Assembly: GCA_963733715.1 (NCBI GenBank)
Contig: CAVTEN010000039.1
Coordinates: 13,074-77,073 of the forward strand
DNA from: an uncultured delta proteobacterium
GTDB taxonomy: Bacteria; Desulfobacterota; Binatia; Binatales; Binataceae
Direction: 5' to 3'
DNA: 64,000 nt
Below the pieces are notes generated by a model, which was given only the letters and a program-made list of their open reading frames with translations, ran no database searches and was not told the DNA's origin. The stretch's first letter is position 1; every line of letters begins with the position of its first letter. This document shows positions 1 to 64,000 of the stretch, in pieces. A program made the position numbers and the translations under genes.

Positions 1-346
1 AGGTGGTGACGCGCCAGGTATTCTCGAAGGTGCTCGGCTTGGTGTCCATCAATTTGCCGAATGGACGCATCGCGGCGTTGTACAGCAACGCGTCGACGTC
101 GCCGAGTTCGCGCCGAATCTTCTCGAATGCCGCCGCTATATCCGCGGCCTTGGCGACATCTGCCGAGACCGCGATCGCCTTGCCACCAGCCGTTTCGATT
201 TCCTTAGCCAGGGAAGCAAGCTTGTCCTCACCGCGCGCGACCAGCGCGACCGCGTATTCTTCGGCAAATTTCCGGGCGAGCGCGGCACCCAATCCAGGCC
301 CGACACCGATTACCGCACAGACTGGACGACGATTTGATTCCGCCAT
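1..346 (-). CDS. SDR family oxidoreductase, N-terminal part (runs off the window start)
   Basis: Manual translation from ATG at 346 (GGAGGA RBS upstream): MAESNRRPVCAVIGVGPGLGAALARKFAEE...LLYNAA, with the Rossmann GxGxxxG and NAA motifs of SDRs. Absent from the ORF track because there is no stop in the window. Confidence 0.9.
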   Translation of the reverse strand, partial: MAESNRRPVCAVIGVGPGLGAALARKFAEEYAVALVARGEDKLASLAKEIETAGGKAIAVSADVAKAADIAAAFEKIRRELGDVDALLYNAAMRPFGKLMDTKPSTFENTWRVTT

Positions 347-380
347 GCGTTCCTCCTGCGCTAGCGAATGGAATTGATGA

Positions 381-410
381 ATAGGGGCGGCACGAGGCCG
401 CCCCATCTAC
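381..410 (-). repeat. REP-like GC hairpin (GTAG-tagged on the minus strand)
   Basis: Minus strand reads GTAGAT-GGGGCGGC-CTCGT-GCCGCCCC; 8-bp perfect stem 384-391/397-404, lying between DUF1329 and the SDR gene. Confidence 0.5.
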
Positions 411-424
411 AGGCGAGGTTAGTG

Positions 425-1747
425 CTACGGCGCCGCTTTGACCATCGCGTCGGTCGTGAAGAAATTCTTGTCGACCGCGCCCATGTTGATGTACCAGCAC
501 TCGCGCTCAGGAGTCTGAAGGCCCGGCAGGTAGCACATGGTCGCGAACCCGCTTTGGACGTCAGTCGAGACCGCGCCGACTTCGAACTCGCGCTTGAATG
601 GATAAATCGCCACGCGCGCATCGGGCACCGGCCGATCGCGATAGGTTGTCCACCAGATATGATTCAGCCAGAGCTGTCCCTTCTGATCGTATTCGTCGAT
701 GTACGGCTGGTACCACATCTCGGAGTCCATATAGATGACGGTCTTGCCCTGTAGCGCCTGCGAAATCAGCTCGCGGCGCGGCGATGCCTCAACGATGTAC
801 ATATTGCGCATCTCCCACGCCTCGGGACACGCGCTCGCGCCACCGTCAGTTGAGCACTTCAACTCAGGTGAATGCTCGGCGTGTGCGACTCCCAGCATCG
901 CGCGATCACCGAGAAACTTGTAGTTGTATTCCTCGGTCTTGGCGTTGAAGCCCGAGTAGTGATCCGGGTTCCAGGTCTGCGCGCTGGTCGCCGTGCTCTC
1001 CAGCGCCTCGTTCAGACGGCGAATCCGGCGCGTTCCGGGATTCCAGCTCCAGTCGTCGTCGCCGCGATTCGGTTGTTCATAGCGAAAGCGAATGAATCCG
1101 GTGCCGCGCTCAGCCTGCGGCGCAAGCACAGGGTATAGCCCGAACAGCCACAGGCGGTTGGTCTTTTTGAAATCGGGATCGACCGGCATCGGCTCGACCT
1201 CGACCCGGCCGACCAGGTCGTAACCGGCGTAATGCCCAATCTGGTAGTACTGGATCACGTTGTTGGGCTTGTTGCGTCCGCCGTACACGCTTTCGCAATC
1301 GTAAAAGCGCAGGTCGTAGTCGTCGGTGAGGAGGGGGCGGAACACGTTGTTCCACATGATCTTGGTCGCCACCTGCGGATCGTTGGTGTCTATTAGCGGG
1401 AACGGCTGGCCGGCGACGTAGCCGACGAGGCTGCGATTGTCATGGCTCAGGCGCACCTGCGCCGAGTACTTCTCGGTCGCCTCCTTGTAGGGCGGTGGCC
1501 AATCGATTTGACCGCTCGGGGTGATCTTCATCGACATTCCATTTTCGACCTTGTAGTAGACCCCCGGCGAGACGAGATCCCTTACCTTCGACGCGTTGGC
1601 CGCCGTGATCACATCGCCCGGCTTGACGTCGGCGCGCGCTGCCGCCGCGATCGCAATCACCGTCAATACGGCAACAACGGCGAGCGCCATGCGGGCCGGT
1701 GCAGTCCACTCGTCGGTCCTTCGAACATAGTTACTCAACTGTTCCAT
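425..1747 (-). CDS. DUF1329 family secreted/outer-membrane-associated protein
   Basis: Signal peptide followed by 'DVKPGDVITAAN', 'GQPFPLID..DPQVATKIMWN' and 'W...P..RRIRR', typical of DUF1329. Confidence 0.85.
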   Translation of the reverse strand: MEQLSNYVRRTDEWTAPARMALAVVAVLTVIAIAAAARADVKPGDVITAANASKVRDLVSPGVYYKVENGMSMKITPSGQIDWPPPYKEATEKYSAQVRLSHDNRSLVGYVAGQPFPLIDTNDPQVATKIMWNNVFRPLLTDDYDLRFYDCESVYGGRNKPNNVIQYYQIGHYAGYDLVGRVEVEPMPVDPDFKKTNRLWLFGLYPVLAPQAERGTGFIRFRYEQPNRGDDDWSWNPGTRRIRRLNEALESTATSAQTWNPDHYSGFNAKTEEYNYKFLGDRAMLGVAHAEHSPELKCSTDGGASACPEAWEMRNMYIVEASPRRELISQALQGKTVIYMDSEMWYQPYIDEYDQKGQLWLNHIWWTTYRDRPVPDARVAIYPFKREFEVGAVSTDVQSGFATMCYLPGLQTPERECWYINMGAVDKNFFTTDAMVKAAP

Positions 1748-2007
1748 GGGTGCCTTGCCTCCTCGAGCAGAAATAGGAAAGAGGAAGCAACGTGGATGCC
1801 ATCACGCCGCGCCCGAAATGTTCGCGAGAGCACTCGGAAAATTCGGATGAGAACGCGAAGAACAATTCGCACTAAGCGGAAGCGCCGGCGTCGAGCAAAG
1901 TCGATTAGACACTTCGATCAAGATTGATCGAATTAAAACGCAGCGAACGCCGCGAATTTCTGCTCAATCAAAATCAGATCCTGTCCTCGATCTCAAAATT
2001 TAAAATT

Positions 2008-2041
2008 AGTTGCAAATTGCCACGAAGTTGCAAATTGCCAC
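2008..2041. promoter_or_regulatory. 16-bp direct repeat AGTTGCAAATTGCCAC x2, candidate operator
   Basis: Perfect copies at 2008-2023 and 2026-2041 in an AT-rich stretch upstream of the DUF1329 gene. Confidence 0.45.
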
Positions 2042-2088
2042 TGGAAAAGAAAAGCCTCGCTGGATGTCGGGCCGCCGCCCTCTCTCGT

Positions 2089-2126
2089 CCGGTTCCCCGC
2101 TCGGGAAGGGGTTAGGGGTTGGGTTC
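2089..2126 (+). repeat. REP family A copy 1 (left arm truncated)
   Basis: CCGGTTCCCC-GCTC-GGGAAGGGG-TTAGGGG-TTGGGTT; lacks the TTCCC of the left arm. Confidence 0.8.
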
Positions 2127-2143
2127 TTCGCGATTCAGGTTTG

Positions 2144-3112
2144 TTACGGTATCAGCACCAACTTCCCCGTCGATTGCCGCGACTCCATGAACTTGTGCGC
2201 CTCGGCCGCCTGCGCGAGCGGGAATGATTTGCCGACGAGCAGCTTGACCTTCCCCTGTGCGATCAGCTTGAACGATTCCTCGATTCCGCGGCGCATCGCC
2301 TCGGGCACCGCGGCCACGGTATACAGCGTGAAACCGCTCACCTTGGTCGATTTGTCGAACAGCCTGAACAAGTTGAGCGGCTCGGGCGCGTCGCCGGAGC
2401 GTCCATAGAGAATCAGATGCCCAAACGGAGCGAGGCACGTCATCCCCTTATCAAATGTTGTAGCGCCGATCGCGTCCAGGATCAGATCGACGCCGCGCCC
2501 TCCGGTCAGACGGTTTGCCTCGGCGGCGAAATCCTTCGTCGCGTAATTGATCACGTCGTCCGCGCCGTACTCTTTCGCGAGCGCGGCCTTGCTGTCGCTC
2601 GAGACCGTGCCAATCACGCGAGCGCCCGCTACCTTCGCGATTTGCACCGCGACGATTCCGACGCCACCTGCCGCGGAATGCACCAGCACCGTCTGTCCCG
2701 GTCGGGTGTCGTGCGCGGTGTGCAGCATGTGCCAGGCAGTCAGCACCTGCACCGGAAAGGCGGCGGCCTGCTCGAAGCTCAAGGAGTCGGGAATCGGAAT
2801 CACCTGCGTCGCCGGCGCGATCGCATACTCGGCGTACATCTTACTGCCGAGTGCGGCGACGCGCTGACCGGGCCTGAGATTCTCCACCCCCGCACCCACC
2901 GCCTCGATTTCGCCGGCCGCTTCGAGCCCCGGCGTATCGGGCAGTTGCGGCTGCATCATGTACTGTCCCTGCCGAAATAGCGTATCGGCAAAATTGATCC
3001 CGGCCGCGCGCACTTTGATCAGCACGGTTCCAGGCTTCACCTCCGGCTTCGGAACCTCCGCAATCTTCAGCACCTCGGGTCCGCCAACCTTGTCGAATAC
3101 CACAGCTTTCAT
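2144..3112 (-). CDS. qor: NADPH:quinone oxidoreductase (zeta-crystallin/MDR family)
   Basis: 'GGPEVL', 'AAGINFAD', 'PGLEAAGEI', 'VLVHSAAGGVG', 'GKLVLIP'. Confidence 0.9.
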   Translation of the reverse strand: MKAVVFDKVGGPEVLKIAEVPKPEVKPGTVLIKVRAAGINFADTLFRQGQYMMQPQLPDTPGLEAAGEIEAVGAGVENLRPGQRVAALGSKMYAEYAIAPATQVIPIPDSLSFEQAAAFPVQVLTAWHMLHTAHDTRPGQTVLVHSAAGGVGIVAVQIAKVAGARVIGTVSSDSKAALAKEYGADDVINYATKDFAAEANRLTGGRGVDLILDAIGATTFDKGMTCLAPFGHLILYGRSGDAPEPLNLFRLFDKSTKVSGFTLYTVAAVPEAMRRGIEESFKLIAQGKVKLLVGKSFPLAQAAEAHKFMESRQSTGKLVLIP

Positions 3113-3173
3113 GGAATCACCTCGATCGTAGCGTGATCAGCCTTCTTCCCCTCTCTCAGAATGGGAGAGGATC

Positions 3174-3195
3174 GTAGGACGGAATTTATTCCGTC
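3174..3195 (+). repeat. GTAG-type REP (family C)
   Basis: GTAG-GACGGAA-TTTA-TTCCGTC, identical to 17447-17468; preceded by a family-B-like hairpin CCTCTCTCAGAATGGGAGAGG at 3150-3170. Confidence 0.75.
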
Positions 3196-3299
3196 AACGC
3201 GCGTTTCGCGCGCGATTCAAGATTCTGCTCCAGGCAGCGCGAGCAGCATTTTGAGATCTATCTCACGGATTGCGGAACGATGGAACTCTTATCGCCAGA

Positions 3300-3881
3300 T
3301 CACGCCGTACGCATGAGCGCCTCTTCCACGAACTCCAACCGATCGTTCCCCCAGAACATTTCACCATCGACGAAAAACGTCGGCGCTCCGAACGCGCCGC
3401 GGCTGACGGCCTCGTCCGCGTTCGCGCGCAGCTGATTCTTGATTTCGTCGCCGTCGATCAGCGTCGGATCGATTCCCACCTCACTCAGGAGTCGGCGCAG
3501 CGCGTCCTCCTTGCTGAGGTCCTGCCCATGTTCCCAAATGTTGCGAAACGCCGCCGTGTGAAACTCTGCAAATCGGCCGTGCCTTTGCGCAGCGACCGCG
3601 GCGCGCAGCAAGCGAATCGAATTGAACGGAAAATGTGGACTGAACTGCGCCGGAACGCCGTAGCGCTTCGCCCATCGCTGAAAATCCGCGACGTTGTAAC
3701 CCGCCTTGCCCTGAATCGGGAGCGGACCCGAGTTGCCGGTCGCCTTCATGATGGCTCCGAGCAAAATCGGCCGATACACGATCTCCGCGCCAGTGCGTCG
3801 CACAATCGCAGGCAGTTGCGTGTCGGCAAGATAGCTGAACGGACTGAGGTAGTCGTAAAAGAATTCGAGTTGTTTAGCCAT
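3300..3881 (-). CDS. 2-hydroxychromene-2-carboxylate isomerase / kappa-GST (DsbA-like)
   Basis: 'EFFYDYLSPFSYL', 'YRPILLG', 'GAFGAPTFFVDGEMFWGNDRL'; start placed at ATG 3881. Confidence 0.9.
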   Translation of the reverse strand: MAKQLEFFYDYLSPFSYLADTQLPAIVRRTGAEIVYRPILLGAIMKATGNSGPLPIQGKAGYNVADFQRWAKRYGVPAQFSPHFPFNSIRLLRAAVAAQRHGRFAEFHTAAFRNIWEHGQDLSKEDALRRLLSEVGIDPTLIDGDEIKNQLRANADEAVSRGAFGAPTFFVDGEMFWGNDRLEFVEEALMRTA

Positions 3882-4006
3882 CACGAATCTCCCGCAGCAA
3901 TGCCTAAACCGTCTGTCAGATAAATCAGTTTCAAATAGCAACTGATACCGATAGCAGGCCTTGTCCTGAATCGCAACTATCCTGGCGAGTGCCCGACGGC
4001 GCGCGC

Positions 4007-4291
4007 TCAGTACATTTCGAAATTGTCCGCGTGGAGGCGGGGATCGTCAGCGGCGATGCACTTCCCCGCCAACACGCGCCTTTGGATCACAGAGAGGTTG
4101 ATGTTGCCCGATATCAGCGCGGTCAGCTTGGCGAGTTCGTCTTTGCACCCAGTGGCTGTCAGATAGTTCCCAACCGTGTCCCACTGAGAAAAAGGAGCAT
4201 CCTTCTCCACTTGCTGGCGGTCTCGAGAAAGTGGCGGCATTATCAGGCACCAGCCCACAAGCGTGAGCCCGGCTACGTGACGAAGTTTCAT
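4007..4291 (-). CDS. small secreted two-cysteine protein, paralog of 4380-4784
   Basis: MKLRHVAGLTLVGWCLIMPP...APFSQW...C...CIAADDPRL; start placed at ATG 4291. Confidence 0.7.
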   Translation of the reverse strand: MKLRHVAGLTLVGWCLIMPPLSRDRQQVEKDAPFSQWDTVGNYLTATGCKDELAKLTALISGNINLSVIQRRVLAGKCIAADDPRLHADNFEMY

Positions 4292-4379
4292 TGGCGTTTG
4301 TTTAGCAAGCTGCTCCACAAAGCAAAAGGCGTGAAAGTTCGAGTCTAAGGCCCCATCGAAATGGAGAGAGCCAGGAATC

Positions 4380-4784
4380 CTAATTCCTGAGGCGCGGATC
4401 ATCGGAAGCGACGCATTGAATGTGCAGCGTGCCAAGAAAGTAGGTCCATTCCACGTAGCGCGTTTCTGAAGGCATTTCTGCGATTCCCGGCGGAGCGTCG
4501 AGGAGCTTTTTCTGAGCATCACGAATCGAGTTCGCGCGATAATCTTCGCAAGCCTGTTTTGAGTCGAACGACTCAAAATATTTGCCGCCATTCTCCATTC
4601 TGCTTTTCTGCCATTGAACCAATGGGGCGTGAAAGTCGGGTCCAACTAGTGGCCTCCCTTGCCGGTCCGTGGCTTGAGGCGGAGTCATCAAGTACCAGCC
4701 GACCGGTTTTCTTGAGCAACTGCATATGCCGCCCAATATGCTACCCAGGACCAGTGCGAGCGCGGCAGCGTGGCGGGGCTTCAT
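4380..4784 (-). CDS. small secreted or lipoprotein two-cysteine protein, paralog of 4007-4291
   Basis: MKPRHAAALAL...GWYLMTPP...APLVQW...C...CVASDDPRL. Confidence 0.75.
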   Translation of the reverse strand: MKPRHAAALALVLGSILGGICSCSRKPVGWYLMTPPQATDRQGRPLVGPDFHAPLVQWQKSRMENGGKYFESFDSKQACEDYRANSIRDAQKKLLDAPPGIAEMPSETRYVEWTYFLGTLHIQCVASDDPRLRN

Positions 4785-4941
4785 ACGCTGATTGTCTAAC
4801 AGGCGGGGGCTGGCGAAGACAAATTAAGAGGATGCGCGCTGGTAAACCAAGTTTCAAAGTGCAACGATATTTTTCGTCGCCGATGCTGGGGAGCGTCGCG
4901 GCACGCGAAATTCAATTCAGGAAGTGGAGTGACAGACGCCC

Positions 4942-5442
4942 ATGCGATGGGACTCGGTCAAGAATATGAACTGTTCGGTCGCGCGGACGCTGTCGGTAAT
5001 CGGCGAGCGATGGACGATGCTGATACTGCGCGAAGCGTTTCTTGGACGCCATCGGTTTGACGAATTCCAGCAGGGGACCGGAATCGCGCGCAACATCCTG
5101 AGCTCGAGGCTGCGCGACCTGGTGCGCGACGGCATCCTCGATCGCGCGCGCAGCGAAGGCGACAGCGGCCGCGTCGAGTATCGGCTGACCCGGAAAGGAC
5201 TCGAACTCTACCCCGTGCTGATCGCGATGATGCGATGGGGCGACACCTGGCTCAGCGACGAATCGGGCCCGCCGATGACGCTGATACATCGCGTCTGCGG
5301 CGCGAAGACCGTGGCGGATATGGTCTGCTCACATTGCGGGGATTATCTCACCGCGCGCGAGGTCGTCGCGATCCCGCGCAGGCCGGCGCCCGCACACACG
5401 CGACGCGCCGATCGAACCAATCGCAAACGCGCCGCCCGCTGA
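4942..5442 (+). CDS. HxlR-family winged-helix transcriptional regulator
   Basis: 'CSVARTLSVIGERWTMLILREAFLG..RFDEFQ..TGIARNILSSRL..LV..GIL', 'EYRLTRKG'. Confidence 0.9.
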   Translation: MRWDSVKNMNCSVARTLSVIGERWTMLILREAFLGRHRFDEFQQGTGIARNILSSRLRDLVRDGILDRARSEGDSGRVEYRLTRKGLELYPVLIAMMRWGDTWLSDESGPPMTLIHRVCGAKTVADMVCSHCGDYLTAREVVAIPRRPAPAHTRRADRTNRKRAAR

Positions 5443-5496
5443 CCTCACTCGGCGTCTGGCGCGGCTCGCGCCGGGCACACACAATAATTGTTAAAT

Positions 5497-6123
5497 ATGA
5501 TTGAGCTTGTGATGTTCGACGCCGACGGCGTGCTGTTCGATTCCACCGAATCGAACGTTGCTTATTACAACTGGATTTTCGCGAAGATCGGCGAGCCGCC
5601 GCTCGACCGCGATGAGGAGATCTCGGCAATTTCGTACGCAGCGAGCGAGGTGTTCGCTGCTCGCGCTCGCGGCGACGCGGCGAAGCTCGGCATGATGCAC
5701 GACGTGGCGCGCAACATGGATCAGACGCCATTCTTCAAAATGCTGCTGACGCCGTTCGAGTTGCGACCCTTCATGCTCGAACTCAAAAAGCGCTACAAGC
5801 TCGGGCTGGCCACAAATCGCTCGGCGACCGTTCCTGCGCTGGTCGAGCATCTCGGGCTCGAAGGGATATTCGATGCGGTCGCGAGCGCGCTCGACAAGGT
5901 TCGCCCCAAGCCTGCGCCAGACATCCTGCGCCTGTGCCTGGATCGCGCAGGAGTCGACGCGACGCGCGCCGTCTACGTGGGCGACAGCAGGATCGATCGC
6001 GAGGCTGCAGAGAGCGCGGGCATGCACTTCATCGGCGTCGGCAGCCGCATCGAGCATCATCGCTTGATTGATACGATTGCAGAGCTGCTGACGGCGATCG
6101 AACTGTTGGAGAGGTCAGCCTGA
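5497..6123 (+). CDS. HAD-superfamily hydrolase (phosphoglycolate phosphatase-like)
   Basis: Motif I 'FDADGVLFDS', motif II 'ATNR', 'KPAPD', motif IV 'VGDS..D'. Confidence 0.9.
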   Translation: MIELVMFDADGVLFDSTESNVAYYNWIFAKIGEPPLDRDEEISAISYAASEVFAARARGDAAKLGMMHDVARNMDQTPFFKMLLTPFELRPFMLELKKRYKLGLATNRSATVPALVEHLGLEGIFDAVASALDKVRPKPAPDILRLCLDRAGVDATRAVYVGDSRIDREAAESAGMHFIGVGSRIEHHRLIDTIAELLTAIELLERSA

Positions 6124-6136
6124 GGTTGGCCCCCAC

Positions 6137-7682
6137 TTAGAGAATCATTTCGATCAGTGTCGGACCCGGCGTCGCGAGCGAGCGTTCCAATTCCAGTGTG
6201 AGCGCCTCCGCCGTCTCGACGCGCACAGCGGGCACCCCGAGTCCGCGCGCCAGGCTGGTCCATTCAATACCGGGATTGGAAAGGCTCGTGAGCGATCGCG
6301 CCTTGCGCCCGGGTTCGGTCACGCCCGCACGCGCGAGTTCAACCTGCAGGATTCTGTAACTGTGATTGTTGCACAGCACCGTCGTGACGTTGAGCGACTC
6401 GCGCGCCTGCGTCCACAGCGCCTGGATCGTGTACATCCCGCTACCGTCGGCTTGATAGGCAATCACGCGCCGATCCGGACACGCGACCGCCGCGCCGGTT
6501 GCGCATGGCAATCCCTGTCCGATCGCGCCGCCCGTGAGCGAAAGATACGTATGCGGCGGCGCCGATGCCGACGCAGCCAGGAACGGAAGGCCGGTGGTGG
6601 CAGCCTCGTCCATCACGATCGCACCCTCGGGCATCGTCGCCGCAATCGCAGCGCCCGCGGTCATCGCGTCAAGTTTTCCGACGGGACGTTCGGGGCGCGA
6701 TACCTTCGACGGCGTCGCGACCGAAACCGGCGCGCCTATTTCACTCGCGAGCGCTTCCAGCGCGGCGGGGACGTCATCGGTCGGATCGGCCAGGATCGCG
6801 GTGTCGACGCCCTCAGGAATCAACTGGCTCGGATAATCAGGATAGCCGAAAAACGCGACCGGCTTTTTCGCGCCGGCGATGACAATCGTATCGAAAGGCT
6901 TCAGCGCCTCGATCGCTTGCTCAGGAAAGTACGGCAGGCGATCGAGCGTGGGCATGCCCGCGCCGCGTTCGAGTCGTGCGGGAAACGTTTCGCAGGTTAA
7001 ATGACATCCCGACTTCGCGGCGATGCGCGCTGCCGCCTTCAGTCCTCGCGCGCGAAGAGCAGTGCCGCCGAGAAAGAGTGCGACTTTCTTGCCCTTGCGG
7101 ATCGATTCGGCCGCGCGCTTGATCGCATCAGAGGACACTGCCGGCGGCGCCGTCGGCTCGATTGGATCAGCGTGCCGTCTCGGCTGGATCCCACTGGCAA
7201 TCTGACGGAATGATCAACGTCGCGACTTGTCCGGGCGCGCGGCCGGCCGCGGCAATCGCCTGTGCAGTAGTGTTCGCTAGCGATGCTGCATTGCGAACGC
7301 TTTGCACCCATCCCGAAACCGGTCTCGCGAGCGAAACGATGTCGGAGGTGAGCGGTGCGTCGGCGCCCACGTGCCACGTCGCATGGTCGCCGATCAGATT
7401 CACGATCGGCGAGCGCGCGCGCCGCGCGTTGTGCAGATTCGCAATCCCGTTGGCGAAGCCCGGCCCAAGATGCAGCAGCGTCATCGCAGGCTTCTCCGCC
7501 ATCCGTCCGTAGCCGTCGGCAGCGCCGGTGCAAACACCCTCGAACAATCCGAGAATCGGCCGCAGCCCATCGACGGAATCGAGCGCCGCCACAATCGGCA
7601 TCTCGGTCGTTCCCGGATTTGCGAAACACACTTCGACGCCCGCCGCGATCGCGGTGCGAATCAGGCTCTCAGCTCCATTCAT
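6137..7682 (-). CDS. thiamine-diphosphate-dependent acetolactate synthase-like protein, frameshifted near 7178
   Basis: N-terminal 'MNGAESLI...[10 protein letters not shown]...GAADGYGRM' (7167-7682) and C-terminal ThDP motif 'QADGSGMYT...CNN' (6137-7138) join through '[19 protein letters not shown]' after a frame change. Confidence 0.85.
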
Positions 7683-7685
7683 GAT

Positions 7686-8466
7686 TCAGTCCTCAGCAGC
7701 ACCGCGCCGCTCGATCTTCATAAAATCGTGCGAGGGGTTCTGATGTCCGAACCTCTCTTTGGTCTGATCGATCGTTCCCGACTTCGTGTAATGCCACACC
7801 ATCGCGGCGCGAATGCCGCCGGACATGTTGTCGGTCGATCGATGCATCAGGTGACTGTGGAACACCAGCAGGTCGCCGGGCTGCATCAGGACCGGCACCG
7901 ATTTCGACATGTCGTAATCGACGATCTCCGTATAGCCGTATTGCGCATGCGGGCGCCGGTCCGGCACATGCTCGTGCACCGGTTCGAGATGCGATCCCGG
8001 CATCACGTGCAGGCATCCATTGTCGAGAGTAGCTTCGGTCACCGCCAGCCAGACTCCGACCTGCGGGCGCGTGCTGAACGCGAAGTAGTACGAATCCTGA
8101 TGCCACGGCTGTCCGAGCGCGCCGTGATTTTTAAAAATGAATTGACTGACGAAGCAGTCGAGATCCGGCCCGATCAGATCGCCAACTATATCGATCACCG
8201 CCGGATCCTCGACCAGCTTTTTGAAAATCGGATCGCGATGCAGCCGGAAGATCTTCCCGACGCTGTCCTCGGGGTTCCGCGCAAGTGGGTTGGGTTTTTT
8301 CTCGGGCACTACGAATACATTCGGAACCCTTTGCCCCGCAGCGCTCAGCCGGGAAATCTCGACCACTCGCGCATGCATCGCGCGGCAGTCCTGCAATCGG
8401 CGTGAAGCCGCGGATGATGAAGAAACCTCTCTCGTCCCAGTCGCGCCTATGTTCTGTCGAAAGCAT
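7686..8466 (-). CDS. phytanoyl-CoA dioxygenase (PhyH) family Fe(II)/2OG enzyme, frameshifted near 8400
   Basis: 'QPWHQDSYY' (HxD) and distal 'HRS'; the N-terminus 'MLSTEHRRDWDERGFFIIRG' lies in another frame from ATG 8466. Confidence 0.85.
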
Positions 8467-8482
8467 CGAGCGTCTTCCCCTC

Positions 8483-9919
8483 TTATGCGTTCAGCTTGGC
8501 GACGGAGTCCGCGATAGCAGTGCCCGCGAAGAATTCGGGATCCGCCTTCAGATGAAGCTGCGCCGGATACGTGAAAACGAAGTCGCGATAGTCCGCGTCG
8601 CTCAAGAGTCCCTTGTCTACCAGCCGATGGCTCTCGAGCAGCACGGTCGAGATGTCAGGCACGTCCCAGTGGCCGATGTCCGAGGAGAAGATCGGCTGCA
8701 GCCGCGTCCGCATCGGATTGGCGCGCGCGTCGAGTGCGCGATGGACGCTTAAATCATCAGCCTCGCAGCCGAAATAGAAGTTGCCGAAGATTCGCGCGAA
8801 GTCGTGCTCGTCGCGCACCCCGGTCAGCGCCCATTCGTCGCGATCCGCCGCGCGATCGTGACGCTCGAGGCCTTCGTCGTAAGCTCGCACCGCGCGCGCC
8901 GAATTCTTTGCGATGAATTCGGGACCGCCATACTCAGCGAGCAGTTGATGCAATCGCGGGCGATCGAGTCGCGACGGATCGTAATTCACCAGGCCGGCGA
9001 CGTTGCGTTTTTCCCAATGCTCTTCCAGCGAATGGAGCAGATCGCACGCCCATCCCGCGCCGCACTCCAGAAATCCGAACGCCAGCTCCGGGAACCGCGT
9101 CGCGACTCCGCCCATCACGATCGACCGGCACAACTCGCCCTGCTGATACGCGTGCGCGCCGATGTGATTGAACATGTAGTTCGTGGGCGAGCGCCGGCCG
9201 AGCGGCAGGTAGCGCAATCCAACCCCGCCGTGCGAGGTGACCGCGATTTTCAGCTCGACAAATTTGCGCCACACCGGATCGTAATCGAAGAAGCTGTCGA
9301 GCCCGTAGCAATCGAAATACGCGGCGTTGGGAAATGCCTCCGGATGCTCGCGTTCGAGCGCGGGAATCGGACGCGCCACGCCCGGCGGAATCATCGCGAC
9401 CTTCAGGCCGAGGCGCGCCGCATATTCAAGCTCGGCGATCGCTTCGTCCGGCGTATGCATCGGAATCGCGGCAGCCGGCGCGATCCGGTCGCGGAACTGT
9501 CCGCAAATTTCCGCGTTCATCGTGTTCAGCGCACGACATGCGATCCGCCGCACCTCGTCATCGTGAATCGTCGGCAGCGCGAGTCCGAGTGTCGGATACA
9601 GGATTGAAAAATCGACGCCGAGATCATTCAGCCTGCTGTACAGAAGCCGCGGCGCCATCACGGTCGCGAGGTCGTACGCGTCGTTGACGACGCCCCACCA
9701 GGCACCGCGCATGTCACCGGCGTCGCGATTTCCGCGCGAGCCGGTCGGATGCTCGCGAAGCTCGCGATTGTAACGCTCGAGCATCCCGCCGCCGCCGATC
9801 TTCTGAAGATACTCGTTGAAGAGCGGCGCCGGCTCGATCAGGTGCCCGTCGGCGTCGATCACCGGATGATCCAGCCGATCGCGCAGCGCCCGCACCTGAG
9901 AAACCTTTTCGGTGTTCAC
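8483..9919 (-). CDS. amidohydrolase family protein (amidohydro_2)
   Basis: 'VIDADGHLIE', 'SILYPT', 'TSHG', 'GFLECGAGW', 'SSDIGHWD'. Confidence 0.85.
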   Translation of the reverse strand: MNTEKVSQVRALRDRLDHPVIDADGHLIEPAPLFNEYLQKIGGGGMLERYNRELREHPTGSRGNRDAGDMRGAWWGVVNDAYDLATVMAPRLLYSRLNDLGVDFSILYPTLGLALPTIHDDEVRRIACRALNTMNAEICGQFRDRIAPAAAIPMHTPDEAIAELEYAARLGLKVAMIPPGVARPIPALEREHPEAFPNAAYFDCYGLDSFFDYDPVWRKFVELKIAVTSHGGVGLRYLPLGRRSPTNYMFNHIGAHAYQQGELCRSIVMGGVATRFPELAFGFLECGAGWACDLLHSLEEHWEKRNVAGLVNYDPSRLDRPRLHQLLAEYGGPEFIAKNSARAVRAYDEGLERHDRAADRDEWALTGVRDEHDFARIFGNFYFGCEADDLSVHRALDARANPMRTRLQPIFSSDIGHWDVPDISTVLLESHRLVDKGLLSDADYRDFVFTYPAQLHLKADPEFFAGTAIADSVAKLNA

Positions 9920-10020
9920 GTCTGAGCGGTATCGCGCACGCGTCGAGGGTGTCAAGCGCACGTCGCCCTCGCGCCGAGCGGCGTGCTGACAATCAAATCG
10001 AATGTGCAGACGAGACGGAG

Positions 10021-10299
10021 CTAGTGCTTGTCGCCGCGATGACTCGCGACATTCGAAGCCGCAGCTGGATCATGGATTGGATGTGTCGCCGGTGCGCCAT
10101 CTCGCGCTGCGATCGATTGCGCGCATCGCATGTGCATCGGCGGTTCGCCGGTTATTTTGGTTCCAAAACCAAAACGGCCGCCGCAGTGATGGCATTTTTC
10201 GTCGGCCATCGCGCGCATGGTGTGACACTTGGCGTGATCGCAGGACCCTCGGCACGGCCCCCCGGCAATGCCGGGAGTGGGAATGATGATGACGCTCAT
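10021..10299 (-). CDS. small Cys/His-rich putative zinc-binding protein
   Basis: GAGGA RBS before ATG 10299; C-x3-C-x-H-x2-C ... C-x2-C ... H-x2-C pattern in 92 aa. Confidence 0.5.
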   Translation of the reverse strand: MSVIIIPTPGIAGGPCRGSCDHAKCHTMRAMADEKCHHCGGRFGFGTKITGEPPMHMRCAQSIAARDGAPATHPIHDPAAASNVASHRGDKH

Positions 10300-10611
10300 G
10301 TTTTTATCCTCGCAGTATCTTCTGCGGTAATTCGAAATACCCCAACCCCTCAACCCTCACATTAGAACTACTAACTATTTGTAGCAAGCCTGACACATAC
10401 AGTTAGTGGTCTTTTTATACTTTTGGTTTAGAGGCCGTTTCGCACTCCTATTTAACTTTACGCAATCTACTCCGATTGATTTTCATTCGCAAGAAGCCTT
10501 GGCGCAGATAAACGGATCAGGAAGTGGCTGAAGATTGCTAGAGATAGCATCTCATTGCCTAAGGTAGAAACAATCCGTGAGCGAGATCGATTAGGAGCGC
10601 AGCTAATGGGC

Positions 10612-11064
10612 TCAGGCGCTCGGCAACGAACTGCCGAGCAGATTGCGCGAGCGCTCGAGGTTGCGCTTGATGTAGCCGCGGACGTGACGCGCGACGCCCT
10701 CGTCGGCCTCGCCGAGCGCAACGGCGGTGGCGAACGCGGCCATAGCGGCTTCCATCGCGCGCCGGTCCGGCGGATTTTTCGCGCTGGCCCGAGTCGCGCG
10801 CGCGAGCGCGCCGCGGAGTCCGCCTTTTTTCGAGAGGTGCTTGTCGCCCAGCCGCTTGAGCGCCGCGAATGTTGCGCGCAGATCTTTCATCTCAGCCGCA
10901 TCGTACGCCGGCGCCGACTCGAGCACGGCCGCCGCGTGCGCGAGCATTCCGATCGCCGACATCGCCTGCCCCTGCGCGTACGGCGACGTCAGCTCAGGCA
11001 GGAGCGCCTCCATGATCGTCCGCTGCATCCCGCTTACCAGTTCATTCAACGTCGGCCGTAGCAT
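10612..11064 (-). CDS. small helical partner protein of the APH-like phosphotransferase
   Basis: Starts 9 bp after the kinase gene in the same orientation; 'RPTLNELV..M...I...LLPEL' N-terminus; function unknown. Confidence 0.65.
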   Translation of the reverse strand: MLRPTLNELVSGMQRTIMEALLPELTSPYAQGQAMSAIGMLAHAAAVLESAPAYDAAEMKDLRATFAALKRLGDKHLSKKGGLRGALARATRASAKNPPDRRAMEAAMAAFATAVALGEADEGVARHVRGYIKRNLERSRNLLGSSLPSA

Positions 11065-11073
11065 AGGAACTCC

Positions 11074-12078
11074 TCAGACCAATCGAAGTTGGTTGGCAAG
11101 GTCCTCGAACAACGCCGGCAGCAGCAATTCAAGAAACGGCATCACCGCGTCGGAGGTGCGCCCCTCGACGAAGTCGCGGATTCCGGTCAGGCAAATCACG
11201 GCCATCTTCGCGTTGCCGAGCACCTGGTAGAAAAACAGCCGCTCGCGATCGACGCGATGCCCGGTCTTCTTTTCGTACAGCCGATAGAACGCCTCGCGCT
11301 CCATCAGGCCGCCCGCCAGTTCTTCGCGCCCCCAGAACATCATCGACGCCCACCCGAGATCCTCCATCGGGTCGCCGAGATGCGCCATCTCCCAATCGAG
11401 CATCGCGATGATTCCGTTCTCGTCGTACAAATAATTTCCCGAACGATAGTCGCCGTGCACGATTACAATGCGATCGCTCACGACTGGATTGGCCTTCAGC
11501 CACGCGAATGCCGCGTCGAGAATCGGATAATGCTCGCCCATCCGATCGCGCTCATAGATCACGCTCCAGTGCGCGGCTTGGGCGCGTGCAGGCTCTTCCA
11601 GATTTTTAGGAGCTCCAAGAATCTCGAGTCCGCACTCGCGGTAGTCGAGCGACTGCAATCGCGCGAGCTCGCCAACGAAGTCCTCTGCGACTTTCGCGCG
11701 CAGCGGTTCAGGCTCTGTCGCCGGAAACGCTCCCATGCCGGTGCGGCCCGCCGCGCGATGCATGATGAAGAACGGACGATCCATCACGCTCGCGTCGAGC
11801 TCGAGGAACAGCGGCTCCGGAACCTTCAGGCCCGCGTGATGCACCGCCGCGATCACTCTGAACTCGCGCTCGCGATCAGACTTGAGCAGGCCTCCGGTCG
11901 GATCGCGCCGGCCGATCATCGGCCGCGTGCGCGTCTCGCCGCCTTCGCTCCATTCGAGCTCGAACGCATAGGTCTCGCGCGACGAACCGCCGGAAATTCG
12001 CCTGAGTCCCACCACGCGATGCTCGCGCGCGTGCGGCATCTGGCGCTTGAGATATTCAGTGAGTCGATTCTGATCCAA
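11074..12078 (-). CDS. APH/choline-kinase-like phosphotransferase (ACAD10/11 N-terminal type)
   Basis: 'GGSSRET', 'VHGDYRSGN', 'MLDWEMAHLGDPMEDLGW'. Confidence 0.9.
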   Translation of the reverse strand: MDQNRLTEYLKRQMPHAREHRVVGLRRISGGSSRETYAFELEWSEGGETRTRPMIGRRDPTGGLLKSDREREFRVIAAVHHAGLKVPEPLFLELDASVMDRPFFIMHRAAGRTGMGAFPATEPEPLRAKVAEDFVGELARLQSLDYRECGLEILGAPKNLEEPARAQAAHWSVIYERDRMGEHYPILDAAFAWLKANPVVSDRIVIVHGDYRSGNYLYDENGIIAMLDWEMAHLGDPMEDLGWASMMFWGREELAGGLMEREAFYRLYEKKTGHRVDRERLFFYQVLGNAKMAVICLTGIRDFVEGRTSDAVMPFLELLLPALFEDLANQLRLV

Positions 12079-12196
12079 TCTAGTGCCGGTTCTTTCGCGC
12101 CAGGGATTTCGGCGAGGTCGGCGCAAGCGCCGTCGCGTTCACCGACGCAGTAATGCCGCCCATCATGCTGCCATCGACGCGCGTTTTCCGAACGTC

Positions 12197-13117
12197 CTAC
12201 GCAAATGCCGGCATCACTTCCTTCGCGAACAATTCGAGCGTCGGCGGCGGCGCGAAGTCGCTGAAGAAAATCGTGAAAGTAGTGATTCCCATCGCGACGC
12301 GCTGTTTGAGTTGCTCGATCAACTGCTTCGGCGTGCCCTTGATTCCGGTCGTGACGAAGGGCTTAAGCATCTGTGCCGCTTTCCACTTCGCCTCGACTTC
12401 CGCGTCGCTCGAGCCGATGCACACCAGCAACTGCTCCGAGATGTCGATCGTATTCACGTCGCGCCCGACGTCCTTACAGTGCTGCTTGAGCACGTTGAAC
12501 TTGTGCTCGAAACTTTCGTAGCCGGCCGGACAATTCCATCGATCGGCGAACCGCGCGACCAGCTTCAACATGATCTTTTCGCCGCTGCCGCCGATCGTGA
12601 TCGGAGGATGCGGTTTCTGAACCGGCTTGGGATTGCAGATCGCTTCATTGATCTTGTAATGCCGTCCCTCAAAGGTCGCGCGCTTCTCGGTGAACATCGC
12701 CTTCATTATATGCAGGCCTTCCTCGAACATCTTGAGCCGTGTGCCCATCGACGGAAACTCGTAGCCGTACGCCTTGTACTCCTCGTCCATCCAGCCCGCG
12801 CCGTAACCGATTTCGAGACGGCCGTTGCTGATGTGATCGATCGTCGAGAGCGTCTTCGCGAGCAGGGCAGGATTGCGGTACGAGTTGCACATTACGAGCG
12901 TGCCGATGCGAATCTTGTCAGTCTTTGCCGACAGCCCTGCCATCAAGGCAAGGCATTCGTGGTGATCGAGGTCGGGCATCCCGCGGGTCCACATATGATC
13001 GACCAGCCAGATCGAATGGTAGCCGAGCTTCTCGCATCGATGCGCCCGCTCTTCGAGCTGATGCCACGACTGTCCGGCCTGCGGAGAGAACAAGGCAAAT
13101 TGGATTTTCTTACTCAT
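12197..13117 (-). CDS. LLM-class (luciferase-like) flavin/F420-dependent oxidoreductase
   Basis: 'SIWLVDHM', 'IGTLVMCNSYRNPALLAK', 'SNGRLEIGYGAGW..EEY', 'PPITIGG.GEK'. Confidence 0.9.
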   Translation of the reverse strand: MSKKIQFALFSPQAGQSWHQLEERAHRCEKLGYHSIWLVDHMWTRGMPDLDHHECLALMAGLSAKTDKIRIGTLVMCNSYRNPALLAKTLSTIDHISNGRLEIGYGAGWMDEEYKAYGYEFPSMGTRLKMFEEGLHIMKAMFTEKRATFEGRHYKINEAICNPKPVQKPHPPITIGGSGEKIMLKLVARFADRWNCPAGYESFEHKFNVLKQHCKDVGRDVNTIDISEQLLVCIGSSDAEVEAKWKAAQMLKPFVTTGIKGTPKQLIEQLKQRVAMGITTFTIFFSDFAPPPTLELFAKEVMPAFA

Positions 13118-13254
13118 TGAAACTTACTCCCGTGGATAATTGGCGTGAGCGTGAAACACCTGACGCCTCTGTTTCGCACGGCGAACCGCGGAGGGTCAAC
13201 CACCCTTCTTTTTCCCGTCCTCGGATTCAGCACTGCGCGCAACCGACTCCGCGT

Positions 13255-13296
13255 CCGGTTCCCCTTCCCGCGCGGGAAGGGGTTAGGGGTTAGGTT
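13255..13296 (+). repeat. REP family A copy 2
   Basis: CCGGTT-CCCCTTCCC-GCGC-GGGAAGGGG-TTAGGGG-TTAGGTT in a divergent intergenic region. Confidence 0.9.
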
Positions 13297-13357
13297 GCAA
13301 GCATCCGCAGTTCGCGCACTTGTGCGGCGACGCGAAATCGTGGAGAGGATTACCTCC

Positions 13358-14488
13358 ATGAAGATTCGACGACCCATCGTCCTTGACGTATTGGCGGTCC
13401 TGCTTTCTTTCGTTGTGCTGACTACATTCGCATCAGCAGCCGACTTCAAGGAAATCGGCGCATCAGGTAAACCGGGAATTTACCAATGGACATTCTTGGC
13501 GATCGTCGGCAAATCGCCGTTCGATAAGATCGCGCTGCATCGCCTCTGCAACGGACCGATTCCGCCCGCGCATCCCGAGGCCGTCGTGCTCTATTTGCCC
13601 GGCACCAACATGAACGGCGGAGTGGCGCTCGACGATCCGCGCTACTCGTTCCAGGTCTATCTTGCTCAGCAGGGTATTGACGTCTGGTCGATGGATTATC
13701 GCACGCATTTTATTCCGCCGCAGACGCCGCAGACCGATCTTTCCGAGCTGGCAGGATGGACCAATGATCTCTTCGAATCGGACATCAACGCCGCCGCGGC
13801 ATTTATCGGCGAAAAATCCGGCCGCGGCCGAATCTTCGTCGCCGGCTTCAGCCGCGGCGTCGAGTTCGCGTATCTCTTCGCCGCCAAGCACTATCCCGAG
13901 CGGGTCGCGGGAATCATCGCGCTCGACGGATTCATCCCGACTCATCCGATGCGCATTGAGCAGGGGACGCCTGGCCAATATGCCGTCGACATCGGCGGCA
14001 AACATCTTACCTACGACAAGCGGCGCACGCTGATGCAGATGGTGATCGACAATCCCGATCAGCCGGCGCCGATTCCAAAGTACAAGACCGCGCGCGAAAA
14101 CCTCGAGCACGTCATGTACGATGCGGCCCCCGGCAACGGCGCATTCGCGAATATGCAGGCCGGTCATTCCGATGCGGTAGTGCTCGCGAAACTGCTGATC
14201 GGTTACGATCGCTACTGGCCGTCGGTTCAGGACGGCGAGAATCCGTTCACGCCGCAACTGATCGCGTCGCTCAAGGCGTCAAAGATTCCGGTGATCGCGT
14301 TCGCTAGCACCAACTTCGGCCCGCAATGGCCCGGCGACGTCGAAGCAGCGTCGAAATCGACCGGCGCGCCCGACCCGTCATTCACCAAGCTCGACGGCTG
14401 GGGTCATCTCGACGTGTTGGCGGGTACGAAATCCGAAAGCCAGGTTTTCGCGCCGACGGCGGCGTGGATCAAGCAGCATGAGAAGTAG
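13358..14488 (+). CDS. secreted alpha/beta-hydrolase fold protein
   Basis: Signal peptide from ATG 13358; 'LYLPGT', nucleophile elbow 'AGFSRG', C-terminal 'GWGHLDV'. Confidence 0.75.
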   Translation: MKIRRPIVLDVLAVLLSFVVLTTFASAADFKEIGASGKPGIYQWTFLAIVGKSPFDKIALHRLCNGPIPPAHPEAVVLYLPGTNMNGGVALDDPRYSFQVYLAQQGIDVWSMDYRTHFIPPQTPQTDLSELAGWTNDLFESDINAAAAFIGEKSGRGRIFVAGFSRGVEFAYLFAAKHYPERVAGIIALDGFIPTHPMRIEQGTPGQYAVDIGGKHLTYDKRRTLMQMVIDNPDQPAPIPKYKTARENLEHVMYDAAPGNGAFANMQAGHSDAVVLAKLLIGYDRYWPSVQDGENPFTPQLIASLKASKIPVIAFASTNFGPQWPGDVEAASKSTGAPDPSFTKLDGWGHLDVLAGTKSESQVFAPTAAWIKQHEK

Positions 14489-14759
14489 GCGGATACTGCG
14501 GAGCGTCCGGCCGCGGCGGCGCGGGCTGGCTCGGCGCAGGAATAATCATCACCGCGGCGAGCGCCCATGCGCCGAGAATGAGTCCCGCAAGCGTCCATCG
14601 AAGAGCAGAGCGTCCGCGGCGTGACGCGACGATCGCGGTCAGCGGAGTCAGCGCGACATTTATAATGATCGACGTCGCGATCATATTCGCAGGCGGCTCG
14701 CGATACCCCATCAGGGCGAAGCCCGACGCGATACTCAGAATGCTGGCGAGTGTGGTCAT
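14469..14759 (-). CDS. small membrane protein
   Basis: Three hydrophobic segments, 'ASRRGRS..W..AGLILG.WAL', Pro-rich tail. Confidence 0.6.
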   Translation of the reverse strand: MTTLASILSIASGFALMGYREPPANMIATSIIINVALTPLTAIVASRRGRSALRWTLAGLILGAWALAAVMIIPAPSQPAPPRPDAPQYPPTSHAA

Positions 14760-14800
14760 CCGGTTTGCGCGGCGCGACCCTCTATATATAGTTGAAAGTC

Positions 14801-15154
14801 ATGGCACGCGGCGACAACGACAGCGACAACCTGATGAATCGGCTCCGCCAGATGAGCGAAGAGGGCATCACCGGCTTTTTCAACGAGATCATGTCCAACG
14901 ACAGGATGCGCTCGAGTTTCGGCAAGGCCGGTGAACGCTTCATGGCGAACAAGCAGTCGTTCGATCGCAACGTCGAGCAGGTGCTCGACTTCGTCAACAT
15001 TCCGTCCAAGCGTGACGTGCGCGACCTGAAGGCGCGGCTCGATCATCTGAGCTCGCAACTGCTGAACCTCAGCATCAAGCTCGATCGCATGCTCGACCAT
15101 GACGAACCCGCGAAAGCGAAGCCCGCGATTCGTCGCGCAAAGAAGCCGAGCTGA
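14801..15154 (+). CDS. phasin-like (PHA granule-associated-type) protein
   Basis: 'FVNIPSKRDVRDLKARLDHLSSQL' resembles the phasin 'N.PS..D+..L..RL..L' C-terminal coiled coil; Lys/Ala-rich tail. Confidence 0.55.
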   Translation: MARGDNDSDNLMNRLRQMSEEGITGFFNEIMSNDRMRSSFGKAGERFMANKQSFDRNVEQVLDFVNIPSKRDVRDLKARLDHLSSQLLNLSIKLDRMLDHDEPAKAKPAIRRAKKPS

Positions 15155-16297
15155 TCAGGCCGCGCGCAGACTGCGGCCTATCTCGACCAGGTCCGCGATA
15201 GTCCGCGGCTCGCGGCCGAGGTCCGGCGCGACCATCAGCACTGCGTCGGCGGGGAGCGATTCGCGCAGTGCGCCGAGCGAAACTTCCTCGCGAGTCTTGA
15301 GCGCTGCATAGTCGGCGAGATTCCGCTTCAGCTTTTTCTTTAGTGACGGCGCGATGTGTGCTGACGTCAGTTCGGCGGCGTCGGGCAGTTCCGCGAGCAC
15401 GCGATTTACCACCATCGCGGAGACTCGCAGGCCTGCACCCTCGAGCGCGCTGACAAATTCGCGCGCCTGCGCGATACGGCTCGACTCCGCGGTCGTAACG
15501 ATCACGATTGCGGTGTCCGACGCGCGCAGCTTGTCCCGGGCGCGCGCGGCGCGAGCCGAGAAGCCTTCGTACATCCCGTCGAAACTGCGGACGAACGACT
15601 GCACGTCGCTCAGCAGATTCAGCCCCGTCACGCGATCGAATGCCGCGAGCACGGCGCGTGCCGCTAAATCCACAATGCGAAGCTGGCTCTTGAACAACCC
15701 GGCGGGCGCGCCGAGCAGGCTGATTGCGCGCGAGTTGAGCAGTTCGAGCAGGCGCCGCGGCGCGTCGAGGAAGTCGATCGCCTCGGTCGCTGGCGGTGTA
15801 TCGAGCACAATCAGATCCGTGTCGGGATTGGCTGCGAGTTCGAGCAATTTTTCCATCGCCATGTAATCCGCCACGCCCGCAAGCGCGCCCGAGAGATTGC
15901 GATAGATTCGATTCTCGAGAATCGTGTCGCGCGCCGCGTCCGACAAAGCATAGCGCGCGATAATCGAATCGAAGGTGCGCTTCGGATCCAGCCGCAGCGC
16001 CCGCAGCCTCGCGCGATTGGACGCGTCGCCACGGCGCGCGTGGCGGATGCCCTCGAGGACGACCTCGACCGGCTCCGATGAATCCGCCTCGAGGCCGAGC
16101 GCGTCGAGCAGCCGCGGCGCGGGATCCACCGTCATCACATCGACCGCGCATCCGAGCATCGCGGCGCGCACCGCAATCGCGGCGCTGATGGTAGTCTTGC
16201 CGACGCCGCCGGGCCCCAGGCAGATGACGAGACTCTGCGCATTCAGGTCAAGAGACTTGCGATGCGCCGATTCCTTCGGATGTAGCTTCGGCTTCAT
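15155..16297 (-). CDS. ArsA/Get3-like P-loop ATPase, subunit 2
   Basis: 'CLGPGGVGKTT', 'TVDPA.RL.DALG', 'VLDTPP'. Confidence 0.85.
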   Translation of the reverse strand: MKPKLHPKESAHRKSLDLNAQSLVICLGPGGVGKTTISAAIAVRAAMLGCAVDVMTVDPAPRLLDALGLEADSSEPVEVVLEGIRHARRGDASNRARLRALRLDPKRTFDSIIARYALSDAARDTILENRIYRNLSGALAGVADYMAMEKLLELAANPDTDLIVLDTPPATEAIDFLDAPRRLLELLNSRAISLLGAPAGLFKSQLRIVDLAARAVLAAFDRVTGLNLLSDVQSFVRSFDGMYEGFSARAARARDKLRASDTAIVIVTTAESSRIAQAREFVSALEGAGLRVSAMVVNRVLAELPDAAELTSAHIAPSLKKKLKRNLADYAALKTREEVSLGALRESLPADAVLMVAPDLGREPRTIADLVEIGRSLRAA

Positions 16298-17178
16298 CGG
16301 CCGAGCAGTTTCGCATCGAGCACGCGGCCAAGTTTCTCGAGCTCGTGGCGGCCGATAGCCGGCGTGAACATCATCGGGAGGTTGATCGTCGACAGACCGG
16401 CGTCGGCGAATCGCGGCGCGACGAGCGCCGCATTCTCATGCGCGCAGTTTCGGCGCACCGCCAGGCGCGCGTGGCCGCCTAGCGGACTCAGCGAGGCGAG
16501 TTCCGAAGTGTCGAAGAGCAAATCGGGAACGCAGTTCATTATCGCGGCGACCGTGACTACTCCCAGCCGCTCGCGAATCGTCGCCGCGGTCTCCAGTGCC
16601 TCGCGCACCGCAAGGTCTTCCGGAGTGGTGGTGATCACCGCGCCGAAGCGGGTCGCGTCGCCGAGAAAGCTGTCGATCGAATCGGCCAGCCGATTCAGCG
16701 TGCCGGCCGGCGCGATTCCCTTCACCCCCGACGAGACCGAGAGCAGCTCGACGGCACTGCCCGACGCGGGCGCGTCGATCACGAGATAGCGATCCTCGAG
16801 CGCCGCATCTCCCGCCATGATCCGCAGCCGTTCCAGCAGCAAAAACGCTTCGAGGCCCGGCAGCGCCGCCGTCACATATCCGAAAGTCCGGCTGCGCAGC
16901 ATCCGGCGCGAGATCGCGCGAATCGGCACGATGCGCTCGATGAACGCCTCGAGCTCGGCGCGCGGCGTCAGTGCGATCACGTCGAGCGACTCGGTGACTT
17001 TAACCGCCGTCGAGTCAGTCGGCGTCGCGCCGAGCGCCGCGGCCGCCGACATCCTCCGGTCCAGGTCGGCGAGCGTGGTCGGACGCCGGCGCGACAGCGC
17101 AAGCGCAATCGCAGCGGCGACCGTACTCTTGCCGGTCCCCCCTTTGCCGGTTATGAACAAGACCCGCGGGATCGTCAT
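16294..17178 (-). CDS. ArsA/Get3-like P-loop ATPase, subunit 1
   Basis: 'GKGGTGKS', 'IDAPASG', 'TTPEDLAVRE'; overlaps the next gene by 4 bp. Confidence 0.85.
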   Translation of the reverse strand: MTIPRVLFITGKGGTGKSTVAAAIALALSRRRPTTLADLDRRMSAAAALGATPTDSTAVKVTESLDVIALTPRAELEAFIERIVPIRAISRRMLRSRTFGYVTAALPGLEAFLLLERLRIMAGDAALEDRYLVIDAPASGSAVELLSVSSGVKGIAPAGTLNRLADSIDSFLGDATRFGAVITTTPEDLAVREALETAATIRERLGVVTVAAIMNCVPDLLFDTSELASLSPLGGHARLAVRRNCAHENAALVAPRFADAGLSTINLPMMFTPAIGRHELEKLGRVLDAKLLGR

Positions 17179-17216
17179 CGGCTAGAATGTAGGGGTCGGG
17201 GAGCTGGCAGTAAACC

Positions 17217-17450
17217 TTGAGCACCGAAAATAGACCGCCCGCAATCGATTCGATGCTGATCGCGATACCGCCCGGGCAGATCGTGCTGTTCAAGTCGATC
17301 GTCGAGTCCTACGACAATCTCGCGACGCTGCGGACCGAGGATCCCGCGCGGCATCACCTGCGCATCTACTTTTCGGCAGATTCGCGCGACGAAGTCGAGG
17401 CGATGATGGCGTCGTTGGCGGCGCAGTTCGAGATCGAGAGGATAGAGTAG
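17217..17450 (+). CDS. DUF4911-like small protein
   Basis: 'I.PGQIVLFKSIVESYDNLATLRTED' resembles DUF4911 as I recall it. Confidence 0.65.
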   Translation: MSTENRPPAIDSMLIAIPPGQIVLFKSIVESYDNLATLRTEDPARHHLRIYFSADSRDEVEAMMASLAAQFEIERIE

Positions 17451-17530
17451 GACGGAATTTATTCCGTCAGCCCCGTCACACATCCCCGTCACAAAAATTA
17501 CAGAAATCGACGAAATAAATTTCGTCCTAC
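17447..17530. repeat. inverted doublet of GTAG-type REPs (REPIN/BIME-like)
   Basis: GTAGGACGGAATTTATTCCGTC (17447-17468) and the inverted copy GACGAAATAAATTTCGTCCTAC (17509-17530), enclosing CCCCGTCACA x2. Confidence 0.8.
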
Positions 17531-17646
17531 TATGTTGCGCAAAGCTCTCTCTTGTCCGAGGAGATGTTCTGAGTTTCCGAGAAAATGCGGGCGGATGTCA
17601 TGCTCGACATGCCGCCCGCGTCGGCGCTTCAAAGAGCGCGGTCAGG

Positions 17647-17862
17647 TTAATGGCATCTCCACCAGTGATGACGGCGGTAGTGGGGGTTGGCGCATGCCCA
17701 CGGCCGGTAGTACCCGATGGTCGTGAACGGAGCCGGCGCTACTACCTGTTGAACCACCAGCGGTCGCACAGGTCGAACGACGACCTCGGCGGATGCGACA
17801 TTGGGCATCGCCATCATCAGGAGCCCGAACATCGCGGCAACTATGGTTGTGTAGATTTTCAT
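17647..17862 (-). CDS. small secreted protein
   Basis: AGGAGG RBS, signal peptide ending 'ASA', 46-aa mature part with two Cys and a His/Trp/Arg-rich tail. Confidence 0.65.
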   Translation of the reverse strand: MKIYTTIVAAMFGLLMMAMPNVASAEVVVRPVRPLVVQQVVAPAPFTTIGYYRPWACANPHYRRHHWWRCH

Positions 17863-18100
17863 AACGGACCCTCCTGATCAGAATACGGACGCCGATAAAC
17901 GATGGTTACGAAGTCTAAACGGCTGTTAATGCAATAGTTTTGCTGGCGAGGAGGCCGATAAAGTGCGATCGCGAAGCCGCCTCCTGGTTCAGGGTCTCCA
18001 AGATACAAAATGAAGGATTTAGCTACCTCCGGGTCGGCGGTGGCATTAGATTAGTTACTTTAGCGGACCCCGATTGCGGCTGCCTTTACGTAGCGATATA

Positions 18101-18163
18101 CTACAAAGTGTAGCCTTCCTGCTACCATTGGTTCTTGACGTATTTCTGCCGCCTTGTTAGATT
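18101..18163 (+). promoter_or_regulatory. candidate operator CTACA-AAG-TGTAG plus sigma70 promoter for Tad cassette 1
   Basis: Palindrome 18101-18113; TTGACG (18135-18140), 17 bp, TAGATT (18158-18163). Confidence 0.5.
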
Positions 18164-18337
18164 ACGGCTCGACACGTTGGATTTAAGTGTGTTTTCGCAT
18201 CACAAACCGTCCTTCGAACTACCATCTGTTGCAGCCTTGCCATACAGAAGGACAGGTGATACGAAAATAAACTCTGAAGCCGGACGGTGTCATAAATTTC
18301 CTGTTCATCGTTTACGGTGAACTCTGAGGGGTCCTGT

Positions 18338-19319
18338 ATGAGAAAGATATTCGGAAAATCCAGTGGCCAGGTGATGGTTCTGTACGCCGGGGTAATTGCG
18401 GTTTTGCTCGGCGCGGTCGGGCTCTGCACTGATGTCGGTCTGATGTACTTCAACTGGCAGCAGCTCCAGAAGGCAGCCGACGCAGCGGCACTAGCTGGCG
18501 CCAACTATCTACCTAAAGATCCATCCACGGCTGTCAGTACTGCGCAGGCATGGCCTGCTGAACAATTCTGCGCTTACATCGGAGATTGTCGGCACACCTT
18601 CGGTGAACGCAGGCGACACGCAAATCAGTATCACCTTGAAACGGACGGTGCCTTACAACTTCGCGCAAGTGCTGGGCTTGGTCAGCAATGATGTTCAGGT
18701 GACGGCGATTGCGGCGATCGAGAGTGTGGGAGGAGCGGTAGGTTCGCCGGGAGGCGGCCACCTGGTTCCGGTTGGCTTCACTTGCCCGAATCCCACCACT
18801 AACCCGTGTACTACTCCCGGCGAGAATATCAACTTGCCAGGCGAGACCACCAACACAATGATAACGCCTGGCAACTGGGGTGGACTTCAGTACCCCGATA
18901 CCCAGCAATATACGGGCCAGCACTATTCAGACGCGATACAAAACGGCTACGAGGGAAGCACTCCAATTTTGCTGGGGACTGTCAGTAACATTAACTCGGT
19001 TACTGGTAATGACGTTAACAATTTCGCACCGTCAGGACTGGCTGCGCGATACAAAGCGGGCAGTTTGACCCTTCCGCTGCCATCGCCCATGACCGCAGCC
19101 GATCAAGCTGATCCACGTCTCATTGAAATTCCAATGGTATCGACCTTCGGGAACGGCAAGTCGATAACCTTGGACATCACCGGCTTCATAACCGCGTTGC
19201 TAATTCCAGACGGCCATGGCGCATACTACGCTCAGGTTCTTAATATTTCGCTAAGCAATCAGATTGCCAGCCAAGGCGCGCCGTCCACCGGGACCACCAC
19301 GCCAGTGTTGATCCAATAG
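18338..19319 (+). CDS. TadG-like pilus assembly protein, frameshifted near 18550
   Basis: 'SGQVMVLYA...DVGLMY..WQQLQKAADAAALAGA' (Tad_N motif) continues as 'GLLNNSALTSEIVGTPSVNAGDTQISITLKRTVPYNFAQVLG' in another frame; paralog of 20959-21999. Confidence 0.8.
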
Positions 19320-19338
19320 TGAACCAGGGAGTCTTTCC

Positions 19339-19954
19339 ATGTCTAATCGCTCCGAGAAAAGCCGGAACAGAGGCGTGATGGCCTATTCATCGTTGGCAAG
19401 ATCAATCTTTCGAGGGAGCAGGCCAAGGACCGTAGCCGCTTCCGAACCGTCATGGCTTCGCGGCAGCCGATTGAGTCGCGGGCAGTCGATGGTTGAATTC
19501 GCACTCGGCGCGACGGTGGCGCTGGCAGTGATGCTGATTGGTATCCAGTTCGCGCTCATCGGACAGTCGGCTTTGGCTGTTAGCCAATCGGCAGAGGCGC
19601 TCGCGCGCTATGCAGCACAGCATCCGGGAGCTCTAGGAGGGGTGACACCTCTTTATAATGGCCAAGTCACAATGCCCCTGCCCGCTGAGGCGGAAAACCT
19701 GTTGCCTTCGTCCATCACCACCCAGAGCACTGCAACCGTCAAGGGCAAACCAGTAACTACCTACGATCTCACGGTGAACGTTGCGACCTATTCTGGGAGC
19801 ACGAACAATACGACCAACACACCTGTACAGTTCGATAAAGTGGTCGTCAGTCTCAGTTACAACGCCGACCAACAGGATCGTATTGCCGAGTACAACCCTC
19901 TTGGGGATTTCTTTCCCAAGCACTCTGACGGCGTCGGAAGCTCAAATGTATTAG
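19339..19954 (+). CDS. TadE-like pseudopilin, frameshifted near 19870
   Basis: 'RGQSMVEFA' prepilin motif; the paralog-like C-terminus 'RIVLPSTTLLGISFPSTLTASEAQMY*' lies in a shifted frame ending at 19954. Confidence 0.8.
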
Positions 19955-20021
19955 GGCTCTCGATCTCGACGGATGCGTCGAGCACTACTGAATGACGCTG
20001 GTTCTATGAAGGGAAGATTCA

Positions 20022-20531
20022 ATGTTTAATCAATCAGAAGTAAAATGGAATACGAGCCCAGGCAGCAATCCTTCGCGATTGCGTGGGCGCAGCATGAGCC
20101 GCGGGCAGTCGATGGTCGAATTCGCGATGGGCGCGACGTTGACCTTGGTTGTAATGGTGGTTGGCGTGCAATTCGCGATGTTAGGACAGGCGGCCTTGGC
20201 GCTCAACCAGGGTGCATCGGCGCTCGCTCGTTATGCCGCGATCAATCCCGGAACGGTTTCTACTGGCCCCGCTAGTAAGCTGCCAACTCCAGCGGAGCAG
20301 TTGTTGTCGCCCACCATCCTCACCAGTGGCGGTGGCGATCTCACGGTAACCGTCAGTTCGTTGAAACCGGACGGTACCGCGGAAGCCAGTACGCCGATCC
20401 AGGGTCAAGATCAGGTGATCATCAATCTCAGTTATGTCACCGCCCAGAAGATCGTACTGCCAACCAGTACTTTGCTCGGATTAACGTTTCCGAGCACTCT
20501 GACCGCATCGAATTCGGCGCTCTATGAATAG
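20022..20531 (+). CDS. TadE-like pseudopilin
   Basis: 'RGQSMVEFAMG' followed by a hydrophobic helix and 'GASALARYAA'. Confidence 0.85.
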   Translation: MFNQSEVKWNTSPGSNPSRLRGRSMSRGQSMVEFAMGATLTLVVMVVGVQFAMLGQAALALNQGASALARYAAINPGTVSTGPASKLPTPAEQLLSPTILTSGGGDLTVTVSSLKPDGTAEASTPIQGQDQVIINLSYVTAQKIVLPTSTLLGLTFPSTLTASNSALYE

Positions 20532-20721
20532 ATCAGGCCTTCGGCGCATGGGGCGACGAGCCTAGCGCCGATTTTCTTCAAGATTCCAACGCATCTCCCC
20601 CGAGACACCATGACTCCCCGTCCGCGATGAGAATCGCGGGCGAGGGGTCATCGGTCATTCCCAGTCGCGCCGGTTGACACCAGCGGCCGGCTTCTTTCGA
20701 GCAGCATCGCGGTACTTTCGC

Positions 20722-20770
20722 CTACAACTGGTAGCAATCTGCGACTGACCCATCTGCTACAGAATGTAGC
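20722..20770. promoter_or_regulatory. two CTACA-N3-TGTAG candidate operators upstream of Tad cassette 2
   Basis: CTACA-ACT-GGTAG (20722-20734) and GCTACA-GAA-TGTAGC (20756-20770). Confidence 0.5.
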
Positions 20771-20958
20771 ATTTCAGATACATTTTTGGGCGATCTTGCG
20801 TCCCGATATCGTCACCTGACGAGCCTGCGAAACTTGAGCGAATGCCAGCATTTACAAGGGTTTCAAGGCAATAGAACGCTCAATTCAGTGTGTTCTTTAC
20901 TCTTGACACGCAATGGCAGGTGTTTTGCTTCCCCCTTGGGTTGGGAGGATTACCCTAT

Positions 20959-21999
20959 ATGATACTGCTTGGCTTGCGAAGAATTAAGCTTGTCCTCGGC
21001 GCGCGGGTTTCCAGAGGCATTCGTCAATGGCCCTCTGGTCAGGCGCTACCATTAATTGCCGGTGTAATCATCTTTCTGATCGGTTCCGTTGCGTTGGGCA
21101 CCGACGTTGCCGTGCACTACTGGAACTGGACGCAGTTGCAGAAAGCCGCCGATGCGGGCGTGCTGGCCGGCGCGAATTGGCTTCCGGACGATCCACAAAA
21201 GGCAATAAACACTGCGGAGGCGTTCGCGGAGTCCAATGGTGTTCTCGCCGCCGAAGTAACGACCCCCACGGTTGCGGCGGACGATCTGTCCATCACGATG
21301 ACGCTGCACCGAACAGTCCCATACTACTTCGCCAGAGTCCTTGGAATGACCAATGCGACGATGCAGGTATCGGCTAAGGCGGCGCCGCAAGGTTCGACGC
21401 AGTGCGTAGGCAGCTCTACCTGTGGTGGACCTCCGCCTGGAGGCGGACCCCAGCTGCCGCCCGCTTCCTGCACTAACACCGGCGATTGCCAGCTCATCCC
21501 GATCGGGCTCGATCACAATACTGTGTACAGCAACGGTGAGGCGATAGCCCTTCAGCAGGGTCAGGTCGGGCCGGGAAACTGGGACTTGTTGGCGCTTGGT
21601 GGCACCGGCGGAAACAATCTTAGGGGCAATATCGCCGACGGTTATAGCGGAATCGTCAGCGTGGGCGACTGGGTAACCACCGAACCGGGCAAGAAGGTCG
21701 GCCCTGTCGATCAAGGCTTTCAGGATCGTCTGAATGCCGCCGCGAGCTCCGACCCAACCGGCACATATTTATCGCACTCACCAACAGATCCTCGCGTGAT
21801 GGTGCTGCCGATCGTCGACTGGGAAGATCAGAACGGGCGGAAATTAGTGCAGGTGGACGCGTTCGCCACGGTATGGCTCGACAGCTACAACGGCGGCGTC
21901 GTCAATGTTCACTTCATCAGCCAGGTCGTCGCGAACAGCTATGGCTCTACGAGCGCTCCGAACTTCGGCGGCCACGGACATCCGATCCTTATCCAGTGA
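20959..21999 (+). CDS. TadG-like pilus assembly protein
   Basis: GGAGG RBS before ATG 20959; 'SGQALPLIAG...DVAVHYWNWTQLQKAADAGVLAGA', 'TVPYYFARVLG', 'GPGNWDLL'. Confidence 0.85.
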   Translation: MILLGLRRIKLVLGARVSRGIRQWPSGQALPLIAGVIIFLIGSVALGTDVAVHYWNWTQLQKAADAGVLAGANWLPDDPQKAINTAEAFAESNGVLAAEVTTPTVAADDLSITMTLHRTVPYYFARVLGMTNATMQVSAKAAPQGSTQCVGSSTCGGPPPGGGPQLPPASCTNTGDCQLIPIGLDHNTVYSNGEAIALQQGQVGPGNWDLLALGGTGGNNLRGNIADGYSGIVSVGDWVTTEPGKKVGPVDQGFQDRLNAAASSDPTGTYLSHSPTDPRVMVLPIVDWEDQNGRKLVQVDAFATVWLDSYNGGVVNVHFISQVVANSYGSTSAPNFGGHGHPILIQ

Positions 22000-22029
22000 G
22001 TTCGCGGGAGCCAGGGGAGACATCAAGAT

Positions 22030-22512
22030 ATGGAAAAGCGAATTAATATTGCGGCGAAAGGACGGTTCGCCATGGTCGATTCGTTCGTGCGCAAGCTGAA
22101 GGGCGGCAGCGGCGCACAATCCATGGTCGAATTCGCCTTTGCCTTGCCGGTTTTGTTGATAGTGCTGCTGGTGGGAATTCAGTTCGCGATTATCGGTGAA
22201 GCGGCTCTGGCCTTGGGCCAGGTCAACTATCAGGGCGCGCGATATGCTGCAGTGAACGGCAACGCCACCCAGGATCTAGTTAACACTTACATGCTGTCGG
22301 TGGCGTCGCCGACCATCAGCGCGAACGGCGGAGCCTATCTGCACACAACTCTGACCGGCGGGCCTCCTTGCACCTTCGGCAGCCCTGTAACCGTCTCCCT
22401 GACATACGATGCCAGTAACCTGCTGGCGCTACCCAATCCGTTCCTGGGCATCCAGTTTCCTACCACTCTGACTAGCAGCGAATCAGCGTTCTGCGAGGGC
22501 AGCACAAACTAA
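22030..22512 (+). CDS. TadE-like pseudopilin
   Basis: 'GAQSMVEFAFALPVLLIVLLVGIQFA...GARYAAV'. Confidence 0.9.
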   Translation: MEKRINIAAKGRFAMVDSFVRKLKGGSGAQSMVEFAFALPVLLIVLLVGIQFAIIGEAALALGQVNYQGARYAAVNGNATQDLVNTYMLSVASPTISANGGAYLHTTLTGGPPCTFGSPVTVSLTYDASNLLALPNPFLGIQFPTTLTSSESAFCEGSTN

Positions 22513-22568
22513 GCGCGGAGAAGCAATTATCTTATCGCCTTTTACAGGCCAGGGGAGTGAAAGAAAAA

Positions 22569-22928
22569 ATGAAATCGATACGCAACATCGCAGCCATGAT
22601 CGTTTTGTTTGGTATCGCCGGCGCCACCAGCGCCCTCGCGAACAACACCGTAGTCGTGACGAATAACACGACCTATACGATGACCCAGTTCTATGCTTCG
22701 CCCTCGGACGCCTCGAGTTGGGACACAACCAATAATTTGTTCGCCGGACAGTCGCTCGCACCCGGGCAATCGGCCACGATCACAGTCAGTGGTAACAATG
22801 GTGATGGTGGCGAAGGCGATGGGTGCTCGTACGATCTGATGGCGGTACTGTATGGCGCGACCCAGGCTGCGTACACCTACTCGGTTAACGCATGCAATGG
22901 CGGTAGCTGGTCAATCTCCGGCAACTAG
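22569..22928 (+). CDS. small secreted beta-rich protein with two cysteines
   Basis: Signal peptide; 'VTNNT..TMTQFYASP..ASSW....L.PGQ...CSYDL...NAC'. Confidence 0.75.
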   Translation: MKSIRNIAAMIVLFGIAGATSALANNTVVVTNNTTYTMTQFYASPSDASSWDTTNNLFAGQSLAPGQSATITVSGNNGDGGEGDGCSYDLMAVLYGATQAAYTYSVNACNGGSWSISGN

Positions 22929-23043
22929 CGTTTCCTGTTACGGCGGGGCAGGTCGAGCGGGCAGTGGACCGCTCTATCGACTCTCCCCGCCGTTCCATGC
23001 GATTGAAAGGACGGCGCGAGATCTTCAGTCTCACGCCGTCATT

Positions 23044-23364
23044 TTATTTCTGGATTGAATGGATTCCCCGCAGCAGAAATCCGGTTCCCTGCGCGAGTTG
23101 CCCTGCGCTTGACGCGACCTCGGCACTGGTTCGCCAGGCAGTGTTGCTCTGGTTGGCCAGATGATCTTCGAGCTGCATTTTCTGCTCGGGTGAGAGTTGG
23201 CTGTACTGGACGCCATCGTAGTAGTTCGGCGCCTGCTGGATCGCCGCGCCCTGCGGATTGAACGCGGTGCATCCCTGGATAATCAGGACCGCCATCAGCA
23301 GGAGCAACGCGAACACCAGCCGCAGCTCAACCGCGTCGCGCACGAACGAATCCTTGCTACTCAT
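23044..23364 (-). CDS. hypothetical lipoprotein
   Basis: AGGAGG RBS; hydrophobic leader with lipobox-like 'IIQGC'. Confidence 0.6.
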   Translation of the reverse strand: MSSKDSFVRDAVELRLVFALLLLMAVLIIQGCTAFNPQGAAIQQAPNYYDGVQYSQLSPEQKMQLEDHLANQSNTAWRTSAEVASSAGQLAQGTGFLLRGIHSIQK

Positions 23365-23590
23365 CTGTATTCCTCCTGGAACGAGTACGAACGCGCGCCG
23401 ATTTGGTTATTAACGGATCGTAAGGCGCGCATCGGAGAAGAGGGGAGCCAGCTTCGTGCCAGACGCGGGAACCTAACCTTTTCAGAATTCAAGAAATCGG
23501 AACTGACACGTTGCGCAAATGCGGCGGGCTCGTCGCCATGATGGTGCGCGTCGCGCGAGATTACGAGCGTTAAGGGAATTCCTTCCAGTG

Positions 23591-23764
23591 CCCTCTCCTT
23601 GTCCGAGGAGAGGGTTAGGGAGAGGTGCAGTGCTCGACGGCAGAGCCATTTTGGCTTTCGGAATCGAGTACTAGTTAGTTGCGACTTCTGGCGCGGCACC
23701 TCTCCCGGCGACACCGCGTTTCACGCGGCTTTCGCCGACCTTTCCTTGGACAAGGAGAGGTTAG
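23591..23764 (+). repeat. REP family B copies (CCCTCTCCT hairpin plus purine tail)
   Basis: CCCTCTCCT-TGTCCG-AGGAGAGGG-TTAGGGAGAGG (23591-23626) and CCTTTCCTT-GGAC-AAGGAGAGG-TTAG (23739-23764); related copy at 17545-17566. Confidence 0.7.
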
Positions 23765-23785
23765 CGAGTCAGGCGAATGCTCCCG

Positions 23786-26186
23786 CTATTTCGCGATTGC
23801 GACTGAATAGTCGCGGCCTTCCCAGGTGCCGGTGTCGCGCCATTTGAAGGTGAAGCGAATCGGCGCTTTGTCGCCTGCGCCGATGTCGATGTCGGCGTAC
23901 TCGAAGCCTATCGGCGTTGAAGTCGACCCCGTGTCGTTGACGTGCTGCCATTCGTCGTTCGACCAATGCAGCATGAACGGCGCGGTAGCCTGAATGCGCA
24001 GGCGGTCGCCGGGTGAAACCGACTGCACGCGGCGGTTGGACTTCCAGACCATCAGGCGGCTCGGCTTTCGCCCGGGCTTCATGTAGCGGTCTCCGACTTC
24101 GTCGATCATGTCGAACACGCGGCCGTCGAAGGCCGAGCGCAGCAGCTTGATATACTCGGCGTGCGCCCACATCAGGGGCGTCGCGCTGCCGGTCTGGCCA
24201 CCGTACTTGAGCAATCGCCGCCGCATGTCGGGCTGATCCCAAATCTGCTCGGGCAGCAACTGCGTCGAATTCGCAAACCGCTCCATCGCTTGCAGGTAAG
24301 GCTTCGGGTCGCGGCCTGCGGCCAGCTCGTAATGCCCGCGCTCTCCCGTCAGCAGCGGCCACGGACGTCCTCGGCCCCATCCGATGAACGGCGCCGCCGT
24401 CGTCGCGCTGCCCGTAGCCGTCGTGAGTGTAGCGGCGCCAGCACGGACCGGCGGGGAAGTCGGTCTTGAGCACGGTGTCGATGACGCGCAGCGAATCCTC
24501 CATCAGCGGATCGCCGGCCTTGCGAATGCCGTAGCGCACCAGCTCGAGAAATCCGCCGTCGACGATTTCTGCGACCGGGAACTTATCCTGCGCGCCGGGC
24601 GGACGATTGCGAATCGGCACGAGCTTGCCCGCGATACGTTCGTCGGCGTCGGGATCGCTTATGTCGATGGGATTGATGCGGACGTAGTGGCGCTTGATGC
24701 CGGGGACGAGGAAGCCGTCGTTGGTGACGGTCCAGTTTTCGATGTTCGCCTCGAGGAAGTCGGCGTACTCCTCGAGGAACTGCGCGGTGGCCAGGTCGCC
24801 TCGGTCGCGGGCGAAGCAGGCTGCGCAAATCAAGCCGGTGATATTGGCGGCCAGCGTCGAGGGCGAGTAGCCGGCGTTCTCCTCCCATCGCTCCTGCGGC
24901 GTGGGCGGGCCGTGGTCGACCAGAAAGTGAGCCGCCCGCAAGACCATCGGATAAGGATCGAAATCCTTGAGCCCGGAGTGCGTGTGCAGCCGCCATGCCA
25001 GCACGATTGGAAACGAGACTTCGTCGAGCTGAATGCCGTTCCAATACGGCGTGCCGTCGATCCAGAAATTCTGCGGAAAGCCGCCGTCCTTACGCTGTGC
25101 GCATGCGAGATAGATGAGAGCGCGCAGCGCGGTGGCGACGTCGCCGGTGGCGGCCAGCCCGCCTACGCTGTTGACCATGTCGCGGGTCCAGACGAGATGG
25201 TAGCCGCCGAGATCTTCGTCGCTCTTGGCCTCGCCCCACGGGATGCTGAGCGATGCGATTAGCGCGCCGGGATAGGACTTGTCTTCGTGGGCGAGCAGCA
25301 GCTCGGCTCCTCGGCGATAGAGAGCGCCGTTGTCGCCTGAGAATTTACCGAGCGGAACGATATGACTGCACGCGCGATGCCATTGCTCGAGGAAGCGGGC
25401 CCGATGCTCCGGGAAAGGCTCGGCCAGCGACTGATACAATGTCGTCACGGCGCGATTGAGCTCGCGGCCGAAGCCGAGGCCAAGCGTGAAGGAGTAGCCC
25501 TTGCTCAAATCGATCTCGGCGGTGAGCGCGATGTTGCCGTCGAGCGCGGTGGCGAACTGATAATCCATTTTGAAGTTGGAGTGGAGGTCCTGCCATCCGT
25601 CGGTATTGCCGACGTATCCGCATGAAGTCCTGAGAAACGGCGTCATGGCTCCCAGAGCCAGCCAGACGCCGTCCTTGTTGGCGGTCAGGAAGTCGTGACC
25701 GACGATTTTGGTCAGGTAGCCATTGTTGCCCCATCCGCCGACGCACAGATGCGGCGCGAGCAGGACGTAGAGGTGCAGTTTTTTCAGCAGCTCCGGGTCG
25801 CCCTCGAGGCGGGCGTTGATGAGCAGAGTGGGCTGATGCGGATCGGTGATGATTTCCTTGAAGATATGATAGCGGCCGTCGGGTGAATGGTTGACGATTC
25901 GAACGCCGAGACCCATGTTGTCGAGGTACTCGGTGACGGAATGGAGATGGCGGCGTTCCTCGTGGAAGAAAGTCTCGCCGTCGGTGATCAGGAACTGGAG
26001 GTCGCGGACCTGCGGCTGATCGATAGTCGGAAAATAAATCTCGTCGAGCACCCCGGCCGAGGCGGTGAACCACAGCCGGCTCGCCGACGAGTATGCGGTG
26101 CAGACTGCGTCCTTGGCGCTGCGGGTCCATCGCGGCGGGATGCCGGGTGCGCCGGTGGCGACGGGAGATGTCACAATTATTGCCAT
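23786..26186 (-). CDS. glucoamylase / glucan 1,4-alpha-glucosidase (GH15 with N-terminal glucodextranase domain), frameshifted near 24392
   Basis: 'GYHLVWTRD', 'QERWEE..GYSPST', 'RRY..DGYG'; the C-terminal 'GRGRPWPLLTGER...PEQIWD...TGSATPLMWAHAEY' is in another frame. Confidence 0.9.
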
Positions 26187-26213
26187 GGGATGTCGGTTCG
26201 CTCCGTTCCGCGC

Positions 26214-27033
26214 TCAGACGATTTCGGGTTGCTGAGGTTTTGGAGTTGTCGCGGTGGATTTTTCCACGGGCTCAATTCGAAACATCCAGGCGACGCCGAC
26301 GCTGAGAGCGTAAAGCAGCAGCAGCGGAATCGCGAGCAGGAACTGCGAGACCATGTCGGGCGGCGTCAGCGCCGCGGAGACGATGAAGATGGCGAGGATC
26401 GCATAGCGCCAGTAGCTCAGCATCATCTTATAGTCGATCATCCCGAGCTTGGTGAAGAAGAACGCGAAAATCGGCATCTCGAACGTCAGCGCGAAAGCGA
26501 GCAGCAGCTTCGAGGAAAAGGCGAGGTACTCGCTGATACGAATCGTCGGCGTGACGCCGATGCTCGCGTACTGACCGAGGAAAAAAGCATAGCCGACCTT
26601 GAAAACCACGGCCCAGCAAAAATATCCGCCGAGTATGAAAAAAATCGTCGCAAAGAAGACGAACGGCTTCGCCATCCTGCGCTCGGTTTCGTACAAGCCC
26701 GGCGCGATGAATTTCCAGATCTCGTAAAATACCGCGGGACTCGCGATGAACAGGCCTGCGATGAGCGCGACTTTGATTTTCGTATAGAACGCCTCGCCGA
26801 CTCCCGTGCCTATCAGCAGCACCTTGCCGCCGGAGACCTCGCGAATCGGCCAGGTCAGCAGGTGGAATAGCGGATCGGCGATCGCGTACGCGATTACGAA
26901 GCCGACGCCCGACCGCGATGAGCGCGCGAATCAGGCGGGTGCGGAGTTCCTGCAGATGCTCGATGAGCGACATCCCGGCCTGCTCGGGCGTCGCCTCGAT
27001 GGGCGCTGGCGGTGTGATATCCTCGCTAGGCAC
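26214..27033 (-). CDS. tatC: twin-arginine translocase subunit TatC, frameshifted near 26909
   Basis: 'MSLIEHLQELRTRLI', 'EAFYTKIK', 'FYEIWKFIAPGLY..E', 'FEMP', 'LTPPD'; an extra G in a GGG run. Confidence 0.93.
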
Positions 27034-27049
27034 AGTGCGGGAAGACCAG

Positions 27050-27328
27050 CTATTTATTCTCGGTCGGCACTGCCGCAGGCGGCTCGGTGGCGTGCGGCTC
27101 GGACTTGGGCGCGCTGGCCGCAGCTGTCGTCGCAGGAGGTATGTTAGCGGGCGGTGCGGAAGCGCGAGGCTCGTCGAGCACGTCGGTCAGTTCGTGGAGG
27201 ACGGTATTGCTAGCCAGGCGCAGCTCGCGCAAAACTTTTCCTACTGTGCGCATAACTTCGGGCAGGCGTTCGGGGCCGACGACAATCAGCGCGATCGCGA
27301 GAATCAAAACTATTTCAAAAAGGTCCAA
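27050..27328 (-). CDS. tatB: twin-arginine translocase subunit TatB (TatA/B family)
   Basis: 'FEIVLILAIALIVVGPERLPEV.R.VGK..RE.R'. Confidence 0.85.
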   Translation of the reverse strand: MDLFEIVLILAIALIVVGPERLPEVMRTVGKVLRELRLASNTVLHELTDVLDEPRASAPPANIPPATTAAASAPKSEPHATEPPAAVPTENK

Positions 27329-27401
27329 ACTTCGATGACCGTACGAGCAATGATGCCCGCTCCATGCCAGTTAATCATCATACCTGATTGCGGTGTCAAC
27401 G

Positions 27402-28436
27402 ATGTATAAAACCGGGGTCGTCGCGGATCGCCGCTACCTGAAACACTTCGCCGGCCGGTCGCATCCGGAGCGTCCTGAGCGCATCGCAGCGATGATCGAG
27501 ATGACCGAGTCGCTCACCCGGCCAGACCTCAAATTCATCTCGCCGCGCGAAGCGACGCAAGCGGAAATCGAGAGCTGTCATACTCCCGAGTACATCGCGA
27601 CGATGGTGCGGACGGCGTCGCTCGATCGGTTCGACTTCGACCCGGATACGCATAGCTCGCGCGATACTTACGAGACCGCGCTGCTTTCAGCCGGCGGAGT
27701 GCTTACCGCAGTCGAGGCGGTGATGGACGGCGCGATAGACAATGGATTTGCTATTGTCCGGCCGCCGGGGCATCACGCACTGCCTAATCGCGCGATGGGA
27801 TTTTGTTTCTTCAACAACGTTGCGATTGCGGCGAAGTGGCTAATCGAATCGCGCGGCCTCAGGCGCGTGATGATCGTCGATTGGGACGTCCATCACGGCA
27901 ACGGCTTGCAGGACATATTTTACGAATCGCCCGAAGTGCTCTACGTATCGACGCATCAGTTCCCGCATTACCCCGGCACCGGATCGCTTCACGAAATCGG
28001 ATACGGCGCGGGCATGGGATTCACCGTGAATTTGCCGATGCCGGCGGAATTCGGCGACGCCGAATATCTGCGCGTTTTCGATCGCTTGATCATGCCGATC
28101 GGCCGCCAGTTCAAACCCGAGTTCATCCTGGTCTCATCGGGCTTTGACGGACACTTTCGCGATCCGCTCGCGCAGATGAGCCTGACGGAGGCGGGATTCG
28201 CGGCGATGGCGCGACGGGTGAAACGGCTGGCCGCGGAATGCTGCGGGGGCAAGATGGTCGCGGCGCTGGAAGGCGGCTACGACCTCGACGCAATCGCGGA
28301 GTCGGGCCGCGCGGTGATCGACGAATTTGGACGCGACGCCGATGAGCCGATTCGCCCGGACGATGGCGGCGATCGCGTGATGCCGATGATCGAGCGTGCG
28401 GCGCAGAACGTCGGCCGCTTCTGGAACCTGGGCTAG
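27402..28436 (+). CDS. histone deacetylase family (AcuC/APAH-like) amidohydrolase
   Basis: 'HPERPER', 'RPPGHHA', 'GFCFFNN', 'DWDVHHGNG', 'LEGGY'. Confidence 0.93.
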   Translation: MYKTGVVADRRYLKHFAGRSHPERPERIAAMIEMTESLTRPDLKFISPREATQAEIESCHTPEYIATMVRTASLDRFDFDPDTHSSRDTYETALLSAGGVLTAVEAVMDGAIDNGFAIVRPPGHHALPNRAMGFCFFNNVAIAAKWLIESRGLRRVMIVDWDVHHGNGLQDIFYESPEVLYVSTHQFPHYPGTGSLHEIGYGAGMGFTVNLPMPAEFGDAEYLRVFDRLIMPIGRQFKPEFILVSSGFDGHFRDPLAQMSLTEAGFAAMARRVKRLAAECCGGKMVAALEGGYDLDAIAESGRAVIDEFGRDADEPIRPDDGGDRVMPMIERAAQNVGRFWNLG

Positions 28437-28444
28437 GGCGATCG

Positions 28445-29878
28445 ATGCCGCCGAAGCAGGGAGCCGCCGACAAATTACCGAGCGAGAGCAAAGGCACGGG
28501 TAGTCGTCTCGTCGCATTAGGCAGTTCCCCTCGGCGCGAATACTCACTCGACAAGCCGGCAATAGCCATTGGCAGTCATCCGTCAAACGATGTGGTGCTC
28601 GAGGACACGACAGTATCGCGCCGTCACGCCACGATTACGCGCAAGGCGAGCGGCTTCGAGCTGGCCGACCTCGGATCGACTAACGGCACCTTCGTCAACG
28701 GCCGCCGGCTGAGCGATCCGATTGCGCTGAAGCCCGGCGACGAGATCAAATTCGGCGCTGTACGTGTGGCGTTCGACCCTCAGTCAGTGCCGGCGCGGTT
28801 GCGACGCGGACTTGTGGTTCTGGCCGTGATGTTCATCGCAGGATTCGCCATCGCGCGCTATCGTAGCGAAATCAGACCCTCCACCTCGGAACCCGTCGCA
28901 GGAACCTCGCCGATCACGTCCGGTTCCGCGCCCTCGGCGGCCAATACTCAGTCCGCATCGGCTGAACCGCGGGCGGTCGAAGGCTCGGCTCCATCGTCGT
29001 CAGCGAATCCCGCGTCCGTCGCCGAGCCCTCATGGTTGAAGCGAGTGAATTACTACCGCGCGATGGTGAAGCTGCCGCCGATCGTTGAAGATCCGGAACT
29101 GAGCAAGGGCGATCGCGCGCATACCACGTATATCGTCAAGAATTATCACGATGCGATCATGAGTAGCGGTCTCGGCGCCGAGATGCATGCGGAGGATCCG
29201 GGGAATCCGAGTTTCACGCCTGAAGGACTCGAAGCCGCCAAGTCCAGCGACATGGATGTGTGGTCGATGCGAGGGGTGTCGAGCGGCACGGACGGATGGG
29301 GCTCGCCGACCTGGTCGATAGACGGATGGATGTCGCTACCGTTCCATCGCATGCCGATACTCAATCCGCGACTGAGCAGCGCCGGCTTCGGACTCTACTG
29401 CGAATCCGAAGCATGCGCGGCGGGACTCAACCTGTTGAAAGGCTCGGAGGGGAAAATGCCGGCGGGCGCGGAAGCGAGCTTGCCGATCGAGTTCCCGCCT
29501 AACGGAGGCGCCGTTGCGATAAGATCGTTCGAGAACGAATGGCCCAATCCACTCACCAGTTGCCCCGGCTACGAGGCGCCCAGCGGACTGGCTATTACAC
29601 TTCAGCTCGGCAACTGGACGGATACGCATCTCAGTGACTACTCAGTCGCGCGGGTGAACGCCGACGGCAGCCGCGCAACAGTGCAAGCATGCGGTATCGA
29701 CTCGACTAGCTACTCGAATCCCGACGCATACTCACAAGACCTCGGACGCAACGTCCTTAAGTCATACGGCACCGTCGTTTTGGTTCCGCGCGCGCCGCTC
29801 GACAAGGGTGCGAAATACGCAGTGTCGATGAATGCGAACGGAAAGCGGTACGACTGGACTTTCACCATAAATCCGTGA
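28445..29878 (+). CDS. FHA domain - transmembrane helix - CAP/SCP domain - C-terminal beta domain protein
   Basis: FHA 'VSRRHA...DLGSTNGTFVNG'; TM 'GLVVLAVMFIAGFAIA'; CAP 'VNYYRA..KLPP...DPEL...AH...MHAE...W.....HR..ILNP'. Confidence 0.8.
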   Translation: MPPKQGAADKLPSESKGTGSRLVALGSSPRREYSLDKPAIAIGSHPSNDVVLEDTTVSRRHATITRKASGFELADLGSTNGTFVNGRRLSDPIALKPGDEIKFGAVRVAFDPQSVPARLRRGLVVLAVMFIAGFAIARYRSEIRPSTSEPVAGTSPITSGSAPSAANTQSASAEPRAVEGSAPSSSANPASVAEPSWLKRVNYYRAMVKLPPIVEDPELSKGDRAHTTYIVKNYHDAIMSSGLGAEMHAEDPGNPSFTPEGLEAAKSSDMDVWSMRGVSSGTDGWGSPTWSIDGWMSLPFHRMPILNPRLSSAGFGLYCESEACAAGLNLLKGSEGKMPAGAEASLPIEFPPNGGAVAIRSFENEWPNPLTSCPGYEAPSGLAITLQLGNWTDTHLSDYSVARVNADGSRATVQACGIDSTSYSNPDAYSQDLGRNVLKSYGTVVLVPRAPLDKGAKYAVSMNANGKRYDWTFTINP

Positions 29879-29951
29879 TTTAGTTGCGCCCGCTGACCGA
29901 TAGTCATCAAATCGATTTGTAGCGGATGATCGACAGGGGGTTACGGTTTCC

Positions 29952-30350
29952 TTGAGGCGCGCCGTATTAGTAGTGGTGGCGATCTGCTGTTGCGGACTCG
30001 CCGGGTGTCTTTCGTGGAGCGAGGATCAGCAGGGCAATTTACAATCGGTGGGCTTGCCGGGGGTGCCTATTTGGAAATCCAAAACGCCTCCCGCGCCGAT
30101 AAGTCTTACCGACATGGGAATGACGCCCGAGGAAGCCGCGAAGGTGAGCGGGCCTGTCCTGGTCCTGCCACCGGACCAATCGATCAAAACCACCCGATAT
30201 CGCTACTACCAAACCGACCATAATAACTGCCAGCAGGATCTGGCGAAGCTGCTGGCGGTCAGGGCGGCGAGCAATGCGACCGGCGATCCGCCGTACTGCA
30301 CCGCGACTCCCACCGCGCCCGCATCGAAGGGTAACGCGTTCGTCTTCTGA
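29952..30350 (+). CDS. hypothetical lipoprotein
   Basis: Lipobox 'LAGC'; two further Cys; located between the two FHA-CAP genes. Confidence 0.7.
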   Translation: MRRAVLVVVAICCCGLAGCLSWSEDQQGNLQSVGLPGVPIWKSKTPPAPISLTDMGMTPEEAAKVSGPVLVLPPDQSIKTTRYRYYQTDHNNCQQDLAKLLAVRAASNATGDPPYCTATPTAPASKGNAFVF

Positions 30351-30391
30351 ATGTCTGCCGTCTTGAGCGCCGCGCGCGAGAGTAGCCGCAA

Positions 30392-32923
30392 GTGCTGAAA
30401 CGGCCGCAAGCCGCGCGACTGCTCGCGGTGGATCGCGAGGCGCAGGGCACCCGGCTGCTCGTGCTTGCCCGCGATGAGGCCGCGATCGGCAATGGCGAAG
30501 GTGCGGCGCTGCGCCTTTCCGATCCGAACGTCGCCGATCGTCACGCCACAGTCAGATACGCGCGCGGCCGCTACTACCTGGTCGATCTCAAATCCGAGCC
30601 GGGCACGTTCATCAACGGCAAGCGGATTCGCCGGACGCAGCGGCTCAAGCATGGCGACGTGTTGCGGTTTGGCAACGCGACTCCATATCGATTCATCGAT
30701 CCGGACGCGCAGAAGCGGCGGCGCTGGCGTCGCAACCTGCGCGCGAGTGCGGTGGTTGCGGTGCTTCTCGCAATAGGGTTGCTCGATCATTTCGAGCAAT
30801 GGGGACTGCTCCGCGCGACGTTCACCGAGATTGCCGCGTTGGCGCATCCGCATGTGACCGCGAAGCCGGTCGAGGCGCCAGTGGCCGTGGCTGTGAGTGC
30901 TCCGGTTCGGCCCGCGGCGCCGTCGGTGTCAGCGACGAGCATGCCGGGACCGGCGGCCTATGCCGCCAACGTCGCACCTACCGCACAACCGCTGGCGGCG
31001 TCGATACCGAAACCGCCGGCGTCACCGGCCACGTCAAGTGTGTCCGCGTCGTCGCCGATGACGTGGCTGGAGCGGATCAACTTCTTCCGCTCGGGAGCGG
31101 GACTCGATCCGATTCGCGACGATCCTAAGCTGAGTGCCGCCGCCACTGCGCATTCAAATTACCTGCTGCTCAATTTTGCCGAGGACATTCGATCTGCAAA
31201 ACCGATGAGCGGGTCGGCCTACGAGGAGAGCCCCGGCAAAACCGGGTACACGGAAAGCGGAGCACGCGAGGCCGCAAACCTTCAGCTCGAATGGGGCTGC
31301 AGCACGTACGATGCGGCGCAGCAAATCGATCATTGGATCGCGGGACCGTTCCATCGGCTCGCGATGCTCGATCCTTACCTGGCCGAGGCCGGCTACGGCG
31401 AAGCGGCGAGTGACGGATGCTGGGTCGCCGCACTGCGGTTGCCACCGCCGGCTGAAGAGGTGAAGCGGTATCCGCGCGCGATCGAGTTTCCGCCTGACGG
31501 TGCCGCATCAGCGCTCGATTGGCCTGGCCTCGAGGCGCCCGATCCGCTCGCGAGCTGTCCCGGCTACGAGCGGCCGACCGGCCTTCCGCTCACGCTGCAA
31601 CTCGGCCGGCTGGTGAGCACGAACCCCTCCGCGCATTCGTTGACGGAAGACGGCAAACCAATCGAGCACTGCGTATTCGATGCGCCGAGCTACCTGAACG
31701 CGGATTCGAAAGCCCAGGAGTATGGCCGTTGGAATCTGCGCAACGCGAGCGCGGTGGTGATCGTGCCGCGCGCACCGCTGCGGCCGGGCTCGCGCTACGC
31801 CGCCTCGATCACCGCGAACGGAGTGCCCTATACCTGGAGCTTCACCGCAGCGGAGAACGAGAGCACGTTCACGGCGATCGCAAAGTTTCCGACGCCCGCG
31901 CCGCCGCAATCTGTCATTACAAAGCCGCGACCGCATCGAGCCGCACGTCCGTTACGTCGCGCGACCCCGGCCCCTGAGGCAATGGCGTCGACGACGAGCG
32001 AGTCGGCAGAATACGCGGCCGCGGTCCCGGCGCCGACTCCGGAGACGACGATGGAGACGAATCCGGGCGCGACCAGCTTGGGCACGAACTGGCTGACGAT
32101 CGTGAACCTCTATCGCTCGCTCCTGAAGTTGCAGCCGGTGGAAGAGGATCCTGCTCTGAGCCGAGGCTGTCTGGATCACGCCAAATACCTGGTGACGAAC
32201 TACGAGTCGATGTTGGCGCGCGGATGGAATCCCGGCGGCCTGATGCATACCGAGGACGAATCGAAGCCGGGCTACACCCCTGACGGTATCAAGGCCGCGC
32301 GCCACAGCGATGTCATGTTCCAGCCGCCGGGCAAATACACCGAGGGTCAGCGAATGACGCGCGCGATCGAATGGTGGATCGCGGGACCGTTCCATCGCCC
32401 GTCGCTCGTGAACCCCGACCTGCGGCAGGTGGGATTCGGGCAGTACTGCGGACAAAGAGTTTGCGCGTCCGCGCTCGACGTAATCAGCGAGCTCGAGCCC
32501 GCGCTGCCGGGCGGCCATCCGTACGCAAGTCCGATCGAGGTTCCACCCGGCGGCGCGACGGTCAAACCCAGCGGCTTCGGAAATGAATGGCCGAGCCCTA
32601 CCTCGCCGTGTGCCGGATACCCGTACAATGCGTCCGCAATCACCATCCAGGTCGGCATCAATATGGCTGCGAGGATCACCGATGCTTCCCTGACTCAGAC
32701 GACCGGCGCCGGGGCGGGAACCAAGGTCGGAACTTGTGCCTATGACCTTCAGACGTATACCAATCCCGACCCGGGCACCCAGGCGCACGGGCGCGAGGTG
32801 CTCAAAGCATTTGGCGAAGCGGTGATGATGGTTCGCGATCCGCTGATAGGTGGCGAGAGTTATCGAGTCGACATGACCGTGAACGGCACGCCGTATAATT
32901 GGAGTCTCACTGCACTAAAGTGA
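30392..32923 (+). CDS. FHA - TM - two tandem (CAP + beta domain) modules
   Basis: Degenerate FHA 'VADRHA...SEPGTFING'; TM segment; two CAP repeats each with 'W.AGPFHR'; Pro/Ala/Thr-rich linkers. The true start may be ATG 30351 if another frameshift is present. Confidence 0.8.
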   Translation: MLKRPQAARLLAVDREAQGTRLLVLARDEAAIGNGEGAALRLSDPNVADRHATVRYARGRYYLVDLKSEPGTFINGKRIRRTQRLKHGDVLRFGNATPYRFIDPDAQKRRRWRRNLRASAVVAVLLAIGLLDHFEQWGLLRATFTEIAALAHPHVTAKPVEAPVAVAVSAPVRPAAPSVSATSMPGPAAYAANVAPTAQPLAASIPKPPASPATSSVSASSPMTWLERINFFRSGAGLDPIRDDPKLSAAATAHSNYLLLNFAEDIRSAKPMSGSAYEESPGKTGYTESGAREAANLQLEWGCSTYDAAQQIDHWIAGPFHRLAMLDPYLAEAGYGEAASDGCWVAALRLPPPAEEVKRYPRAIEFPPDGAASALDWPGLEAPDPLASCPGYERPTGLPLTLQLGRLVSTNPSAHSLTEDGKPIEHCVFDAPSYLNADSKAQEYGRWNLRNASAVVIVPRAPLRPGSRYAASITANGVPYTWSFTAAENESTFTAIAKFPTPAPPQSVITKPRPHRAARPLRRATPAPEAMASTTSESAEYAAAVPAPTPETTMETNPGATSLGTNWLTIVNLYRSLLKLQPVEEDPALSRGCLDHAKYLVTNYESMLARGWNPGGLMHTEDESKPGYTPDGIKAARHSDVMFQPPGKYTEGQRMTRAIEWWIAGPFHRPSLVNPDLRQVGFGQYCGQRVCASALDVISELEPALPGGHPYASPIEVPPGGATVKPSGFGNEWPSPTSPCAGYPYNASAITIQVGINMAARITDASLTQTTGAGAGTKVGTCAYDLQTYTNPDPGTQAHGREVLKAFGEAVMMVRDPLIGGESYRVDMTVNGTPYNWSLTALK

Positions 32924-32935
32924 GTAATGGACTGA

Positions 32936-34201
32936 CTATCGCTGGAAATCGACTGCGATGATCGTCGCCATCGAGTCGAGCGCGCTGTCGGGAGTCGCGA
33001 TCACAAGCTCGCCGATCGGGTCCTGATTGAACAGCGAATCGGCTGCGGAGATTCGCTTGCGGACCTTGAGCGAAATCGTACTCGACAACGGACGCGCGTC
33101 GCCGACGTGCTTTACTTTCACACCGCGCACCGAGACGGACTCGTACGGCCTCGCGAGCACGTGCAGGTAGATGCGATTGCCGCGGCGCGTCGACGGTCCG
33201 TAGAACTGCCACGGTTCGAGTCCGGGGTCGGTGCCGACGATCGCCTCGTTGTTTCGGTCCATCCAATCGCCGATCGCTTCGAGCCGCTCGATATGTTCAG
33301 GAGGCAGCGCACCGTCGCCCATCGGGCTCACGTTGAGCAGCAGATTTCCGCCCTTGCCCGCAACCTCGCACAGCGTATGGATCAATGAGCGCGTCGATTT
33401 GAGGTCTTTGTCGGAAGGATTGTAGCCCCAGCTGTTGTTAATCGTCAGGCAGGTCTCCCACGGACCTTCCGGCGGCTTCGGTGGTACGGCCTGTTCGGGC
33501 GTCTGATAGTCGCCGTAGCCCGGGATGCGATCATTGATGACGACCTCGGGCTGGAGCGAGTGGATCATCTCGACGAATTCGCGCGACTTCCATTCCTCGG
33601 GCGTGCGTTCCCATCCGCCGTCGAACCACAGCAGATCGATCTTGCCGTAGTTGGTCAGCAACTCGCGCATCTGAGCGAACATGAACTCGATAAACCGATT
33701 CCATTGCTCAGGCGTCGAACGCCGCCACCCGCCCCATTTGTAAGGCTTGTCCGACTCGAGAAACGTCGGATAGTCAGGATGATGCCAGTCGATAAGTGAG
33801 TAGTACAGTCCGACCTTGAGCCCCTCGGCGCGGAATGCATCTGTATACTCACGAACTATATCGCGCTTGAAAGGTGAATACTCAATCGAATAGTCAGAAT
33901 GCTTCGTGTGGAATAGTGAATAGCCGTCGTGGTGCTTACTGGTTAATACGGCGTACTGCATACCCGCGCGTTTAGCTCTTTTAGCGAGTCCGCGCGCATC
34001 CCAATTTATCGGATTGAAGGTTTTGGCGGTCGAATGATATTCGTCGACGCCGACGCTCTGGCCCTCGGGCAGCGCGCCGACGCCGCCGACCAGCGGCCAC
34101 GACAGCTCGAGCCCGCGCTGGCTGCAATGTCCCCAATGGATGAACATCCCGAATCTTGCCTTGTTGAACCACGATTCCATAGCGGGGCATTGTCGCTTCA
34201 T
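32936..34201 (-). CDS. alpha-L-fucosidase (GH29)
   Basis: 'WF..ARFGMFIHWG', 'TSKHHDGYSL', 'YYSLIDWHHP', 'LWFDG'. Confidence 0.92.
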   Translation of the reverse strand: MKRQCPAMESWFNKARFGMFIHWGHCSQRGLELSWPLVGGVGALPEGQSVGVDEYHSTAKTFNPINWDARGLAKRAKRAGMQYAVLTSKHHDGYSLFHTKHSDYSIEYSPFKRDIVREYTDAFRAEGLKVGLYYSLIDWHHPDYPTFLESDKPYKWGGWRRSTPEQWNRFIEFMFAQMRELLTNYGKIDLLWFDGGWERTPEEWKSREFVEMIHSLQPEVVINDRIPGYGDYQTPEQAVPPKPPEGPWETCLTINNSWGYNPSDKDLKSTRSLIHTLCEVAGKGGNLLLNVSPMGDGALPPEHIERLEAIGDWMDRNNEAIVGTDPGLEPWQFYGPSTRRGNRIYLHVLARPYESVSVRGVKVKHVGDARPLSSTISLKVRKRISAADSLFNQDPIGELVIATPDSALDSMATIIAVDFQR

Positions 34202-34280
34202 CGGAGGAGGCTGTCTACTGCGCGCGAGGAACCATCTTCTGATCTTCTTCCGCTTTCCGCTTGGGAAGGCCTCCTCTTAT

Positions 34281-34322
34281 CTGGTTCCCCTTCCCGCTCG
34301 GGAAGGGGTTAGGGGTTAGGTT
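34281..34322 (+). repeat. REP family A copy 3
   Basis: CTGGTT-CCCCTTCCC-GCTC-GGGAAGGGG-TTAGGGG-TTAGGTT. Confidence 0.9.
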
Positions 34323-34348
34323 TCTGCTCCTCTCGCCCCACTTCCACG

Positions 34349-35218
34349 TCACTGAAACAAATTCCAGCCGAGGGCTGGTACGAGTTGATCATAGGAAACG
34401 CCTATCAGCCAGACGAAGGCGACGGCGCCGCTGCCCGAGGATGCGCGATTGAGGGCGACCTGGACGCCGAGATTTATTTCGAAAGTCGAGTTGAGCCAGG
34501 CGATGGCGGGCGTCAGTTCGAAGTCGGGCTGCGACGAGTTGCGATGCGCGCTCAGATACTGCGCGTATTCGAAATCGAGATGCGGCGTGAGATCGCGGAT
34601 TGCGTGCGGCACGAAACCGCCGGCGACGTTCGCGTCGAGGTAGTTCAGCGAATATTCGAGCTCGAGGTCGGCAGACAGGAGATCGTCGCGCGCGCCGGTC
34701 ACCTTGCTTTCCCATCCCGCGTCGCCTTCGATGCCGGCTGGGCGCAGCATGCTGAGCGAGTCGGGCAAATCCGCCAACCCCTTCTGAAAAAGCAAATCAC
34801 CGCCGGCTCGCGGATGGGATTCAGAGCCGATGCTGCGGCTGCCGACGGGCAGTTCGAGCGAGGGACTAATCGTGAACACGAATTCGTGGAGCGGGAGCGA
34901 GAGGAGCACACGTTTGTATGAGAGGCCAAGGTTGGAGAATCCGCTGGCGCTGGTCTGCTCGCCTTCCTGCTCGAGGCGCTGGTAGCCGACGAAGAGCGAG
35001 AAGCTGGATTTGGACGAGACGGTTTTTTCGAGGTACAGCGACTCGGAATTCTGCGCTTTGTCGACGGCGCCCCCGATGGAGAGATAGTTCTCGACCGTCG
35101 CATCATTACCGATGAAGTTGCCGACGAACGATCGCGATGGAGGATCGGCGCGCGCCGTGCTGACGCTCAGCAGTATCGATGCGATGCCGAATACTAAGAG
35201 CGGTTTCACTGCGGACAT
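34349..35218 (-). CDS. secreted protein, probable outer-membrane beta-barrel
   Basis: Signal peptide ending 'ARA'; many alternating hydrophobic/polar strands; aromatic C-terminus. Confidence 0.55.
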   Translation of the reverse strand: MSAVKPLLVFGIASILLSVSTARADPPSRSFVGNFIGNDATVENYLSIGGAVDKAQNSESLYLEKTVSSKSSFSLFVGYQRLEQEGEQTSASGFSNLGLSYKRVLLSLPLHEFVFTISPSLELPVGSRSIGSESHPRAGGDLLFQKGLADLPDSLSMLRPAGIEGDAGWESKVTGARDDLLSADLELEYSLNYLDANVAGGFVPHAIRDLTPHLDFEYAQYLSAHRNSSQPDFELTPAIAWLNSTFEINLGVQVALNRASSGSGAVAFVWLIGVSYDQLVPALGWNLFQ

Positions 35219-35318
35219 AGAACCGCACCGGGCCGACATCCGCAATATCGCGCTGTTGGGGAAATCGCGGTGCGCGTGATATTGGAAAAATGAAACGCCT
35301 GAGCGTCGGAGGCCAACG

Positions 35319-36590
35319 ATGAAGATTTCGATGTTCCATCTGATGCCGTATCGCGATCTGCCTGAGGATTTCGCGCAGAAGTATCACTCGGTGTGGGTCG
35401 ATCCGCCTTATTGCGAGCTGGCCGATTCGGTCAAGGTCGGGCAGTACTACAACTGGACGCTCGATGAGCTGATCCACGCGGCCGACAAGGGAATCGACGG
35501 GATCTGCGTCAACGAGCATCATCAGAATGCATACGGCTTCATGCCGAATCCCGACCTGATGGGATCGATTCTCGCGCGCGCGACCAACGGCACCGACGTC
35601 GCGGTGGTGCAGATGGGGGCGACGCTGCCGACCTCGAATCCGCCGATTCGAATCGCCGAAGAATATTCGATGATCGATTGTATCAGCGGCGGCCGGATGG
35701 TGGCCGGGATGCCGCTTGGGACGTCGCAGGATGTGAACCTGTGCTACGGAATCCCGCCGATTGAGCAGCGCGAGCGATACTACGAGGCGCACGACCTGAT
35801 TCTGAAAGCGTGGCAGTCGCCCGAAATTTTCGCGTGGAACGGCAAGTACTTCAAACTGCCGATGGTCAATATCTGGCCGCGTCCGATTCAGAAGCCGCAT
35901 CCGCCGGTCTGGATTCCCGGCAGCGGCAGTCTCTCGACCTGGGATTTTTCCGCCAAGCACAACCATTGCTACTGCTTCCTGTCGTACTGGGGGAACAATT
36001 TCGGCAAGCGCGTGATGGACGGCTTCTGGGATTTCGTCGCCAAGGGCAATCACGATCCCAATCCGTATCGCGCGGGTTTTTTGCAGCTGGTTGCGGTGTC
36101 GGAGACCGACGCGCAGGCCGAGAAGGATTACTACAAGCACATCCGATATTTTTACGACAAATGCCTGCATATCCTGCCCGAGTATTTTCCCGTCGCCGGC
36201 AACCAGGACTACAAGAGCCTGGTCAACAGCGTGACCAAGCTGAATCCGCAGCTGTTCGATCTGATGAACAAGATCCCGACGTGGAAGTACAAGGACTTCG
36301 TCGACAATCAGTTCGTGATCGCGGGGTCGCCGGCCACCGTGCGCCAGCAGTTGATGGAAGCGGTCAAGAAATTGCGCGTCGGCAACCTGATGGTGCTGCT
36401 GCATATCGGATCGATGCCGCACGACTTGACGATCAAGAATATCGATCTGTTCTGCAGCGAGGTGCTGCCGCATTTCCGCGGCGTTTGGGACGGCGAATGG
36501 GAAAATAAGTGGTGGCCCGAGTCGCTGAAGGGACCGCGCACAAAGATCGCGTCGAACGGAGTGCATGCGGCGGCGCGACCTAACCCCTAA
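35319..36590 (+). CDS. LLM-class flavin-dependent monooxygenase
   Basis: 'GICVNEHHQ..YG.MPNP', 'RIAEEYSMID.ISGGR', 'WPRPIQKPHPPVWIPG'; the stop codon lies inside a REP. Confidence 0.9.
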   Translation: MKISMFHLMPYRDLPEDFAQKYHSVWVDPPYCELADSVKVGQYYNWTLDELIHAADKGIDGICVNEHHQNAYGFMPNPDLMGSILARATNGTDVAVVQMGATLPTSNPPIRIAEEYSMIDCISGGRMVAGMPLGTSQDVNLCYGIPPIEQRERYYEAHDLILKAWQSPEIFAWNGKYFKLPMVNIWPRPIQKPHPPVWIPGSGSLSTWDFSAKHNHCYCFLSYWGNNFGKRVMDGFWDFVAKGNHDPNPYRAGFLQLVAVSETDAQAEKDYYKHIRYFYDKCLHILPEYFPVAGNQDYKSLVNSVTKLNPQLFDLMNKIPTWKYKDFVDNQFVIAGSPATVRQQLMEAVKKLRVGNLMVLLHIGSMPHDLTIKNIDLFCSEVLPHFRGVWDGEWENKWWPESLKGPRTKIASNGVHAAARPNP

Positions 36591-36656
36591 CCCCTTCCCA
36601 TAGTGGGAAGGGGAACCGGATTTCAGAGAGACCCTCCGCATGGGAGGGGAACCGGA
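36578..36656 (-). repeat. REP family A copy 4 plus a degenerate tandem half-copy
   Basis: ACCTAACCCCTAACCCCTTCCC-ATAGT-GGGAAGGGGAACCGG (36578-36619), then ACCCTCC-GCAT-GGGAGGGGAACCGGA (36631-36656). Confidence 0.85.
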
Positions 36657-36671
36657 GTGGAAAGGACTTAT

Positions 36672-37454
36672 ATGGCGGCTGCAAAAGATAAGACAGTCAG
36701 CGTTTGGGGCGACAAGGTTCATCCTAAGGTCAGGATTCTTGGGGATGGGCCGCCGGTGGTTTATCTGCATGGTGGGTATGGGCCGATTGAAACCGAGCTG
36801 CTCGACGAGCTCGCGAAGAGTTTCACAGTATATGCCCCAGAGCATCCTGGGATCACGGCGGGCGACGAGGATTCCTACAAGGCGCTCGATGATATGTGGG
36901 ATCTCGTCCTCTACTACTACGACTTGTTCGACAAGCTCGGGCTCAAGTCGCCGGCGGTGGTTGGGCATTCGTTCGGTGGGATGATCGCCGGTGAAATCGC
37001 GGCGACCGATCCGACGCGCGTCGGCAAGCTGGTGCTGATAAGTCCGCTGGGTTTGTGGCGCGACGATTCTCCCATTCGCAATTACATCGTGACGCCGCAG
37101 ACTGAGCTGCCCGCGCTGCTGTTCAAGGATCAGCATCACCCGTCGCTGAAGCGAATCACCCTGAACCCCGAAGATCAGCAGGGATTCATCCGAATCACCT
37201 GGGCGCTCGGATGCACCGGCAAGTTCATGTGGCCGATACCGGACAAGGGTCTGCGGAAAAGGCTCCACCGAATCGCAGCGCCGACGCTTATTGTGTGGGG
37301 CAAGGACGATAAGCTGCTACCGGCCGTGTACGCCGACGAATTCCGCAAAGGCATTCCCGGCGCCAGGATACATCTCGTCGATGACGGCGCGCACATGATG
37401 CCGCTCGAAGAGCCGGCGAAGCTCGCTGCGACGGTCGCGAAGTTCATCAAGTAG
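36672..37454 (+). CDS. alpha/beta hydrolase
   Basis: 'VYLHGG', 'VGHSFGG', 'PTLIVWG.DD', 'GAHM'. Confidence 0.9.
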   Translation: MAAAKDKTVSVWGDKVHPKVRILGDGPPVVYLHGGYGPIETELLDELAKSFTVYAPEHPGITAGDEDSYKALDDMWDLVLYYYDLFDKLGLKSPAVVGHSFGGMIAGEIAATDPTRVGKLVLISPLGLWRDDSPIRNYIVTPQTELPALLFKDQHHPSLKRITLNPEDQQGFIRITWALGCTGKFMWPIPDKGLRKRLHRIAAPTLIVWGKDDKLLPAVYADEFRKGIPGARIHLVDDGAHMMPLEEPAKLAATVAKFIK

Positions 37455-37527
37455 GGAAGAAATCGATCCACAATCTGACACTGCCGCCAAGCGTGGCTCC
37501 CGGCTCGCGGCTGCCTTCGCGCTGGCT

Positions 37528-38781
37528 GTGGCAGTCGCGGCGATCGCTGTGCTGTTCGCGCTGCCGGCCCATCCGGAGCGGATGTCCGATGCAGATTTCT
37601 ACGCCGCGTTAGGGCATACGGCACCATATCCCGGCGCGACTCCGCGTCCGTTTTCGTGGCGCATTCTGGAGCCGACTCTCGTCCGGATACTGTCGCCGTG
37701 GCTCGGTCAGCATGGATCGTTCGAAGCGATCGCGCTGACGTCGATGCTGATGCTGGGAATCGGAGTGACAATTCTGGCGATCGAGTCGGTGCGCTATCCA
37801 CTGGCGATATCGGCAATCATGTTGCTGCCGTTCGAGATCCAGTCGCTGCCAACTTTCTATTTGCCCGACCTGCTCAATGCGGGATTGCTCGCGATGTTCA
37901 TTCTCGCAGTCGCGAGTGAGACGGATCTGATCGCGAGCTTGATGCTATTGCTTCTGTTTGTCAGCCGCGAGTCCGCGATTCTGGTCGCCGCGGTAGTGAT
38001 CCCGATCGCAATCGCGAGGCATCGGCGGACGCTCGCCGTGGGCGCCGTCGTGGCGACCTTTGCGGGCACTAGCATTACGCATCATTTCGCGGCGCTCGGT
38101 CCGCCGAATTTGTACGGGTTGCCCGATTTTTTCTATCTGACGTTCAAAATCGCTTACAACGCGTTCCACAATCTAGCCGGAATAAAGCTGGCGGTCCCTG
38201 GCGGCAAGAACGCCTGTCAGCCGGAGTGGGTACTCAAGCTCCCGCGAATTTTGCCGACTAATTTCTTGAACCACGTCGGAATTTGCCGATGGGATCCGTG
38301 GCAACCCGTCTCGACGATGATTGCATGGCTGACCGGGTTTGGAGCAGCGCCGGCTGTCGCCATTTGCTGCGGACTCAGGTCGCGCAAGGATATTCTACGC
38401 GCGCCGGTGTGGACGCTGATTGCGGCAGGCTATGGAGCAATCTCGTTTGCAATCGGCCCGGTCACGGGGACCTGGGTGGATCGCCTGGTCGGCTACGGAT
38501 GGCCGCTCTTTCTTATCGCCACGCCGTATTTTCTCGAACGAGCCTGGAACTGGGAGCGCACCGCGGTGGCGACGCTGCTTGGATGCCACGCTGCCCTGAT
38601 CGCGATCAATCTTGCGACGCCGCCCTTGTTCGCGCGGGTTGCGTATCTGTCGGGGGATGAACGCGCTGCGATCGGAGCGTTCGTCAGCTTGGCCGCACTC
38701 GTGCTCCATATCAGCGCGTATCGAACGGTTGCACGCGAGGCGTTCGACGCCCCCTCTGCGACACTGCTGGCACAAAACTGA
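37528..38781 (+). CDS. polytopic membrane protein, possibly a GT-C-fold glycosyltransferase
   Basis: About 10 hydrophobic segments; early loop 'SDADFY', 'PFSWRIL.P', 'VSRES'. Confidence 0.55.
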   Translation: MAVAAIAVLFALPAHPERMSDADFYAALGHTAPYPGATPRPFSWRILEPTLVRILSPWLGQHGSFEAIALTSMLMLGIGVTILAIESVRYPLAISAIMLLPFEIQSLPTFYLPDLLNAGLLAMFILAVASETDLIASLMLLLLFVSRESAILVAAVVIPIAIARHRRTLAVGAVVATFAGTSITHHFAALGPPNLYGLPDFFYLTFKIAYNAFHNLAGIKLAVPGGKNACQPEWVLKLPRILPTNFLNHVGICRWDPWQPVSTMIAWLTGFGAAPAVAICCGLRSRKDILRAPVWTLIAAGYGAISFAIGPVTGTWVDRLVGYGWPLFLIATPYFLERAWNWERTAVATLLGCHAALIAINLATPPLFARVAYLSGDERAAIGAFVSLAALVLHISAYRTVAREAFDAPSATLLAQN

Positions 38782-38923
38782 ATTTAGCTCGCTCGTGCCG
38801 CTGCTGCCGCACGCACCGAATCGCCACTTGCGGATTGGCGACGCCTCGAATACTTCCATACAGGACCGTAGGACTAACCTGCATGGACCTTTGACTGGTC
38901 GTGCGAATGCGAGTGGGATAATA

Positions 38924-39478
38924 ATGAAACGTAATCCCCTTAGAATGTCGTGTCTTGCCGTCGTGGCGGTCCTGATGCTCGCCTCGGCCTGCAAGGGCGC
39001 AACGGATGGACTTCCAGTGAGAAACACAGGCCATTACGCAATTATCGAGACCGAGCGCGGAACTATCGTCATGGAGCTTTACCCCGACGCTGCCCCCAAG
39101 ACCGTGGCGAATTTCGAGACGCTGGTGAACAAGGGCTTCTACAACGGCTTGACGTGGCATCGCGTCGTCCCGGACTTCGTCATCCAGGGCGGAGATCCTG
39201 ACGGCACGGGAGCCGGTGGTCCCGGATACACCGTCCCCGCTGAGATCAAGGAGAAGCATCTGCGCGGCAGTCTCGCGACCGCGCGGCAGGGCGACGAAGT
39301 TAATCCGACGCGCGCTTCGAGCGGCAGCCAGTTCTACATCTGCCTCCAGCCGCAGCCGGGACTCGACGGCCAATACACCGTCTTCGGCGGCGTGATTAAG
39401 GGGATGGACGCGGTCGATCAGATTCAGAAGGGCGACCACATGAAGAAAATCACGCTCGCCAAGGAGCCGCCCAAGTAG
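38924..39478 (+). CDS. cyclophilin-type peptidyl-prolyl isomerase (lipoprotein)
   Basis: Lipobox 'ASAC'; 'APKTVANF', 'FYNGLTWHRVVPDFVIQGGDP.G.G.GGPGY', 'SGSQFYI'. Confidence 0.93.
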   Translation: MKRNPLRMSCLAVVAVLMLASACKGATDGLPVRNTGHYAIIETERGTIVMELYPDAAPKTVANFETLVNKGFYNGLTWHRVVPDFVIQGGDPDGTGAGGPGYTVPAEIKEKHLRGSLATARQGDEVNPTRASSGSQFYICLQPQPGLDGQYTVFGGVIKGMDAVDQIQKGDHMKKITLAKEPPK

Positions 39479-39494
39479 CCGCGGCGCGTCGCAC

Positions 39495-40232
39495 ATGGCG
39501 GATTCACGAAGCGGGCACCCCCATCCGGCGGGGCCCTACTTCACCGTAGACCTGCATCTCCACACCAATCGCGGCAGCTCGGATTCGAACCTGGCGCCGA
39601 AGGACCTGGTCGATCGCGCGCGTGCGATCGGAATCGGCGCGGTCTGCATCACCGAGCACGACAACATGTGGGACTCGCGCGAGGTGGCCGCGATGGCGGG
39701 AGACTCGGGCGTGATTTTTCTGCGCGGGATGGAAGTGACGACCGACATGGGTCACGTCGGCGCATTCGGGCTCGAGCGCTACGTCGGCGGAATCTACAAG
39801 CTGGCCGAACTGCGGCGCGTGATCGATCTCGAAGGCGGAATCCTGATCGCGAATCATCCGTTTCGCTACAAGCTCGACCCGCGCTTTTCGTTTATCAACC
39901 CGGACTCCGAACCGATCGATCCGACGTATCCGGATCTCGCGGCCAAGCTCAGAATCTTCGAACTGGTCGACGCGATCGAAGTGCTCAACGGAGCATGCGG
40001 CGAGGACGAGAACGTCTTCGCGTTGAAGGTCGCGCGTCATCTCGGGATTGCCGAGGTCGCGGGCTCAGACTCGCATTCCGCGGGCTCGGTAGGATGCGTC
40101 ACGACGCTGCTCGACGGTCCAATCAAGGATGAGCGCGACCTGATCGACGCGATCAGATCGAAGCGATGCCGCGCGGGCCGCGGCCTGTTGAAGAGCGCGC
40201 TGGCACCTTTCGAGCTGTCCGCGTCAGTTTAG
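39495..40232 (+). CDS. PHP-domain metallophosphoesterase
   Basis: 'DLHLHT..GSSDS', 'ITEHD', 'ANHPF', 'AGSDSH'. Confidence 0.9.
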   Translation: MADSRSGHPHPAGPYFTVDLHLHTNRGSSDSNLAPKDLVDRARAIGIGAVCITEHDNMWDSREVAAMAGDSGVIFLRGMEVTTDMGHVGAFGLERYVGGIYKLAELRRVIDLEGGILIANHPFRYKLDPRFSFINPDSEPIDPTYPDLAAKLRIFELVDAIEVLNGACGEDENVFALKVARHLGIAEVAGSDSHSAGSVGCVTTLLDGPIKDERDLIDAIRSKRCRAGRGLLKSALAPFELSASV

Positions 40233-40394
40233 CGCGCGCAAAAAGGTTTGAGATGAAAGGGTTTTCCTCTCATTTTTGGCGACGTAGGATTTGAGAGGAA
40301 ATAAAGTTGAAGTCGGACCGTAACAATACCTAAAACTACTTGATTCAATTGTATTTTCCTCTCAAGATAGCGTATGAGCTGATTTGAGAGGAAA

Positions 40395-41483
40395 ATGTCG
40401 AAGCTGAAAGAACTCACCACCGAGCAGCGCCGAATCGCGGTCGATACAGCTCAGCTTTACGAACATCTGCTCGAGCTTGAAGCGGAGCGGAAAACGTTTC
40501 ACGGCGGCTTGTATTGGAAGACCGTCGCTGGTCGCGAATACTTGGTTCGCACTATTGGACCCCACCGGGGCAATCGCTCGCTCGGCCCGCGCTCGCCGGA
40601 GACTGAGCAGGCTTACCGGGAATTTACGGAAACCAAACGCGATCTCGACGCGCGAATCAAATCAATCAATGAACAGATCGCGCGGCAGGCCAAGTTCTGC
40701 GTCGCCGCGGGAGTGAACCGCGTTCCGAGGCTCGCCGCCGACATCGTGAGGTCGCTCGATTCGAGCGGGTTGCTCGGCAGTCATCTGATCATTCTCGGCA
40801 GCCATGCGATGTATGCCTACGAGATGGCAGCGGGCGTGCATCTCAAGGCCGGACTTCTTCAGACCGAAGATCTCGACACTCTCCTGAACACTAAATCTGA
40901 AATCGAACTGGCTGGTTCGATTCGAAGCGCAGGACTGCTCGGAATACTTCAGGACGTCGACGCGACCTTCAAGCCTCAACGAAAAAGATCATTTCGCGCC
41001 GTCAACGCGAAAGGCTTCATGGTCGATTTGATTCGGGCGCCAATCGATTCCTCCGGCGGCCTCAACAGCATCGGGATTGGGATCGATCTCATCGCGGAAC
41101 AGTTGCGCGGGCTCGAATGGCTTACTGCGTTGCCTCTGATGACTCAAATCGTGATCGCTGACAACGGCTTCCCCGTGAGATTCGTCGTGCCCGAGCCGCG
41201 CGTGTTCGCATTGCACAAGCTCTGGGTCTCGCTTCAGCCGACGCGAGATCCAATCAAGCGCAAGCGCGATCTCCATCAGGCAGAAGCAGTCGTGCAGCTC
41301 GCGCTCGACTACTTCAATTTGAGGTTCGACGATCCAGTAATCAAAGCGCTTCCGTCCGACCTGACGTCGATGATTCCCGGGCTTGTCGAGCGGATCAATA
41401 ACCGACGTTCGAAGACGCAAAGCGGGCAGACTGAGCTTCCTCCCGGCTTTGAACCGCGCGAAAGTGAAACCGACGAGGATTAA
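40395..41483 (+). CDS. nucleotidyltransferase-fold protein (GSU2403-like) with N-terminal helical region
   Basis: 'ILGSHAMYAYE..AG' and 'TEDLD' (DxD) NTase motifs; 'P.PRVFALHKLWVS..R...KR.RD..QA'. Confidence 0.75.
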   Translation: MSKLKELTTEQRRIAVDTAQLYEHLLELEAERKTFHGGLYWKTVAGREYLVRTIGPHRGNRSLGPRSPETEQAYREFTETKRDLDARIKSINEQIARQAKFCVAAGVNRVPRLAADIVRSLDSSGLLGSHLIILGSHAMYAYEMAAGVHLKAGLLQTEDLDTLLNTKSEIELAGSIRSAGLLGILQDVDATFKPQRKRSFRAVNAKGFMVDLIRAPIDSSGGLNSIGIGIDLIAEQLRGLEWLTALPLMTQIVIADNGFPVRFVVPEPRVFALHKLWVSLQPTRDPIKRKRDLHQAEAVVQLALDYFNLRFDDPVIKALPSDLTSMIPGLVERINNRRSKTQSGQTELPPGFEPRESETDED

Positions 41484-41544
41484 ACTTGCATGACTATCCT
41501 CCACTGTCTCGCAAATGAAATATATCTGGAACTTCCAGGATGAG

Positions 41545-41967
41545 AACATGAAAAAATCGGGCGCGAGCCAGGGCCAGTCGGCATCGGAGCTCATCTCGAA
41601 AAGAATCGCCGAACTCGGGGACTGGCGCGGGGAAACCCTCAGCAGAATGCGCAAGCTCATCAAGCAGGCAGACTCGGACGTGGTCGAGGAGTGGAAGTGG
41701 ATGGGCACTCCGGTTTGGTCGCACGACGGCATCATCTGCACTGGCGAATCCTACAAGAAGGTCGTGAAGCTTACCTTCGCCAAGGGCGCGGCTCTGAAGG
41801 ATCCGGCCCGTCTCTTCAACTCGAGTCTCGACGGAAACGTACGCCGCGCGATCGACATCCACCCGGGAGAAGAAGTGGACGAGTCCGCCTTCAAGGCGCT
41901 CGTTCGCCAAGCAGTCGCCCTCAACAGTTCCGGCAAATCGAAACCTTCGAAGAAAGCGAAGTCCTAG
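41545..41967 (+). CDS. DUF1801 family protein
   Basis: '[53 protein letters not shown]'. Confidence 0.88.
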
Positions 41968-42027
41968 GCATTGTCCGCGATCCGATTAATCCGATAAAAT
42001 TTCTGCGCCCCTGCTGAGACCAATCCA

Positions 42028-44403
42028 ATGAGTGCTAACAAGGATCGCCTCGCTTTTATCGAGCATCTCTCCTCGATTGGCGGCGAGCATTCCGACGACC
42101 TTCGCGAGACGCTTGACCGCGTTGCTTTCGCGATCGCTTCCGGCATGGAGGCGGAGGTCTGTTCGCTCTACCTCTTCGATCCTCAGCGTGAGCGGCTCGT
42201 GCTCCGCGCCACCGTTGGGCTCGATCGCGAATCGGTCGGCAAGGTCTCGATGCGTCTCAACGAGGGGCTGGTCGGGCTGGTGCTGGAAAAAGACGAACCG
42301 GTTTACGTGCCCGACGCGATCAGCCATCAGCGCTACAAATATTTTCCCGAGACCGGCGAGGAGCGCTTCCATACTTTTCTCGGCGTGCCGGTTCATGACG
42401 GCCGCAAAAAGCCGCTCGGGGTGCTGGTCGCGCAAACGCTCGAGCGGCGCAAATTCAACAAGAACGAAATCCGGCTGCTGAGCACCGCGGCCAACCAGGT
42501 CGCGCAAATTCTTTCTCATTTCAGGCTGCGCGAATCGCTCGTCACCAAGGAAAAAGAGCGGCTCGAATACAAGCGCCGGATGATCGAGGCCAACCGCCAG
42601 CTCAAGGACTACGAAAAAGTCGGCGGCAAAACGCGTCATGCCGCTCCCGCCAAGATTCGCCGCCCCCGCCTGGCAGGACTTTCCGCCTCACCGGGATTTG
42701 CGCAGGGAAGCGCGCACGTGGTCGGCACTTTCCTGAGCAGCGTCGATCGCCATCAGAAATCCCGTGATCCCAAGGTCGAGAGCAAGCGTTTCGAGGAAGC
42801 TCTCGCGCGTTCGCTGGCGGAGCTGGCGACGTTGCGAGTGCGGATGGAACCGTTGATGCCCGAGTCGGACCTCAAAATCTTCGACGGCCATCGCATGATT
42901 CTCGAAGACGAGGAGTTCGTCGGACGCATCCGCGACACTATTACCAACGGCTACACCGCCGAGAGCGCGCTGTTCCGCGTGATCGAGGAGCTCAGCGCTT
43001 CGATGCTCGCGGTGGCAGACAACTACCTGCGCGAGCGCGCGACCGACTTCCGCGACGTCGGCCATCGCGTGCTGCGGCATCTGCGGCAGGAGGAAAAGCG
43101 CGCGCCGTTCAGCAAGCCGACAATAATCGTTGCCGAGGAACTGACCCTCTCGCAGCTGACTATGGTCAACCATGACCGTCTCGCGGGCATCGCGCTGCAA
43201 TCGGGCGGCGTGACCTCGCATGCGGCGATCCTGGCGCGAGCGTTCGAAATCCCGACGGTGGTTGGCGTCGAACATCTGATGGAATCCGTCCTCGAGGGCG
43301 ATCAGCTCGTGCTCGACGGCAACGCAGGCGTCGTTTACGTCAACCCCGGCGCTGAGATCGAGCGCGACTACGTGAGCCTCCAGCGGCGCTACGACGCATT
43401 CAAAAAAGAGCTGATCGAGGAGGGCAACGCGCCCACCGCGACCCGCGACGGCCATCGCGTGATGATGCTCGCGAATATCGCGCTGCTCCCCGACATCCAC
43501 TTGGCGCTGCGTTATGGCGCCGAGGGTGTCGGTCTGCTGCGATCGGAATTCTCGTTCCTGACCTACGAGGATTTTCCCGACGAGACTCAACAGCTCGCGC
43601 TCTACAGCAAGATGCTCGAGTCGCTCGGCAGGCGCCCGGTCACGATTCGCACGCTCGACATCGGCGCCGATAAGTATCCGCCGTACATGCGGGTGCCGCG
43701 CGAGGACAATCCGTTTCTCGGCTGGCGATCGATCCGCATCTCGCTCGAGATGGCGGGGCTGTTCAAAGTTCAGCTCCGCGCGATTCTCCGCGCGGCCGCC
43801 AAGCACAACGTCCGCATCATGTTCCCGATGATCTCGAGCCTCGAGGAATTGCGCCGCGCCAAGGAACTGCTCGCGGAGTCGCAGGCCGAGCTGTTCAAGG
43901 AAGGCCTCGAGCACAATCCGAATATCGAAGTCGGCATCATGGTCGAGGTGCCGTCGGCCGTGTGGCTGGCGCCGCGGCTGGCGCGCGAGGTGGATTTTTT
44001 CTCGATCGGCACCAACGACCTGATCCAGTATCTGCTCGCGGCCGATCGCAACAATCCCAAGGTCGCGCATCTGTACGAGGCGCTCCATCCCGCTGTGATT
44101 TCCGCCATCGCCGAGGTCGTCAACGTCGCGCGAGCGGCCGACAAAGAGGTATGCCTGTGCGGCGAGATGGCCAGCGACCCGCTCGCGGCGCTTCTGCTGG
44201 TCGGGATGGGTCTCGACGAGCTGAGCCTGAGCCCACTGTTCATTCCGGTCGTGCGCAAGGTGATTCGGGAGGTCGATTATCAGACCACCCGCCTGATAGC
44301 CCGCGAGACTTTACAGATGGCCAGCGTGCAGGAAATCAAGGGCTACCTGGTCGAACGCTATCGCGACCTCGGCCTCATCAATCTGGTCGAAATGTACCGC
44401 TGA
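42028..44403 (+). CDS. ptsP: GAF-domain PEP-protein phosphotransferase (Enzyme I-Ntr)
   Basis: N-terminal GAF; 'GGVTSHAAILAR' (phospho-His); 'RTLDIGADK', 'E.NPFLGWR.IR', 'SIGTNDL.QY', 'CGEMA'. Confidence 0.93.
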   Translation: MSANKDRLAFIEHLSSIGGEHSDDLRETLDRVAFAIASGMEAEVCSLYLFDPQRERLVLRATVGLDRESVGKVSMRLNEGLVGLVLEKDEPVYVPDAISHQRYKYFPETGEERFHTFLGVPVHDGRKKPLGVLVAQTLERRKFNKNEIRLLSTAANQVAQILSHFRLRESLVTKEKERLEYKRRMIEANRQLKDYEKVGGKTRHAAPAKIRRPRLAGLSASPGFAQGSAHVVGTFLSSVDRHQKSRDPKVESKRFEEALARSLAELATLRVRMEPLMPESDLKIFDGHRMILEDEEFVGRIRDTITNGYTAESALFRVIEELSASMLAVADNYLRERATDFRDVGHRVLRHLRQEEKRAPFSKPTIIVAEELTLSQLTMVNHDRLAGIALQSGGVTSHAAILARAFEIPTVVGVEHLMESVLEGDQLVLDGNAGVVYVNPGAEIERDYVSLQRRYDAFKKELIEEGNAPTATRDGHRVMMLANIALLPDIHLALRYGAEGVGLLRSEFSFLTYEDFPDETQQLALYSKMLESLGRRPVTIRTLDIGADKYPPYMRVPREDNPFLGWRSIRISLEMAGLFKVQLRAILRAAAKHNVRIMFPMISSLEELRRAKELLAESQAELFKEGLEHNPNIEVGIMVEVPSAVWLAPRLAREVDFFSIGTNDLIQYLLAADRNNPKVAHLYEALHPAVISAIAEVVNVARAADKEVCLCGEMASDPLAALLLVGMGLDELSLSPLFIPVVRKVIREVDYQTTRLIARETLQMASVQEIKGYLVERYRDLGLINLVEMYR

Positions 44404-44730
44404 TTACCCCTTGTGCCGATTATTTCGGCCATTTCCTCGACTCTGGCGCTATAAACATGTTTCAATACTAGTGGGTTGACATTCCTGTTCGGGATTTGTT
44501 TACTGGTATTCTGACCGAGCGGTTAGATACCCCCCGCGTTCGGGCGTGATGGGCAGGTTGGGCTGCAGGGGTAGGAACCAAAAGCAGAGGATCTATTGAT
44601 GTTATTCCTTGTATTTCTTGGCGCTTTTCTGATTTTTGCTGCGAGTATCCTCTATTGGCTGTTGGGGACTAATCGCTATGGCGGCGACCGTCCGGCTGCT
44701 GCCCTCCAGTTGACTGCCCGTGAGGGCGCC

Positions 44731-46470
44731 ATGGCAGATGCGGCGAAGAAACCCGAGCCCTGCCGCACGGTTCGCGTCTATTTCATCAAACCTTCACGCT
44801 ACGACGAGGACGGCTTCGTCCAGTATTTCCGCTACGGCGTCCAGCCGAACAACACTTTAACGGTGATGACGGCGCTCAACGAGGCGTTCAACAAGCGGTA
44901 TGCGGTCGAGCGCAACGTCCGCCTCGAAACCGTGATTTGGGACGAAATCTGCGACGGCATAGTCAGCCCCGAGACAATCACCGCGATTAAAGACAAGGCG
45001 CGTGAAGATGGCGTCGAGTTGCTGATTGGGCTGGCGGGAGTGCAATCGAATCAGTATCCGCGCGGGCGCGACCTCGCTCTTCAATTCGTCGCCGAAGGGA
45101 TCCCCACCATGATGGGCGGTTTCCACGTCAGCGGCTTCCCCGACTCGTGCACGTTCCTCAACGAATGTGGCGTAACCACCGTCGTTGGCGAGGCTGAAAA
45201 TATCTGGGGCGATATCGTCGAGGACTTCCTCCGCGGCGAGCTGCGCAAGAGCTACTCGGTCACGCAGGGAATTCGCGCCAAGACCGGCCAGGAAGACATT
45301 ATCGTTCCGCTAATCACCGAGTCGCTGCTGCCGGTGCTCGACGATCGTTATCTCACCCGATTTTTCAACGACACGATGACCACGCTCGACACTTCGCGCG
45401 GATGCCCGTTCACCTGCTCGTACTGCAGCGTGAAGAACGTGATGGGCCGCACGATGCGCTCGCGCGAGCCTGACGCGGTCGTGACCTGGGTGCGCGACGC
45501 ATGCCGTCATCACGGTATCGAGTCGCTGTTCCTGGTCGATGACGACTTTTTCCGGTCGCCGCGATGGGAAGAAATTCTCACCGGGCTGGTCGAAGTCAAG
45601 AAGGAGTATCCGAAGCTCTCCTTCATGATGCAGGTCGACGTCGACGCGTCCTGCTATGCGAACGTGGCTGAGGGCGAGACCGAGACCGCGAAGCATCGGC
45701 GCAGCAAACGTTTCACCGAGCTGGCCGCTGCCGCAGGATGCTACCAGGCGTTCGTCGGAATCGAGTCGCTCAACCCCGACAACCTGAACTTTGCGACCAA
45801 GTATCAGAACACCGACGATCGCCAGCACAAGGGCAAGCTCGAAGCGGTGCGCGCGCACGTAATCGACAAGTACCGGCGCGTCGTCAATAACTGGCACAAG
45901 GTCGGAGTGTCGGTGCATGCCGGCTACATGCTGGGATTCCCGTTCGACGGCCCGGATTGCGGGCGCGTCGCGGCGGCTACCTTGAAAAAAATCGGCTTCG
46001 ACATCGTGTCGTTTTTCATCATGACGCCGCTGCCCGGTACTGAAGACCAGGTGCGCTTCACCAAGGAAGGCGCGATCATCGATTGGGATTTCAACCAGCT
46101 CGATTCGCAGCACGTCACGCTCAAGCACGACAAGCTCGACACGGAAAGCTGGCTGGGCGCGTATCGCGATGCCTACAAGGGCTTCTATTCGATCCCGCGC
46201 TTTCTGCACACGATGCTCACCGTATGCGCGGGCCGCGGACTCGACGCGGAAGCGCGCAAGGGCGTACTCCGCCAGTTCACGTATTATTTCTTCAGCTATC
46301 GCCAGGGACGGCATCCGATGGTCGGCGGGATTTGGCCGATTCGCCGCCGCGACGTCCGCCGCGCGGCAGTCACCGACGACGAGGCGCGCCGCTTCTATCT
46401 CGGCGGCAAGCGCTTCGACGCGATTCTGCGCGGCGACGGCCGCGAAGGCTTCGCCGGCGCCCCCGCGTAA
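44731..46470 (+). CDS. radical SAM protein with B12-binding-like N-terminal domain
   Basis: 'SRGCPFTCSYC' (CxxxCxxC), 'GGFH.S', 'VDDDFF'. The alternative upstream start at 44596/44599 would add a hydrophobic leader. Confidence 0.88.
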   Translation: MADAAKKPEPCRTVRVYFIKPSRYDEDGFVQYFRYGVQPNNTLTVMTALNEAFNKRYAVERNVRLETVIWDEICDGIVSPETITAIKDKAREDGVELLIGLAGVQSNQYPRGRDLALQFVAEGIPTMMGGFHVSGFPDSCTFLNECGVTTVVGEAENIWGDIVEDFLRGELRKSYSVTQGIRAKTGQEDIIVPLITESLLPVLDDRYLTRFFNDTMTTLDTSRGCPFTCSYCSVKNVMGRTMRSREPDAVVTWVRDACRHHGIESLFLVDDDFFRSPRWEEILTGLVEVKKEYPKLSFMMQVDVDASCYANVAEGETETAKHRRSKRFTELAAAAGCYQAFVGIESLNPDNLNFATKYQNTDDRQHKGKLEAVRAHVIDKYRRVVNNWHKVGVSVHAGYMLGFPFDGPDCGRVAAATLKKIGFDIVSFFIMTPLPGTEDQVRFTKEGAIIDWDFNQLDSQHVTLKHDKLDTESWLGAYRDAYKGFYSIPRFLHTMLTVCAGRGLDAEARKGVLRQFTYYFFSYRQGRHPMVGGIWPIRRRDVRRAAVTDDEARRFYLGGKRFDAILRGDGREGFAGAPA

Positions 46471-46498
46471 GCGACGAACACCGCGTAAGCGACGAACA
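46463..46498 (+). repeat. perfect 18-bp tandem duplication
   Basis: CCGCGTAAGCGACGAACA x2, including the stop codon of the radical SAM gene. Confidence 0.9.
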
Positions 46499-46514
46499 GC
46501 GGCAATCTCGAAAT

Positions 46515-46982
46515 CCGGTTCCCCTTCCCGCGCGGGAAGGGGTTAGGGGTTAGGTTCTTTGGCAGTGCCAACCCGCTTATGACGCATGGCAGTAAAATAA
46601 CGCGCGTCCAAGGTGTTCAGGCTGACAAGCTGTCTTTCGCCAAACGCTTGCGCCGCGAAATGACTCCGGCCGAGCGCATTCTCTGGAAGACCCTTCGGCG
46701 AAATGCGATCGACGGGTTTCACTTCCGGCGACAGCAGATAATCGAAGGATATGTCGTCGACGCCAAGCTTGCGATCGAACTTGATGGCGGAGTGCATGAA
46801 GAACAGTGGAAGTACGATGAGTCGCGTGACCGAACGATCTCACTCGCGGGGGTACAGGTGCTTGGGATTTCGAATGAGGCGATGCTCGATAGCGAAGCGG
46901 TGGTTGAGTACATCAGGCAAGCATTGCGAAAGAGATCAGGAACCTAACCCCTAACCCCTTCCCGCGCGGGAAGGGGAACCAG
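46515..46982. mobile_element. REP-A / DUF559 / inverted REP-A cassette 1
   Basis: Perfect 41-bp inverted repeats 46517-46557 and 46940-46980 (GCGC loops) flank a single DUF559 gene. Mobility is inferred. Confidence 0.6.
46579..46947 (+). CDS. DUF559 (Vsr-like) endonuclease with an internal 5-aa deletion
   Basis: 'EMTPAE..LW..LR','FRRQ.II.GYVVD-----AKLAIELDGGVH','D..RD'; the stop codon falls in the REP. Confidence 0.85.
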   Translation: MTHGSKITRVQGVQADKLSFAKRLRREMTPAERILWKTLRRNAIDGFHFRRQQIIEGYVVDAKLAIELDGGVHEEQWKYDESRDRTISLAGVQVLGISNEAMLDSEAVVEYIRQALRKRSGT

Positions 46983-47021
46983 ATTATTGGAAGTATCGCG
47001 CGCAGATTTTCGGTATCCGCA

Positions 47022-47444
47022 CTACTGGAGTGTCGTGAAACTCGCGACCGGGCTTTTCACGCCGTCGCTCTGGCCAGTCGCCTCCATCGAGTCAACTGTG
47101 TAGTAGTAGGTCGTTCCTGGACTGAGCCCCAACACACGCACGCGGAAAATCGTATCTGGATGGGTCTGGTTCAGCCTGATGTGCGACTTCGCCATCTGGC
47201 TCAAGTTGTGCGGATCCGTACCGTAATGCAGGACAGCCCAATGATCGTCCGAGCCCCCGGGGTTGTTGCTGGTCCACCTGATAATCGCCCAATTGTTCCT
47301 GGCCAATTCGAGCGACGGCCCTTGGGTGATCTGAACGCGTGCGGCTCTCCTGGCTGGAGTAACCAGCTGAGCGAAGGTCGTGGTTGAGAAGAACAGACTG
47401 CCGGTCAGCACCGTGATCGCCAATCTCAGAAGTGCTCTTTTCAT
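47022..47444 (-). CDS. small secreted fibronectin type III (PAP N-terminal-like) protein, copy 1
   Basis: Signal peptide; 'WAIIRWTS','LHYGTDP','V.GLSPGTTYYY.V','SFTT'. Confidence 0.85.
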   Translation of the reverse strand: MKRALLRLAITVLTGSLFFSTTTFAQLVTPARRAARVQITQGPSLELARNNWAIIRWTSNNPGGSDDHWAVLHYGTDPHNLSQMAKSHIRLNQTHPDTIFRVRVLGLSPGTTYYYTVDSMEATGQSDGVKSPVASFTTLQ

Positions 47445-47503
47445 CTTCAAGCCCGAAGAGATTTTTTTGAGTGAAATATGATCGTTCGCAGTCTCTTACT
47501 CCA

Positions 47504-47536
47504 GCTCGTCCGCCCGCATTTGCGAGACGGACGAGC
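47504..47536 (-). other. conserved intergenic RNA hairpin, copy 1
   Basis: Minus strand GCTCGTCCGTCTCGC-AAAT-GCGGGCGGACGAGC: 15-bp stem with two G-U pairs. Confidence 0.65.
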
Positions 47537-47556
47537 CAGAGAAAGATGTGTCAGCC

Positions 47557-49371
47557 CTACGGTATTGGGTTCGGCGAGGGCAAAGGCGAAGCCTGGCAAA
47601 TAGCCGCCGCGCACGTCGGCAGAGGCATCGGAGCGGGAATGAGAACGTTATTCCCCTGGGTCGTAGCCGAACCGCCCGTCATACAGGTACCGGTAAAGGT
47701 ATTGATGTCGGGATACGGTGTGGTGAAGCCATCGTTTAGCGTTTGCATGAAGGCAACGATCTGGTTCTCCTCCGTATCGCTCAAGCCGAGGTTTCCGACC
47801 GTCATGTCGATATTGTTCGGGACTTCGGGCTGCGGCCAGCAGTCGACCTTTTCAGTTTTTCCCTGTGGGCAGTTTCCGGAAGTGACGGGCTCCGGAAACA
47901 CGTCGCGCGTATTGTAGAAATGAACCAGTTGCTTGAGGCTCTTGGCGTAGCCGTTGTGAAATAATTCCTTCTGGAAGAACGGTATCGGATTCCCGTTCGC
48001 ATCGACCTGACCGGCCTCTGTGGTCGGACACTGGGGCGGCGTCAGGGCTACATCGCGCACGGTAGCGGTCTGCATCTGGCCGTCGGAAGTTGGTGCAAAT
48101 TGTGTGAAATTCGAGTCCGGATTGGGCGCCGAGCCAGGGCCGCTTCTAAGGAATGTGCCTAGTCCCAAATCTCTGAAGGCGAAGCCGAATGGATTCGGGG
48201 TAAACCCGAAGAAATCAGGTGTGGTCTGATAATAGAAAGCATCCCTGGGATTGAGCGGCAGTCCTAGATTGGCGTAGCCGAAGCAGGTGAACAGAGGCCT
48301 GGTAGACGCCGCGGCACCGGTGTCGGTCTGGCCCCCTGTCAGAGCGGTGGATCTTCCGTCGAGGTGGCAGGAATTGCAGTTGGCTTTGCCCTTGAAAAGA
48401 TTGTAGCCAGCCATCTCGTCTGCGCTCAGTGTGGCACTCCCTGCCAGGAAGGCGTCGAATTTCGAGGAAAAGGCGCTGACATCAATTGAGCGTTCGTAGA
48501 ATGAAACGGACTGGCCCCAGTGATCAAAAACATTGTTGGCCTTGGTGCGGTCATCGGGCTTTAGCTCCACTGGCTCGACGTTGGTGCCGAACACCGCCGC
48601 CCCTCCAGGGGTTTCGCAGATACTCTCGGTATTGTTCGGGAACTTGATATCGAGGGAATCGGCGCCCCATATCTCCTCGAAGAGAGGCGCGTACGCAGCC
48701 TGGGAGATCCGGAACGCGATGCAAGCCGTGTCGGGGAAGCCCATTTCCTGGGTATCAACCGGCGGATGCTGCGCCTGCTCGGCGTCGGGACTCTGCAGCT
48801 TGTATCCAGTCGAGCGCCCATCCCAGAAGTTTCCGCCAAAGAACGCGGCCTGCGTTGGGTCGAACTCGAACACCGGGAAATCGGGTGAATAGGTGTATCG
48901 CGGCGCGGTCCGCTTTCCGGCCCTGAAGTGAAACGTTCCCGGATACGCGATCATCGTCAGATTGACCGACGGGATCGGTCCGCTGAAGGCGACGTACGGC
49001 ATGTGGCACGAAGCGCAAGCCTCATTCCTGAAAGGAGACATATTCAGATCGAAATTCAGCAGTTTGCCGAGCACTTCCACGGCTTGATATCCGCTGCCCT
49101 GAATGGTGGGAGGGTTACCTGTGATCATCGGCGTTGGTAACGCCGAAGCCTGTCCTAGCGCTTCATTTTCGATGAACCCAACTTCGCGCTGAACCCGTGC
49201 TATCTCAGAATCCAAATCGGCCGGTAGAATGCCAGACGGATACGGGTTGTAAATTGCAGGTGATGGTGTCGCGACAGGTTTTTCTGCCGATGTGAGATGA
49301 GGATTTACGAACAGCGTGGCCACAAGGATTGCACAGACCACCAATAGTGGCAGCAGTTTCATTCGTTTCAC
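47557..49371 (-). CDS. diheme cytochrome c peroxidase superfamily protein (MauG/BthA-like), copy 1
   Basis: Signal peptide; CASCH and CNSCH heme motifs; 'FWDGR'; 'FHNG...LVHFYNTRD'; 'GNLGL...E..IVAF..TL.DG'. Confidence 0.9.
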   Translation of the reverse strand: MKRMKLLPLLVVCAILVATLFVNPHLTSAEKPVATPSPAIYNPYPSGILPADLDSEIARVQREVGFIENEALGQASALPTPMITGNPPTIQGSGYQAVEVLGKLLNFDLNMSPFRNEACASCHMPYVAFSGPIPSVNLTMIAYPGTFHFRAGKRTAPRYTYSPDFPVFEFDPTQAAFFGGNFWDGRSTGYKLQSPDAEQAQHPPVDTQEMGFPDTACIAFRISQAAYAPLFEEIWGADSLDIKFPNNTESICETPGGAAVFGTNVEPVELKPDDRTKANNVFDHWGQSVSFYERSIDVSAFSSKFDAFLAGSATLSADEMAGYNLFKGKANCNSCHLDGRSTALTGGQTDTGAAASTRPLFTCFGYANLGLPLNPRDAFYYQTTPDFFGFTPNPFGFAFRDLGLGTFLRSGPGSAPNPDSNFTQFAPTSDGQMQTATVRDVALTPPQCPTTEAGQVDANGNPIPFFQKELFHNGYAKSLKQLVHFYNTRDVFPEPVTSGNCPQGKTEKVDCWPQPEVPNNIDMTVGNLGLSDTEENQIVAFMQTLNDGFTTPYPDINTFTGTCMTGGSATTQGNNVLIPAPMPLPTCAAAICQASPLPSPNPIP

Positions 49372-49904
49372 GATCAGACTCCTCCATGAAACTCAATGGT
49401 TGAAGCTCCCGGGCGTTTTTTGCGAATGAAGTATTCGAACGGATCGCCAGATTGGGGCGTGAAAACTCGCTTCACAGAATTTCGCGGGTCGAAGACATCG
49501 GGAGAGATATATCGGGAATTTCTCAGGCGGTCGGTGCCGGGATTTTTCAGCGCTCCTGATTCGATGATGCATTACATCTTCTGGATGGCTCGTCCGATTC
49601 GCGGCCGAACGGCCGTTACAGCATTGGCTCCAGAAGCCACAATGGATGACGGTTGAGCCGAAGTGCTCAAGAGGCAGGAACGGGAGTTCGGTTTGCGGCC
49701 CACGCGCAAGTGCCGGCCGTGAAAGTAGCGTTCACAGCCACGAGCATCGCCTTCACGCGTATCGCAAAAAGGGTTTGGAAAATGTGGTACCCACACCGCC
49801 ATCCGCGAGACCGGCGCGATCCGAATCAGGATCGCGCCGGTTTGCTTGTCGGGTAATGACAGCAGTATCGGCGCGAGGCTATCGTTGCGCCGATTGTGCC
49901 TGCG

Positions 49905-50327
49905 CTATTGGAGCGTGGTGAACCGCTCAACCGAGCTCTTCACGCCGTCGCTCTTGCCAGTCGCCTGCATGGAGTCGACTGTGTAGTAGTAGGTCGTTCC
50001 CGGATTGAGGCCCAACACGCGCACGCGGAAAACCGTATCCGGATGGCTCCGGTTCAGCCTGATGGGAGATTTCGCCATCTGGTTCAAGTTCTGCGGATCT
50101 GTACCGAAGTGCACGATGCCCAAATGCTCGTCGGTACCTCCGGGGTTGTTGCTGGTCCACGTGATAATCGCCCAATTGCTCCTGGCCAATTCGAGCGACG
50201 GCCCTTGGCTGATCTGGACGCGCGCAGCGTTCTTCGCCGGAGGAAGTAGCTGAGCGATAGTTGGGTTGGAGTAGAGCAGTCCGCCGCTGACAACCATGAT
50301 CGCCAATATCAAAACCACTCTCTTCAT
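49905..50327 (-). CDS. small secreted fibronectin type III protein, copy 2
   Basis: Close paralog of 47022-47444 ('QGPSLELAR.NWAII.WTSNNPGG'). Confidence 0.85.
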   Translation of the reverse strand: MKRVVLILAIMVVSGGLLYSNPTIAQLLPPAKNAARVQISQGPSLELARSNWAIITWTSNNPGGTDEHLGIVHFGTDPQNLNQMAKSPIRLNRSHPDTVFRVRVLGLNPGTTYYYTVDSMQATGKSDGVKSSVERFTTLQ

Positions 50328-50394
50328 AATTCGAACCCCGGAGAGCATTGCTCGGTGAGAGTTGAACGACCCAACCTTAACCGCCATCGACGCC

Positions 50395-50429
50395 GGCTCG
50401 TCCGCCCGCATTCGCGAGACGGACGAGCC
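50395..50429 (-). other. conserved intergenic RNA hairpin, copy 2
   Basis: Same stem as 47504-47536 with the loop changed from AAAT to GAAT and one extra G-C pair. Confidence 0.65.
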
Positions 50430-50471
50430 AGAGAAGGGATGTCTTGAGCATCCACAGTTCAGCGCCTTGAC

Positions 50472-52316
50472 CTATGGAATAGGACTCGGCCCAGGCGTTG
50501 GCGCGATACCGCAGATGGCAGATGCGCACGGCGGCAGAGGCATCGGAGCTGGGATGAGCGAGCTATTGCCCTGGGTCGCAGCCGTACCGCCCGTCATACA
50601 GGTACCCGTATAGGTTCCGATGTCTGGATACGGCGTTATGTAACCGTCCGTGAGCGTTTGCAGGAAGGTAACGATCTGGTTCTCCTCGGTGTCAGTCAAG
50701 CCCAGTTTTCCGACCGTCATGTCGAGATTGTTCGTGACCTCGGGCGTCGGCCAGCAGTTTACCTTTTCGACTGTTCCTGCCGGGCAGTTTCCGGAAGTGA
50801 CGGGCTCCGGAAACACGTCGCGCGTGTTGTAGAAATGAACGAGTTGCTTCAGGCTCTTGATGTAGCCGTTGTGAAAGAACTCCTTCTGGAAGTAGGGCCC
50901 GGGTGCCTCGGTAGTGGGACACTGTGGCGGCGCCAGGCCCACATCGCGCGCGCTGGAGGTCTGCATTTGGCCGTCGGTCAACGGCGCATACTGTGTCCAT
51001 GCCGAGTTTGGATTATCCCAAGTGCCGAAGCCGCTCCTCAGGAAAGTGCCAAATCCCAAATCCCGGTACCCGAAGCCGTAAGGATTGGGCGTAAATCCGT
51101 AAAAATCCGGCGTGGTTTGATAGTAGAAAGCATCCCTTGGGTTGAGCGGCAGACCTAGATTCGAGTAGCCGAAGCAAGTGAACAGAGCCCTGGTAAGCGC
51201 CGGGGTTCCAGTGTCGGTCTGGCCTGGTGTCAGGGTAGTGGATAGTCCGTCGAGATGGCATGAATTGCAATTGCCTTTGCCGTTGAAGAGCGCGTAACCC
51301 GCCGCCTCGTCTGACGTCATGGTGTAGTTGCCCGCTATAAAGGCGTCGTACTTCGAGGTGAACGCGCTGACCCTAATTGAGCGCTCGTAGAAAGAAACGG
51401 ACTGCGCCCAATGATCGAAAGCATTGTTGGCCTTGGTGCGATCCTCGGGCTTTAGCTGAACTGGCTCGACGTTCGTGCCGAACACCGACGCCCCTCCGGG
51501 GGTTTCGCAGATACTCTCGGTATTGTTCGGGAACTTGATATCGAAGAGGGAACCGGCGCCCCATACCGCCTCGAAGAGAGGTGCGTAAACAGACTGGGAA
51601 ATCCGGTACGCGATGCAAGCAGTATCGGGGAAGCCCATTTCTTGCGTATCAACCGGGGGGCCCTGCGACTGGTTGGCGTCAGCACTCTGCAGCTTGTAAC
51701 CGGTCGCTCGTCCGTCCCAGAAATTTCCGCCAAAGAACGCGGCCAAGGGTACCGGCGGTGTCTGATTGACCAGTGCTGGGTCGAGCTCGAGTACAGGAAA
51801 ATCTGGAGCGTAGGGGTATCGTTGCGCGGTCCGCTTTCCGGCCCTGAAGTGAAAGGTTCCCGGATACGCGATCATCGTCAGGTTGACCGACGGGATCGGC
51901 CCACTGAAGCCGGCGTACGGCATGTGGCAGGAAGCGCACGCCGTATTCCTGAAGGGGGATATGTTCAGATCGTAATTCAGCAGTTTGCCGAGCACTTCTA
52001 TTGTTTGATATCCGCTGCCGTGAATAATCGGAGGGTTAGTCGTAAACGTGAGCGGTGGCAACGTGGCAGACTCACCGAGCGCCTCATTTTCGATGCCAGT
52101 AATTTCGCGCTGAACCCTCATTAACTCCGAATTCAGGTCGTCCGGTAGAATGCCAGACGGCACGGCAGACGGAATGTCAGACGGGTACGGGTTGTAAAGC
52201 ATTGGTGATGGAGTAGCTATCGGTTTTTTTGCTGATATGGGCGGAGGACCGATGAACAGCGTAGCCACGAGGATTGCAAGGACCGCCGATAGTGGTATCA
52301 ATCTCATTCGTTTCAT
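50472..52316 (-). CDS. diheme cytochrome c peroxidase superfamily protein (MauG/BthA-like), copy 2
   Basis: CASCH and CNSCH; 'FWDGR'; 'FHNGYIKSLKQLVHFYNTRD'; close paralog of copy 1. Confidence 0.9.
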   Translation of the reverse strand: MKRMRLIPLSAVLAILVATLFIGPPPISAKKPIATPSPMLYNPYPSDIPSAVPSGILPDDLNSELMRVQREITGIENEALGESATLPPLTFTTNPPIIHGSGYQTIEVLGKLLNYDLNISPFRNTACASCHMPYAGFSGPIPSVNLTMIAYPGTFHFRAGKRTAQRYPYAPDFPVLELDPALVNQTPPVPLAAFFGGNFWDGRATGYKLQSADANQSQGPPVDTQEMGFPDTACIAYRISQSVYAPLFEAVWGAGSLFDIKFPNNTESICETPGGASVFGTNVEPVQLKPEDRTKANNAFDHWAQSVSFYERSIRVSAFTSKYDAFIAGNYTMTSDEAAGYALFNGKGNCNSCHLDGLSTTLTPGQTDTGTPALTRALFTCFGYSNLGLPLNPRDAFYYQTTPDFYGFTPNPYGFGYRDLGFGTFLRSGFGTWDNPNSAWTQYAPLTDGQMQTSSARDVGLAPPQCPTTEAPGPYFQKEFFHNGYIKSLKQLVHFYNTRDVFPEPVTSGNCPAGTVEKVNCWPTPEVTNNLDMTVGKLGLTDTEENQIVTFLQTLTDGYITPYPDIGTYTGTCMTGGTAATQGNSSLIPAPMPLPPCASAICGIAPTPGPSPIP

Positions 52317-52835
52317 GACCTAACTCCTCCACGAAACTCATTTGTTGAAACTCTCGGGCGTTTTCTTTGCGGATGAATTATCTCGGGCGTAGCACCTCAG
52401 TTATGGACCTGGCGTTAGACGCACATCTGCGCAGACGCTCTCCGCGCCCACACCTGGTCGGTTAAGTGGATTGGAATTGCGTACTCTGCTGGCGGGAACG
52501 AGTATTCACTCTGGACGCTCCAGAGAAACGGTTCGCAATTTTTTTCGGGCAACTTTGTGGACGTCCCTGTTGATCCTCCGGGACGTCCTTCGCGGAACGG
52601 CTCGCGAAATGGCTAAGGCCAGTTGAAAACGGCTCTTATTGATCCTGAATAGCGCCGCGGCGAAATTGGGTCAAGCGAAATTGATGGCTCCGCAAGAGAC
52701 CGTGAGCAAGATCGCCCTATGTACTTTTTGGCTGCTAACTGCTCCTAACAGTCGCATCGGCGCCGAACTGTCCGCGTCCCGCTTGCGCCAGCGCCATGTA
52801 AACAGCTAGGGATTTCTGCGGGGAATTCAATATTT

Positions 52836-53624
52836 ATGTTCACGCCGGTTGAAATCGTCATTGCCGTTGTCGTCCTTGCGGCAATGATCTTCGTTCCAAT
52901 TATGCGCCGATTGCTCGGACTGATTATCCGCCTTGCGGTTTTTTTCGTCGCGGTCGGAATCGTGGCCGCCGGGGTCACGATGATCATGAACAACGAAACG
53001 ATCTTCGAACGGCCGGGCATCGGGCAGCGCGTCGAAAGATTCCTCACGCTGAACTCCGCGGCCGCCAGCACAACCGGCTCGGGCTCGGTGACGTGCGTGA
53101 TTGAAAGTCCGCCACCGCCGGCGCCAACTGCTGTCGAGGCCAAGCCGCACAAGCACGCCGCGAAAAAAGAGCCTGAGATTCAAACCACTCGAAACGACTT
53201 GTCGAAGGCTGAGCCTGCTCCGCTCGATGATATCTTTCCCGAATTGATTCGCCGCGGCTTTCCCGGAATTTCGCGCGAGAAGCTGTTCCAGCTCTCGACC
53301 GATACGGTCAACTCGCTGGGCGGATGGAGGATCGCCAAATCCAGCCCGGGCAACTTTACTCTCGATACCATCTACACGTCGCGAATTTTCAAATTCGAGG
53401 ACGACGTAAGAATCACGATCGACCCGTCCGGCGATATTGAAGTATGCGCGCGTTCCGGCCTGGCGCGCCCCGGCACAACCTCATTACTGCGTTACTTCCC
53501 CGGCGACCTCGGCTCAAACGTCGGACACATCAAACAATTCTACGAAGTCCTCGAGCCAAAAATGGACGAGGTTTATAAGGAAGAGCAGGACAAGCAGAAC
53601 GCGAAGAAGCCCCCGCAGCAATGA
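52836..53624 (+). CDS. membrane-anchored DUF1499-like protein
   Basis: Two N-terminal TM helices; C-terminal 'FKFEDDV.I.I...I.V.ARS...GDLGSN..HI' resembles DUF1499. Confidence 0.65.
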   Translation: MFTPVEIVIAVVVLAAMIFVPIMRRLLGLIIRLAVFFVAVGIVAAGVTMIMNNETIFERPGIGQRVERFLTLNSAAASTTGSGSVTCVIESPPPPAPTAVEAKPHKHAAKKEPEIQTTRNDLSKAEPAPLDDIFPELIRRGFPGISREKLFQLSTDTVNSLGGWRIAKSSPGNFTLDTIYTSRIFKFEDDVRITIDPSGDIEVCARSGLARPGTTSLLRYFPGDLGSNVGHIKQFYEVLEPKMDEVYKEEQDKQNAKKPPQQ

Positions 53625-53653
53625 TCACGCTGCGCCGCTTCTTGTTCTTTTAT

Positions 53654-53695
53654 CTGGTCCCCCTTCCCGCGCGGGAAGGGGTTAGGGGTTAGGTT
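53654..53695 (+). repeat. REP family A copy 7
   Basis: CTGGT-CCCCCTTCCC-GCGC-GGGAAGGGG-TTAGGGG-TTAGGTT. Confidence 0.9.
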
Positions 53696-53768
53696 CTTCG
53701 ACGCATCCACACTTTCCGCCGCGCTCGCTTTTGACAACACGCACTCGATCCGGTCAAGCTGTGATCGT

Positions 53769-54044
53769 ATGGCGATGCGGGAGGCTCAGATCGATGCGCT
53801 TGCGACTCATCTCGTGAATGGGTTGATCGATCGCGGCGTGATCAAACCCAAGGCCGACGTCAAGGAACTGATCGCGTGCGTGGTCGAGCTGATGTCGGAG
53901 AATTTCGAGACCGAAGCGCAAATCGACGAAGAAGCCGACAAGATGGCGGAGGTCGAAGCCCGCCGGGACACGCGCCTCGACGTCACGCGGCTACGGAACC
54001 TGATTCGCCAGCGTCTGGCCGAGAAGAAAAACTTCACGCTCTAA
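53769..54044 (+). CDS. DUF507 family protein
   Basis: 'E.QID.LA..LV..L','ENF..E..IDEEA','R.RLA.KK.F.L'. Confidence 0.75.
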   Translation: MAMREAQIDALATHLVNGLIDRGVIKPKADVKELIACVVELMSENFETEAQIDEEADKMAEVEARRDTRLDVTRLRNLIRQRLAEKKNFTL

Positions 54045-54047
54045 TCC

Positions 54048-54326
54048 ATGAAACTTACCGAAGCACGAGTCCTGTTCCTGGCGCGCGAGTCATTGGCAAA
54101 ATTGCGCGACGAGGGCCTGGCCGAGATCACAAACTTTCCACTCGCACTCCGGCAGGCGCGCGAAATCGTCGCGCAGTTCAACGAGCAAGGCGACGAAATC
54201 GACGCGATCGTGCGGCGCAAGATCAATTCGATCAAACGCGGCATCGTCGAAGGCTCCAACGAATGGACCCTGCTGTACAAACGCTACCGCGACGAAGAGA
54301 TGCGGAAGAAGGGGCCGCAGAGGTAG
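54048..54326 (+). CDS. DUF507 family protein
   Basis: 'MKL.E.RV.FLA...L..L','ID..VR.KI.S.KR.I.EGS.EW..LY.RY..EE'. Confidence 0.85.
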   Translation: MKLTEARVLFLARESLAKLRDEGLAEITNFPLALRQAREIVAQFNEQGDEIDAIVRRKINSIKRGIVEGSNEWTLLYKRYRDEEMRKKGPQR

Positions 54327-54696
54327 AAGTCGCCGGCGGGGAACATAATTAAATGTGAAACCCGCGGTGGGTTTCACGCTTCCTTCGGCAGGGGTGACCC
54401 CTGCACCCAGTGCTAATCGCAAAATGGCGAGGACGCCCTTTTGCTCTCAGCTTCTTTTCCTGTGTCATTCAGTTCTTGTGTCATTCAGAGCGAAAGCTGC
54501 TGTAGCGAAGAATCCCGGTCCGAATTACCTCTCCCGCGGACGGCGACTTGTCGCCGCCCGCAAACCGGGAGAGGTCGTCTGACGACATTCATGTCGTCGG
54601 ACGGGTGAGGGCCTCGGCATCGCGCTGAATACGAGCGCCTTCACCCGCCGCTTCGCGCGTACCGCCTCCCGGCTGCGCTTTGATACACTCACCAAC

Positions 54697-55026
54697 ATGG
54701 ACGACAACGAATTTCGCGAGCGTTCCGATGCTGCGCTCACCAAGGTCGCGAAGTGGCTCGAGGACCTCGATCCTGACGAAGTGGATTACACCACTGCCGA
54801 CGGCATCGTGACGATCGAGTTCGCGGGCGGCGCGAAGTTTATTTTGTCGCGGCAATCGCAGATGAAACAGATGTGGCTGGCGGCCGGCTCTCATGGGTTC
54901 CACTACAATTGGGATGCGGCGCGCAACTTGTGGATCGACGACAAGGACGGCCACGAATTGTTCCCACGCCTGACCGAAACGATATCCGAGCAACTCGGGC
55001 ATCCTGTCGATGAGCCTGGACACTGA
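54697..55026 (+). CDS. cyaY: iron donor protein CyaY (frataxin)
   Basis: 'MDD.EF...SD..L', 'GIVTIEF..G.K.ILSRQ....QMWLA..SHG.HY'. Confidence 0.88.
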   Translation: MDDNEFRERSDAALTKVAKWLEDLDPDEVDYTTADGIVTIEFAGGAKFILSRQSQMKQMWLAAGSHGFHYNWDAARNLWIDDKDGHELFPRLTETISEQLGHPVDEPGH

Positions 55027-56167
55027 CGTAATCGTAATTGGAGCAGGGCCGGGAGGATGTGCGGCTGCAATCAGGCTGGCTAGCGCCGGGTACGACGTGA
55101 TCGCGCTCGAGCGCAAGGAACGCGAGGACGGCGAAGATATCACGTCAGGCGAAGTGATGGTCGTGCCGACGCAGAACGAATGCGCGCAGCTCGCGGTTAA
55201 GTTCGAAGGCGACTGGGTCCTCGACCGAATCACCGGCTTCCGCAACGTCTATCCCGATCTGTCCTGGACGTATCATCCGATTCCCGCGAAGGTATTTCCG
55301 GTGCAGGTTGATCGCGGCGGATTCAATGCCGCGCTCCGTCGCAGGTTGATCGAAGCCGGCGGGCGGCTGGTCTGGAACGCGCGTGTCACCGACCTGGAAT
55401 TTCGCGACGATGCCGCAATCGCGATCACGGCCGACCTCAAGCGCTACTCAGCGCGCATGCTGATCGACGCCGGCGGACGTTACGCGCCGTCGCTGCGCGC
55501 TCTGAATCTGAAGTCCGAGGATCCGGAGTTCTCGCAAATCGGCGTCGCCGTCTTCTTCAAGTCGTTCGACGGCACGCCCCTCAATACGTGGGACCGCCAT
55601 CTGTACGGCGTGCGCGGCGCGATGATCAGCGGCTCGCGCATTCGGCCGGGGCTGTATCGATATATCCTCGAAGCGGATCTCGCCGAGAAACAAAGCGACC
55701 GGCTCGGCGCGATCGAATTTTACGAGTCAGTCGCACGGCATCATGATGCGTGGCTCTACGAACGCGTGATGCGAGAGCCGCGGGTGGGCCGGCAATGGTC
55801 GATGGCGCCGCTCGGGTATCGCGTGAGCGACGTCGCGCGCGACCGACTGCTTTTGGTTGGAGATGCGGCAGGATATCTCTCGCCGATAACAGGGCAGGGC
55901 AACGAATTCGCGCTGCGGACAGGGCGCCTGGCTGCAAGTGCCGCCGATGAGGCTTTGCGAGGCGGCGATCTATCGGCAGGAGCGTTCGCGTCGTACATCG
56001 CGGGCCGCAGATTCGAGGTCGAGCGCCAGGTCGATTACGTCCGAGCGCAGTTGCGAATCCTGCGCGACCCCGCCGCGCTGCTGAGGGCGTCGCGGGATGA
56101 TGCGTATCGCGCGCAAATTTTCGGTCCATATGGGATCCCTGCGAGTGATCGCGGCTCCCTGGTTTAA
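55010..56167 (+). CDS. FAD-dependent oxidoreductase (geranylgeranyl reductase-like)
   Basis: 'VIVIGAGPGG','VDRG.F...L','IDA.G','LLVGDAAG...P.TGQG'. Confidence 0.88.
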   Translation: MSLDTDVIVIGAGPGGCAAAIRLASAGYDVIALERKEREDGEDITSGEVMVVPTQNECAQLAVKFEGDWVLDRITGFRNVYPDLSWTYHPIPAKVFPVQVDRGGFNAALRRRLIEAGGRLVWNARVTDLEFRDDAAIAITADLKRYSARMLIDAGGRYAPSLRALNLKSEDPEFSQIGVAVFFKSFDGTPLNTWDRHLYGVRGAMISGSRIRPGLYRYILEADLAEKQSDRLGAIEFYESVARHHDAWLYERVMREPRVGRQWSMAPLGYRVSDVARDRLLLVGDAAGYLSPITGQGNEFALRTGRLAASAADEALRGGDLSAGAFASYIAGRRFEVERQVDYVRAQLRILRDPAALLRASRDDAYRAQIFGPYGIPASDRGSLV

Positions 56168-56182
56168 GGACATCTCCTTGAT

Positions 56183-56250
56183 AGTGGGGCGGGCCGCCGT
56201 GCCCGCCATCGACTCGCGGAGGGGAGGCGGGCACGGCGGCCCGCCCCACT
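56183..56250. repeat. perfect 25-bp inverted doublet (REPIN-like)
   Basis: AGTGGGGCGGGCCGCCGTGCCCGCC (56183-56207) and its exact reverse complement (56226-56250). Confidence 0.85.
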
Positions 56251-56355
56251 CAATGAAACAGCCCCACTGCTGACTGAAACCCAGGACACCAAACACCGCA
56301 ATCCACGACCTTATCCACAGGACTTGCAATTCTTTGGGATCTGGCTAAGATGCCG

Positions 56356-56410
56356 TTAGCACTCAGACGTTGCGAGTGCCAATTGACAAAACCCGGACAG
56401 TAATTAACTT
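56356..56410 (+). promoter_or_regulatory. CIRCE element (HrcA operator) abutting a sigma70 promoter
   Basis: TTAGCACTC-N9-GAGTGCCAA at 56356-56382, then TTGACA (56383-56388) and TAACTT (56405-56410), upstream of groES. Confidence 0.92.
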
Positions 56411-56476
56411 CCGACCGCGGGAATCGTCCCGTTAAGCAACACTTTTCGTAAGCCATAAGGAGGCTGCTGGTTCGCC

Positions 56477-56767
56477 ATGAAAGGATTAAGGCCATTGGGA
56501 GATCGAATTCTCGTCAAGCGCGTTAAGGAAGAGGAGCGGACCAAGGGTGGCATCATCATCCCGGACACCGCCAAGGAAAAACCGCAGGAGGGCAAAATCG
56601 TTGCCGTCGGCAAGGGCAAGTACAGCGACGACGGCAAGCTTATCCCGATCGAAGTGAAGCCGGGGGACAAAATTCTGTTCGGCAAGTATTCGGGCAGCGA
56701 GTTCAAGCTCGAGGGCGAGGACCTGCTCATCCTGCGCGAGGACGACATCCTGGGAATCATCGACTAG
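56477..56767 (+). CDS. groES: co-chaperonin GroES
   Basis: '[32 protein letters not shown]'. Confidence 0.98.
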
Positions 56768-56823
56768 GCAATCGCGCTCTTCAAATGAGTGCCAGTTTCT
56801 AACCACTAAAAAAAGAAAAATAG

Positions 56824-58476
<1,653 letters not shown>

Positions 58477-58500
58477 TTCAGGAACAAATCTGAGACTGAC

Positions 58501-58539
58501 ACAGCGGCGGAGCCATCGAGGTTCCGCCGCTGTTTTTTT
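58501..58539 (+). terminator. intrinsic terminator of groESL
   Basis: ACAGCGGCGGAGCC-ATCGA-GGTTCCGCCGCTGT followed by a T run. Confidence 0.9.
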
Positions 58540-58549
58540 GGAGAGCAGG

Positions 58550-58590
58550 AACCTAACCCCTAACCCCTTCCTCGAGGGAAGGGGAGCTGG
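58550..58590 (-). repeat. REP family A copy 8
   Basis: AACCTAACCCCTAACCCCTTCC-TCGA-GGGAAGGGG-AGCTGG. Confidence 0.85.
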
Positions 58591-58901
58591 AATAGGTGGA
58601 GTCACCTCTTCCCTTGAACAGGAAGCTGAACAAATCGTCATTGTGTCACTGTCATGCAACAAATCACTTGCGTGCAACGCTGATCGTGAATTCCGATCAT
58701 AACGAGGCGGATCGGACTGCACTCAAATAGTCAATTAAGTGGCTTCCAATCGCATTTGGCTAGTCTGTTCAGAAATCGGACAGTCGCCTTCGAGGCGCGC
58801 AGTTCTTGGCCCCGCCCTTGCTAAATACCCCATACGGATCGCAGCTGTGTGACGCCTTGGGGACTGGGCTGGCGCAGTGCTCGTCCATGGAGGTGCCGCT
58901 G

Positions 58902-59318
58902 ATGGCAGTACGAGTGCTCATTGCGGACAGCTCGGGGATCACGCGGGACATCATGCGCAATCATCTGGAATGCGGCGGATGTCAGATAGTAGCGGAGACC
59001 GAGACGGTCGCGCAGACAATCGATCTCTTCCGCACTACGCGGCCGGATGTCGTCACGCTCGACATCGGGCTGCGTAGTGAGCGAGGGCTCGACGGCTTGT
59101 CGCTGTTCAGGATGATTCGCCGCGAATCGCCGGACACGTCGATCGTGATGGTCAGCGCGTCGCAGGCACCGGACGACAATCGAATCTACCTGCGCGAGGG
59201 CGCGCTCGAATGTATCGTCGAGCCATTTGACAGTTATGGGCTGGAGCGGATGTGGCGGCGACTGTCGGACATCTACCCCGAGCTCAGACGCCGCGACGAG
59301 GCGGCGTCGGGGCGCTGA
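58902..59318 (+). CDS. stand-alone response regulator receiver domain (atypical)
   Basis: 'RVLIADS','PDVVTLDI','IVMVSA','GALECIVEPF'; GGAGG RBS before ATG 58902. Confidence 0.85.
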   Translation: MAVRVLIADSSGITRDIMRNHLECGGCQIVAETETVAQTIDLFRTTRPDVVTLDIGLRSERGLDGLSLFRMIRRESPDTSIVMVSASQAPDDNRIYLREGALECIVEPFDSYGLERMWRRLSDIYPELRRRDEAASGR

Positions 59319-59334
59319 AATAGCTAACCGACCA

Positions 59335-60108
59335 TCAGTCTGTCGAACGCTCTAGCGCAACCATCAGGCGTTCGATTAAGAGGGGCTGGCCGGGGATGCA
59401 ATTGATCCAGAGCACCCATCCCGAATTCTCGCTCGAGTAGAGCGGCGCCGGGGTGCCGCAATAAAATGCGCGCGTCGAGCCCTGCGACACGTCGCTCAGC
59501 ACGTGCACGTGGCCGAGCGCGACGTAGTCGTAATGCGAGCGCTGGATGTCCGCCGGCGTGATCGGCGACGATCTCTCAATCTCGCCCTCCTCCATGAAGA
59601 AGCCGTGCGCGAGCGCGATGTTCCAGCGTCCTTCCGCCGGCTCGGGTACGCCGCTCATCGGGCGATAGTCGGGAGTATGCTCGACCAGCGCGCGGCCCCA
59701 TACGCGAGTCGCCAGATCGGGGAAATCGATCGTCCTGCCTTCGGGCTCGAGAATCAGGTGCAGGTTTTCCGGAAGAACGCCGGGCGCGAGGCCGGCGTAA
59801 ATCGATCGCTCGTCGTGCGCGTCATGGTTGCCTGGGATCATCACGACCGGCATCTGCGCCCGCGCAATCGTGCCCATCGCGAACGCGAGGCCTTCCTCGG
59901 TGACGCGCGCCGAATCGAAAAGATCGCCGACAATCAGCAGCATGTCGGCGTGGCGCTCGTTGGCGATGTCGATGACGCGGCTGAATGCGGTGCGCACTTT
60001 GTCGCGCAACTGGATGCCGCGCTCGCCGGATCCGAACGTGTCAGTCTCGAGATGAACGTCGGAAGTATGGAGGATCTTGAGTGGGCGATGCGGCAGCTTA
60101 GCTGGCAA
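59335..60108 (-). CDS. Mre11/SbcD-like metallophosphoesterase
   Basis: 'LHTSDVHL','VGDLFD','IPGNHD','LAHG','YVALGHVH'. Confidence 0.9.
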   Translation of the reverse strand: MPAKLPHRPLKILHTSDVHLETDTFGSGERGIQLRDKVRTAFSRVIDIANERHADMLLIVGDLFDSARVTEEGLAFAMGTIARAQMPVVMIPGNHDAHDERSIYAGLAPGVLPENLHLILEPEGRTIDFPDLATRVWGRALVEHTPDYRPMSGVPEPAEGRWNIALAHGFFMEEGEIERSSPITPADIQRSHYDYVALGHVHVLSDVSQGSTRAFYCGTPAPLYSSENSGWVLWINCIPGQPLLIERLMVALERSTD

Positions 60109-60241
60109 AATTGAGTCCTTCGATGCGCCAATTCGGTCGTGGGCGCTCAGTTCCGGTCGATGCGGACATGCTGTAGAGTCAGATTTACTAGAGTTCGGGC
60201 GCCCATACCACCGCAAAGCGTTATCGCAGAGGGCTTATCAC

Positions 60242-61261
60242 TTGATCGTCGTAATGAAAGCGCATGCCACTGAAGCCGAGATTCAGGCCGTAGCCAGGAT
60301 GGTCGAGGAACTCGACTACAACGCGCACATTATTCGCGGCATCGAGCGCACCGTCGTCGCATGCGTCGGCGATGAGCGCGGCGAGAAGCATCAACTGACG
60401 CATCTCGAGTCCGTGGCTGGGGTCGAGCGCGTGATGCCGGTGGTGCGGTCGTTCAAGTTGTCGTCGCGCGAGGTGCGCCCCGAAGGATCGATAGTCAAAG
60501 TCGGCGGCATGGAAATCGGCGGCAAGCGAATCGCGGTGATCGCGGGACCGTGCGCAATCGAAAGTGAGGAGCAAGTAGAAGCCGCGGCAGATGCGGTGAA
60601 AAAAGCGGGCGCGCATGCGCTGCGCGGCGGAGCATTCAAGCCGCGCACGTCGCCGTACTCGTTCCAGGGAATGGAAGAAGAGGGACTCGTGTTGCTCGAG
60701 CACGCCGGGCGGCGCGTCGGATTGCCGGTGGTGACCGAGATTATGGACCCGCACGATATCGACCTGGTCGCCGAGCATTCCGACATGCTGCAGGTCGGCG
60801 CGCGCAATGCGCAGAATTTCTCGCTGCTGCGCCGTCTCGGCAGGATCAAGAAGCCGGTGCTGCTCAAGCGCGGCATGTCGATGAAGCTCGAAGAGTTCAT
60901 GATGGCGGCGGAATATATTTTGTCGGAGGGCAATCCCAACGTCGTGCTATGCGAGCGCGGGATTCGCACCTTCGAGACCGCGACGCGCAACACGCTTGAT
61001 CTGAACGCCGTGCCGCTGCTCAAGGAATGGACGCATCTGCCGGTGCTGGTCGATCCGAGTCACGGGACTGGAATCTACAAGATGGTGGCGCCGATGGCTC
61101 TGGCAGCGATCGCAGCGGGTGCCGACGGCCTGCTGATCGAAGTGCATCCGAAGCCCGAGGCCGCGCTGTCCGACGGCCCGCAGCAATTGAAACCGTCGCG
61201 CTTCGCCGATTTGATGAAGACGCTGAAGCCGCTGGCGGAGGCGGTCGGAAGAACGCTGTAA
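60242..61261 (+). CDS. aroF: DAHP synthase, class I-beta with N-terminal ACT domain
   Basis: 'IAGPCAIES','RGGAFKPRTSPYSFQG','QVGARN.QNF','LKRG','CERGIRTFE','DPSHGTG'. Confidence 0.95.
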   Translation: MIVVMKAHATEAEIQAVARMVEELDYNAHIIRGIERTVVACVGDERGEKHQLTHLESVAGVERVMPVVRSFKLSSREVRPEGSIVKVGGMEIGGKRIAVIAGPCAIESEEQVEAAADAVKKAGAHALRGGAFKPRTSPYSFQGMEEEGLVLLEHAGRRVGLPVVTEIMDPHDIDLVAEHSDMLQVGARNAQNFSLLRRLGRIKKPVLLKRGMSMKLEEFMMAAEYILSEGNPNVVLCERGIRTFETATRNTLDLNAVPLLKEWTHLPVLVDPSHGTGIYKMVAPMALAAIAAGADGLLIEVHPKPEAALSDGPQQLKPSRFADLMKTLKPLAEAVGRTL

Positions 61262-61278
61262 TTGGCGGTGCGATTTAT

Positions 61279-61755
61279 CCGGTTCCCCTTCCCACTATGG
61301 GAAGGGGTTAGGGGTTAGGTTGCTTTCGTCCAAGCGCCTCCCTGATGTAGTCGACCGCCGCTTCAACATCGATCATCCCCTCGTTCGGAATTCTGAGGAC
61401 CCGAACCCCCGCCCGAATGATGGTTTTGTCACGCGATTGGTCGTACTTCCACTGTTCCTGATGAACCCCTCCGTCTAGTTCGATCGCCAATTTGGCGGCT
61501 GCGCAATAAAAGTCGACCACATATCCTTCGATTACCTGCTGGCGGCGAAAGTGAAATCCGTCGATCGCATTCCGTCGAATGGCGGCCCAGAGTCTGCGCT
61601 CCGCAGGAGTCATCTCGCGCCGCAATTGCTTCGCGAGAGACAGCTTGTCTGGTGACACACGTTTGCCACGCGTGACTTTGCGGCTTGGTGTCATAGGCAT
61701 AGCGCGTTCCAGATTACCTAACCCCTAACCCCTTCCCATAGTGGGAAGGGGAATC
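61279..61755. mobile_element. REP-A / DUF559 / inverted REP-A cassette 2
   Basis: Perfect 38-bp inverted repeats 61283-61320 and 61716-61753 (ACTAT loops) flank an intact DUF559 gene. Mobility is inferred. Confidence 0.6.
61308..61700 (-). CDS. DUF559 (Vsr-like) endonuclease
   Basis: 'EMTPAE..LW','FRRQQVIEGYVVDFYC...LAIELDGGVH','D..RD','GVRVLRIPN'; ends 'PNP*' inside the REP. Confidence 0.92.
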   Translation of the reverse strand: MPMTPSRKVTRGKRVSPDKLSLAKQLRREMTPAERRLWAAIRRNAIDGFHFRRQQVIEGYVVDFYCAAAKLAIELDGGVHQEQWKYDQSRDKTIIRAGVRVLRIPNEGMIDVEAAVDYIREALGRKQPNP

Positions 61756-61914
61756 AAATTGAAGAGCACTTCCGGTGCCGGAAGGGGAACAAGATAAAAC
61801 ACCCCCTACCTATGGGTTGCACTCGGAATGTATCGGCGCTATTTCGGACAATGATCCTCGCTCGAGGTGCTGAGCAACGTTTCCCTAACTCAGATCGCGA
61901 AAGGAGTAATTGTC

Positions 61915-62355
61915 ATGGCAGGTAAGTCAGTCAAACCGATCCCCGATGGGTACCATACCGTCACTCCATTCTTGAACGTGAAGGGCGTGGCGAAGCTGAT
62001 CGATTTTATGAAGTCGGCACTGGGCGCCGAGGAGGTCATGCGGATGCCCGGCCCGGACGGCACCGTGATGCATGCCGAAGTGAGCATCGGAAATTCGCGA
62101 CTGATGCTCGGTGAGCCGATGCAGACCGGGGCCTCGACCAGTGCTTTCTACGTTTATGTGAGCGACGTCGACTCGATGTACAAAAGGGCGACCGGTGCGG
62201 GAGCCAAGTCAGTCAGTCCGCCGACCGATCAGTTCTGGGGCGACAGAATGGCCACAGTGACAGACCCGTTTGGAAATACCTGGTCGCTCGCCACACACAA
62301 AGAGGATCCAACTCCCGAGGAGATGGCCAAGCGAATGGCCGCAGCGAATCGCTAA
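61915..62355 (+). CDS. VOC/glyoxalase (PhnB-like) protein
   Basis: 'KPIPDGYHTVTP.L','MHAEV.IG.S.LML','DQFWGDR...V.DPFGN.W'. Confidence 0.9.
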   Translation: MAGKSVKPIPDGYHTVTPFLNVKGVAKLIDFMKSALGAEEVMRMPGPDGTVMHAEVSIGNSRLMLGEPMQTGASTSAFYVYVSDVDSMYKRATGAGAKSVSPPTDQFWGDRMATVTDPFGNTWSLATHKEDPTPEEMAKRMAAANR

Positions 62356-62367
62356 ACGGGAATTTCA

Positions 62368-62401
62368 ATGCGAGGGATCCCTTCCGGGGGATCCCTCGCA
62401 T
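62368..62401 (+). terminator. probable terminator hairpin
   Basis: ATGCGAGGGATCCC / GGGATCCCTCGCAT 14-bp perfect stem just after the VOC stop codon. Confidence 0.75.
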
Positions 62402-62514
62402 CATTTCGATTCGATTGTAAATTTTACCGACTATTTTTTCGATTCCTGAGGGTTCAAACCTTTGCAACATGCACGAATTGCAATATGGTGAGCGTCCCTA
62501 ACAGGCATAAGGTA

Positions 62515-64000
62515 ATGCGCCTCAACCACTCTAACAGCGCAACCAACTCAAGGTCTGCAAAACAAAAATCCGCCCGCGCCGTGACGGCCAAGGCGGTTGA
62601 GCGTCTTGAGAAGGCGCCTACCGGCATCACCGGTCTCGACGAAGTAACTTTAGGCGGGCTCCCGCGCGGACGTGCGACGCTCATTTGCGGCGGTGCAGGA
62701 TGCGGCAAGACCATGCTCGCGGTCGAGTTTCTGGTCAACGGCGTGCGCGACTATGGGGAACCGGGCGTGTTCGTCGCCTTCGAGGAAACCAGGGACGAGC
62801 TGGTTGTAAACGCCGCTTCGCTTGATTTCGATCTCGGCAAACTTGTCCGCCAGGGCAAGCTGGCGATCGATCACGTGCATATCGATCCGAACGAAATTGC
62901 CGAGACCGGCGACTACGACCTCGAGGGACTGTTCATCCGGCTCAAGTATGCGATCGAGTCGGTCGGCGCGAAGCGGGTGGTGCTGGATACGATCGAGACG
63001 CTCTTTTCAGGATTTTCGAACACGGCGCTTTTGCGCGCTGAGATCCGGCGGCTGTTTCAATTCCTGAAATCTTTCGGCGTAACCGCGATTGTCACCGGCG
63101 AACGCGGCGAGAACTCGCTCACCCGTTTCGGTCTCGAGGAATACGTCGCCGACTGCGTTATCCTGCTCGACCATCGCGTGATGGATCAAATCACCACGCG
63201 CCGCATGCGGATCGTGAAGTATCGCGGCAGCAGCCACGGCACCAACGAGTATCCGTTCATCATCGACGAGCAGGGATTTTCGGTGTTGCCGGTCACCTCG
63301 ATGGCGTTGCAGCACAAGGTCTCGAGCGAGGTGATCTCGACCGGCGTGCCGGACCTCGACGCGATGCTGGGCGTTGGCGGCTACTATCGTGGCAGCACGG
63401 TTCTGATGTCGGGTACGGCCGGCATGGGGAAAAGCAGCTTCGCCTCCGCGCTGGCGCGTTCGGCATGCGAGCACGGTGAGCGGGTCCTTTACTTTGCTTT
63501 CGAAGAATCGGAACAGCAGATCGTCCGCAACATGCGATCGGTCGGCATCGACCTGCAGCCGCATCTCGACGGCGGACGGCTGCGGATTCGTCGCACAGCG
63601 TCCGTTTCTCTACGGCTTGGAGATGCATCTCGTTACGATGCACAAGGAGATCGAACGATTCCGGCCGGGCGTAGTGATTGTGGATCCGATTTCCAACCTG
63701 GTCTCGGCTGGAACTCCGCGCGAAGTGACCGCGATGCTTACGCTGCTCATCGACTTCCTGAAAGGGGAGGGCATCACCGGCTTCTTCACCGTGCTCACCG
63801 AGAATGGCGGACGGCTGGAAACGTCCGACGTCGGAATTTCGTCGCTCATCGACACCTGGATGCTGGTGCGCGATATCGAGGTTTCAGGAGAGCGCAATCG
63901 CGGACTCTACGTCCTGAAATCGCGCGGCATGAATCACTCCAATCAGATCCGCGAGTTCATCTTGAGCGGCAAAGGGATCAAGCTGGTCGAAGTTTATCTC
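62515..64000 (+). CDS. kaiC: two-domain circadian clock-type ATPase KaiC, +1 frameshift at about 63589, runs off the window end
   Basis: Manual translation: 'PTGITGLD...GGLPRGR','GGAGCGKT','FEE','GLEEYVADCV','VKYRGS.HG'; second domain 'GTAGMGKS', then after removing one base 'RP..YGLEMHL','DPISNL','ISSLIDTW','LKSRGMNHSNQIREF'. Confidence 0.92.
   Translation, partial: MRLNHSNSATNSRSAKQKSARAVTAKAVERLEKAPTGITGLDEVTLGGLPRGRATLICGGAGCGKTMLAVEFLVNGVRDYGEPGVFVAFEETRDELVVNAASLDFDLGKLVRQGKLAIDHVHIDPNEIAETGDYDLEGLFIRLKYAIESVGAKRVVLDTIETLFSGFSNTALLRAEIRRLFQFLKSFGVTAIVTGERGENSLTRFGLEEYVADCVILLDHRVMDQITTRRMRIVKYRGSSHGTNEYPFIIDEQGFSVLPVTSMALQHKVSSEVISTGVPDLDAMLGVGGYYRGSTVLMSGTAGMGKSSFASALARSACEHGERVLYFAFEESEQQIVRNMRSVGIDLQPHLDGGRLRIRRTASVSLRLGDASRYDAQGDRTIPAGRSDCGSDFQPGLGWNSARSDRDAYAAHRLPERGGHHRLLHRAHREWRTAGNVRRRNFVAHRHLDAGARYRGFRRAQSRTLRPEIARHESLQSDPRVHLERQRDQAGRSLS

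Follow-up and report, generated by a model that had tools for sequence, protein, structure and literature searches.

Family A is a genus-specific scattered repeat with the arm layout of the BoxC/triplex-motif repeats of E. coli, a known class that has yet to be explained. Its abundance across genomes is associated with the presence of small genes for DUF559 nucleases, which inverted copies of the repeat frame. Our main reading is that family A is a BoxC/PIT/TM-type interspersed repeat whose copies are maintained and seeded by a cognate DUF559 protein, in a REP/RAYT-like partnership with a different enzyme; we give this reading a probability of about one half.

Family A in the window and in the genus

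A scan of the window, the whole 64,000-nt stretch of DNA that was analysed, recovered ten family A copies (Table 1), all within 1 nt of the positions and on the strands given by an earlier sequence-only reading, and with the loops that it had tallied (GCGC in four copies, GCTC in two, ACTAT in three and TCGA in one). The pattern had no match in 100 dinucleotide-preserving shuffles, with 0 chance copies expected. The window is enriched in family A approximately 6-fold, with ten copies against 1.7 expected (Poisson p = 1.4e-5). Two of the ten, at 2088 and 58550, are damaged.

Table 1. Family A copies and DUF559 genes in the window
Feature	Position	Strand	Remarks
Copy 1	2088-2125	+	Damaged; 5' arm cut to CCCC (5 nt missing), loop GCTC, tail TTAGGGGTTGGGTT with TTGGG; 18 nt past the stop of a zinc-ADH gene (2147-3112, minus strand)
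Copy 2	13254-13296	+	Canonical: TCCGGTT CCCCTTCCC GCGC GGGAAGGGG TTA GGGGTTAGG TT; GCAAGCATCC-type 3' extension directly after the core
Copy 3	34280-34322	+	Loop GCTC
Copy 4	36577-36620	-	Loop ACTAT; tail contains the TAA stop of a luciferase-like monooxygenase gene (35319-36590, plus strand)
Copy 5	46514-46556	+	Left terminal inverted repeat of DUF559 cassette 1; tail inward
DUF559 gene, cassette 1	46579-46947	+	A-type, Vsr-like PD-(D/E)XK nuclease, 122 aa; stop codon inside the right repeat
Copy 6	46941-46983	-	Right terminal inverted repeat of DUF559 cassette 1
Copy 7	53653-53695	+	28 nt past the upstream gene's stop; orthologous site filled in four other species, empty in one
Copy 8	58550-58591	-	TCGA-loop sub-family; one G of 3' arm absent (damaged); just past the canonical groEL terminator (58501-58533 plus T run)
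Copy 9	61278-61321	+	Terminal inverted repeat of cassette 2, C-terminal side of DUF559; 16 nt past the DAHP synthase stop
DUF559 gene, cassette 2	61308-61700	-	A-type, 130 aa; C-terminus ...GRKQPNP, last codons and TAA stop supplied by the repeat tail
Copy 10	61715-61758	-	Terminal inverted repeat of cassette 2, N-terminal side; head TTTGATT, tail ...GGTA

A genome-wide count, which had been recommended with that reading, showed that the family is not restricted to the window. The genome holds about 150 copies: GGGAAGGGGTTAGGGG, with at most two mismatches, has 151 matches in the 5.58-Mb assembly, 111 of them exact. The description of the family as dense, structured, REP-like and intergenic holds, 142 of 147 copies being intergenic. 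Copy numbers range from 0 to 204 across 47 Candidatus Binatus genomes, and no copy was found in 16 genomes of other genera; family A is specific to this genus. Within it the repeat turns over between species, since 57 of the 94 orthologous sites mapped from relatives are empty in the present genome and the loop class is shared at only 8 of 31 co-occupied sites. The intergenic DNA of the species representatives is too diverged for exact insertion boundaries or target duplications to be placed.

On its G-rich strand, family A consists of CCCCTTCCC, a loop of 4-5 nt, GGGAAGGGG, TTA and GGGGTTAGG, in a near-invariant core of 43 nt, and at least 103 copies carry the full arm layout. Its 7-nt head is conserved, and its edges are sharp both on the 5' side (TCCGGTT or GATTGTT) and after TTAGGTT; about 22 nt more on the 3' side, weakly conserved, had been missed by the sequence-only reading. 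What had been described as a (TTAGGGG)2 tail parses as TTA plus GGGGTTAGG, which mirrors the purine arm and places T opposite A. The repeat can therefore be read as a 9-nt pyrimidine arm (Y), a loop of 4-5 nt, a 9-nt purine arm (R), a 3-nt TTA loop and a 9-nt reverse-Hoogsteen arm (RH), the last with allowed triads at 8 of 9 positions and a conserved non-triad A opposite G:C at position 7.

In the ITxF definition (Holder 2015), a class II purine-motif intrastrand triplex is formed by one strand with a 5' homopyrimidine arm, a loop, the complementary homopurine arm, a second loop and a 3' third strand, which runs antiparallel to (is the mirror of) the purine arm and makes G.G:C and A/T.A:T triads; stems measure 6-15 nt, with one mismatch permitted in stems of more than 7, and loops 1-6 nt. 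Family A agrees with this definition in the order of its arms and in mirror symmetry, triads and loops, and its layout is that of a predicted class II purine-motif intrastrand DNA triplex, a hairpin with a folded-back third strand.

DUF559 genes framed by the repeat

Mapping the copies against DUF559 genes, as had also been suggested earlier, proved to be the key: the repeats frame these genes. In a cassette of about 470 bp, family A copies form the terminal inverted repeats, and the scattered copies are single cassette termini. All nine intact DUF559 genes of the genome lie between inverted triplex-type repeats with their tails inward, four or five repeat families being involved. The repeat and its extension supply both the stop codon and the 5' leader of A-type genes. 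Deletion derivatives were also found, namely gene-less family C pairs about 207 bp apart at three loci with a common inner sequence.

The three genes scanned exceed the gathering score of Pfam DUF559 (PF04480; E = 3e-34, 6e-32 and 9e-26), and the motif D...E-x-D-G..H is invariant in all 12 intact A-type genes. PDB entry 3HRL, an endonuclease-like protein, matches DUF559 at 1e-14, and 3R3P, which PDB labels 'Mobile intron protein', at 1e-4; a survey of PD-(D/E)XK proteins counts 3R3P, given there as a group I intron homing endonuclease, among the Vsr/DUF559 group (PMC3424549). The protein of cassette 1 has a 5-residue deletion right after the conserved VVD and may be impaired. Among the twelve intact A-type genes, nucleotide identity is 72%, pS 0.65 (saturated) and dN/dS 0.12, values that show purifying selection with saturated synonymous sites, and the 43-nt repeats flanking these genes are identical. 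A-type genes are low-copy and keep the same neighbourhood in at least nine species.

Of the 47 Candidatus Binatus genomes, 19 have A-type genes, with an A-repeat frame around about 29 of 31 such genes; genomes with an A-type gene have a median of 86 family A copies, compared with 5.5 in those without (Mann-Whitney p = 6e-7, Fisher p = 6e-7). Across the class, clades of the DUF559 tree match the repeat type, and at least 10 copies of the GGGAGAGG..GGTGAGGG repeat occur in 12 of 17 DUF559-bearing genomes versus 1 of 44 DUF559-less ones (p = 4e-8). Six genomes with 31-117 family A copies have no detectable intact A-type gene, indicating that high copy number is not strictly gene-dependent; one of them, G054, carries 117 copies at 92% completeness, and only one, G013, retains a truncated A cassette as a deletion derivative.

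From this association we infer that DUF559 may cut, spread and homogenise the repeat. The cognate protein would recognise family A as a duplex palindrome, a hairpin or a triplex and would nick or cut it; homing-like recombinational repair between copies would keep them identical and would occasionally seed new ones, and the DUF559 gene itself would stay low-copy and be vertically inherited. The logic would be that of REP/REPIN with RAYT, performed by an unrelated enzyme on a triplex-type repeat.

The correlation could also stem from a gene that only requires the repeats as places to land. Some other means, such as another enzyme, replication slippage or a structural or regulatory role selected in the host, would then spread or keep the repeat, and DUF559 would be a selfish homing-type gene that uses the repeats as landing or homology sites and does not serve them. 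The sequence relationship to 3R3P, the invariable embedding of the gene in repeats and the high-copy genomes without the gene are consistent with this explanation, and a larger number of targets would favour persistence of the gene. However, homing normally splits one target, whereas both flanks here are complete inverted copies, and this genome yielded no gene-less tail-to-tail doublets of family A, the empty target that homing needs. Moreover, the low copy number, the neighbourhood shared by at least nine species and the strong purifying selection with saturated synonymous divergence make the gene look long-resident, useful or domesticated rather than an invader, and it would be left unexplained why about 100 copies of the repeat are identical across species. 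We consider this explanation unlikely.

Gene ends, covariation and the G-rich tail

Family A copies mostly lie just past gene ends, at 15-150 nt, more often than expected in gaps between convergent genes and less often in those between divergent genes. Between tandem genes, the G-strand coincides with the sense strand in a ratio of 51:21 (p = 5e-4), and the same intergenic spot is filled by other hairpin repeats in other species. Together with a predicted hairpin energy of -22 kcal/mol as RNA (-10 to -12 as DNA), these features would fit a host-selected 3'-end element, a hairpin that stabilises or terminates transcripts, as proposed for E. coli REPs, with only an incidental link to DUF559. Such a role is nevertheless quite improbable. 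The tail, TTAGGGGTTAGGTT, has no T run, and for this reason a scan of 44000-62500 scored no intrinsic terminator at any of the six copies there; the copy at 58550 stands behind a canonical terminator that already serves groEL, and in E. coli no promoter or terminator activity was seen for PIT/TMECO elements (cited in PMC4666352). In addition, stem and unpaired tail are equally invariant, and neither the clade-by-clade match with DUF559 nor the span of 0 to 204 copies in one genus would be explained.

This invariance also fails to support the earlier proposal that a conserved stem with a free loop reflects selection on structure. Variant positions within family A amount to about 1.5-1.9% per nt in stem and tail alike. 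Mutations affect 35 stem pairs and leave 23 of them simply unpaired; both sides are altered in only 1, no compensatory covariation being found within the family. A sub-family whose 3' arm is interrupted by an insert of 8-10 nt has spread over at least 12 loci. The loops fall into four discrete classes, partly linked to the 5' flank, and are not free variation.

Structural constraint is visible only between families, where all three arms covary. Five repeat families of the genome do so (for example, CCCTCCTCC/GGAGGAGGG/GGGTGGAGG versus CCCTCCCCC/GGGGGAGGG/GGGTGGGGG), and this three-way covariation gives indirect support for triplex folding of the isolated strand. Genome-wide, 456 homopyrimidine-loop-homopurine hairpin readings were obtained, of which 182 are followed by a mirror third-strand domain with at most one mismatch (59 perfect), while shuffled flanks give 2; a perfect direct repeat instead of the mirror occurs only once, versus 59 perfect mirrors.

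The G-rich tail is better explained as this third, reverse-Hoogsteen strand than as a G-quadruplex signal. Competition between the hairpin and a quadruplex built from the G tracts of the 3' arm and tail had been put forward as a structural switch, and the tracts GGG, GGGG, GGGG and GG on the G-rich strand are in its favour, as is the share of the hairpin in the DNA ensemble, just 0.3 on the G strand versus 0.59 on the C strand. However, a G-quadruplex motif requires four runs of at least 3 G with short linkers and a quadruplex more stable than the alternatives, and only three of the runs in family A (3, 4, 4 and 2) are that long. When a G-quadruplex term was included in ViennaRNA, the minimum free energy structure remained the hairpin, and the G-rich half alone gave 0.0 kcal/mol, with neither structure nor quadruplex. 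The tail also mirrors the purine arm in all five families, even where the G tracts are poorer (GGTGAGGG), and we regard the switch as very improbable.

Relation to known repeat systems

BoxC, PIT elements and TMECO are G/C-rich class II purine-motif intrastrand triplex repeats (Bachellier et al. 1990s; Hoyne et al. 2000; Holder et al. 2015, PMC4666352); triplex folding of TMECO has been demonstrated only in vitro and is not supported in vivo (PMC4666352). The geometry of TMECO (arm 9, loop 3-6, arm 9, loop 3, arm 9; PMC4666352) is identical in family A, including a TTA second loop as in TMECO type A. Shared as well are a 9-nt mirror G/T third arm with one mismatch allowed, an intergenic position, very high identity among copies, copy numbers sharply unlike between close relatives, an association with variable loci and the lack of a transposase nearby. 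Family A differs in its host (Binatota, as opposed to the Proteobacteria in which TMECO was counted), in its conserved head, 3' extension and strand bias relative to the upstream gene, and in framing DUF559 genes, whereas published work on TMECO names no partner protein. Since its triad CCCCTTCCC/GGGAAGGGG/GGGGTTAGG departs from CCCTCNCCC/GGGNGAGGG/GGGNGAGGG and the TMECO consensus CCCTCNCCC N3-6 GGGNGAGGG N3 GGGNGAGGG does not match it, family A is a sister family and not TMECO itself. Other Binatia repeats, such as those of G039 and G082, do match the TMECO pattern. In E. coli K-12, a TMECO copy lies about 170 bp past ycjD, a DUF559 gene.

REP/REPIN sequences with RAYT (REPtrons; Nunvar 2010; Bertels & Rainey 2011; Di Nocera 2013, PMC3733652; PMC8266576) are likewise short hairpin repeats scattered in intergenic DNA. 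Their enzyme gene is inherited vertically at low copy number and sits between inverted copies of its own repeat; each enzyme clade has its own repeat family, and repeats are more abundant where the gene is present. The frame, the clade match and the link to abundance all recur here with DUF559 in place of RAYT. The differences lie in the enzyme, a Vsr-like PD-(D/E)XK nuclease with predicted activity on the repeat and not an HUH/Y1 transposase, in the third-strand domain, in the scattered copies being singlets rather than REPIN doublets, and in the tag: GTAG, as noted earlier, but also CTAC, CGTC and GACG are absent from the 43-nt consensus. Despite the REP-like size, hairpin and intergenic habit and two weak Y1-transposase-like matches in the genome, an ordinary RAYT-mobilised REP/REPIN family is hardly credible, since the tag is missing, inverted doublets occur only around DUF559 and no Y1 transposase adjoins family A. 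The genome's two PF01797 matches, both partial (35 and 26 bits), are about 12 kb and about 22 kb from their nearest listed family A copies, so that neither is framed by the repeat.

With the Vsr-like PD-(D/E)XK homing endonucleases (3R3P, PMC3424549), DUF559 shares a homologous catalytic domain (E = 1e-4) and a gene placed in sequence that exists elsewhere without it; it differs in that the gene is not intronic, is flanked by complete inverted repeats rather than target halves, and is syntenic across species under purifying selection. IS-derived MITEs resemble the cassettes in the terminal inverted repeats around a small gene and in gene-less, internally deleted derivatives at several loci (the family C doublets). 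Here, by contrast, no transposase is recognisable, no target-site duplication is demonstrable in the diverged intergenic DNA, and the abundant form of family A is a single terminus, not a pair.

Because the repeats frame DUF559 genes, DUF559 is a testable candidate partner for the orphan BoxC/triplex-motif repeat class. More tentatively, DUF559 proteins may be dedicated partners of BoxC/TM-type triplex repeats generally, each clade recognising and cutting its own folded, possibly triple-helical repeat, with homing-like repair multiplying and homogenising the copies. If true, this would define a second, RAYT-independent class of repeat and caretaker, in which a PD-(D/E)XK nuclease is combined with recognition of non-B DNA, and would account both for an orphan repeat class known since the 1990s and for a very large protein family of 'unknown function'.

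Architecture of the family A repeat

Family A is a 43-nt scattered repeat consisting of a head, a pyrimidine arm, a loop, a purine arm, TTA and a third arm. In the window, the core hairpin CCCCTTCCC-N3-6-GGGAAGGGG gave 8 exact matches, and GGGAAGGGGTTAGGGG at no more than two mismatches gave 10, versus 0 in 100 shuffles. The ten copies listed by the sequence-only reading were recovered with coordinates within 1 nt and with the same strands and loop tallies; two copies are damaged, with 5 nt missing from the 5' arm at 2088 and one G missing at 58550. The source assembly (G000; 5.58 Mb, 41 contigs, 60% G+C), in which the window corresponds to C39:13074-77073, contains 151 matches to the motif, 111 of them exact, and the family is therefore genome-wide and not restricted to the window. 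Copies are ~6-fold enriched in the window (p = 1.4e-5), where 4 of the 10 are the ends of two DUF559 cassettes, in each of which a Vsr-like PD-(D/E)XK nuclease gene lies between two inverted repeat copies with their tails inward.

Information content drops sharply 7 nt before the 5' arm and after TTAGGTT. The loop had been taken as free variation, but four discrete classes, ACTAT (50 copies), TCGA (27), GCTC (23) and GCGC (16), hold almost all copies in the genome. The 7-nt head is TCCGGTT, except in the TCGA-loop sub-family, where the loop is linked with a GATTGTT head. The ~22 nt 3' of TTAGGTT are weakly conserved (TT-SCYNSGCATC...CRCRA) and resemble the inner ends of DUF559 cassettes on both the N-terminal and C-terminal sides, so that a scattered copy amounts to one complete cassette terminus of ~65 nt. 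A further sub-family, found at 12 or more loci, carries CCCGAAAA(A/C)A inserted in the 3' (purine) arm between GGG and (AA)GGGG; relatives have the canonical form at two orthologous sites. One copy (G000 C32:57973-57992) has four TTAGGG(G) units in its tail, and tail length can therefore change by slippage.

When the tail alone was used to gather copies, variant positions made up 1.9% and 1.5% of the two stem arms; when the head was used, tail variation was about as low. Of the 35 stem pairs hit by mutation, pairing persists in 12 (mostly as wobbles) and is broken in 23; 1 has changed on both sides, and there is no compensatory covariation inside the family. The whole 43 nt, apart from the loop, is kept constant as sequence, and structure-preserving substitution left no sign. 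The earlier observation that the stem does not mutate as freely as the loop stands, but the selection on structure read from it was too narrow an inference.

Probable membership in the triplex-motif repeat class

BoxC/PIT/TM repeats, described in the 1990s, number in the thousands of copies, fold as triplexes in vitro and are markers of unstable loci. A class II purine-motif intrastrand triplex is defined by a pyrimidine arm, a purine arm and, 3' of these, a reverse-Hoogsteen arm that runs antiparallel to the purine one and forms G.G:C and A/T.A:T triads (Holder et al. 2015, PMC4666352). The family A tail, previously described as a telomere-like (TTAGGGG)2, parses instead as TTA + GGGGTTAGG + TT, and GGGGTTAGG mirrors the purine arm GGGAAGGGG, T being placed opposite A, with a single odd A. 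Among 456 homopyrimidine-loop-homopurine readings genome-wide, a mirror third arm was present at no more than one mismatch in 182 and perfectly in 59, versus 2 in shuffled flanks, and a direct (non-mirror) alignment was perfect just once. Between five repeat families of the assembly, all three arms covary (see the table), which is the strongest support that computation offers here for a putative constraint, either on the potential to form a triplex or on a protein reading the same mirror symmetry.

TMECO, the E. coli representative, has the form CCCTCNCCC N3-6 GGGNGAGGG N3 GGGNGAGGG with TTA or CCG as the second loop (Holder et al. 2015, PMC4666352). Family A has an equal 9/3-6/9/3/9 geometry and an equal TTA loop; its sequence departs from the TMECO consensus but agrees with the class II definition. 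It very probably belongs to the triplex-motif class, as a new sequence family of the known BoxC/PIT/TM kind in a phylum from which that kind had not been described. Computed hairpin energies were -10 to -12 kcal/mol for DNA and -22 kcal/mol for RNA. RNA forms no purine-motif triplexes (PMC4666352), and any family A triplex would therefore be a DNA-level structure. The G-quadruplex suggested earlier was rejected: ViennaRNA with its G4 term predicted none, and the G-rich half alone gave 0.0 kcal/mol, with no structure and no G4.

Other repeats occur beside family A. Family B comprises sister hairpins with the same or similar arms and another tail (GGGAAGGGG TTACTCC), which often directly adjoin family A copies and form BIME-like mosaics with them. 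Further intergenic repeats recur beside family A, and in relatives they take its place at orthologous sites.

Repeat families, their arms (pyrimidine / purine / third) and the positions of associated features in the window and in the source assembly (G000, contigs C5 to C37)
Feature	Location	Sequence or remark
Family A arms		CCCCTTCCC / GGGAAGGGG / GGGGTTAGG
Second family arms		CCTCTCCCT / AGGGAGAGG / GGTGAGGGT
Third family arms		CCCTCCTCC / GGAGGAGGG / GGGTGGAGG
Fourth family arms		CCCTCCCCC / GGGGGAGGG / GGGTGGGGG
Fifth family arms		CCCCTCTCC / GGAGAGGGG / GGGGAGAGG
Family B sister hairpins	window 36621-36660, 61759-61800; G000 C37:28132, C20:290665, C30:36544/36738, others	
Further intergenic repeats	window 54355-54377 (minus strand); many loci genome-wide	GTGAAACCCRCSGYGGGTTTCAC then GGCAGGGGTGACCCCTGCACC; GACCGAGAGCAAAGTAGYGCGCTGCGCGCRACTTTGCGATTGA; AACAGGGACGAAGTCCCGCATCTT
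Insert sub-family of family A	G000 C15:8223, C15:13028, C20:468932, C25:4962, C34:27754, at least 7 more	
Family A frames	including window 46579-46947 and 61308-61700	four DUF559 genes
Family A' frame	just outside the window	close variant of A; one DUF559 gene
Family C frames		38 copies; two DUF559 genes
Family D frame		8 copies; one DUF559 gene
Family E frame		10 copies; one DUF559 gene
Family C pairs, ~207 bp	G000 C5:45884/46091, C21:109012/109219, C23:133458/133665	
Family C pair, ~340 bp	G000 C23:25297/25637	with DUF559 fragment

Genomic placement and turnover of family A

Genes were called with our own codon-usage caller (4928 genes, 81% coding), which is crude and was spot-checked by Pfam on ten window genes (match in 7 of 10), and the context counts therefore carry some error. 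By these calls, 142 of 147 copies are intergenic, and about three in four heads face the end of a gene on the same strand. Compared with the genome's intergenic regions, convergent gaps are over-represented and divergent ones under-represented, and the orientation in tandem gene pairs is 51:21 (p = 5e-4); a replication-strand bias was not significant. On the complementary strand every frame contains a stop (TAA twice in the tail, TAG in the ATAGT loop), and some genes terminate inside a repeat. For annotation, this means that family A gives neighbouring genes stop codons and spurious C-terminal extensions (..LTPNPFP..).

None of the six copies in window 44000-62500 scored as an intrinsic terminator, and the one at 58550 sits behind groEL's own canonical terminator. 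A reading of the pyrimidine-rich 5' flank as a reversed ribosome-binding site, with the repeat antisense between co-directional genes, was also rejected, because the signal stems from adjoining sister repeats (tail TTACTCC) and most heads follow the end of a same-strand gene. The window gave no Rfam match at gathering score, and neither tRNA nor tmRNA was found in it. At window 13145-14488, a 447-aa plus-strand ORF of the caller crosses the second family A copy and is opposed by a 264-aa ORF, neither having a Pfam match. At window 34280-36620, the third (+) and fourth (-) copies lie tail-inward 2.3 kb apart and enclose a luciferase-like monooxygenase gene together with a 298-aa ORF that had no Pfam match, an arrangement that may be chance or a larger repeat-bounded unit.

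The family A 21-mer was found in 21 of 25 genomes of the genus, Candidatus Binatus, in a first sample versus 0 of 16 from other genera of the class. The 47 species representatives, many of them MAGs, have between 0 and 204 copies each at no more than one mismatch. Window copy 53653 has a counterpart at the orthologous site of four other species, identical except in head and loop, within intergenic DNA that is unalignable between species; one species lacks family A there, and two have other hairpin repeats. When 94 repeat-bearing sites of relatives were mapped onto the source assembly, 57 were empty, 31 had a copy in matching orientation, 2 a reversed copy and 4 a partial or variant one. Only 8 of the 31 co-occupied sites had a loop class in common, which means either that insertion recurred at these places or that copies converted one another. 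GGTT stands at both ends of the repeat and is retained in one empty site; five further flush empty sites gave no consistent target-site duplication or motif, and the outer flanks of 15 cassettes showed A/T-richness and no direct repeats.

Coupling to DUF559 nuclease genes

Ten PF04480 matches, nine of them intact, were found in the source assembly. Mapping of the repeats against these genes placed each intact gene (9/9) between two inverted hairpin-plus-G-rich-tail repeats of the triplex type, tails inward. Intact genes of the A type include those at C35:14938-15300 and window 61308-61700. In the genus, 19 of 47 genomes have A-type DUF559 (at least 64% identity), and a family A frame surrounds ~29 of 31 such genes. 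The median number of A copies is 86 with an A-type gene versus 5.5 without (47 genomes; Mann-Whitney p = 6e-7). By a manual per-genome tally, the cassette is present in 18 of 24 genomes with at least 30 A copies versus 1 of 23 with fewer (Fisher p = 6e-7). The six exceptions with many copies and no cassette are mostly fragmented or incomplete assemblies; one (G013) carries an internally deleted A cassette, and another (G054; 117 A copies, 92% complete) is a real exception. In a tree of 35 DUF559 proteins of the class, the A, A', ACTCCCCC-hairpin and CCCTCTCCC-type clades each pair with their own repeat. TMECO-like GGGAGAGG N4-7 GGTGAGGG reaches at least 10 copies in 12 of 17 class genomes with DUF559 versus 1 of 44 without (p = 4e-8). 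The association between family A and DUF559 is very likely real.

Twelve intact A-type genes share 72% nucleotide identity, with pS 0.65 (synonymous sites saturated) and dN/dS 0.12, and despite this divergence their 43-nt flanking repeats are identical. As read from their sequences, these genes are old and predicted to be functional. At least nine species have a cassette 1-10 kb from their orthologue of window 53250-54150, which speaks for long residence over recent invasion. The protein matched the endonuclease-like protein PDB 3HRL (1e-14) and PDB 3R3P (1e-4). The latter is labelled 'Mobile intron protein' and is assigned to the Vsr/DUF559 group, under a reference to a group I intron homing endonuclease, by the 2012 PD-(D/E)XK survey (PMC3424549).

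A third cassette of the same 22-kb neighbourhood lies ~4.3 kb past the window's right end (C39:81414-81861). Its A' frame consists of TTCCCCTTCCCC, a loop of ~9-11 nt and GGGGAAGGGG TCAGGGGTTAGGGT, a second, outer repeat pair reads CCCCCTTTCC..GGAAAGGGGG TTAGGGGATAGG, and its protein, which shares just ~55% identity with A-type, groups with that of another genome (G041) in a separate clade. Family C also occurs as inverted (tail-to-tail) pairs ~207 bp apart at three loci, with inner sequence in common and CTTTGCATAAC...GTTATGCAAAG as outer inverted ends. In a fourth, larger pair, spaced ~340 bp, a piece of DUF559 is still present. The pairs look like MITE-type, gene-less derivatives of the cassette. 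In E. coli K-12, the DUF559 gene ycjD has a TMECO copy ~170 bp past its 3' end and a degenerate pyrimidine/purine hairpin covering its stop codon. Between ycjD and the TMECO copy (NC_000913.3 1351200-1351420) lies a duplicated piece of its 3' end (ggttcag..gaatattctccagcaccgtctcc), suggesting a past rearrangement at this locus.

Beyond the observed repeat architecture, family structure and covariation, distribution, and linkage, both physical and statistical, to a conserved nuclease gene, we propose that the DUF559 nuclease would recognise the repeat and cut it, with repair from other copies keeping the copies alike and at times creating new ones. Such nuclease-driven repair would account for the sequence-level conservation of stem and tail alike, and for the way in which loops switch at orthologous sites and heads and loops combine as mosaics; it would also explain saturated gene divergence beside identical flanks, and copy number depending on the gene. 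That the nuclease acts in this way is a tentative proposal, to which we give slightly less than even odds, and the main rival, in which DUF559 just parasitises the repeat as a landing site, seems unlikely. A host-selected 3'-end role may coexist with either. For the whole statement, comprising a triplex-type repeat, its DUF559 link and the proposed nuclease action, we estimate a probability of about 0.5.

The system works like the known pairing of REP repeats with RAYT transposases, yet it lacks both defining RAYT features, the tag and the Y1 enzyme; the only PF01797 matches were two weak partial ones, neither near a family A copy. To our knowledge, no role has been assigned to DUF559, a very large family. 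A literature search returned no paper linking it with REP, BoxC or triplex repeats, the lone printed hint being its enrichment among predicted inversion targets (PMC9881135). TMECO was described with no enzyme or mobility function nearby (Holder et al. 2015, PMC4666352), and non-GTAG palindromic repeats were left partnerless in the 2013 REP survey (Di Nocera et al., PMC3733652). The genome studied here is an unusually clean natural experiment, with several repeat families present together and a separate nuclease clade framed by each, and genus- and class-wide statistics tie repeat abundance to the DUF559 gene. This pairing makes two questions bench-testable with defined substrates: what spreads or maintains triplex-type repeats, and what the job of DUF559 is.

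Follow-up and report, generated by a model that had tools for sequence, protein, structure and literature searches.

A 64,000-nt stretch of a Candidatus Binatus genome (the window) carries two small nuclease genes, each enclosed by inverted hairpin repeats that also occur elsewhere without any gene, and the question arises what unites the nuclease with its repeats. An earlier note on this DNA had described two DUF559 cassettes bounded by REP elements (here, REP-A), and the measured layout bears this out. Each cassette is about 470 bp long (46512-46985 and 61283-61753) and contains one DUF559 (Vsr-like) gene flanked by inverted repeats, which are 46 nt long and 98% complementary in cassette 1 and 38 nt long and 100% complementary in cassette 2. 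The 5'-side terminal repeat of cassette 1 (inverted repeat I1, 46512-46557, plus strand) consists of the outer sequence AATCCGGTT, the hairpin CCCCTTCCC-GCGC-GGGAAGGGG (-10.1 kcal/mol, modelled as ssDNA), the linker TTA and the G-rich tail GGGGTTAGG; the ORF of 122 aa follows (46579-46947, plus strand), and its stop codon is located inside the CCTAACC tail of the 3'-side repeat, an inverted REP-A copy with the loop GCGC (46940-46985, minus strand). The intact ORF of cassette 2 (61308-61700, 130 aa) is encoded on the minus strand; the repeat at its 3' side (61279-61324, plus strand, arm 61283-61320, hairpin -11.6 kcal/mol, z -3.1) contains the last codons and the stop codon of the gene (QPNP, then stop), and the repeat at its 5' side (61712-61757, minus strand) includes the arm 61716-61753. 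The adjoining edge of this cassette (61758-61805) is rearranged and holds a 35-nt insertion that includes a partial second copy of the hairpin arm (…CCGGAAGGGGAACAAGATAAA); the insertion is missing in the orthologous cassette of a sister species. In both cassettes, the G-rich tails (GGTTAGGGGTTAGG) are directed inward and the 3' repeat provides the stop codon, a feature shared by all A-type cassettes. The nuclease gene is the sole ORF in each cassette, with no transposase there; the inspection of neighbouring genes, including a radical-SAM gene, a DAHP synthase gene and a glyoxalase-fold gene, revealed neither a methyltransferase gene adjoining either cassette nor a recombinase gene nearby, and a terminator consensus scan of the cassette ends found none.

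The assignment of DUF559 to Vsr-like nucleases of the PD-(D/E)xK type agrees with the protein comparisons. Both ORFs score above the curated PF04480 cut-off (90.4 and 110.2 bits versus 20.6), with E-values of 8.8e-26 for cassette 1 and 5.9e-32 for cassette 2. Residues D63, E74, D76 and H80 make up a core (D ... E-x-D ... H) that is invariant across 39 sequences and present in the 61308-61700 protein; the structure model (pLDDT 77) has a predicted Vsr-like fold, with 3HRL, 3R3P and 1CW0 as the best matches. 3HRL is itself an uncharacterised DUF559 protein; after it, I-Bth0305I, a homing endonuclease, comes nearest in structure among relatives with a known function (TM-score 0.73 on the target, E 6e-4). 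The two cassette proteins have diverged, as had been noted, being 70% identical with dS of about 1.0, and the 46579-46947 protein may be impaired, having an in-frame deletion of five residues (FYCAA) immediately after the catalytic Asp, beside D63. Genomes of this group carry several divergent DUF559 paralogues, as well as pseudogenes; the dN/dS values of the paralogous genes (0.06-0.19 at dS from 1.0 to >3, with synonymous sites saturated) point to purifying selection on the proteins, and the repeat ends of the paralogues are near-identical despite the saturated synonymous divergence of the genes.

The search of the window with the core GGGAAGGGGTTAGGGGTTAGG, allowing up to three mismatches, gave ten matches, all with 0 or 1 mismatch, versus 0 expected from 100 shuffles; these are the four cassette ends and the six solo copies counted previously. 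The solos occupy positions 2082-2128 (core at 2103, plus strand, degenerate, with part of the pyrimidine arm missing and one core mismatch), 13253-13299 (core at 13274, plus strand, loop GCGC), 34279-34325 (core at 34300, plus strand, loop GCTC), 36574-36620 (core at 36579, minus strand, loop ACTAT), 53652-53698 (core at 53673, plus strand, loop GCGC) and 58547-58593 (core at 58552, minus strand, one mismatch); the spacer of the fifth contains no copy in congener G006, and congener G009 has no copy corresponding to the last. Genome-wide, 127 REP-A copies were found at up to one mismatch (65 forward and 62 reverse), among about 192 hairpin-plus-tail motifs of all types; about 125 are solos, and the cassette ends are represented by about 130-150 copies versus only four for the cassette interior. 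The modelled REP-A hairpins range from -10 to -11.6 kcal/mol, and target duplication was absent at every offset around 115 solos. The loops of the solos include ACTAT (47), TCGA (23), GCTC (20) and GCGC (9), and the matched loops of the cassettes are simply the REP-A subfamilies of the genome. The claim that every cassette has its own matched loop pair holds for both cassettes of the window (GCGC/GCGC in cassette 1, ACTAT/ACTAT in cassette 2) and fails for the C35 cassette, one of the four canonical cassettes of the genome, which combines an ACAT loop at one end with GCGC at the opposite end.

REP-A had been taken for a new REP type, and this part of the earlier reading has to be given up, since REP-A is, judging from its arms and tail, a member of the published class of G/C-rich intrastrand triplex motifs (TM/TMECO, the same as BoxC and PIT elements), which are present in E. 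coli and in more than 260 further genomes of bacteria (Holder et al. 2015, PMC4666352). Like those motifs, REP-A has a pyrimidine arm, a loop of 3-6 nt, a purine arm, a 3-nt linker (TTA) and a mirrored G-rich third strand, is dispersed through intergenic DNA at tens to hundreds of copies with no bias for either strand, forms inverted pairs in part and marks local rearrangement hot spots. The triplex rule, which makes the tail a mirror image of the purine arm (G opposite G, either A or T opposite A), is obeyed at 8/9 positions in REP-A (CCCCTTCCC-loop-GGGAAGGGG-TTA-GGGGTTAGG), 8/8 in REP-B and 9/9 in the C20 family, and across families by 35 of 63 distinct arms, versus 14.2 ± 2.8 (maximum 21) with the tails permuted. 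The stem (CCCCTTCCC/GGGAAGGGG) and the tail (GGGGTTAGG) of REP-A differ from the TMECO consensus CCCTCNCCC N3-6 GGGNGAGGG N3 GGGNGAGGG, and therefore REP-A represents a different sequence family of the same class; REP-B (CCTCTCCC..GGGAGAGG..GGTGAGGG) is close to this consensus, but its linker is 5-6 nt long. Holder et al. reported no mobility-related genes near the motifs and mentioned neither DUF559 nor ycjD (PMC4666352), whereas every DUF559 gene in the Binatus genome is framed by such motifs.

This framing extends well beyond the window, as had been anticipated. All ten DUF559 (PF04480) genes of the genome are bounded by hairpin-plus-G-tail repeats of at least four families; five tight inward REP-A pairs exist, 389-407 nt apart, and all five enclose a DUF559 gene, the next inward pair being 1327 nt apart. 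No gene-free tight inward REP-A pair was found in the genome, where REP-A solos are singlets. At 80 loci from at least six phyla, repeats are 36-fold denser within 300 nt of the gene than further out (4.56 versus 0.125 per kb). The suggested co-variation of protein and repeat was found as well: a GGAAGGG-type hairpin lies beside 69 of 80 A-type genes and, among 30 non-A genes from the same bacterial family, beside only one (Fisher 2e-16). The protein clade predicts the hairpin sequence across six phyla. The association of DUF559 with the repeats is real, specific and general; the literature search found no paper describing the pairing of DUF559 with triplex-type repeats. Phage-borne DUF559 relatives mostly lack the repeats. 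The same Binatus genome contains a second family, in which a B-type DUF559 gene is accompanied by REP-B; REP-B forms five inward doublets, 153-298 nt apart, and the B-type derivatives include gene-less two-ended minis, multiplied together with their internal sequence, and one cassette with an internal deletion. These minis and the deleted cassette parallel the MITEs of transposons.

The comparison of congeners located empty-site alleles: both cassette sites of the window are unoccupied in most congeners, and congeners carry cassettes in other spacers, including those corresponding to 54324-54676 and 56164-56298, the latter being empty in the window and filled by an A-type DUF559 cassette in congeners G009 and G011. 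Another cassette, between the orthologues of C16:23529 and 23400 of the Binatus genome, fills a spacer between convergent genes. A clean comparison of a filled with an empty site revealed no target duplication or footprint, the empty sites of the congeners have no alignable common sequence, and the cassettes are not in an intron or intein. Some cassettes have interiors 85-88% identical and unrelated flanks. The two ends of a cassette at an orthologous locus show identities of 97.8% and 90.9%, compared with 81.9% for its gene and 78-81% for its flanks. The ends are far more constrained than the gene or the flanks, and the gene with its ends has been inherited and relocated as a single unit over the time of species divergence. 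The occupation of different sites in related species matches what is expected of an element without a classical transposase, in line with the earlier suggestion of a transposase-free selfish package. No cassette copies more than 95% identical were found at different sites, and therefore the activity, if any, is slow. Among 40 congeners, the median number of REP-A copies is 85 in genomes with a close A-type gene (n=15) and 5 in those without (n=25; p 1e-6); at the family level, REP-A is present in 11/11 genomes with an A-type gene, and the gene is present in 0/42 REP-A-free genomes. REP-A abundance thus tracks gene presence, with exceptions: four genomes without a close A-type gene bear 117 (G111), 55 (G013), 52 (G095) and 16 (G077) copies, some of these genomes being incomplete MAGs.

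The best explanation, which we hold to have a nearly even chance of being right, is that the cassette is a small selfish element, a gene for a Vsr-fold DUF559 nuclease between inverted repeats of the intrastrand-triplex type, with the solos as its gene-less relatives. The nuclease would recognise its cognate repeat, either folded on the G-rich strand (into a hairpin or a triplex) or as a duplex, and would nick or cut there; host repair copying from other repeats (homing-like gene conversion or template switching at hairpins) would keep the repeats alike, would seed new solos in intergenic spacers behind genes and, rarely, would copy an entire cassette. Such a repair-based route fits better than a DDE-type route because there is no target duplication. 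To our knowledge, a single-domain nuclease of 120-130 aa cannot perform strand transfer alone, which counts against this explanation, as do the variable repeat orientation across phyla, the scarcity of the repeats beside phage-borne relatives, the in vivo reading of Caulobacter VsrA as a mismatch repair nuclease and the genomes rich in REP-A that have no close A-type gene. A broader proposal is put forward more tentatively: stand-alone small DUF559 nucleases might be the missing cognate enzymes of BoxC/PIT/intrastrand-triplex repeats, the Vsr-fold nuclease reading the folded hairpin or triplex end, cutting it, multiplying and homogenising the repeats and keeping its own gene mobile.

Perhaps the repeats are instead spread and kept alike by another trans factor (the recombination or replication machinery of the host, or an enzyme encoded elsewhere), and DUF559 is trapped cargo with a different job, such as Vsr-type T:G nicking or defence. 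The genomes with 50-117 REP-A copies and no close A-type gene are consistent with this, as are the orientation of the repeats relative to the gene, which varies across phyla, the instability of triplex motifs in E. coli without any mobility gene (Holder et al., PMC4666352) and the behaviour of Caulobacter crescentus VsrA, a nuclease that acts across the genome in connection with cytosine methylation (PMC12907096). It is nevertheless rather unlikely, given that tight repeat pairs hold only DUF559 genes (10/10), that the hairpin follows the protein clade across phyla, that the stop codon lies within the repeat in all A-type cassettes and that the cassettes have neither a methyltransferase gene beside them nor an associated RAYT or other transposase; no RAYT was found near the repeats, and of two weak Y1 hits genome-wide, neither comes closer than 7 kb to any motif. 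If the hairpins acted on a potentially toxic nuclease gene by terminating transcription, by insulating it or by stabilising its mRNA, if the solos were REP-like and host-selected behind genes, and if gene and repeats both favoured spacers between convergent genes, one would understand why solos are enriched immediately past gene-like ORFs, on the 3' side (33% and 31% versus 7% at random positions), why the solo 58547-58593 directly follows a hairpin resembling an intrinsic terminator and why the cassette between the orthologues of C16:23529 and 23400 lies where it does. We consider this cis-regulatory role improbable, since the terminator scan of the cassette ends was negative and the covariation of the mirrored G-tail, the clade-specific hairpins, the multiplied two-ended minis and the inverted orientation of the upstream copy would be left unexplained.

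Slightly less probable still is a benefit to the host, with DUF559 as a structure-specific nuclease that processes hairpin or triplex DNA liable to stall replication and has its gene among the repeats for autoregulation; purifying selection on the proteins and the co-occurrence of the gene with a high repeat load would suit it, but the genes are not syntenic, each site being occupied in some congeners and empty in others, the gene is missing from many genomes rich in repeats, and several divergent paralogues and pseudogenes coexist within single genomes. DUF559 proteins are also over-represented among the inversion targets predicted in a published survey (PMC9881135; odds ratio 14.3), as if the inverted repeats served programmed gene inversion. 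This is very improbable, as the symmetric ends are located beyond the ORF or at its extreme end and inversion would therefore leave the coding sequence and any obvious promoter relation unchanged, no recombinase gene is near, and any gene framed by inverted repeats would yield the published enrichment.

Read as a selfish element, the cassette resembles the REP/REPIN-RAYT systems in having a nuclease gene between inverted hairpin repeats that are also dispersed without genes, in the lack of target duplication, in several cognate gene-repeat families per genome and in repeats that outlast gene loss. The differences are that a Vsr-fold protein of the PD-(D/E)xK type (PF04480) takes the place of the HUH Y1 transposase (PF01797), that the repeat has a mirrored G tail and no GTAG-type tetranucleotide, and that, unlike REPINs, REP-A solos are singlets and not doublets, although REP-B does form inward doublets. 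PD-(D/E)xK enzymes form no covalent DNA intermediate, and therefore the chemistry must differ from that of RAYT; if the broader proposal is true, DUF559 and its repeats would be a second system of this kind, a counterpart to the REPIN-RAYT partnership with a different chemistry. With MITEs and their parent insertion sequences, the cassettes share terminal inverted repeats, gene-less (the B-type minis) and internally deleted derivatives and presence that differs site by site between species, but no DDE or other transposase and no target-site duplication accompany them, and the majority of copies lacking the gene consist of one end only. Under the broader proposal, the nuclease would have three life forms: the autonomous cassette, the two-ended mini without a gene and the single solo.

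The modelled cassette nuclease structurally resembles I-Bth0305I of the Vsr-like EDxHD family, a selfish nuclease which, through break repair, favours the copying of the gene that encodes it (PMC3239194). That enzyme comes from a group I intron within a phage gene and possesses an additional domain for DNA binding (PMC3239194), whereas the cassettes described here stand free in intergenic DNA, with repeats as their frame. Vsr and C. crescentus VsrA share the fold and the catalytic core; VsrA, the one DUF559 protein examined in living cells, is able to damage chromosomal DNA there and is read as a T:G mismatch repair nuclease (PMC12907096). Both enzymes are connected with cytosine methylation and with T:G mismatches, with no repeat association described, while the cassettes have no adjacent methyltransferase gene. 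DUF559 is a possible partner enzyme for the long-unexplained class of BoxC/triplex repeats. In E. coli MG1655, where the arrangement is not a clean inverted frame, TMECO no. 9 lies 168 bp 3' of ycjD.

The earlier note had described two repeat-bounded DUF559 cassettes and six solo (single, gene-less) copies of the repeat REP-A in the window, and this description is correct with two qualifications, since the arms, the reading frames, the Pfam matches and ten repeat cores were confirmed. Cassette 1 comprises arms at 46512-46557 and 46940-46985 (46 nt each, 98% complementary) and a plus-strand ORF of 122 aa (46579-46947), and cassette 2 comprises arms at 61283-61320 and 61716-61753 (38 nt each, 100% complementary) and a minus-strand ORF of 130 aa (61308-61700); both Pfam DUF559 matches are far over the cut-off. 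From the outer to the inner side, the arm consists of TCCGGTT, the hairpin CCCCTTCCC-loop-GGGAAGGGG, TTA, GGGGTTAGG and TTSCY, and in both cassettes the stop codon of the gene lies inside the 3′ arm. The REP-A core occurs ten times in the window (four cassette ends and six solos) and zero times in shuffles. One qualification is that the protein encoded at 46579-46947 is missing five residues beside the catalytic Asp. The loops, claimed to match on the two sides of each cassette, do so in both window cassettes, but differ between the sides of the cassette on contig C35 of the same genome; matched loops correspond to the repeat subfamilies of the genome, where solos with ACTAT (47), TCGA (23), GCTC (20) and GCGC (9) were counted. 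The surroundings contain smaller rearrangements: 14 nt to the left of cassette 1, an 18-nt unit (CCGCGTAAGCGACGAACA) stands twice in tandem (46463-46498), taking in the stop codon of the radical-SAM gene, and congeners do not have this duplication. At the outer edge of cassette 2, 35 nt including a partial copy of a hairpin arm are inserted (61758-61805), as judged against the orthologous cassette in a sister species (L028), whose copy of the gene has a 1-nt indel.

The genome, a MAG of 5.58 Mb (41 contigs, 60% G+C, 78% complete), contains 132 REP-A cores (up to two mismatches) and ten DUF559 genes, five of which lie between inverted REP-A copies; only five inward REP-A pairs less than 1.3 kb apart exist in the genome, all around DUF559. 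The other five genes, one of them a pseudogene, are bounded by other hairpin-plus-tail repeats, including REP-B (CCTCTCCC..GGGAGAGG..GGTGAGGG), which frames some of them, and a further repeat, CCCTCCTCC..GGAGGAGGG-TTA-GGGTGGAGG; a generic scan counted about 192 motifs of such kind. Direct doublets account for 13 of the 132 REP-A copies (e.g., C37:28187, C30:36489 and 36683, C5:303213), and their upstream unit ends with GGGAAGRGGTTACTCC rather than the G-rich tail, as though a further unit had been inserted by copying behind the TTA linker. A third, divergent A-type (REP-A-paired) cassette lies on the window's own contig, 4.3 kb past the window end (C39:81414-81861); its 3′ repeat no longer carries the stop codon, and the reading frame extends to 228 codons. 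Other small repeat families cluster at 54324-54676, among them a REP-B-type triplex motif, the loop and linker of which each contain another hairpin, and an GTGTCATTC..GAAGAATC element also present at the DUF559 pseudogene on contig C4.

Judging from sequence, the repeat architecture is that of the G/C-rich intrastrand triplex motifs (TMECO, BoxC, PIT) of Holder et al. 2015 (PMC4666352), whose survey found neither transposase nor integrase remnants near triplex motifs and no mobility genes nearby. The tail is a mirror image of the purine arm in all families, as the triplex rule for purine motifs demands (G on G, A or T on A). Among 63 distinct, non-self-mirror arms adjoining DUF559 genes, 35 obeyed the mirror rule with at most one mismatch, versus 16 when the un-mirrored arm was compared with the same tails and 14.2 ± 2.8 (maximum 21 of 1000) when tails were permuted among arms. 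The modelled folding energy of the hairpin by itself, as ssDNA, is −10 to −11.6 kcal/mol. A G-quadruplex reading of the tail appears less likely: the mirror covariation is as expected from the triplex rule, and other families have no four good G runs. The tails of related cassette ends in three congeners (L025 in G016, L026 in G003, L022 in G009) contain one, two or three TTAGGGG heptads, resembling a telomere-type repeat. An Rfam search of the repeat revealed no relevant family.

A search with a four-protein alignment of the A-type protein yielded 80 loci (43-96% identity) in Binatia, Chloroflexota, Cyanobacteria, Latescibacterota, Gemmatimonadota, Fraserbacteria and other groups. The expected flanking of DUF559 genes by repeats was borne out across genomes, with at least one motif nearby at 77 of these loci; motif density was 4.56 per kb up to 300 nt from the gene versus 0.125 per kb beyond 500 nt. 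A GGAAGGG/GGAAAGG-type hairpin was found within 130 nt of the gene at 69/80 A-type loci versus 1/30 non-A DUF559 genes, the latter all taken from the window's own bacterial family and mostly having GAGAGG-type or GGGGAGG-type hairpins. Constant across loci is a minus-strand GGGAAGGGG-type motif, the C-rich tail of which contains or abuts the stop codon; in many other phyla, direct copies of a two-motif composite stand at the gene. Among 61 family genomes, REP-A was present in all 11 with an A-type gene, and none of the 42 REP-A-free genomes had such a gene. Across 40 congeners and the own genome, genomes that have a close A-type gene (n = 15) contained a median of 85 REP-A copies, and those lacking one (n = 25) a median of 5 (p about 1e-6).

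The gene and its ends form a package with evolutionary mobility, the ends being cognate and strongly constrained. The four A-type paralogues have dN/dS of 0.06-0.19 at dS from 1.0 to above 3, and their ends are nearly identical; at the orthologous locus shared by contig C15 and congener G009, identity is 97.8% and 90.9% for the two ends, 81.9% for the gene and 78-81% for the flanks. In at least 17 congeners, the genes left of both window cassettes align at 81-92% identity as far as the cassette boundary, where no cassette follows. Comparison of synteny over 15 kb with G009 and G006 indicated that the site of cassette 2 in G009 is a 96-nt spacer, and that a 6.3-kb segment (46477-52773), with cassette 1 as its left edge, is missing from both, their radical-SAM gene running directly into the sequence of window position 52774. 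Filled sites occur in congeners as well: 56164-56298 (135 nt in the window) is a cassette site in G009 and G011, and the spacer at 54324-54676 holds an A-type cassette in G006 and only 55 nt in G009. The solo at 53652-53698 is missing in G006. In G016 and G003, a cassette occupies the spacer between convergent genes, with flanks aligning to both stop codons, and the own-genome site contains a degenerate REP-B half; no target-site duplication was found in this filled and empty alignment, nor at solos (k = 3-6, any offset). Within the 6.3-kb segment, 47019-47800 has a 77% paralogue at 49902-50715.

Orthologous sites are shared as well, cassette 2 with the sister species and the C15 cassette with G009. 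Recent transposition was rejected, as no pair more than 95% identical at different sites was found, so any cassette activity would be slow; the best cassette pairs with unrelated flanks have 85-88% interior identity. The solos were rejected as cassette deletion remnants, because BLAST coverage showed only the ~46-nt end in common and the interior has 4 copies in the genome, compared with about 130-150 for the ends; similarity just inside solos is weak and confined to TTSCY. RAYT was rejected as the mobiliser (two weak Y1-transposase matches in the genome, at least 7 kb from any motif), as was a plasmid or phage vehicle (relatives in 43 of 72,556 plasmid records and 13 viral contigs, most of the latter without repeats). 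Exact-protein look-ups for strain-level alleles returned the same locus only.

The package also has gene-less relatives. REP-B inward doublets are 153-298 nt apart, and four of them are gene-less 230-310-bp elements whose ends (85-100 nt) have the same structure as B-type cassette ends. Gene-less two-ended B-type elements are located at C5:45873-46102, C23:133447-133676, C21:109001-109219, C5:76163-76383 and C35:84544-84774, the first four sharing internal sequence at their different loci, and an internally deleted B-type cassette is located at C23:25286-25648. All relate to the B-type DUF559 cassettes (C31:75572-76300 and C31:192484-193034) much as MITEs relate to their parent elements; a B-type protein is encoded at C31:75839-76150.

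Residues D63, E74, D76 and H80 are invariant across 39 sequences, 3HRL is the only solved relative by sequence, and the structure model (pLDDT 77) is closest to 3HRL, followed by the homing endonuclease I-Bth0305I and then by the PvuRts1I/AbaSI nuclease domains and Vsr. The favoured reading is that the cassette is a small selfish element, the nuclease of which would recognise and cut its own repeat; break repair may then spread and homogenise the repeat copies. The main weaknesses of this reading are the repeat-rich genomes that have no close A-type gene (G111 with 117 copies, G013 with 55, G095 with 52, G077 with 16) and the variable repeat orientation, both tails pointing inward in Binatia and outward in a few others. 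The same genomes would also fit DUF559 as a passenger gene, a weaker reading. Weaker, too, is an inversion switch formed by the inverted repeats. The searched literature mentioning DUF559 contains no link to flanking repeats, the nearest items being a table row that gives DUF559 as enriched among predicted inversion targets (PMC9881135) and a study of C. crescentus VsrA (PMC12907096). A cis-regulatory role of the flanking hairpins is likewise less convincing than the selfish element, and a promoter and terminator consensus scan of the cassette ends gave no match. DUF559 as a host structure-processing nuclease also ranks below the selfish element.

Catalogues of BoxC, PIT and triplex-motif repeats go back to the 1990s, and such repeats were shown to form triplexes and to be markers of unstable loci; we know of no origin, spreading mechanism or partner protein for them. 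DUF559 is a very large family with no assigned function, E. coli YcjD being a member, and repeat-nuclease symbioses are, to our knowledge, so far known only for RAYT. Cognate pairing, if true, would mean a testable function for the two orphans and a second enzyme class beside RAYT, and would hint at a protein reading non-B DNA, possibly a structure-specific tool. The genome is a favourable test bed, combining several cognate gene-repeat families, intact and decayed genes and gene-less derivatives with many congeners in which sites are filled or empty.

The ycjD gene of E. coli MG1655 was rejected as a clean example: a single canonical motif, TMECO no. 9, lies 168 bp downstream, not forming a clean frame, and the stop region has a degenerate CCCTCTCCC..GAGGGGG hairpin at the gene end. 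At this locus (L001, 1351204-1351760), a partial duplicate of the ycjD 3′ end is found downstream of the gene, followed by triplex motif no. 9.
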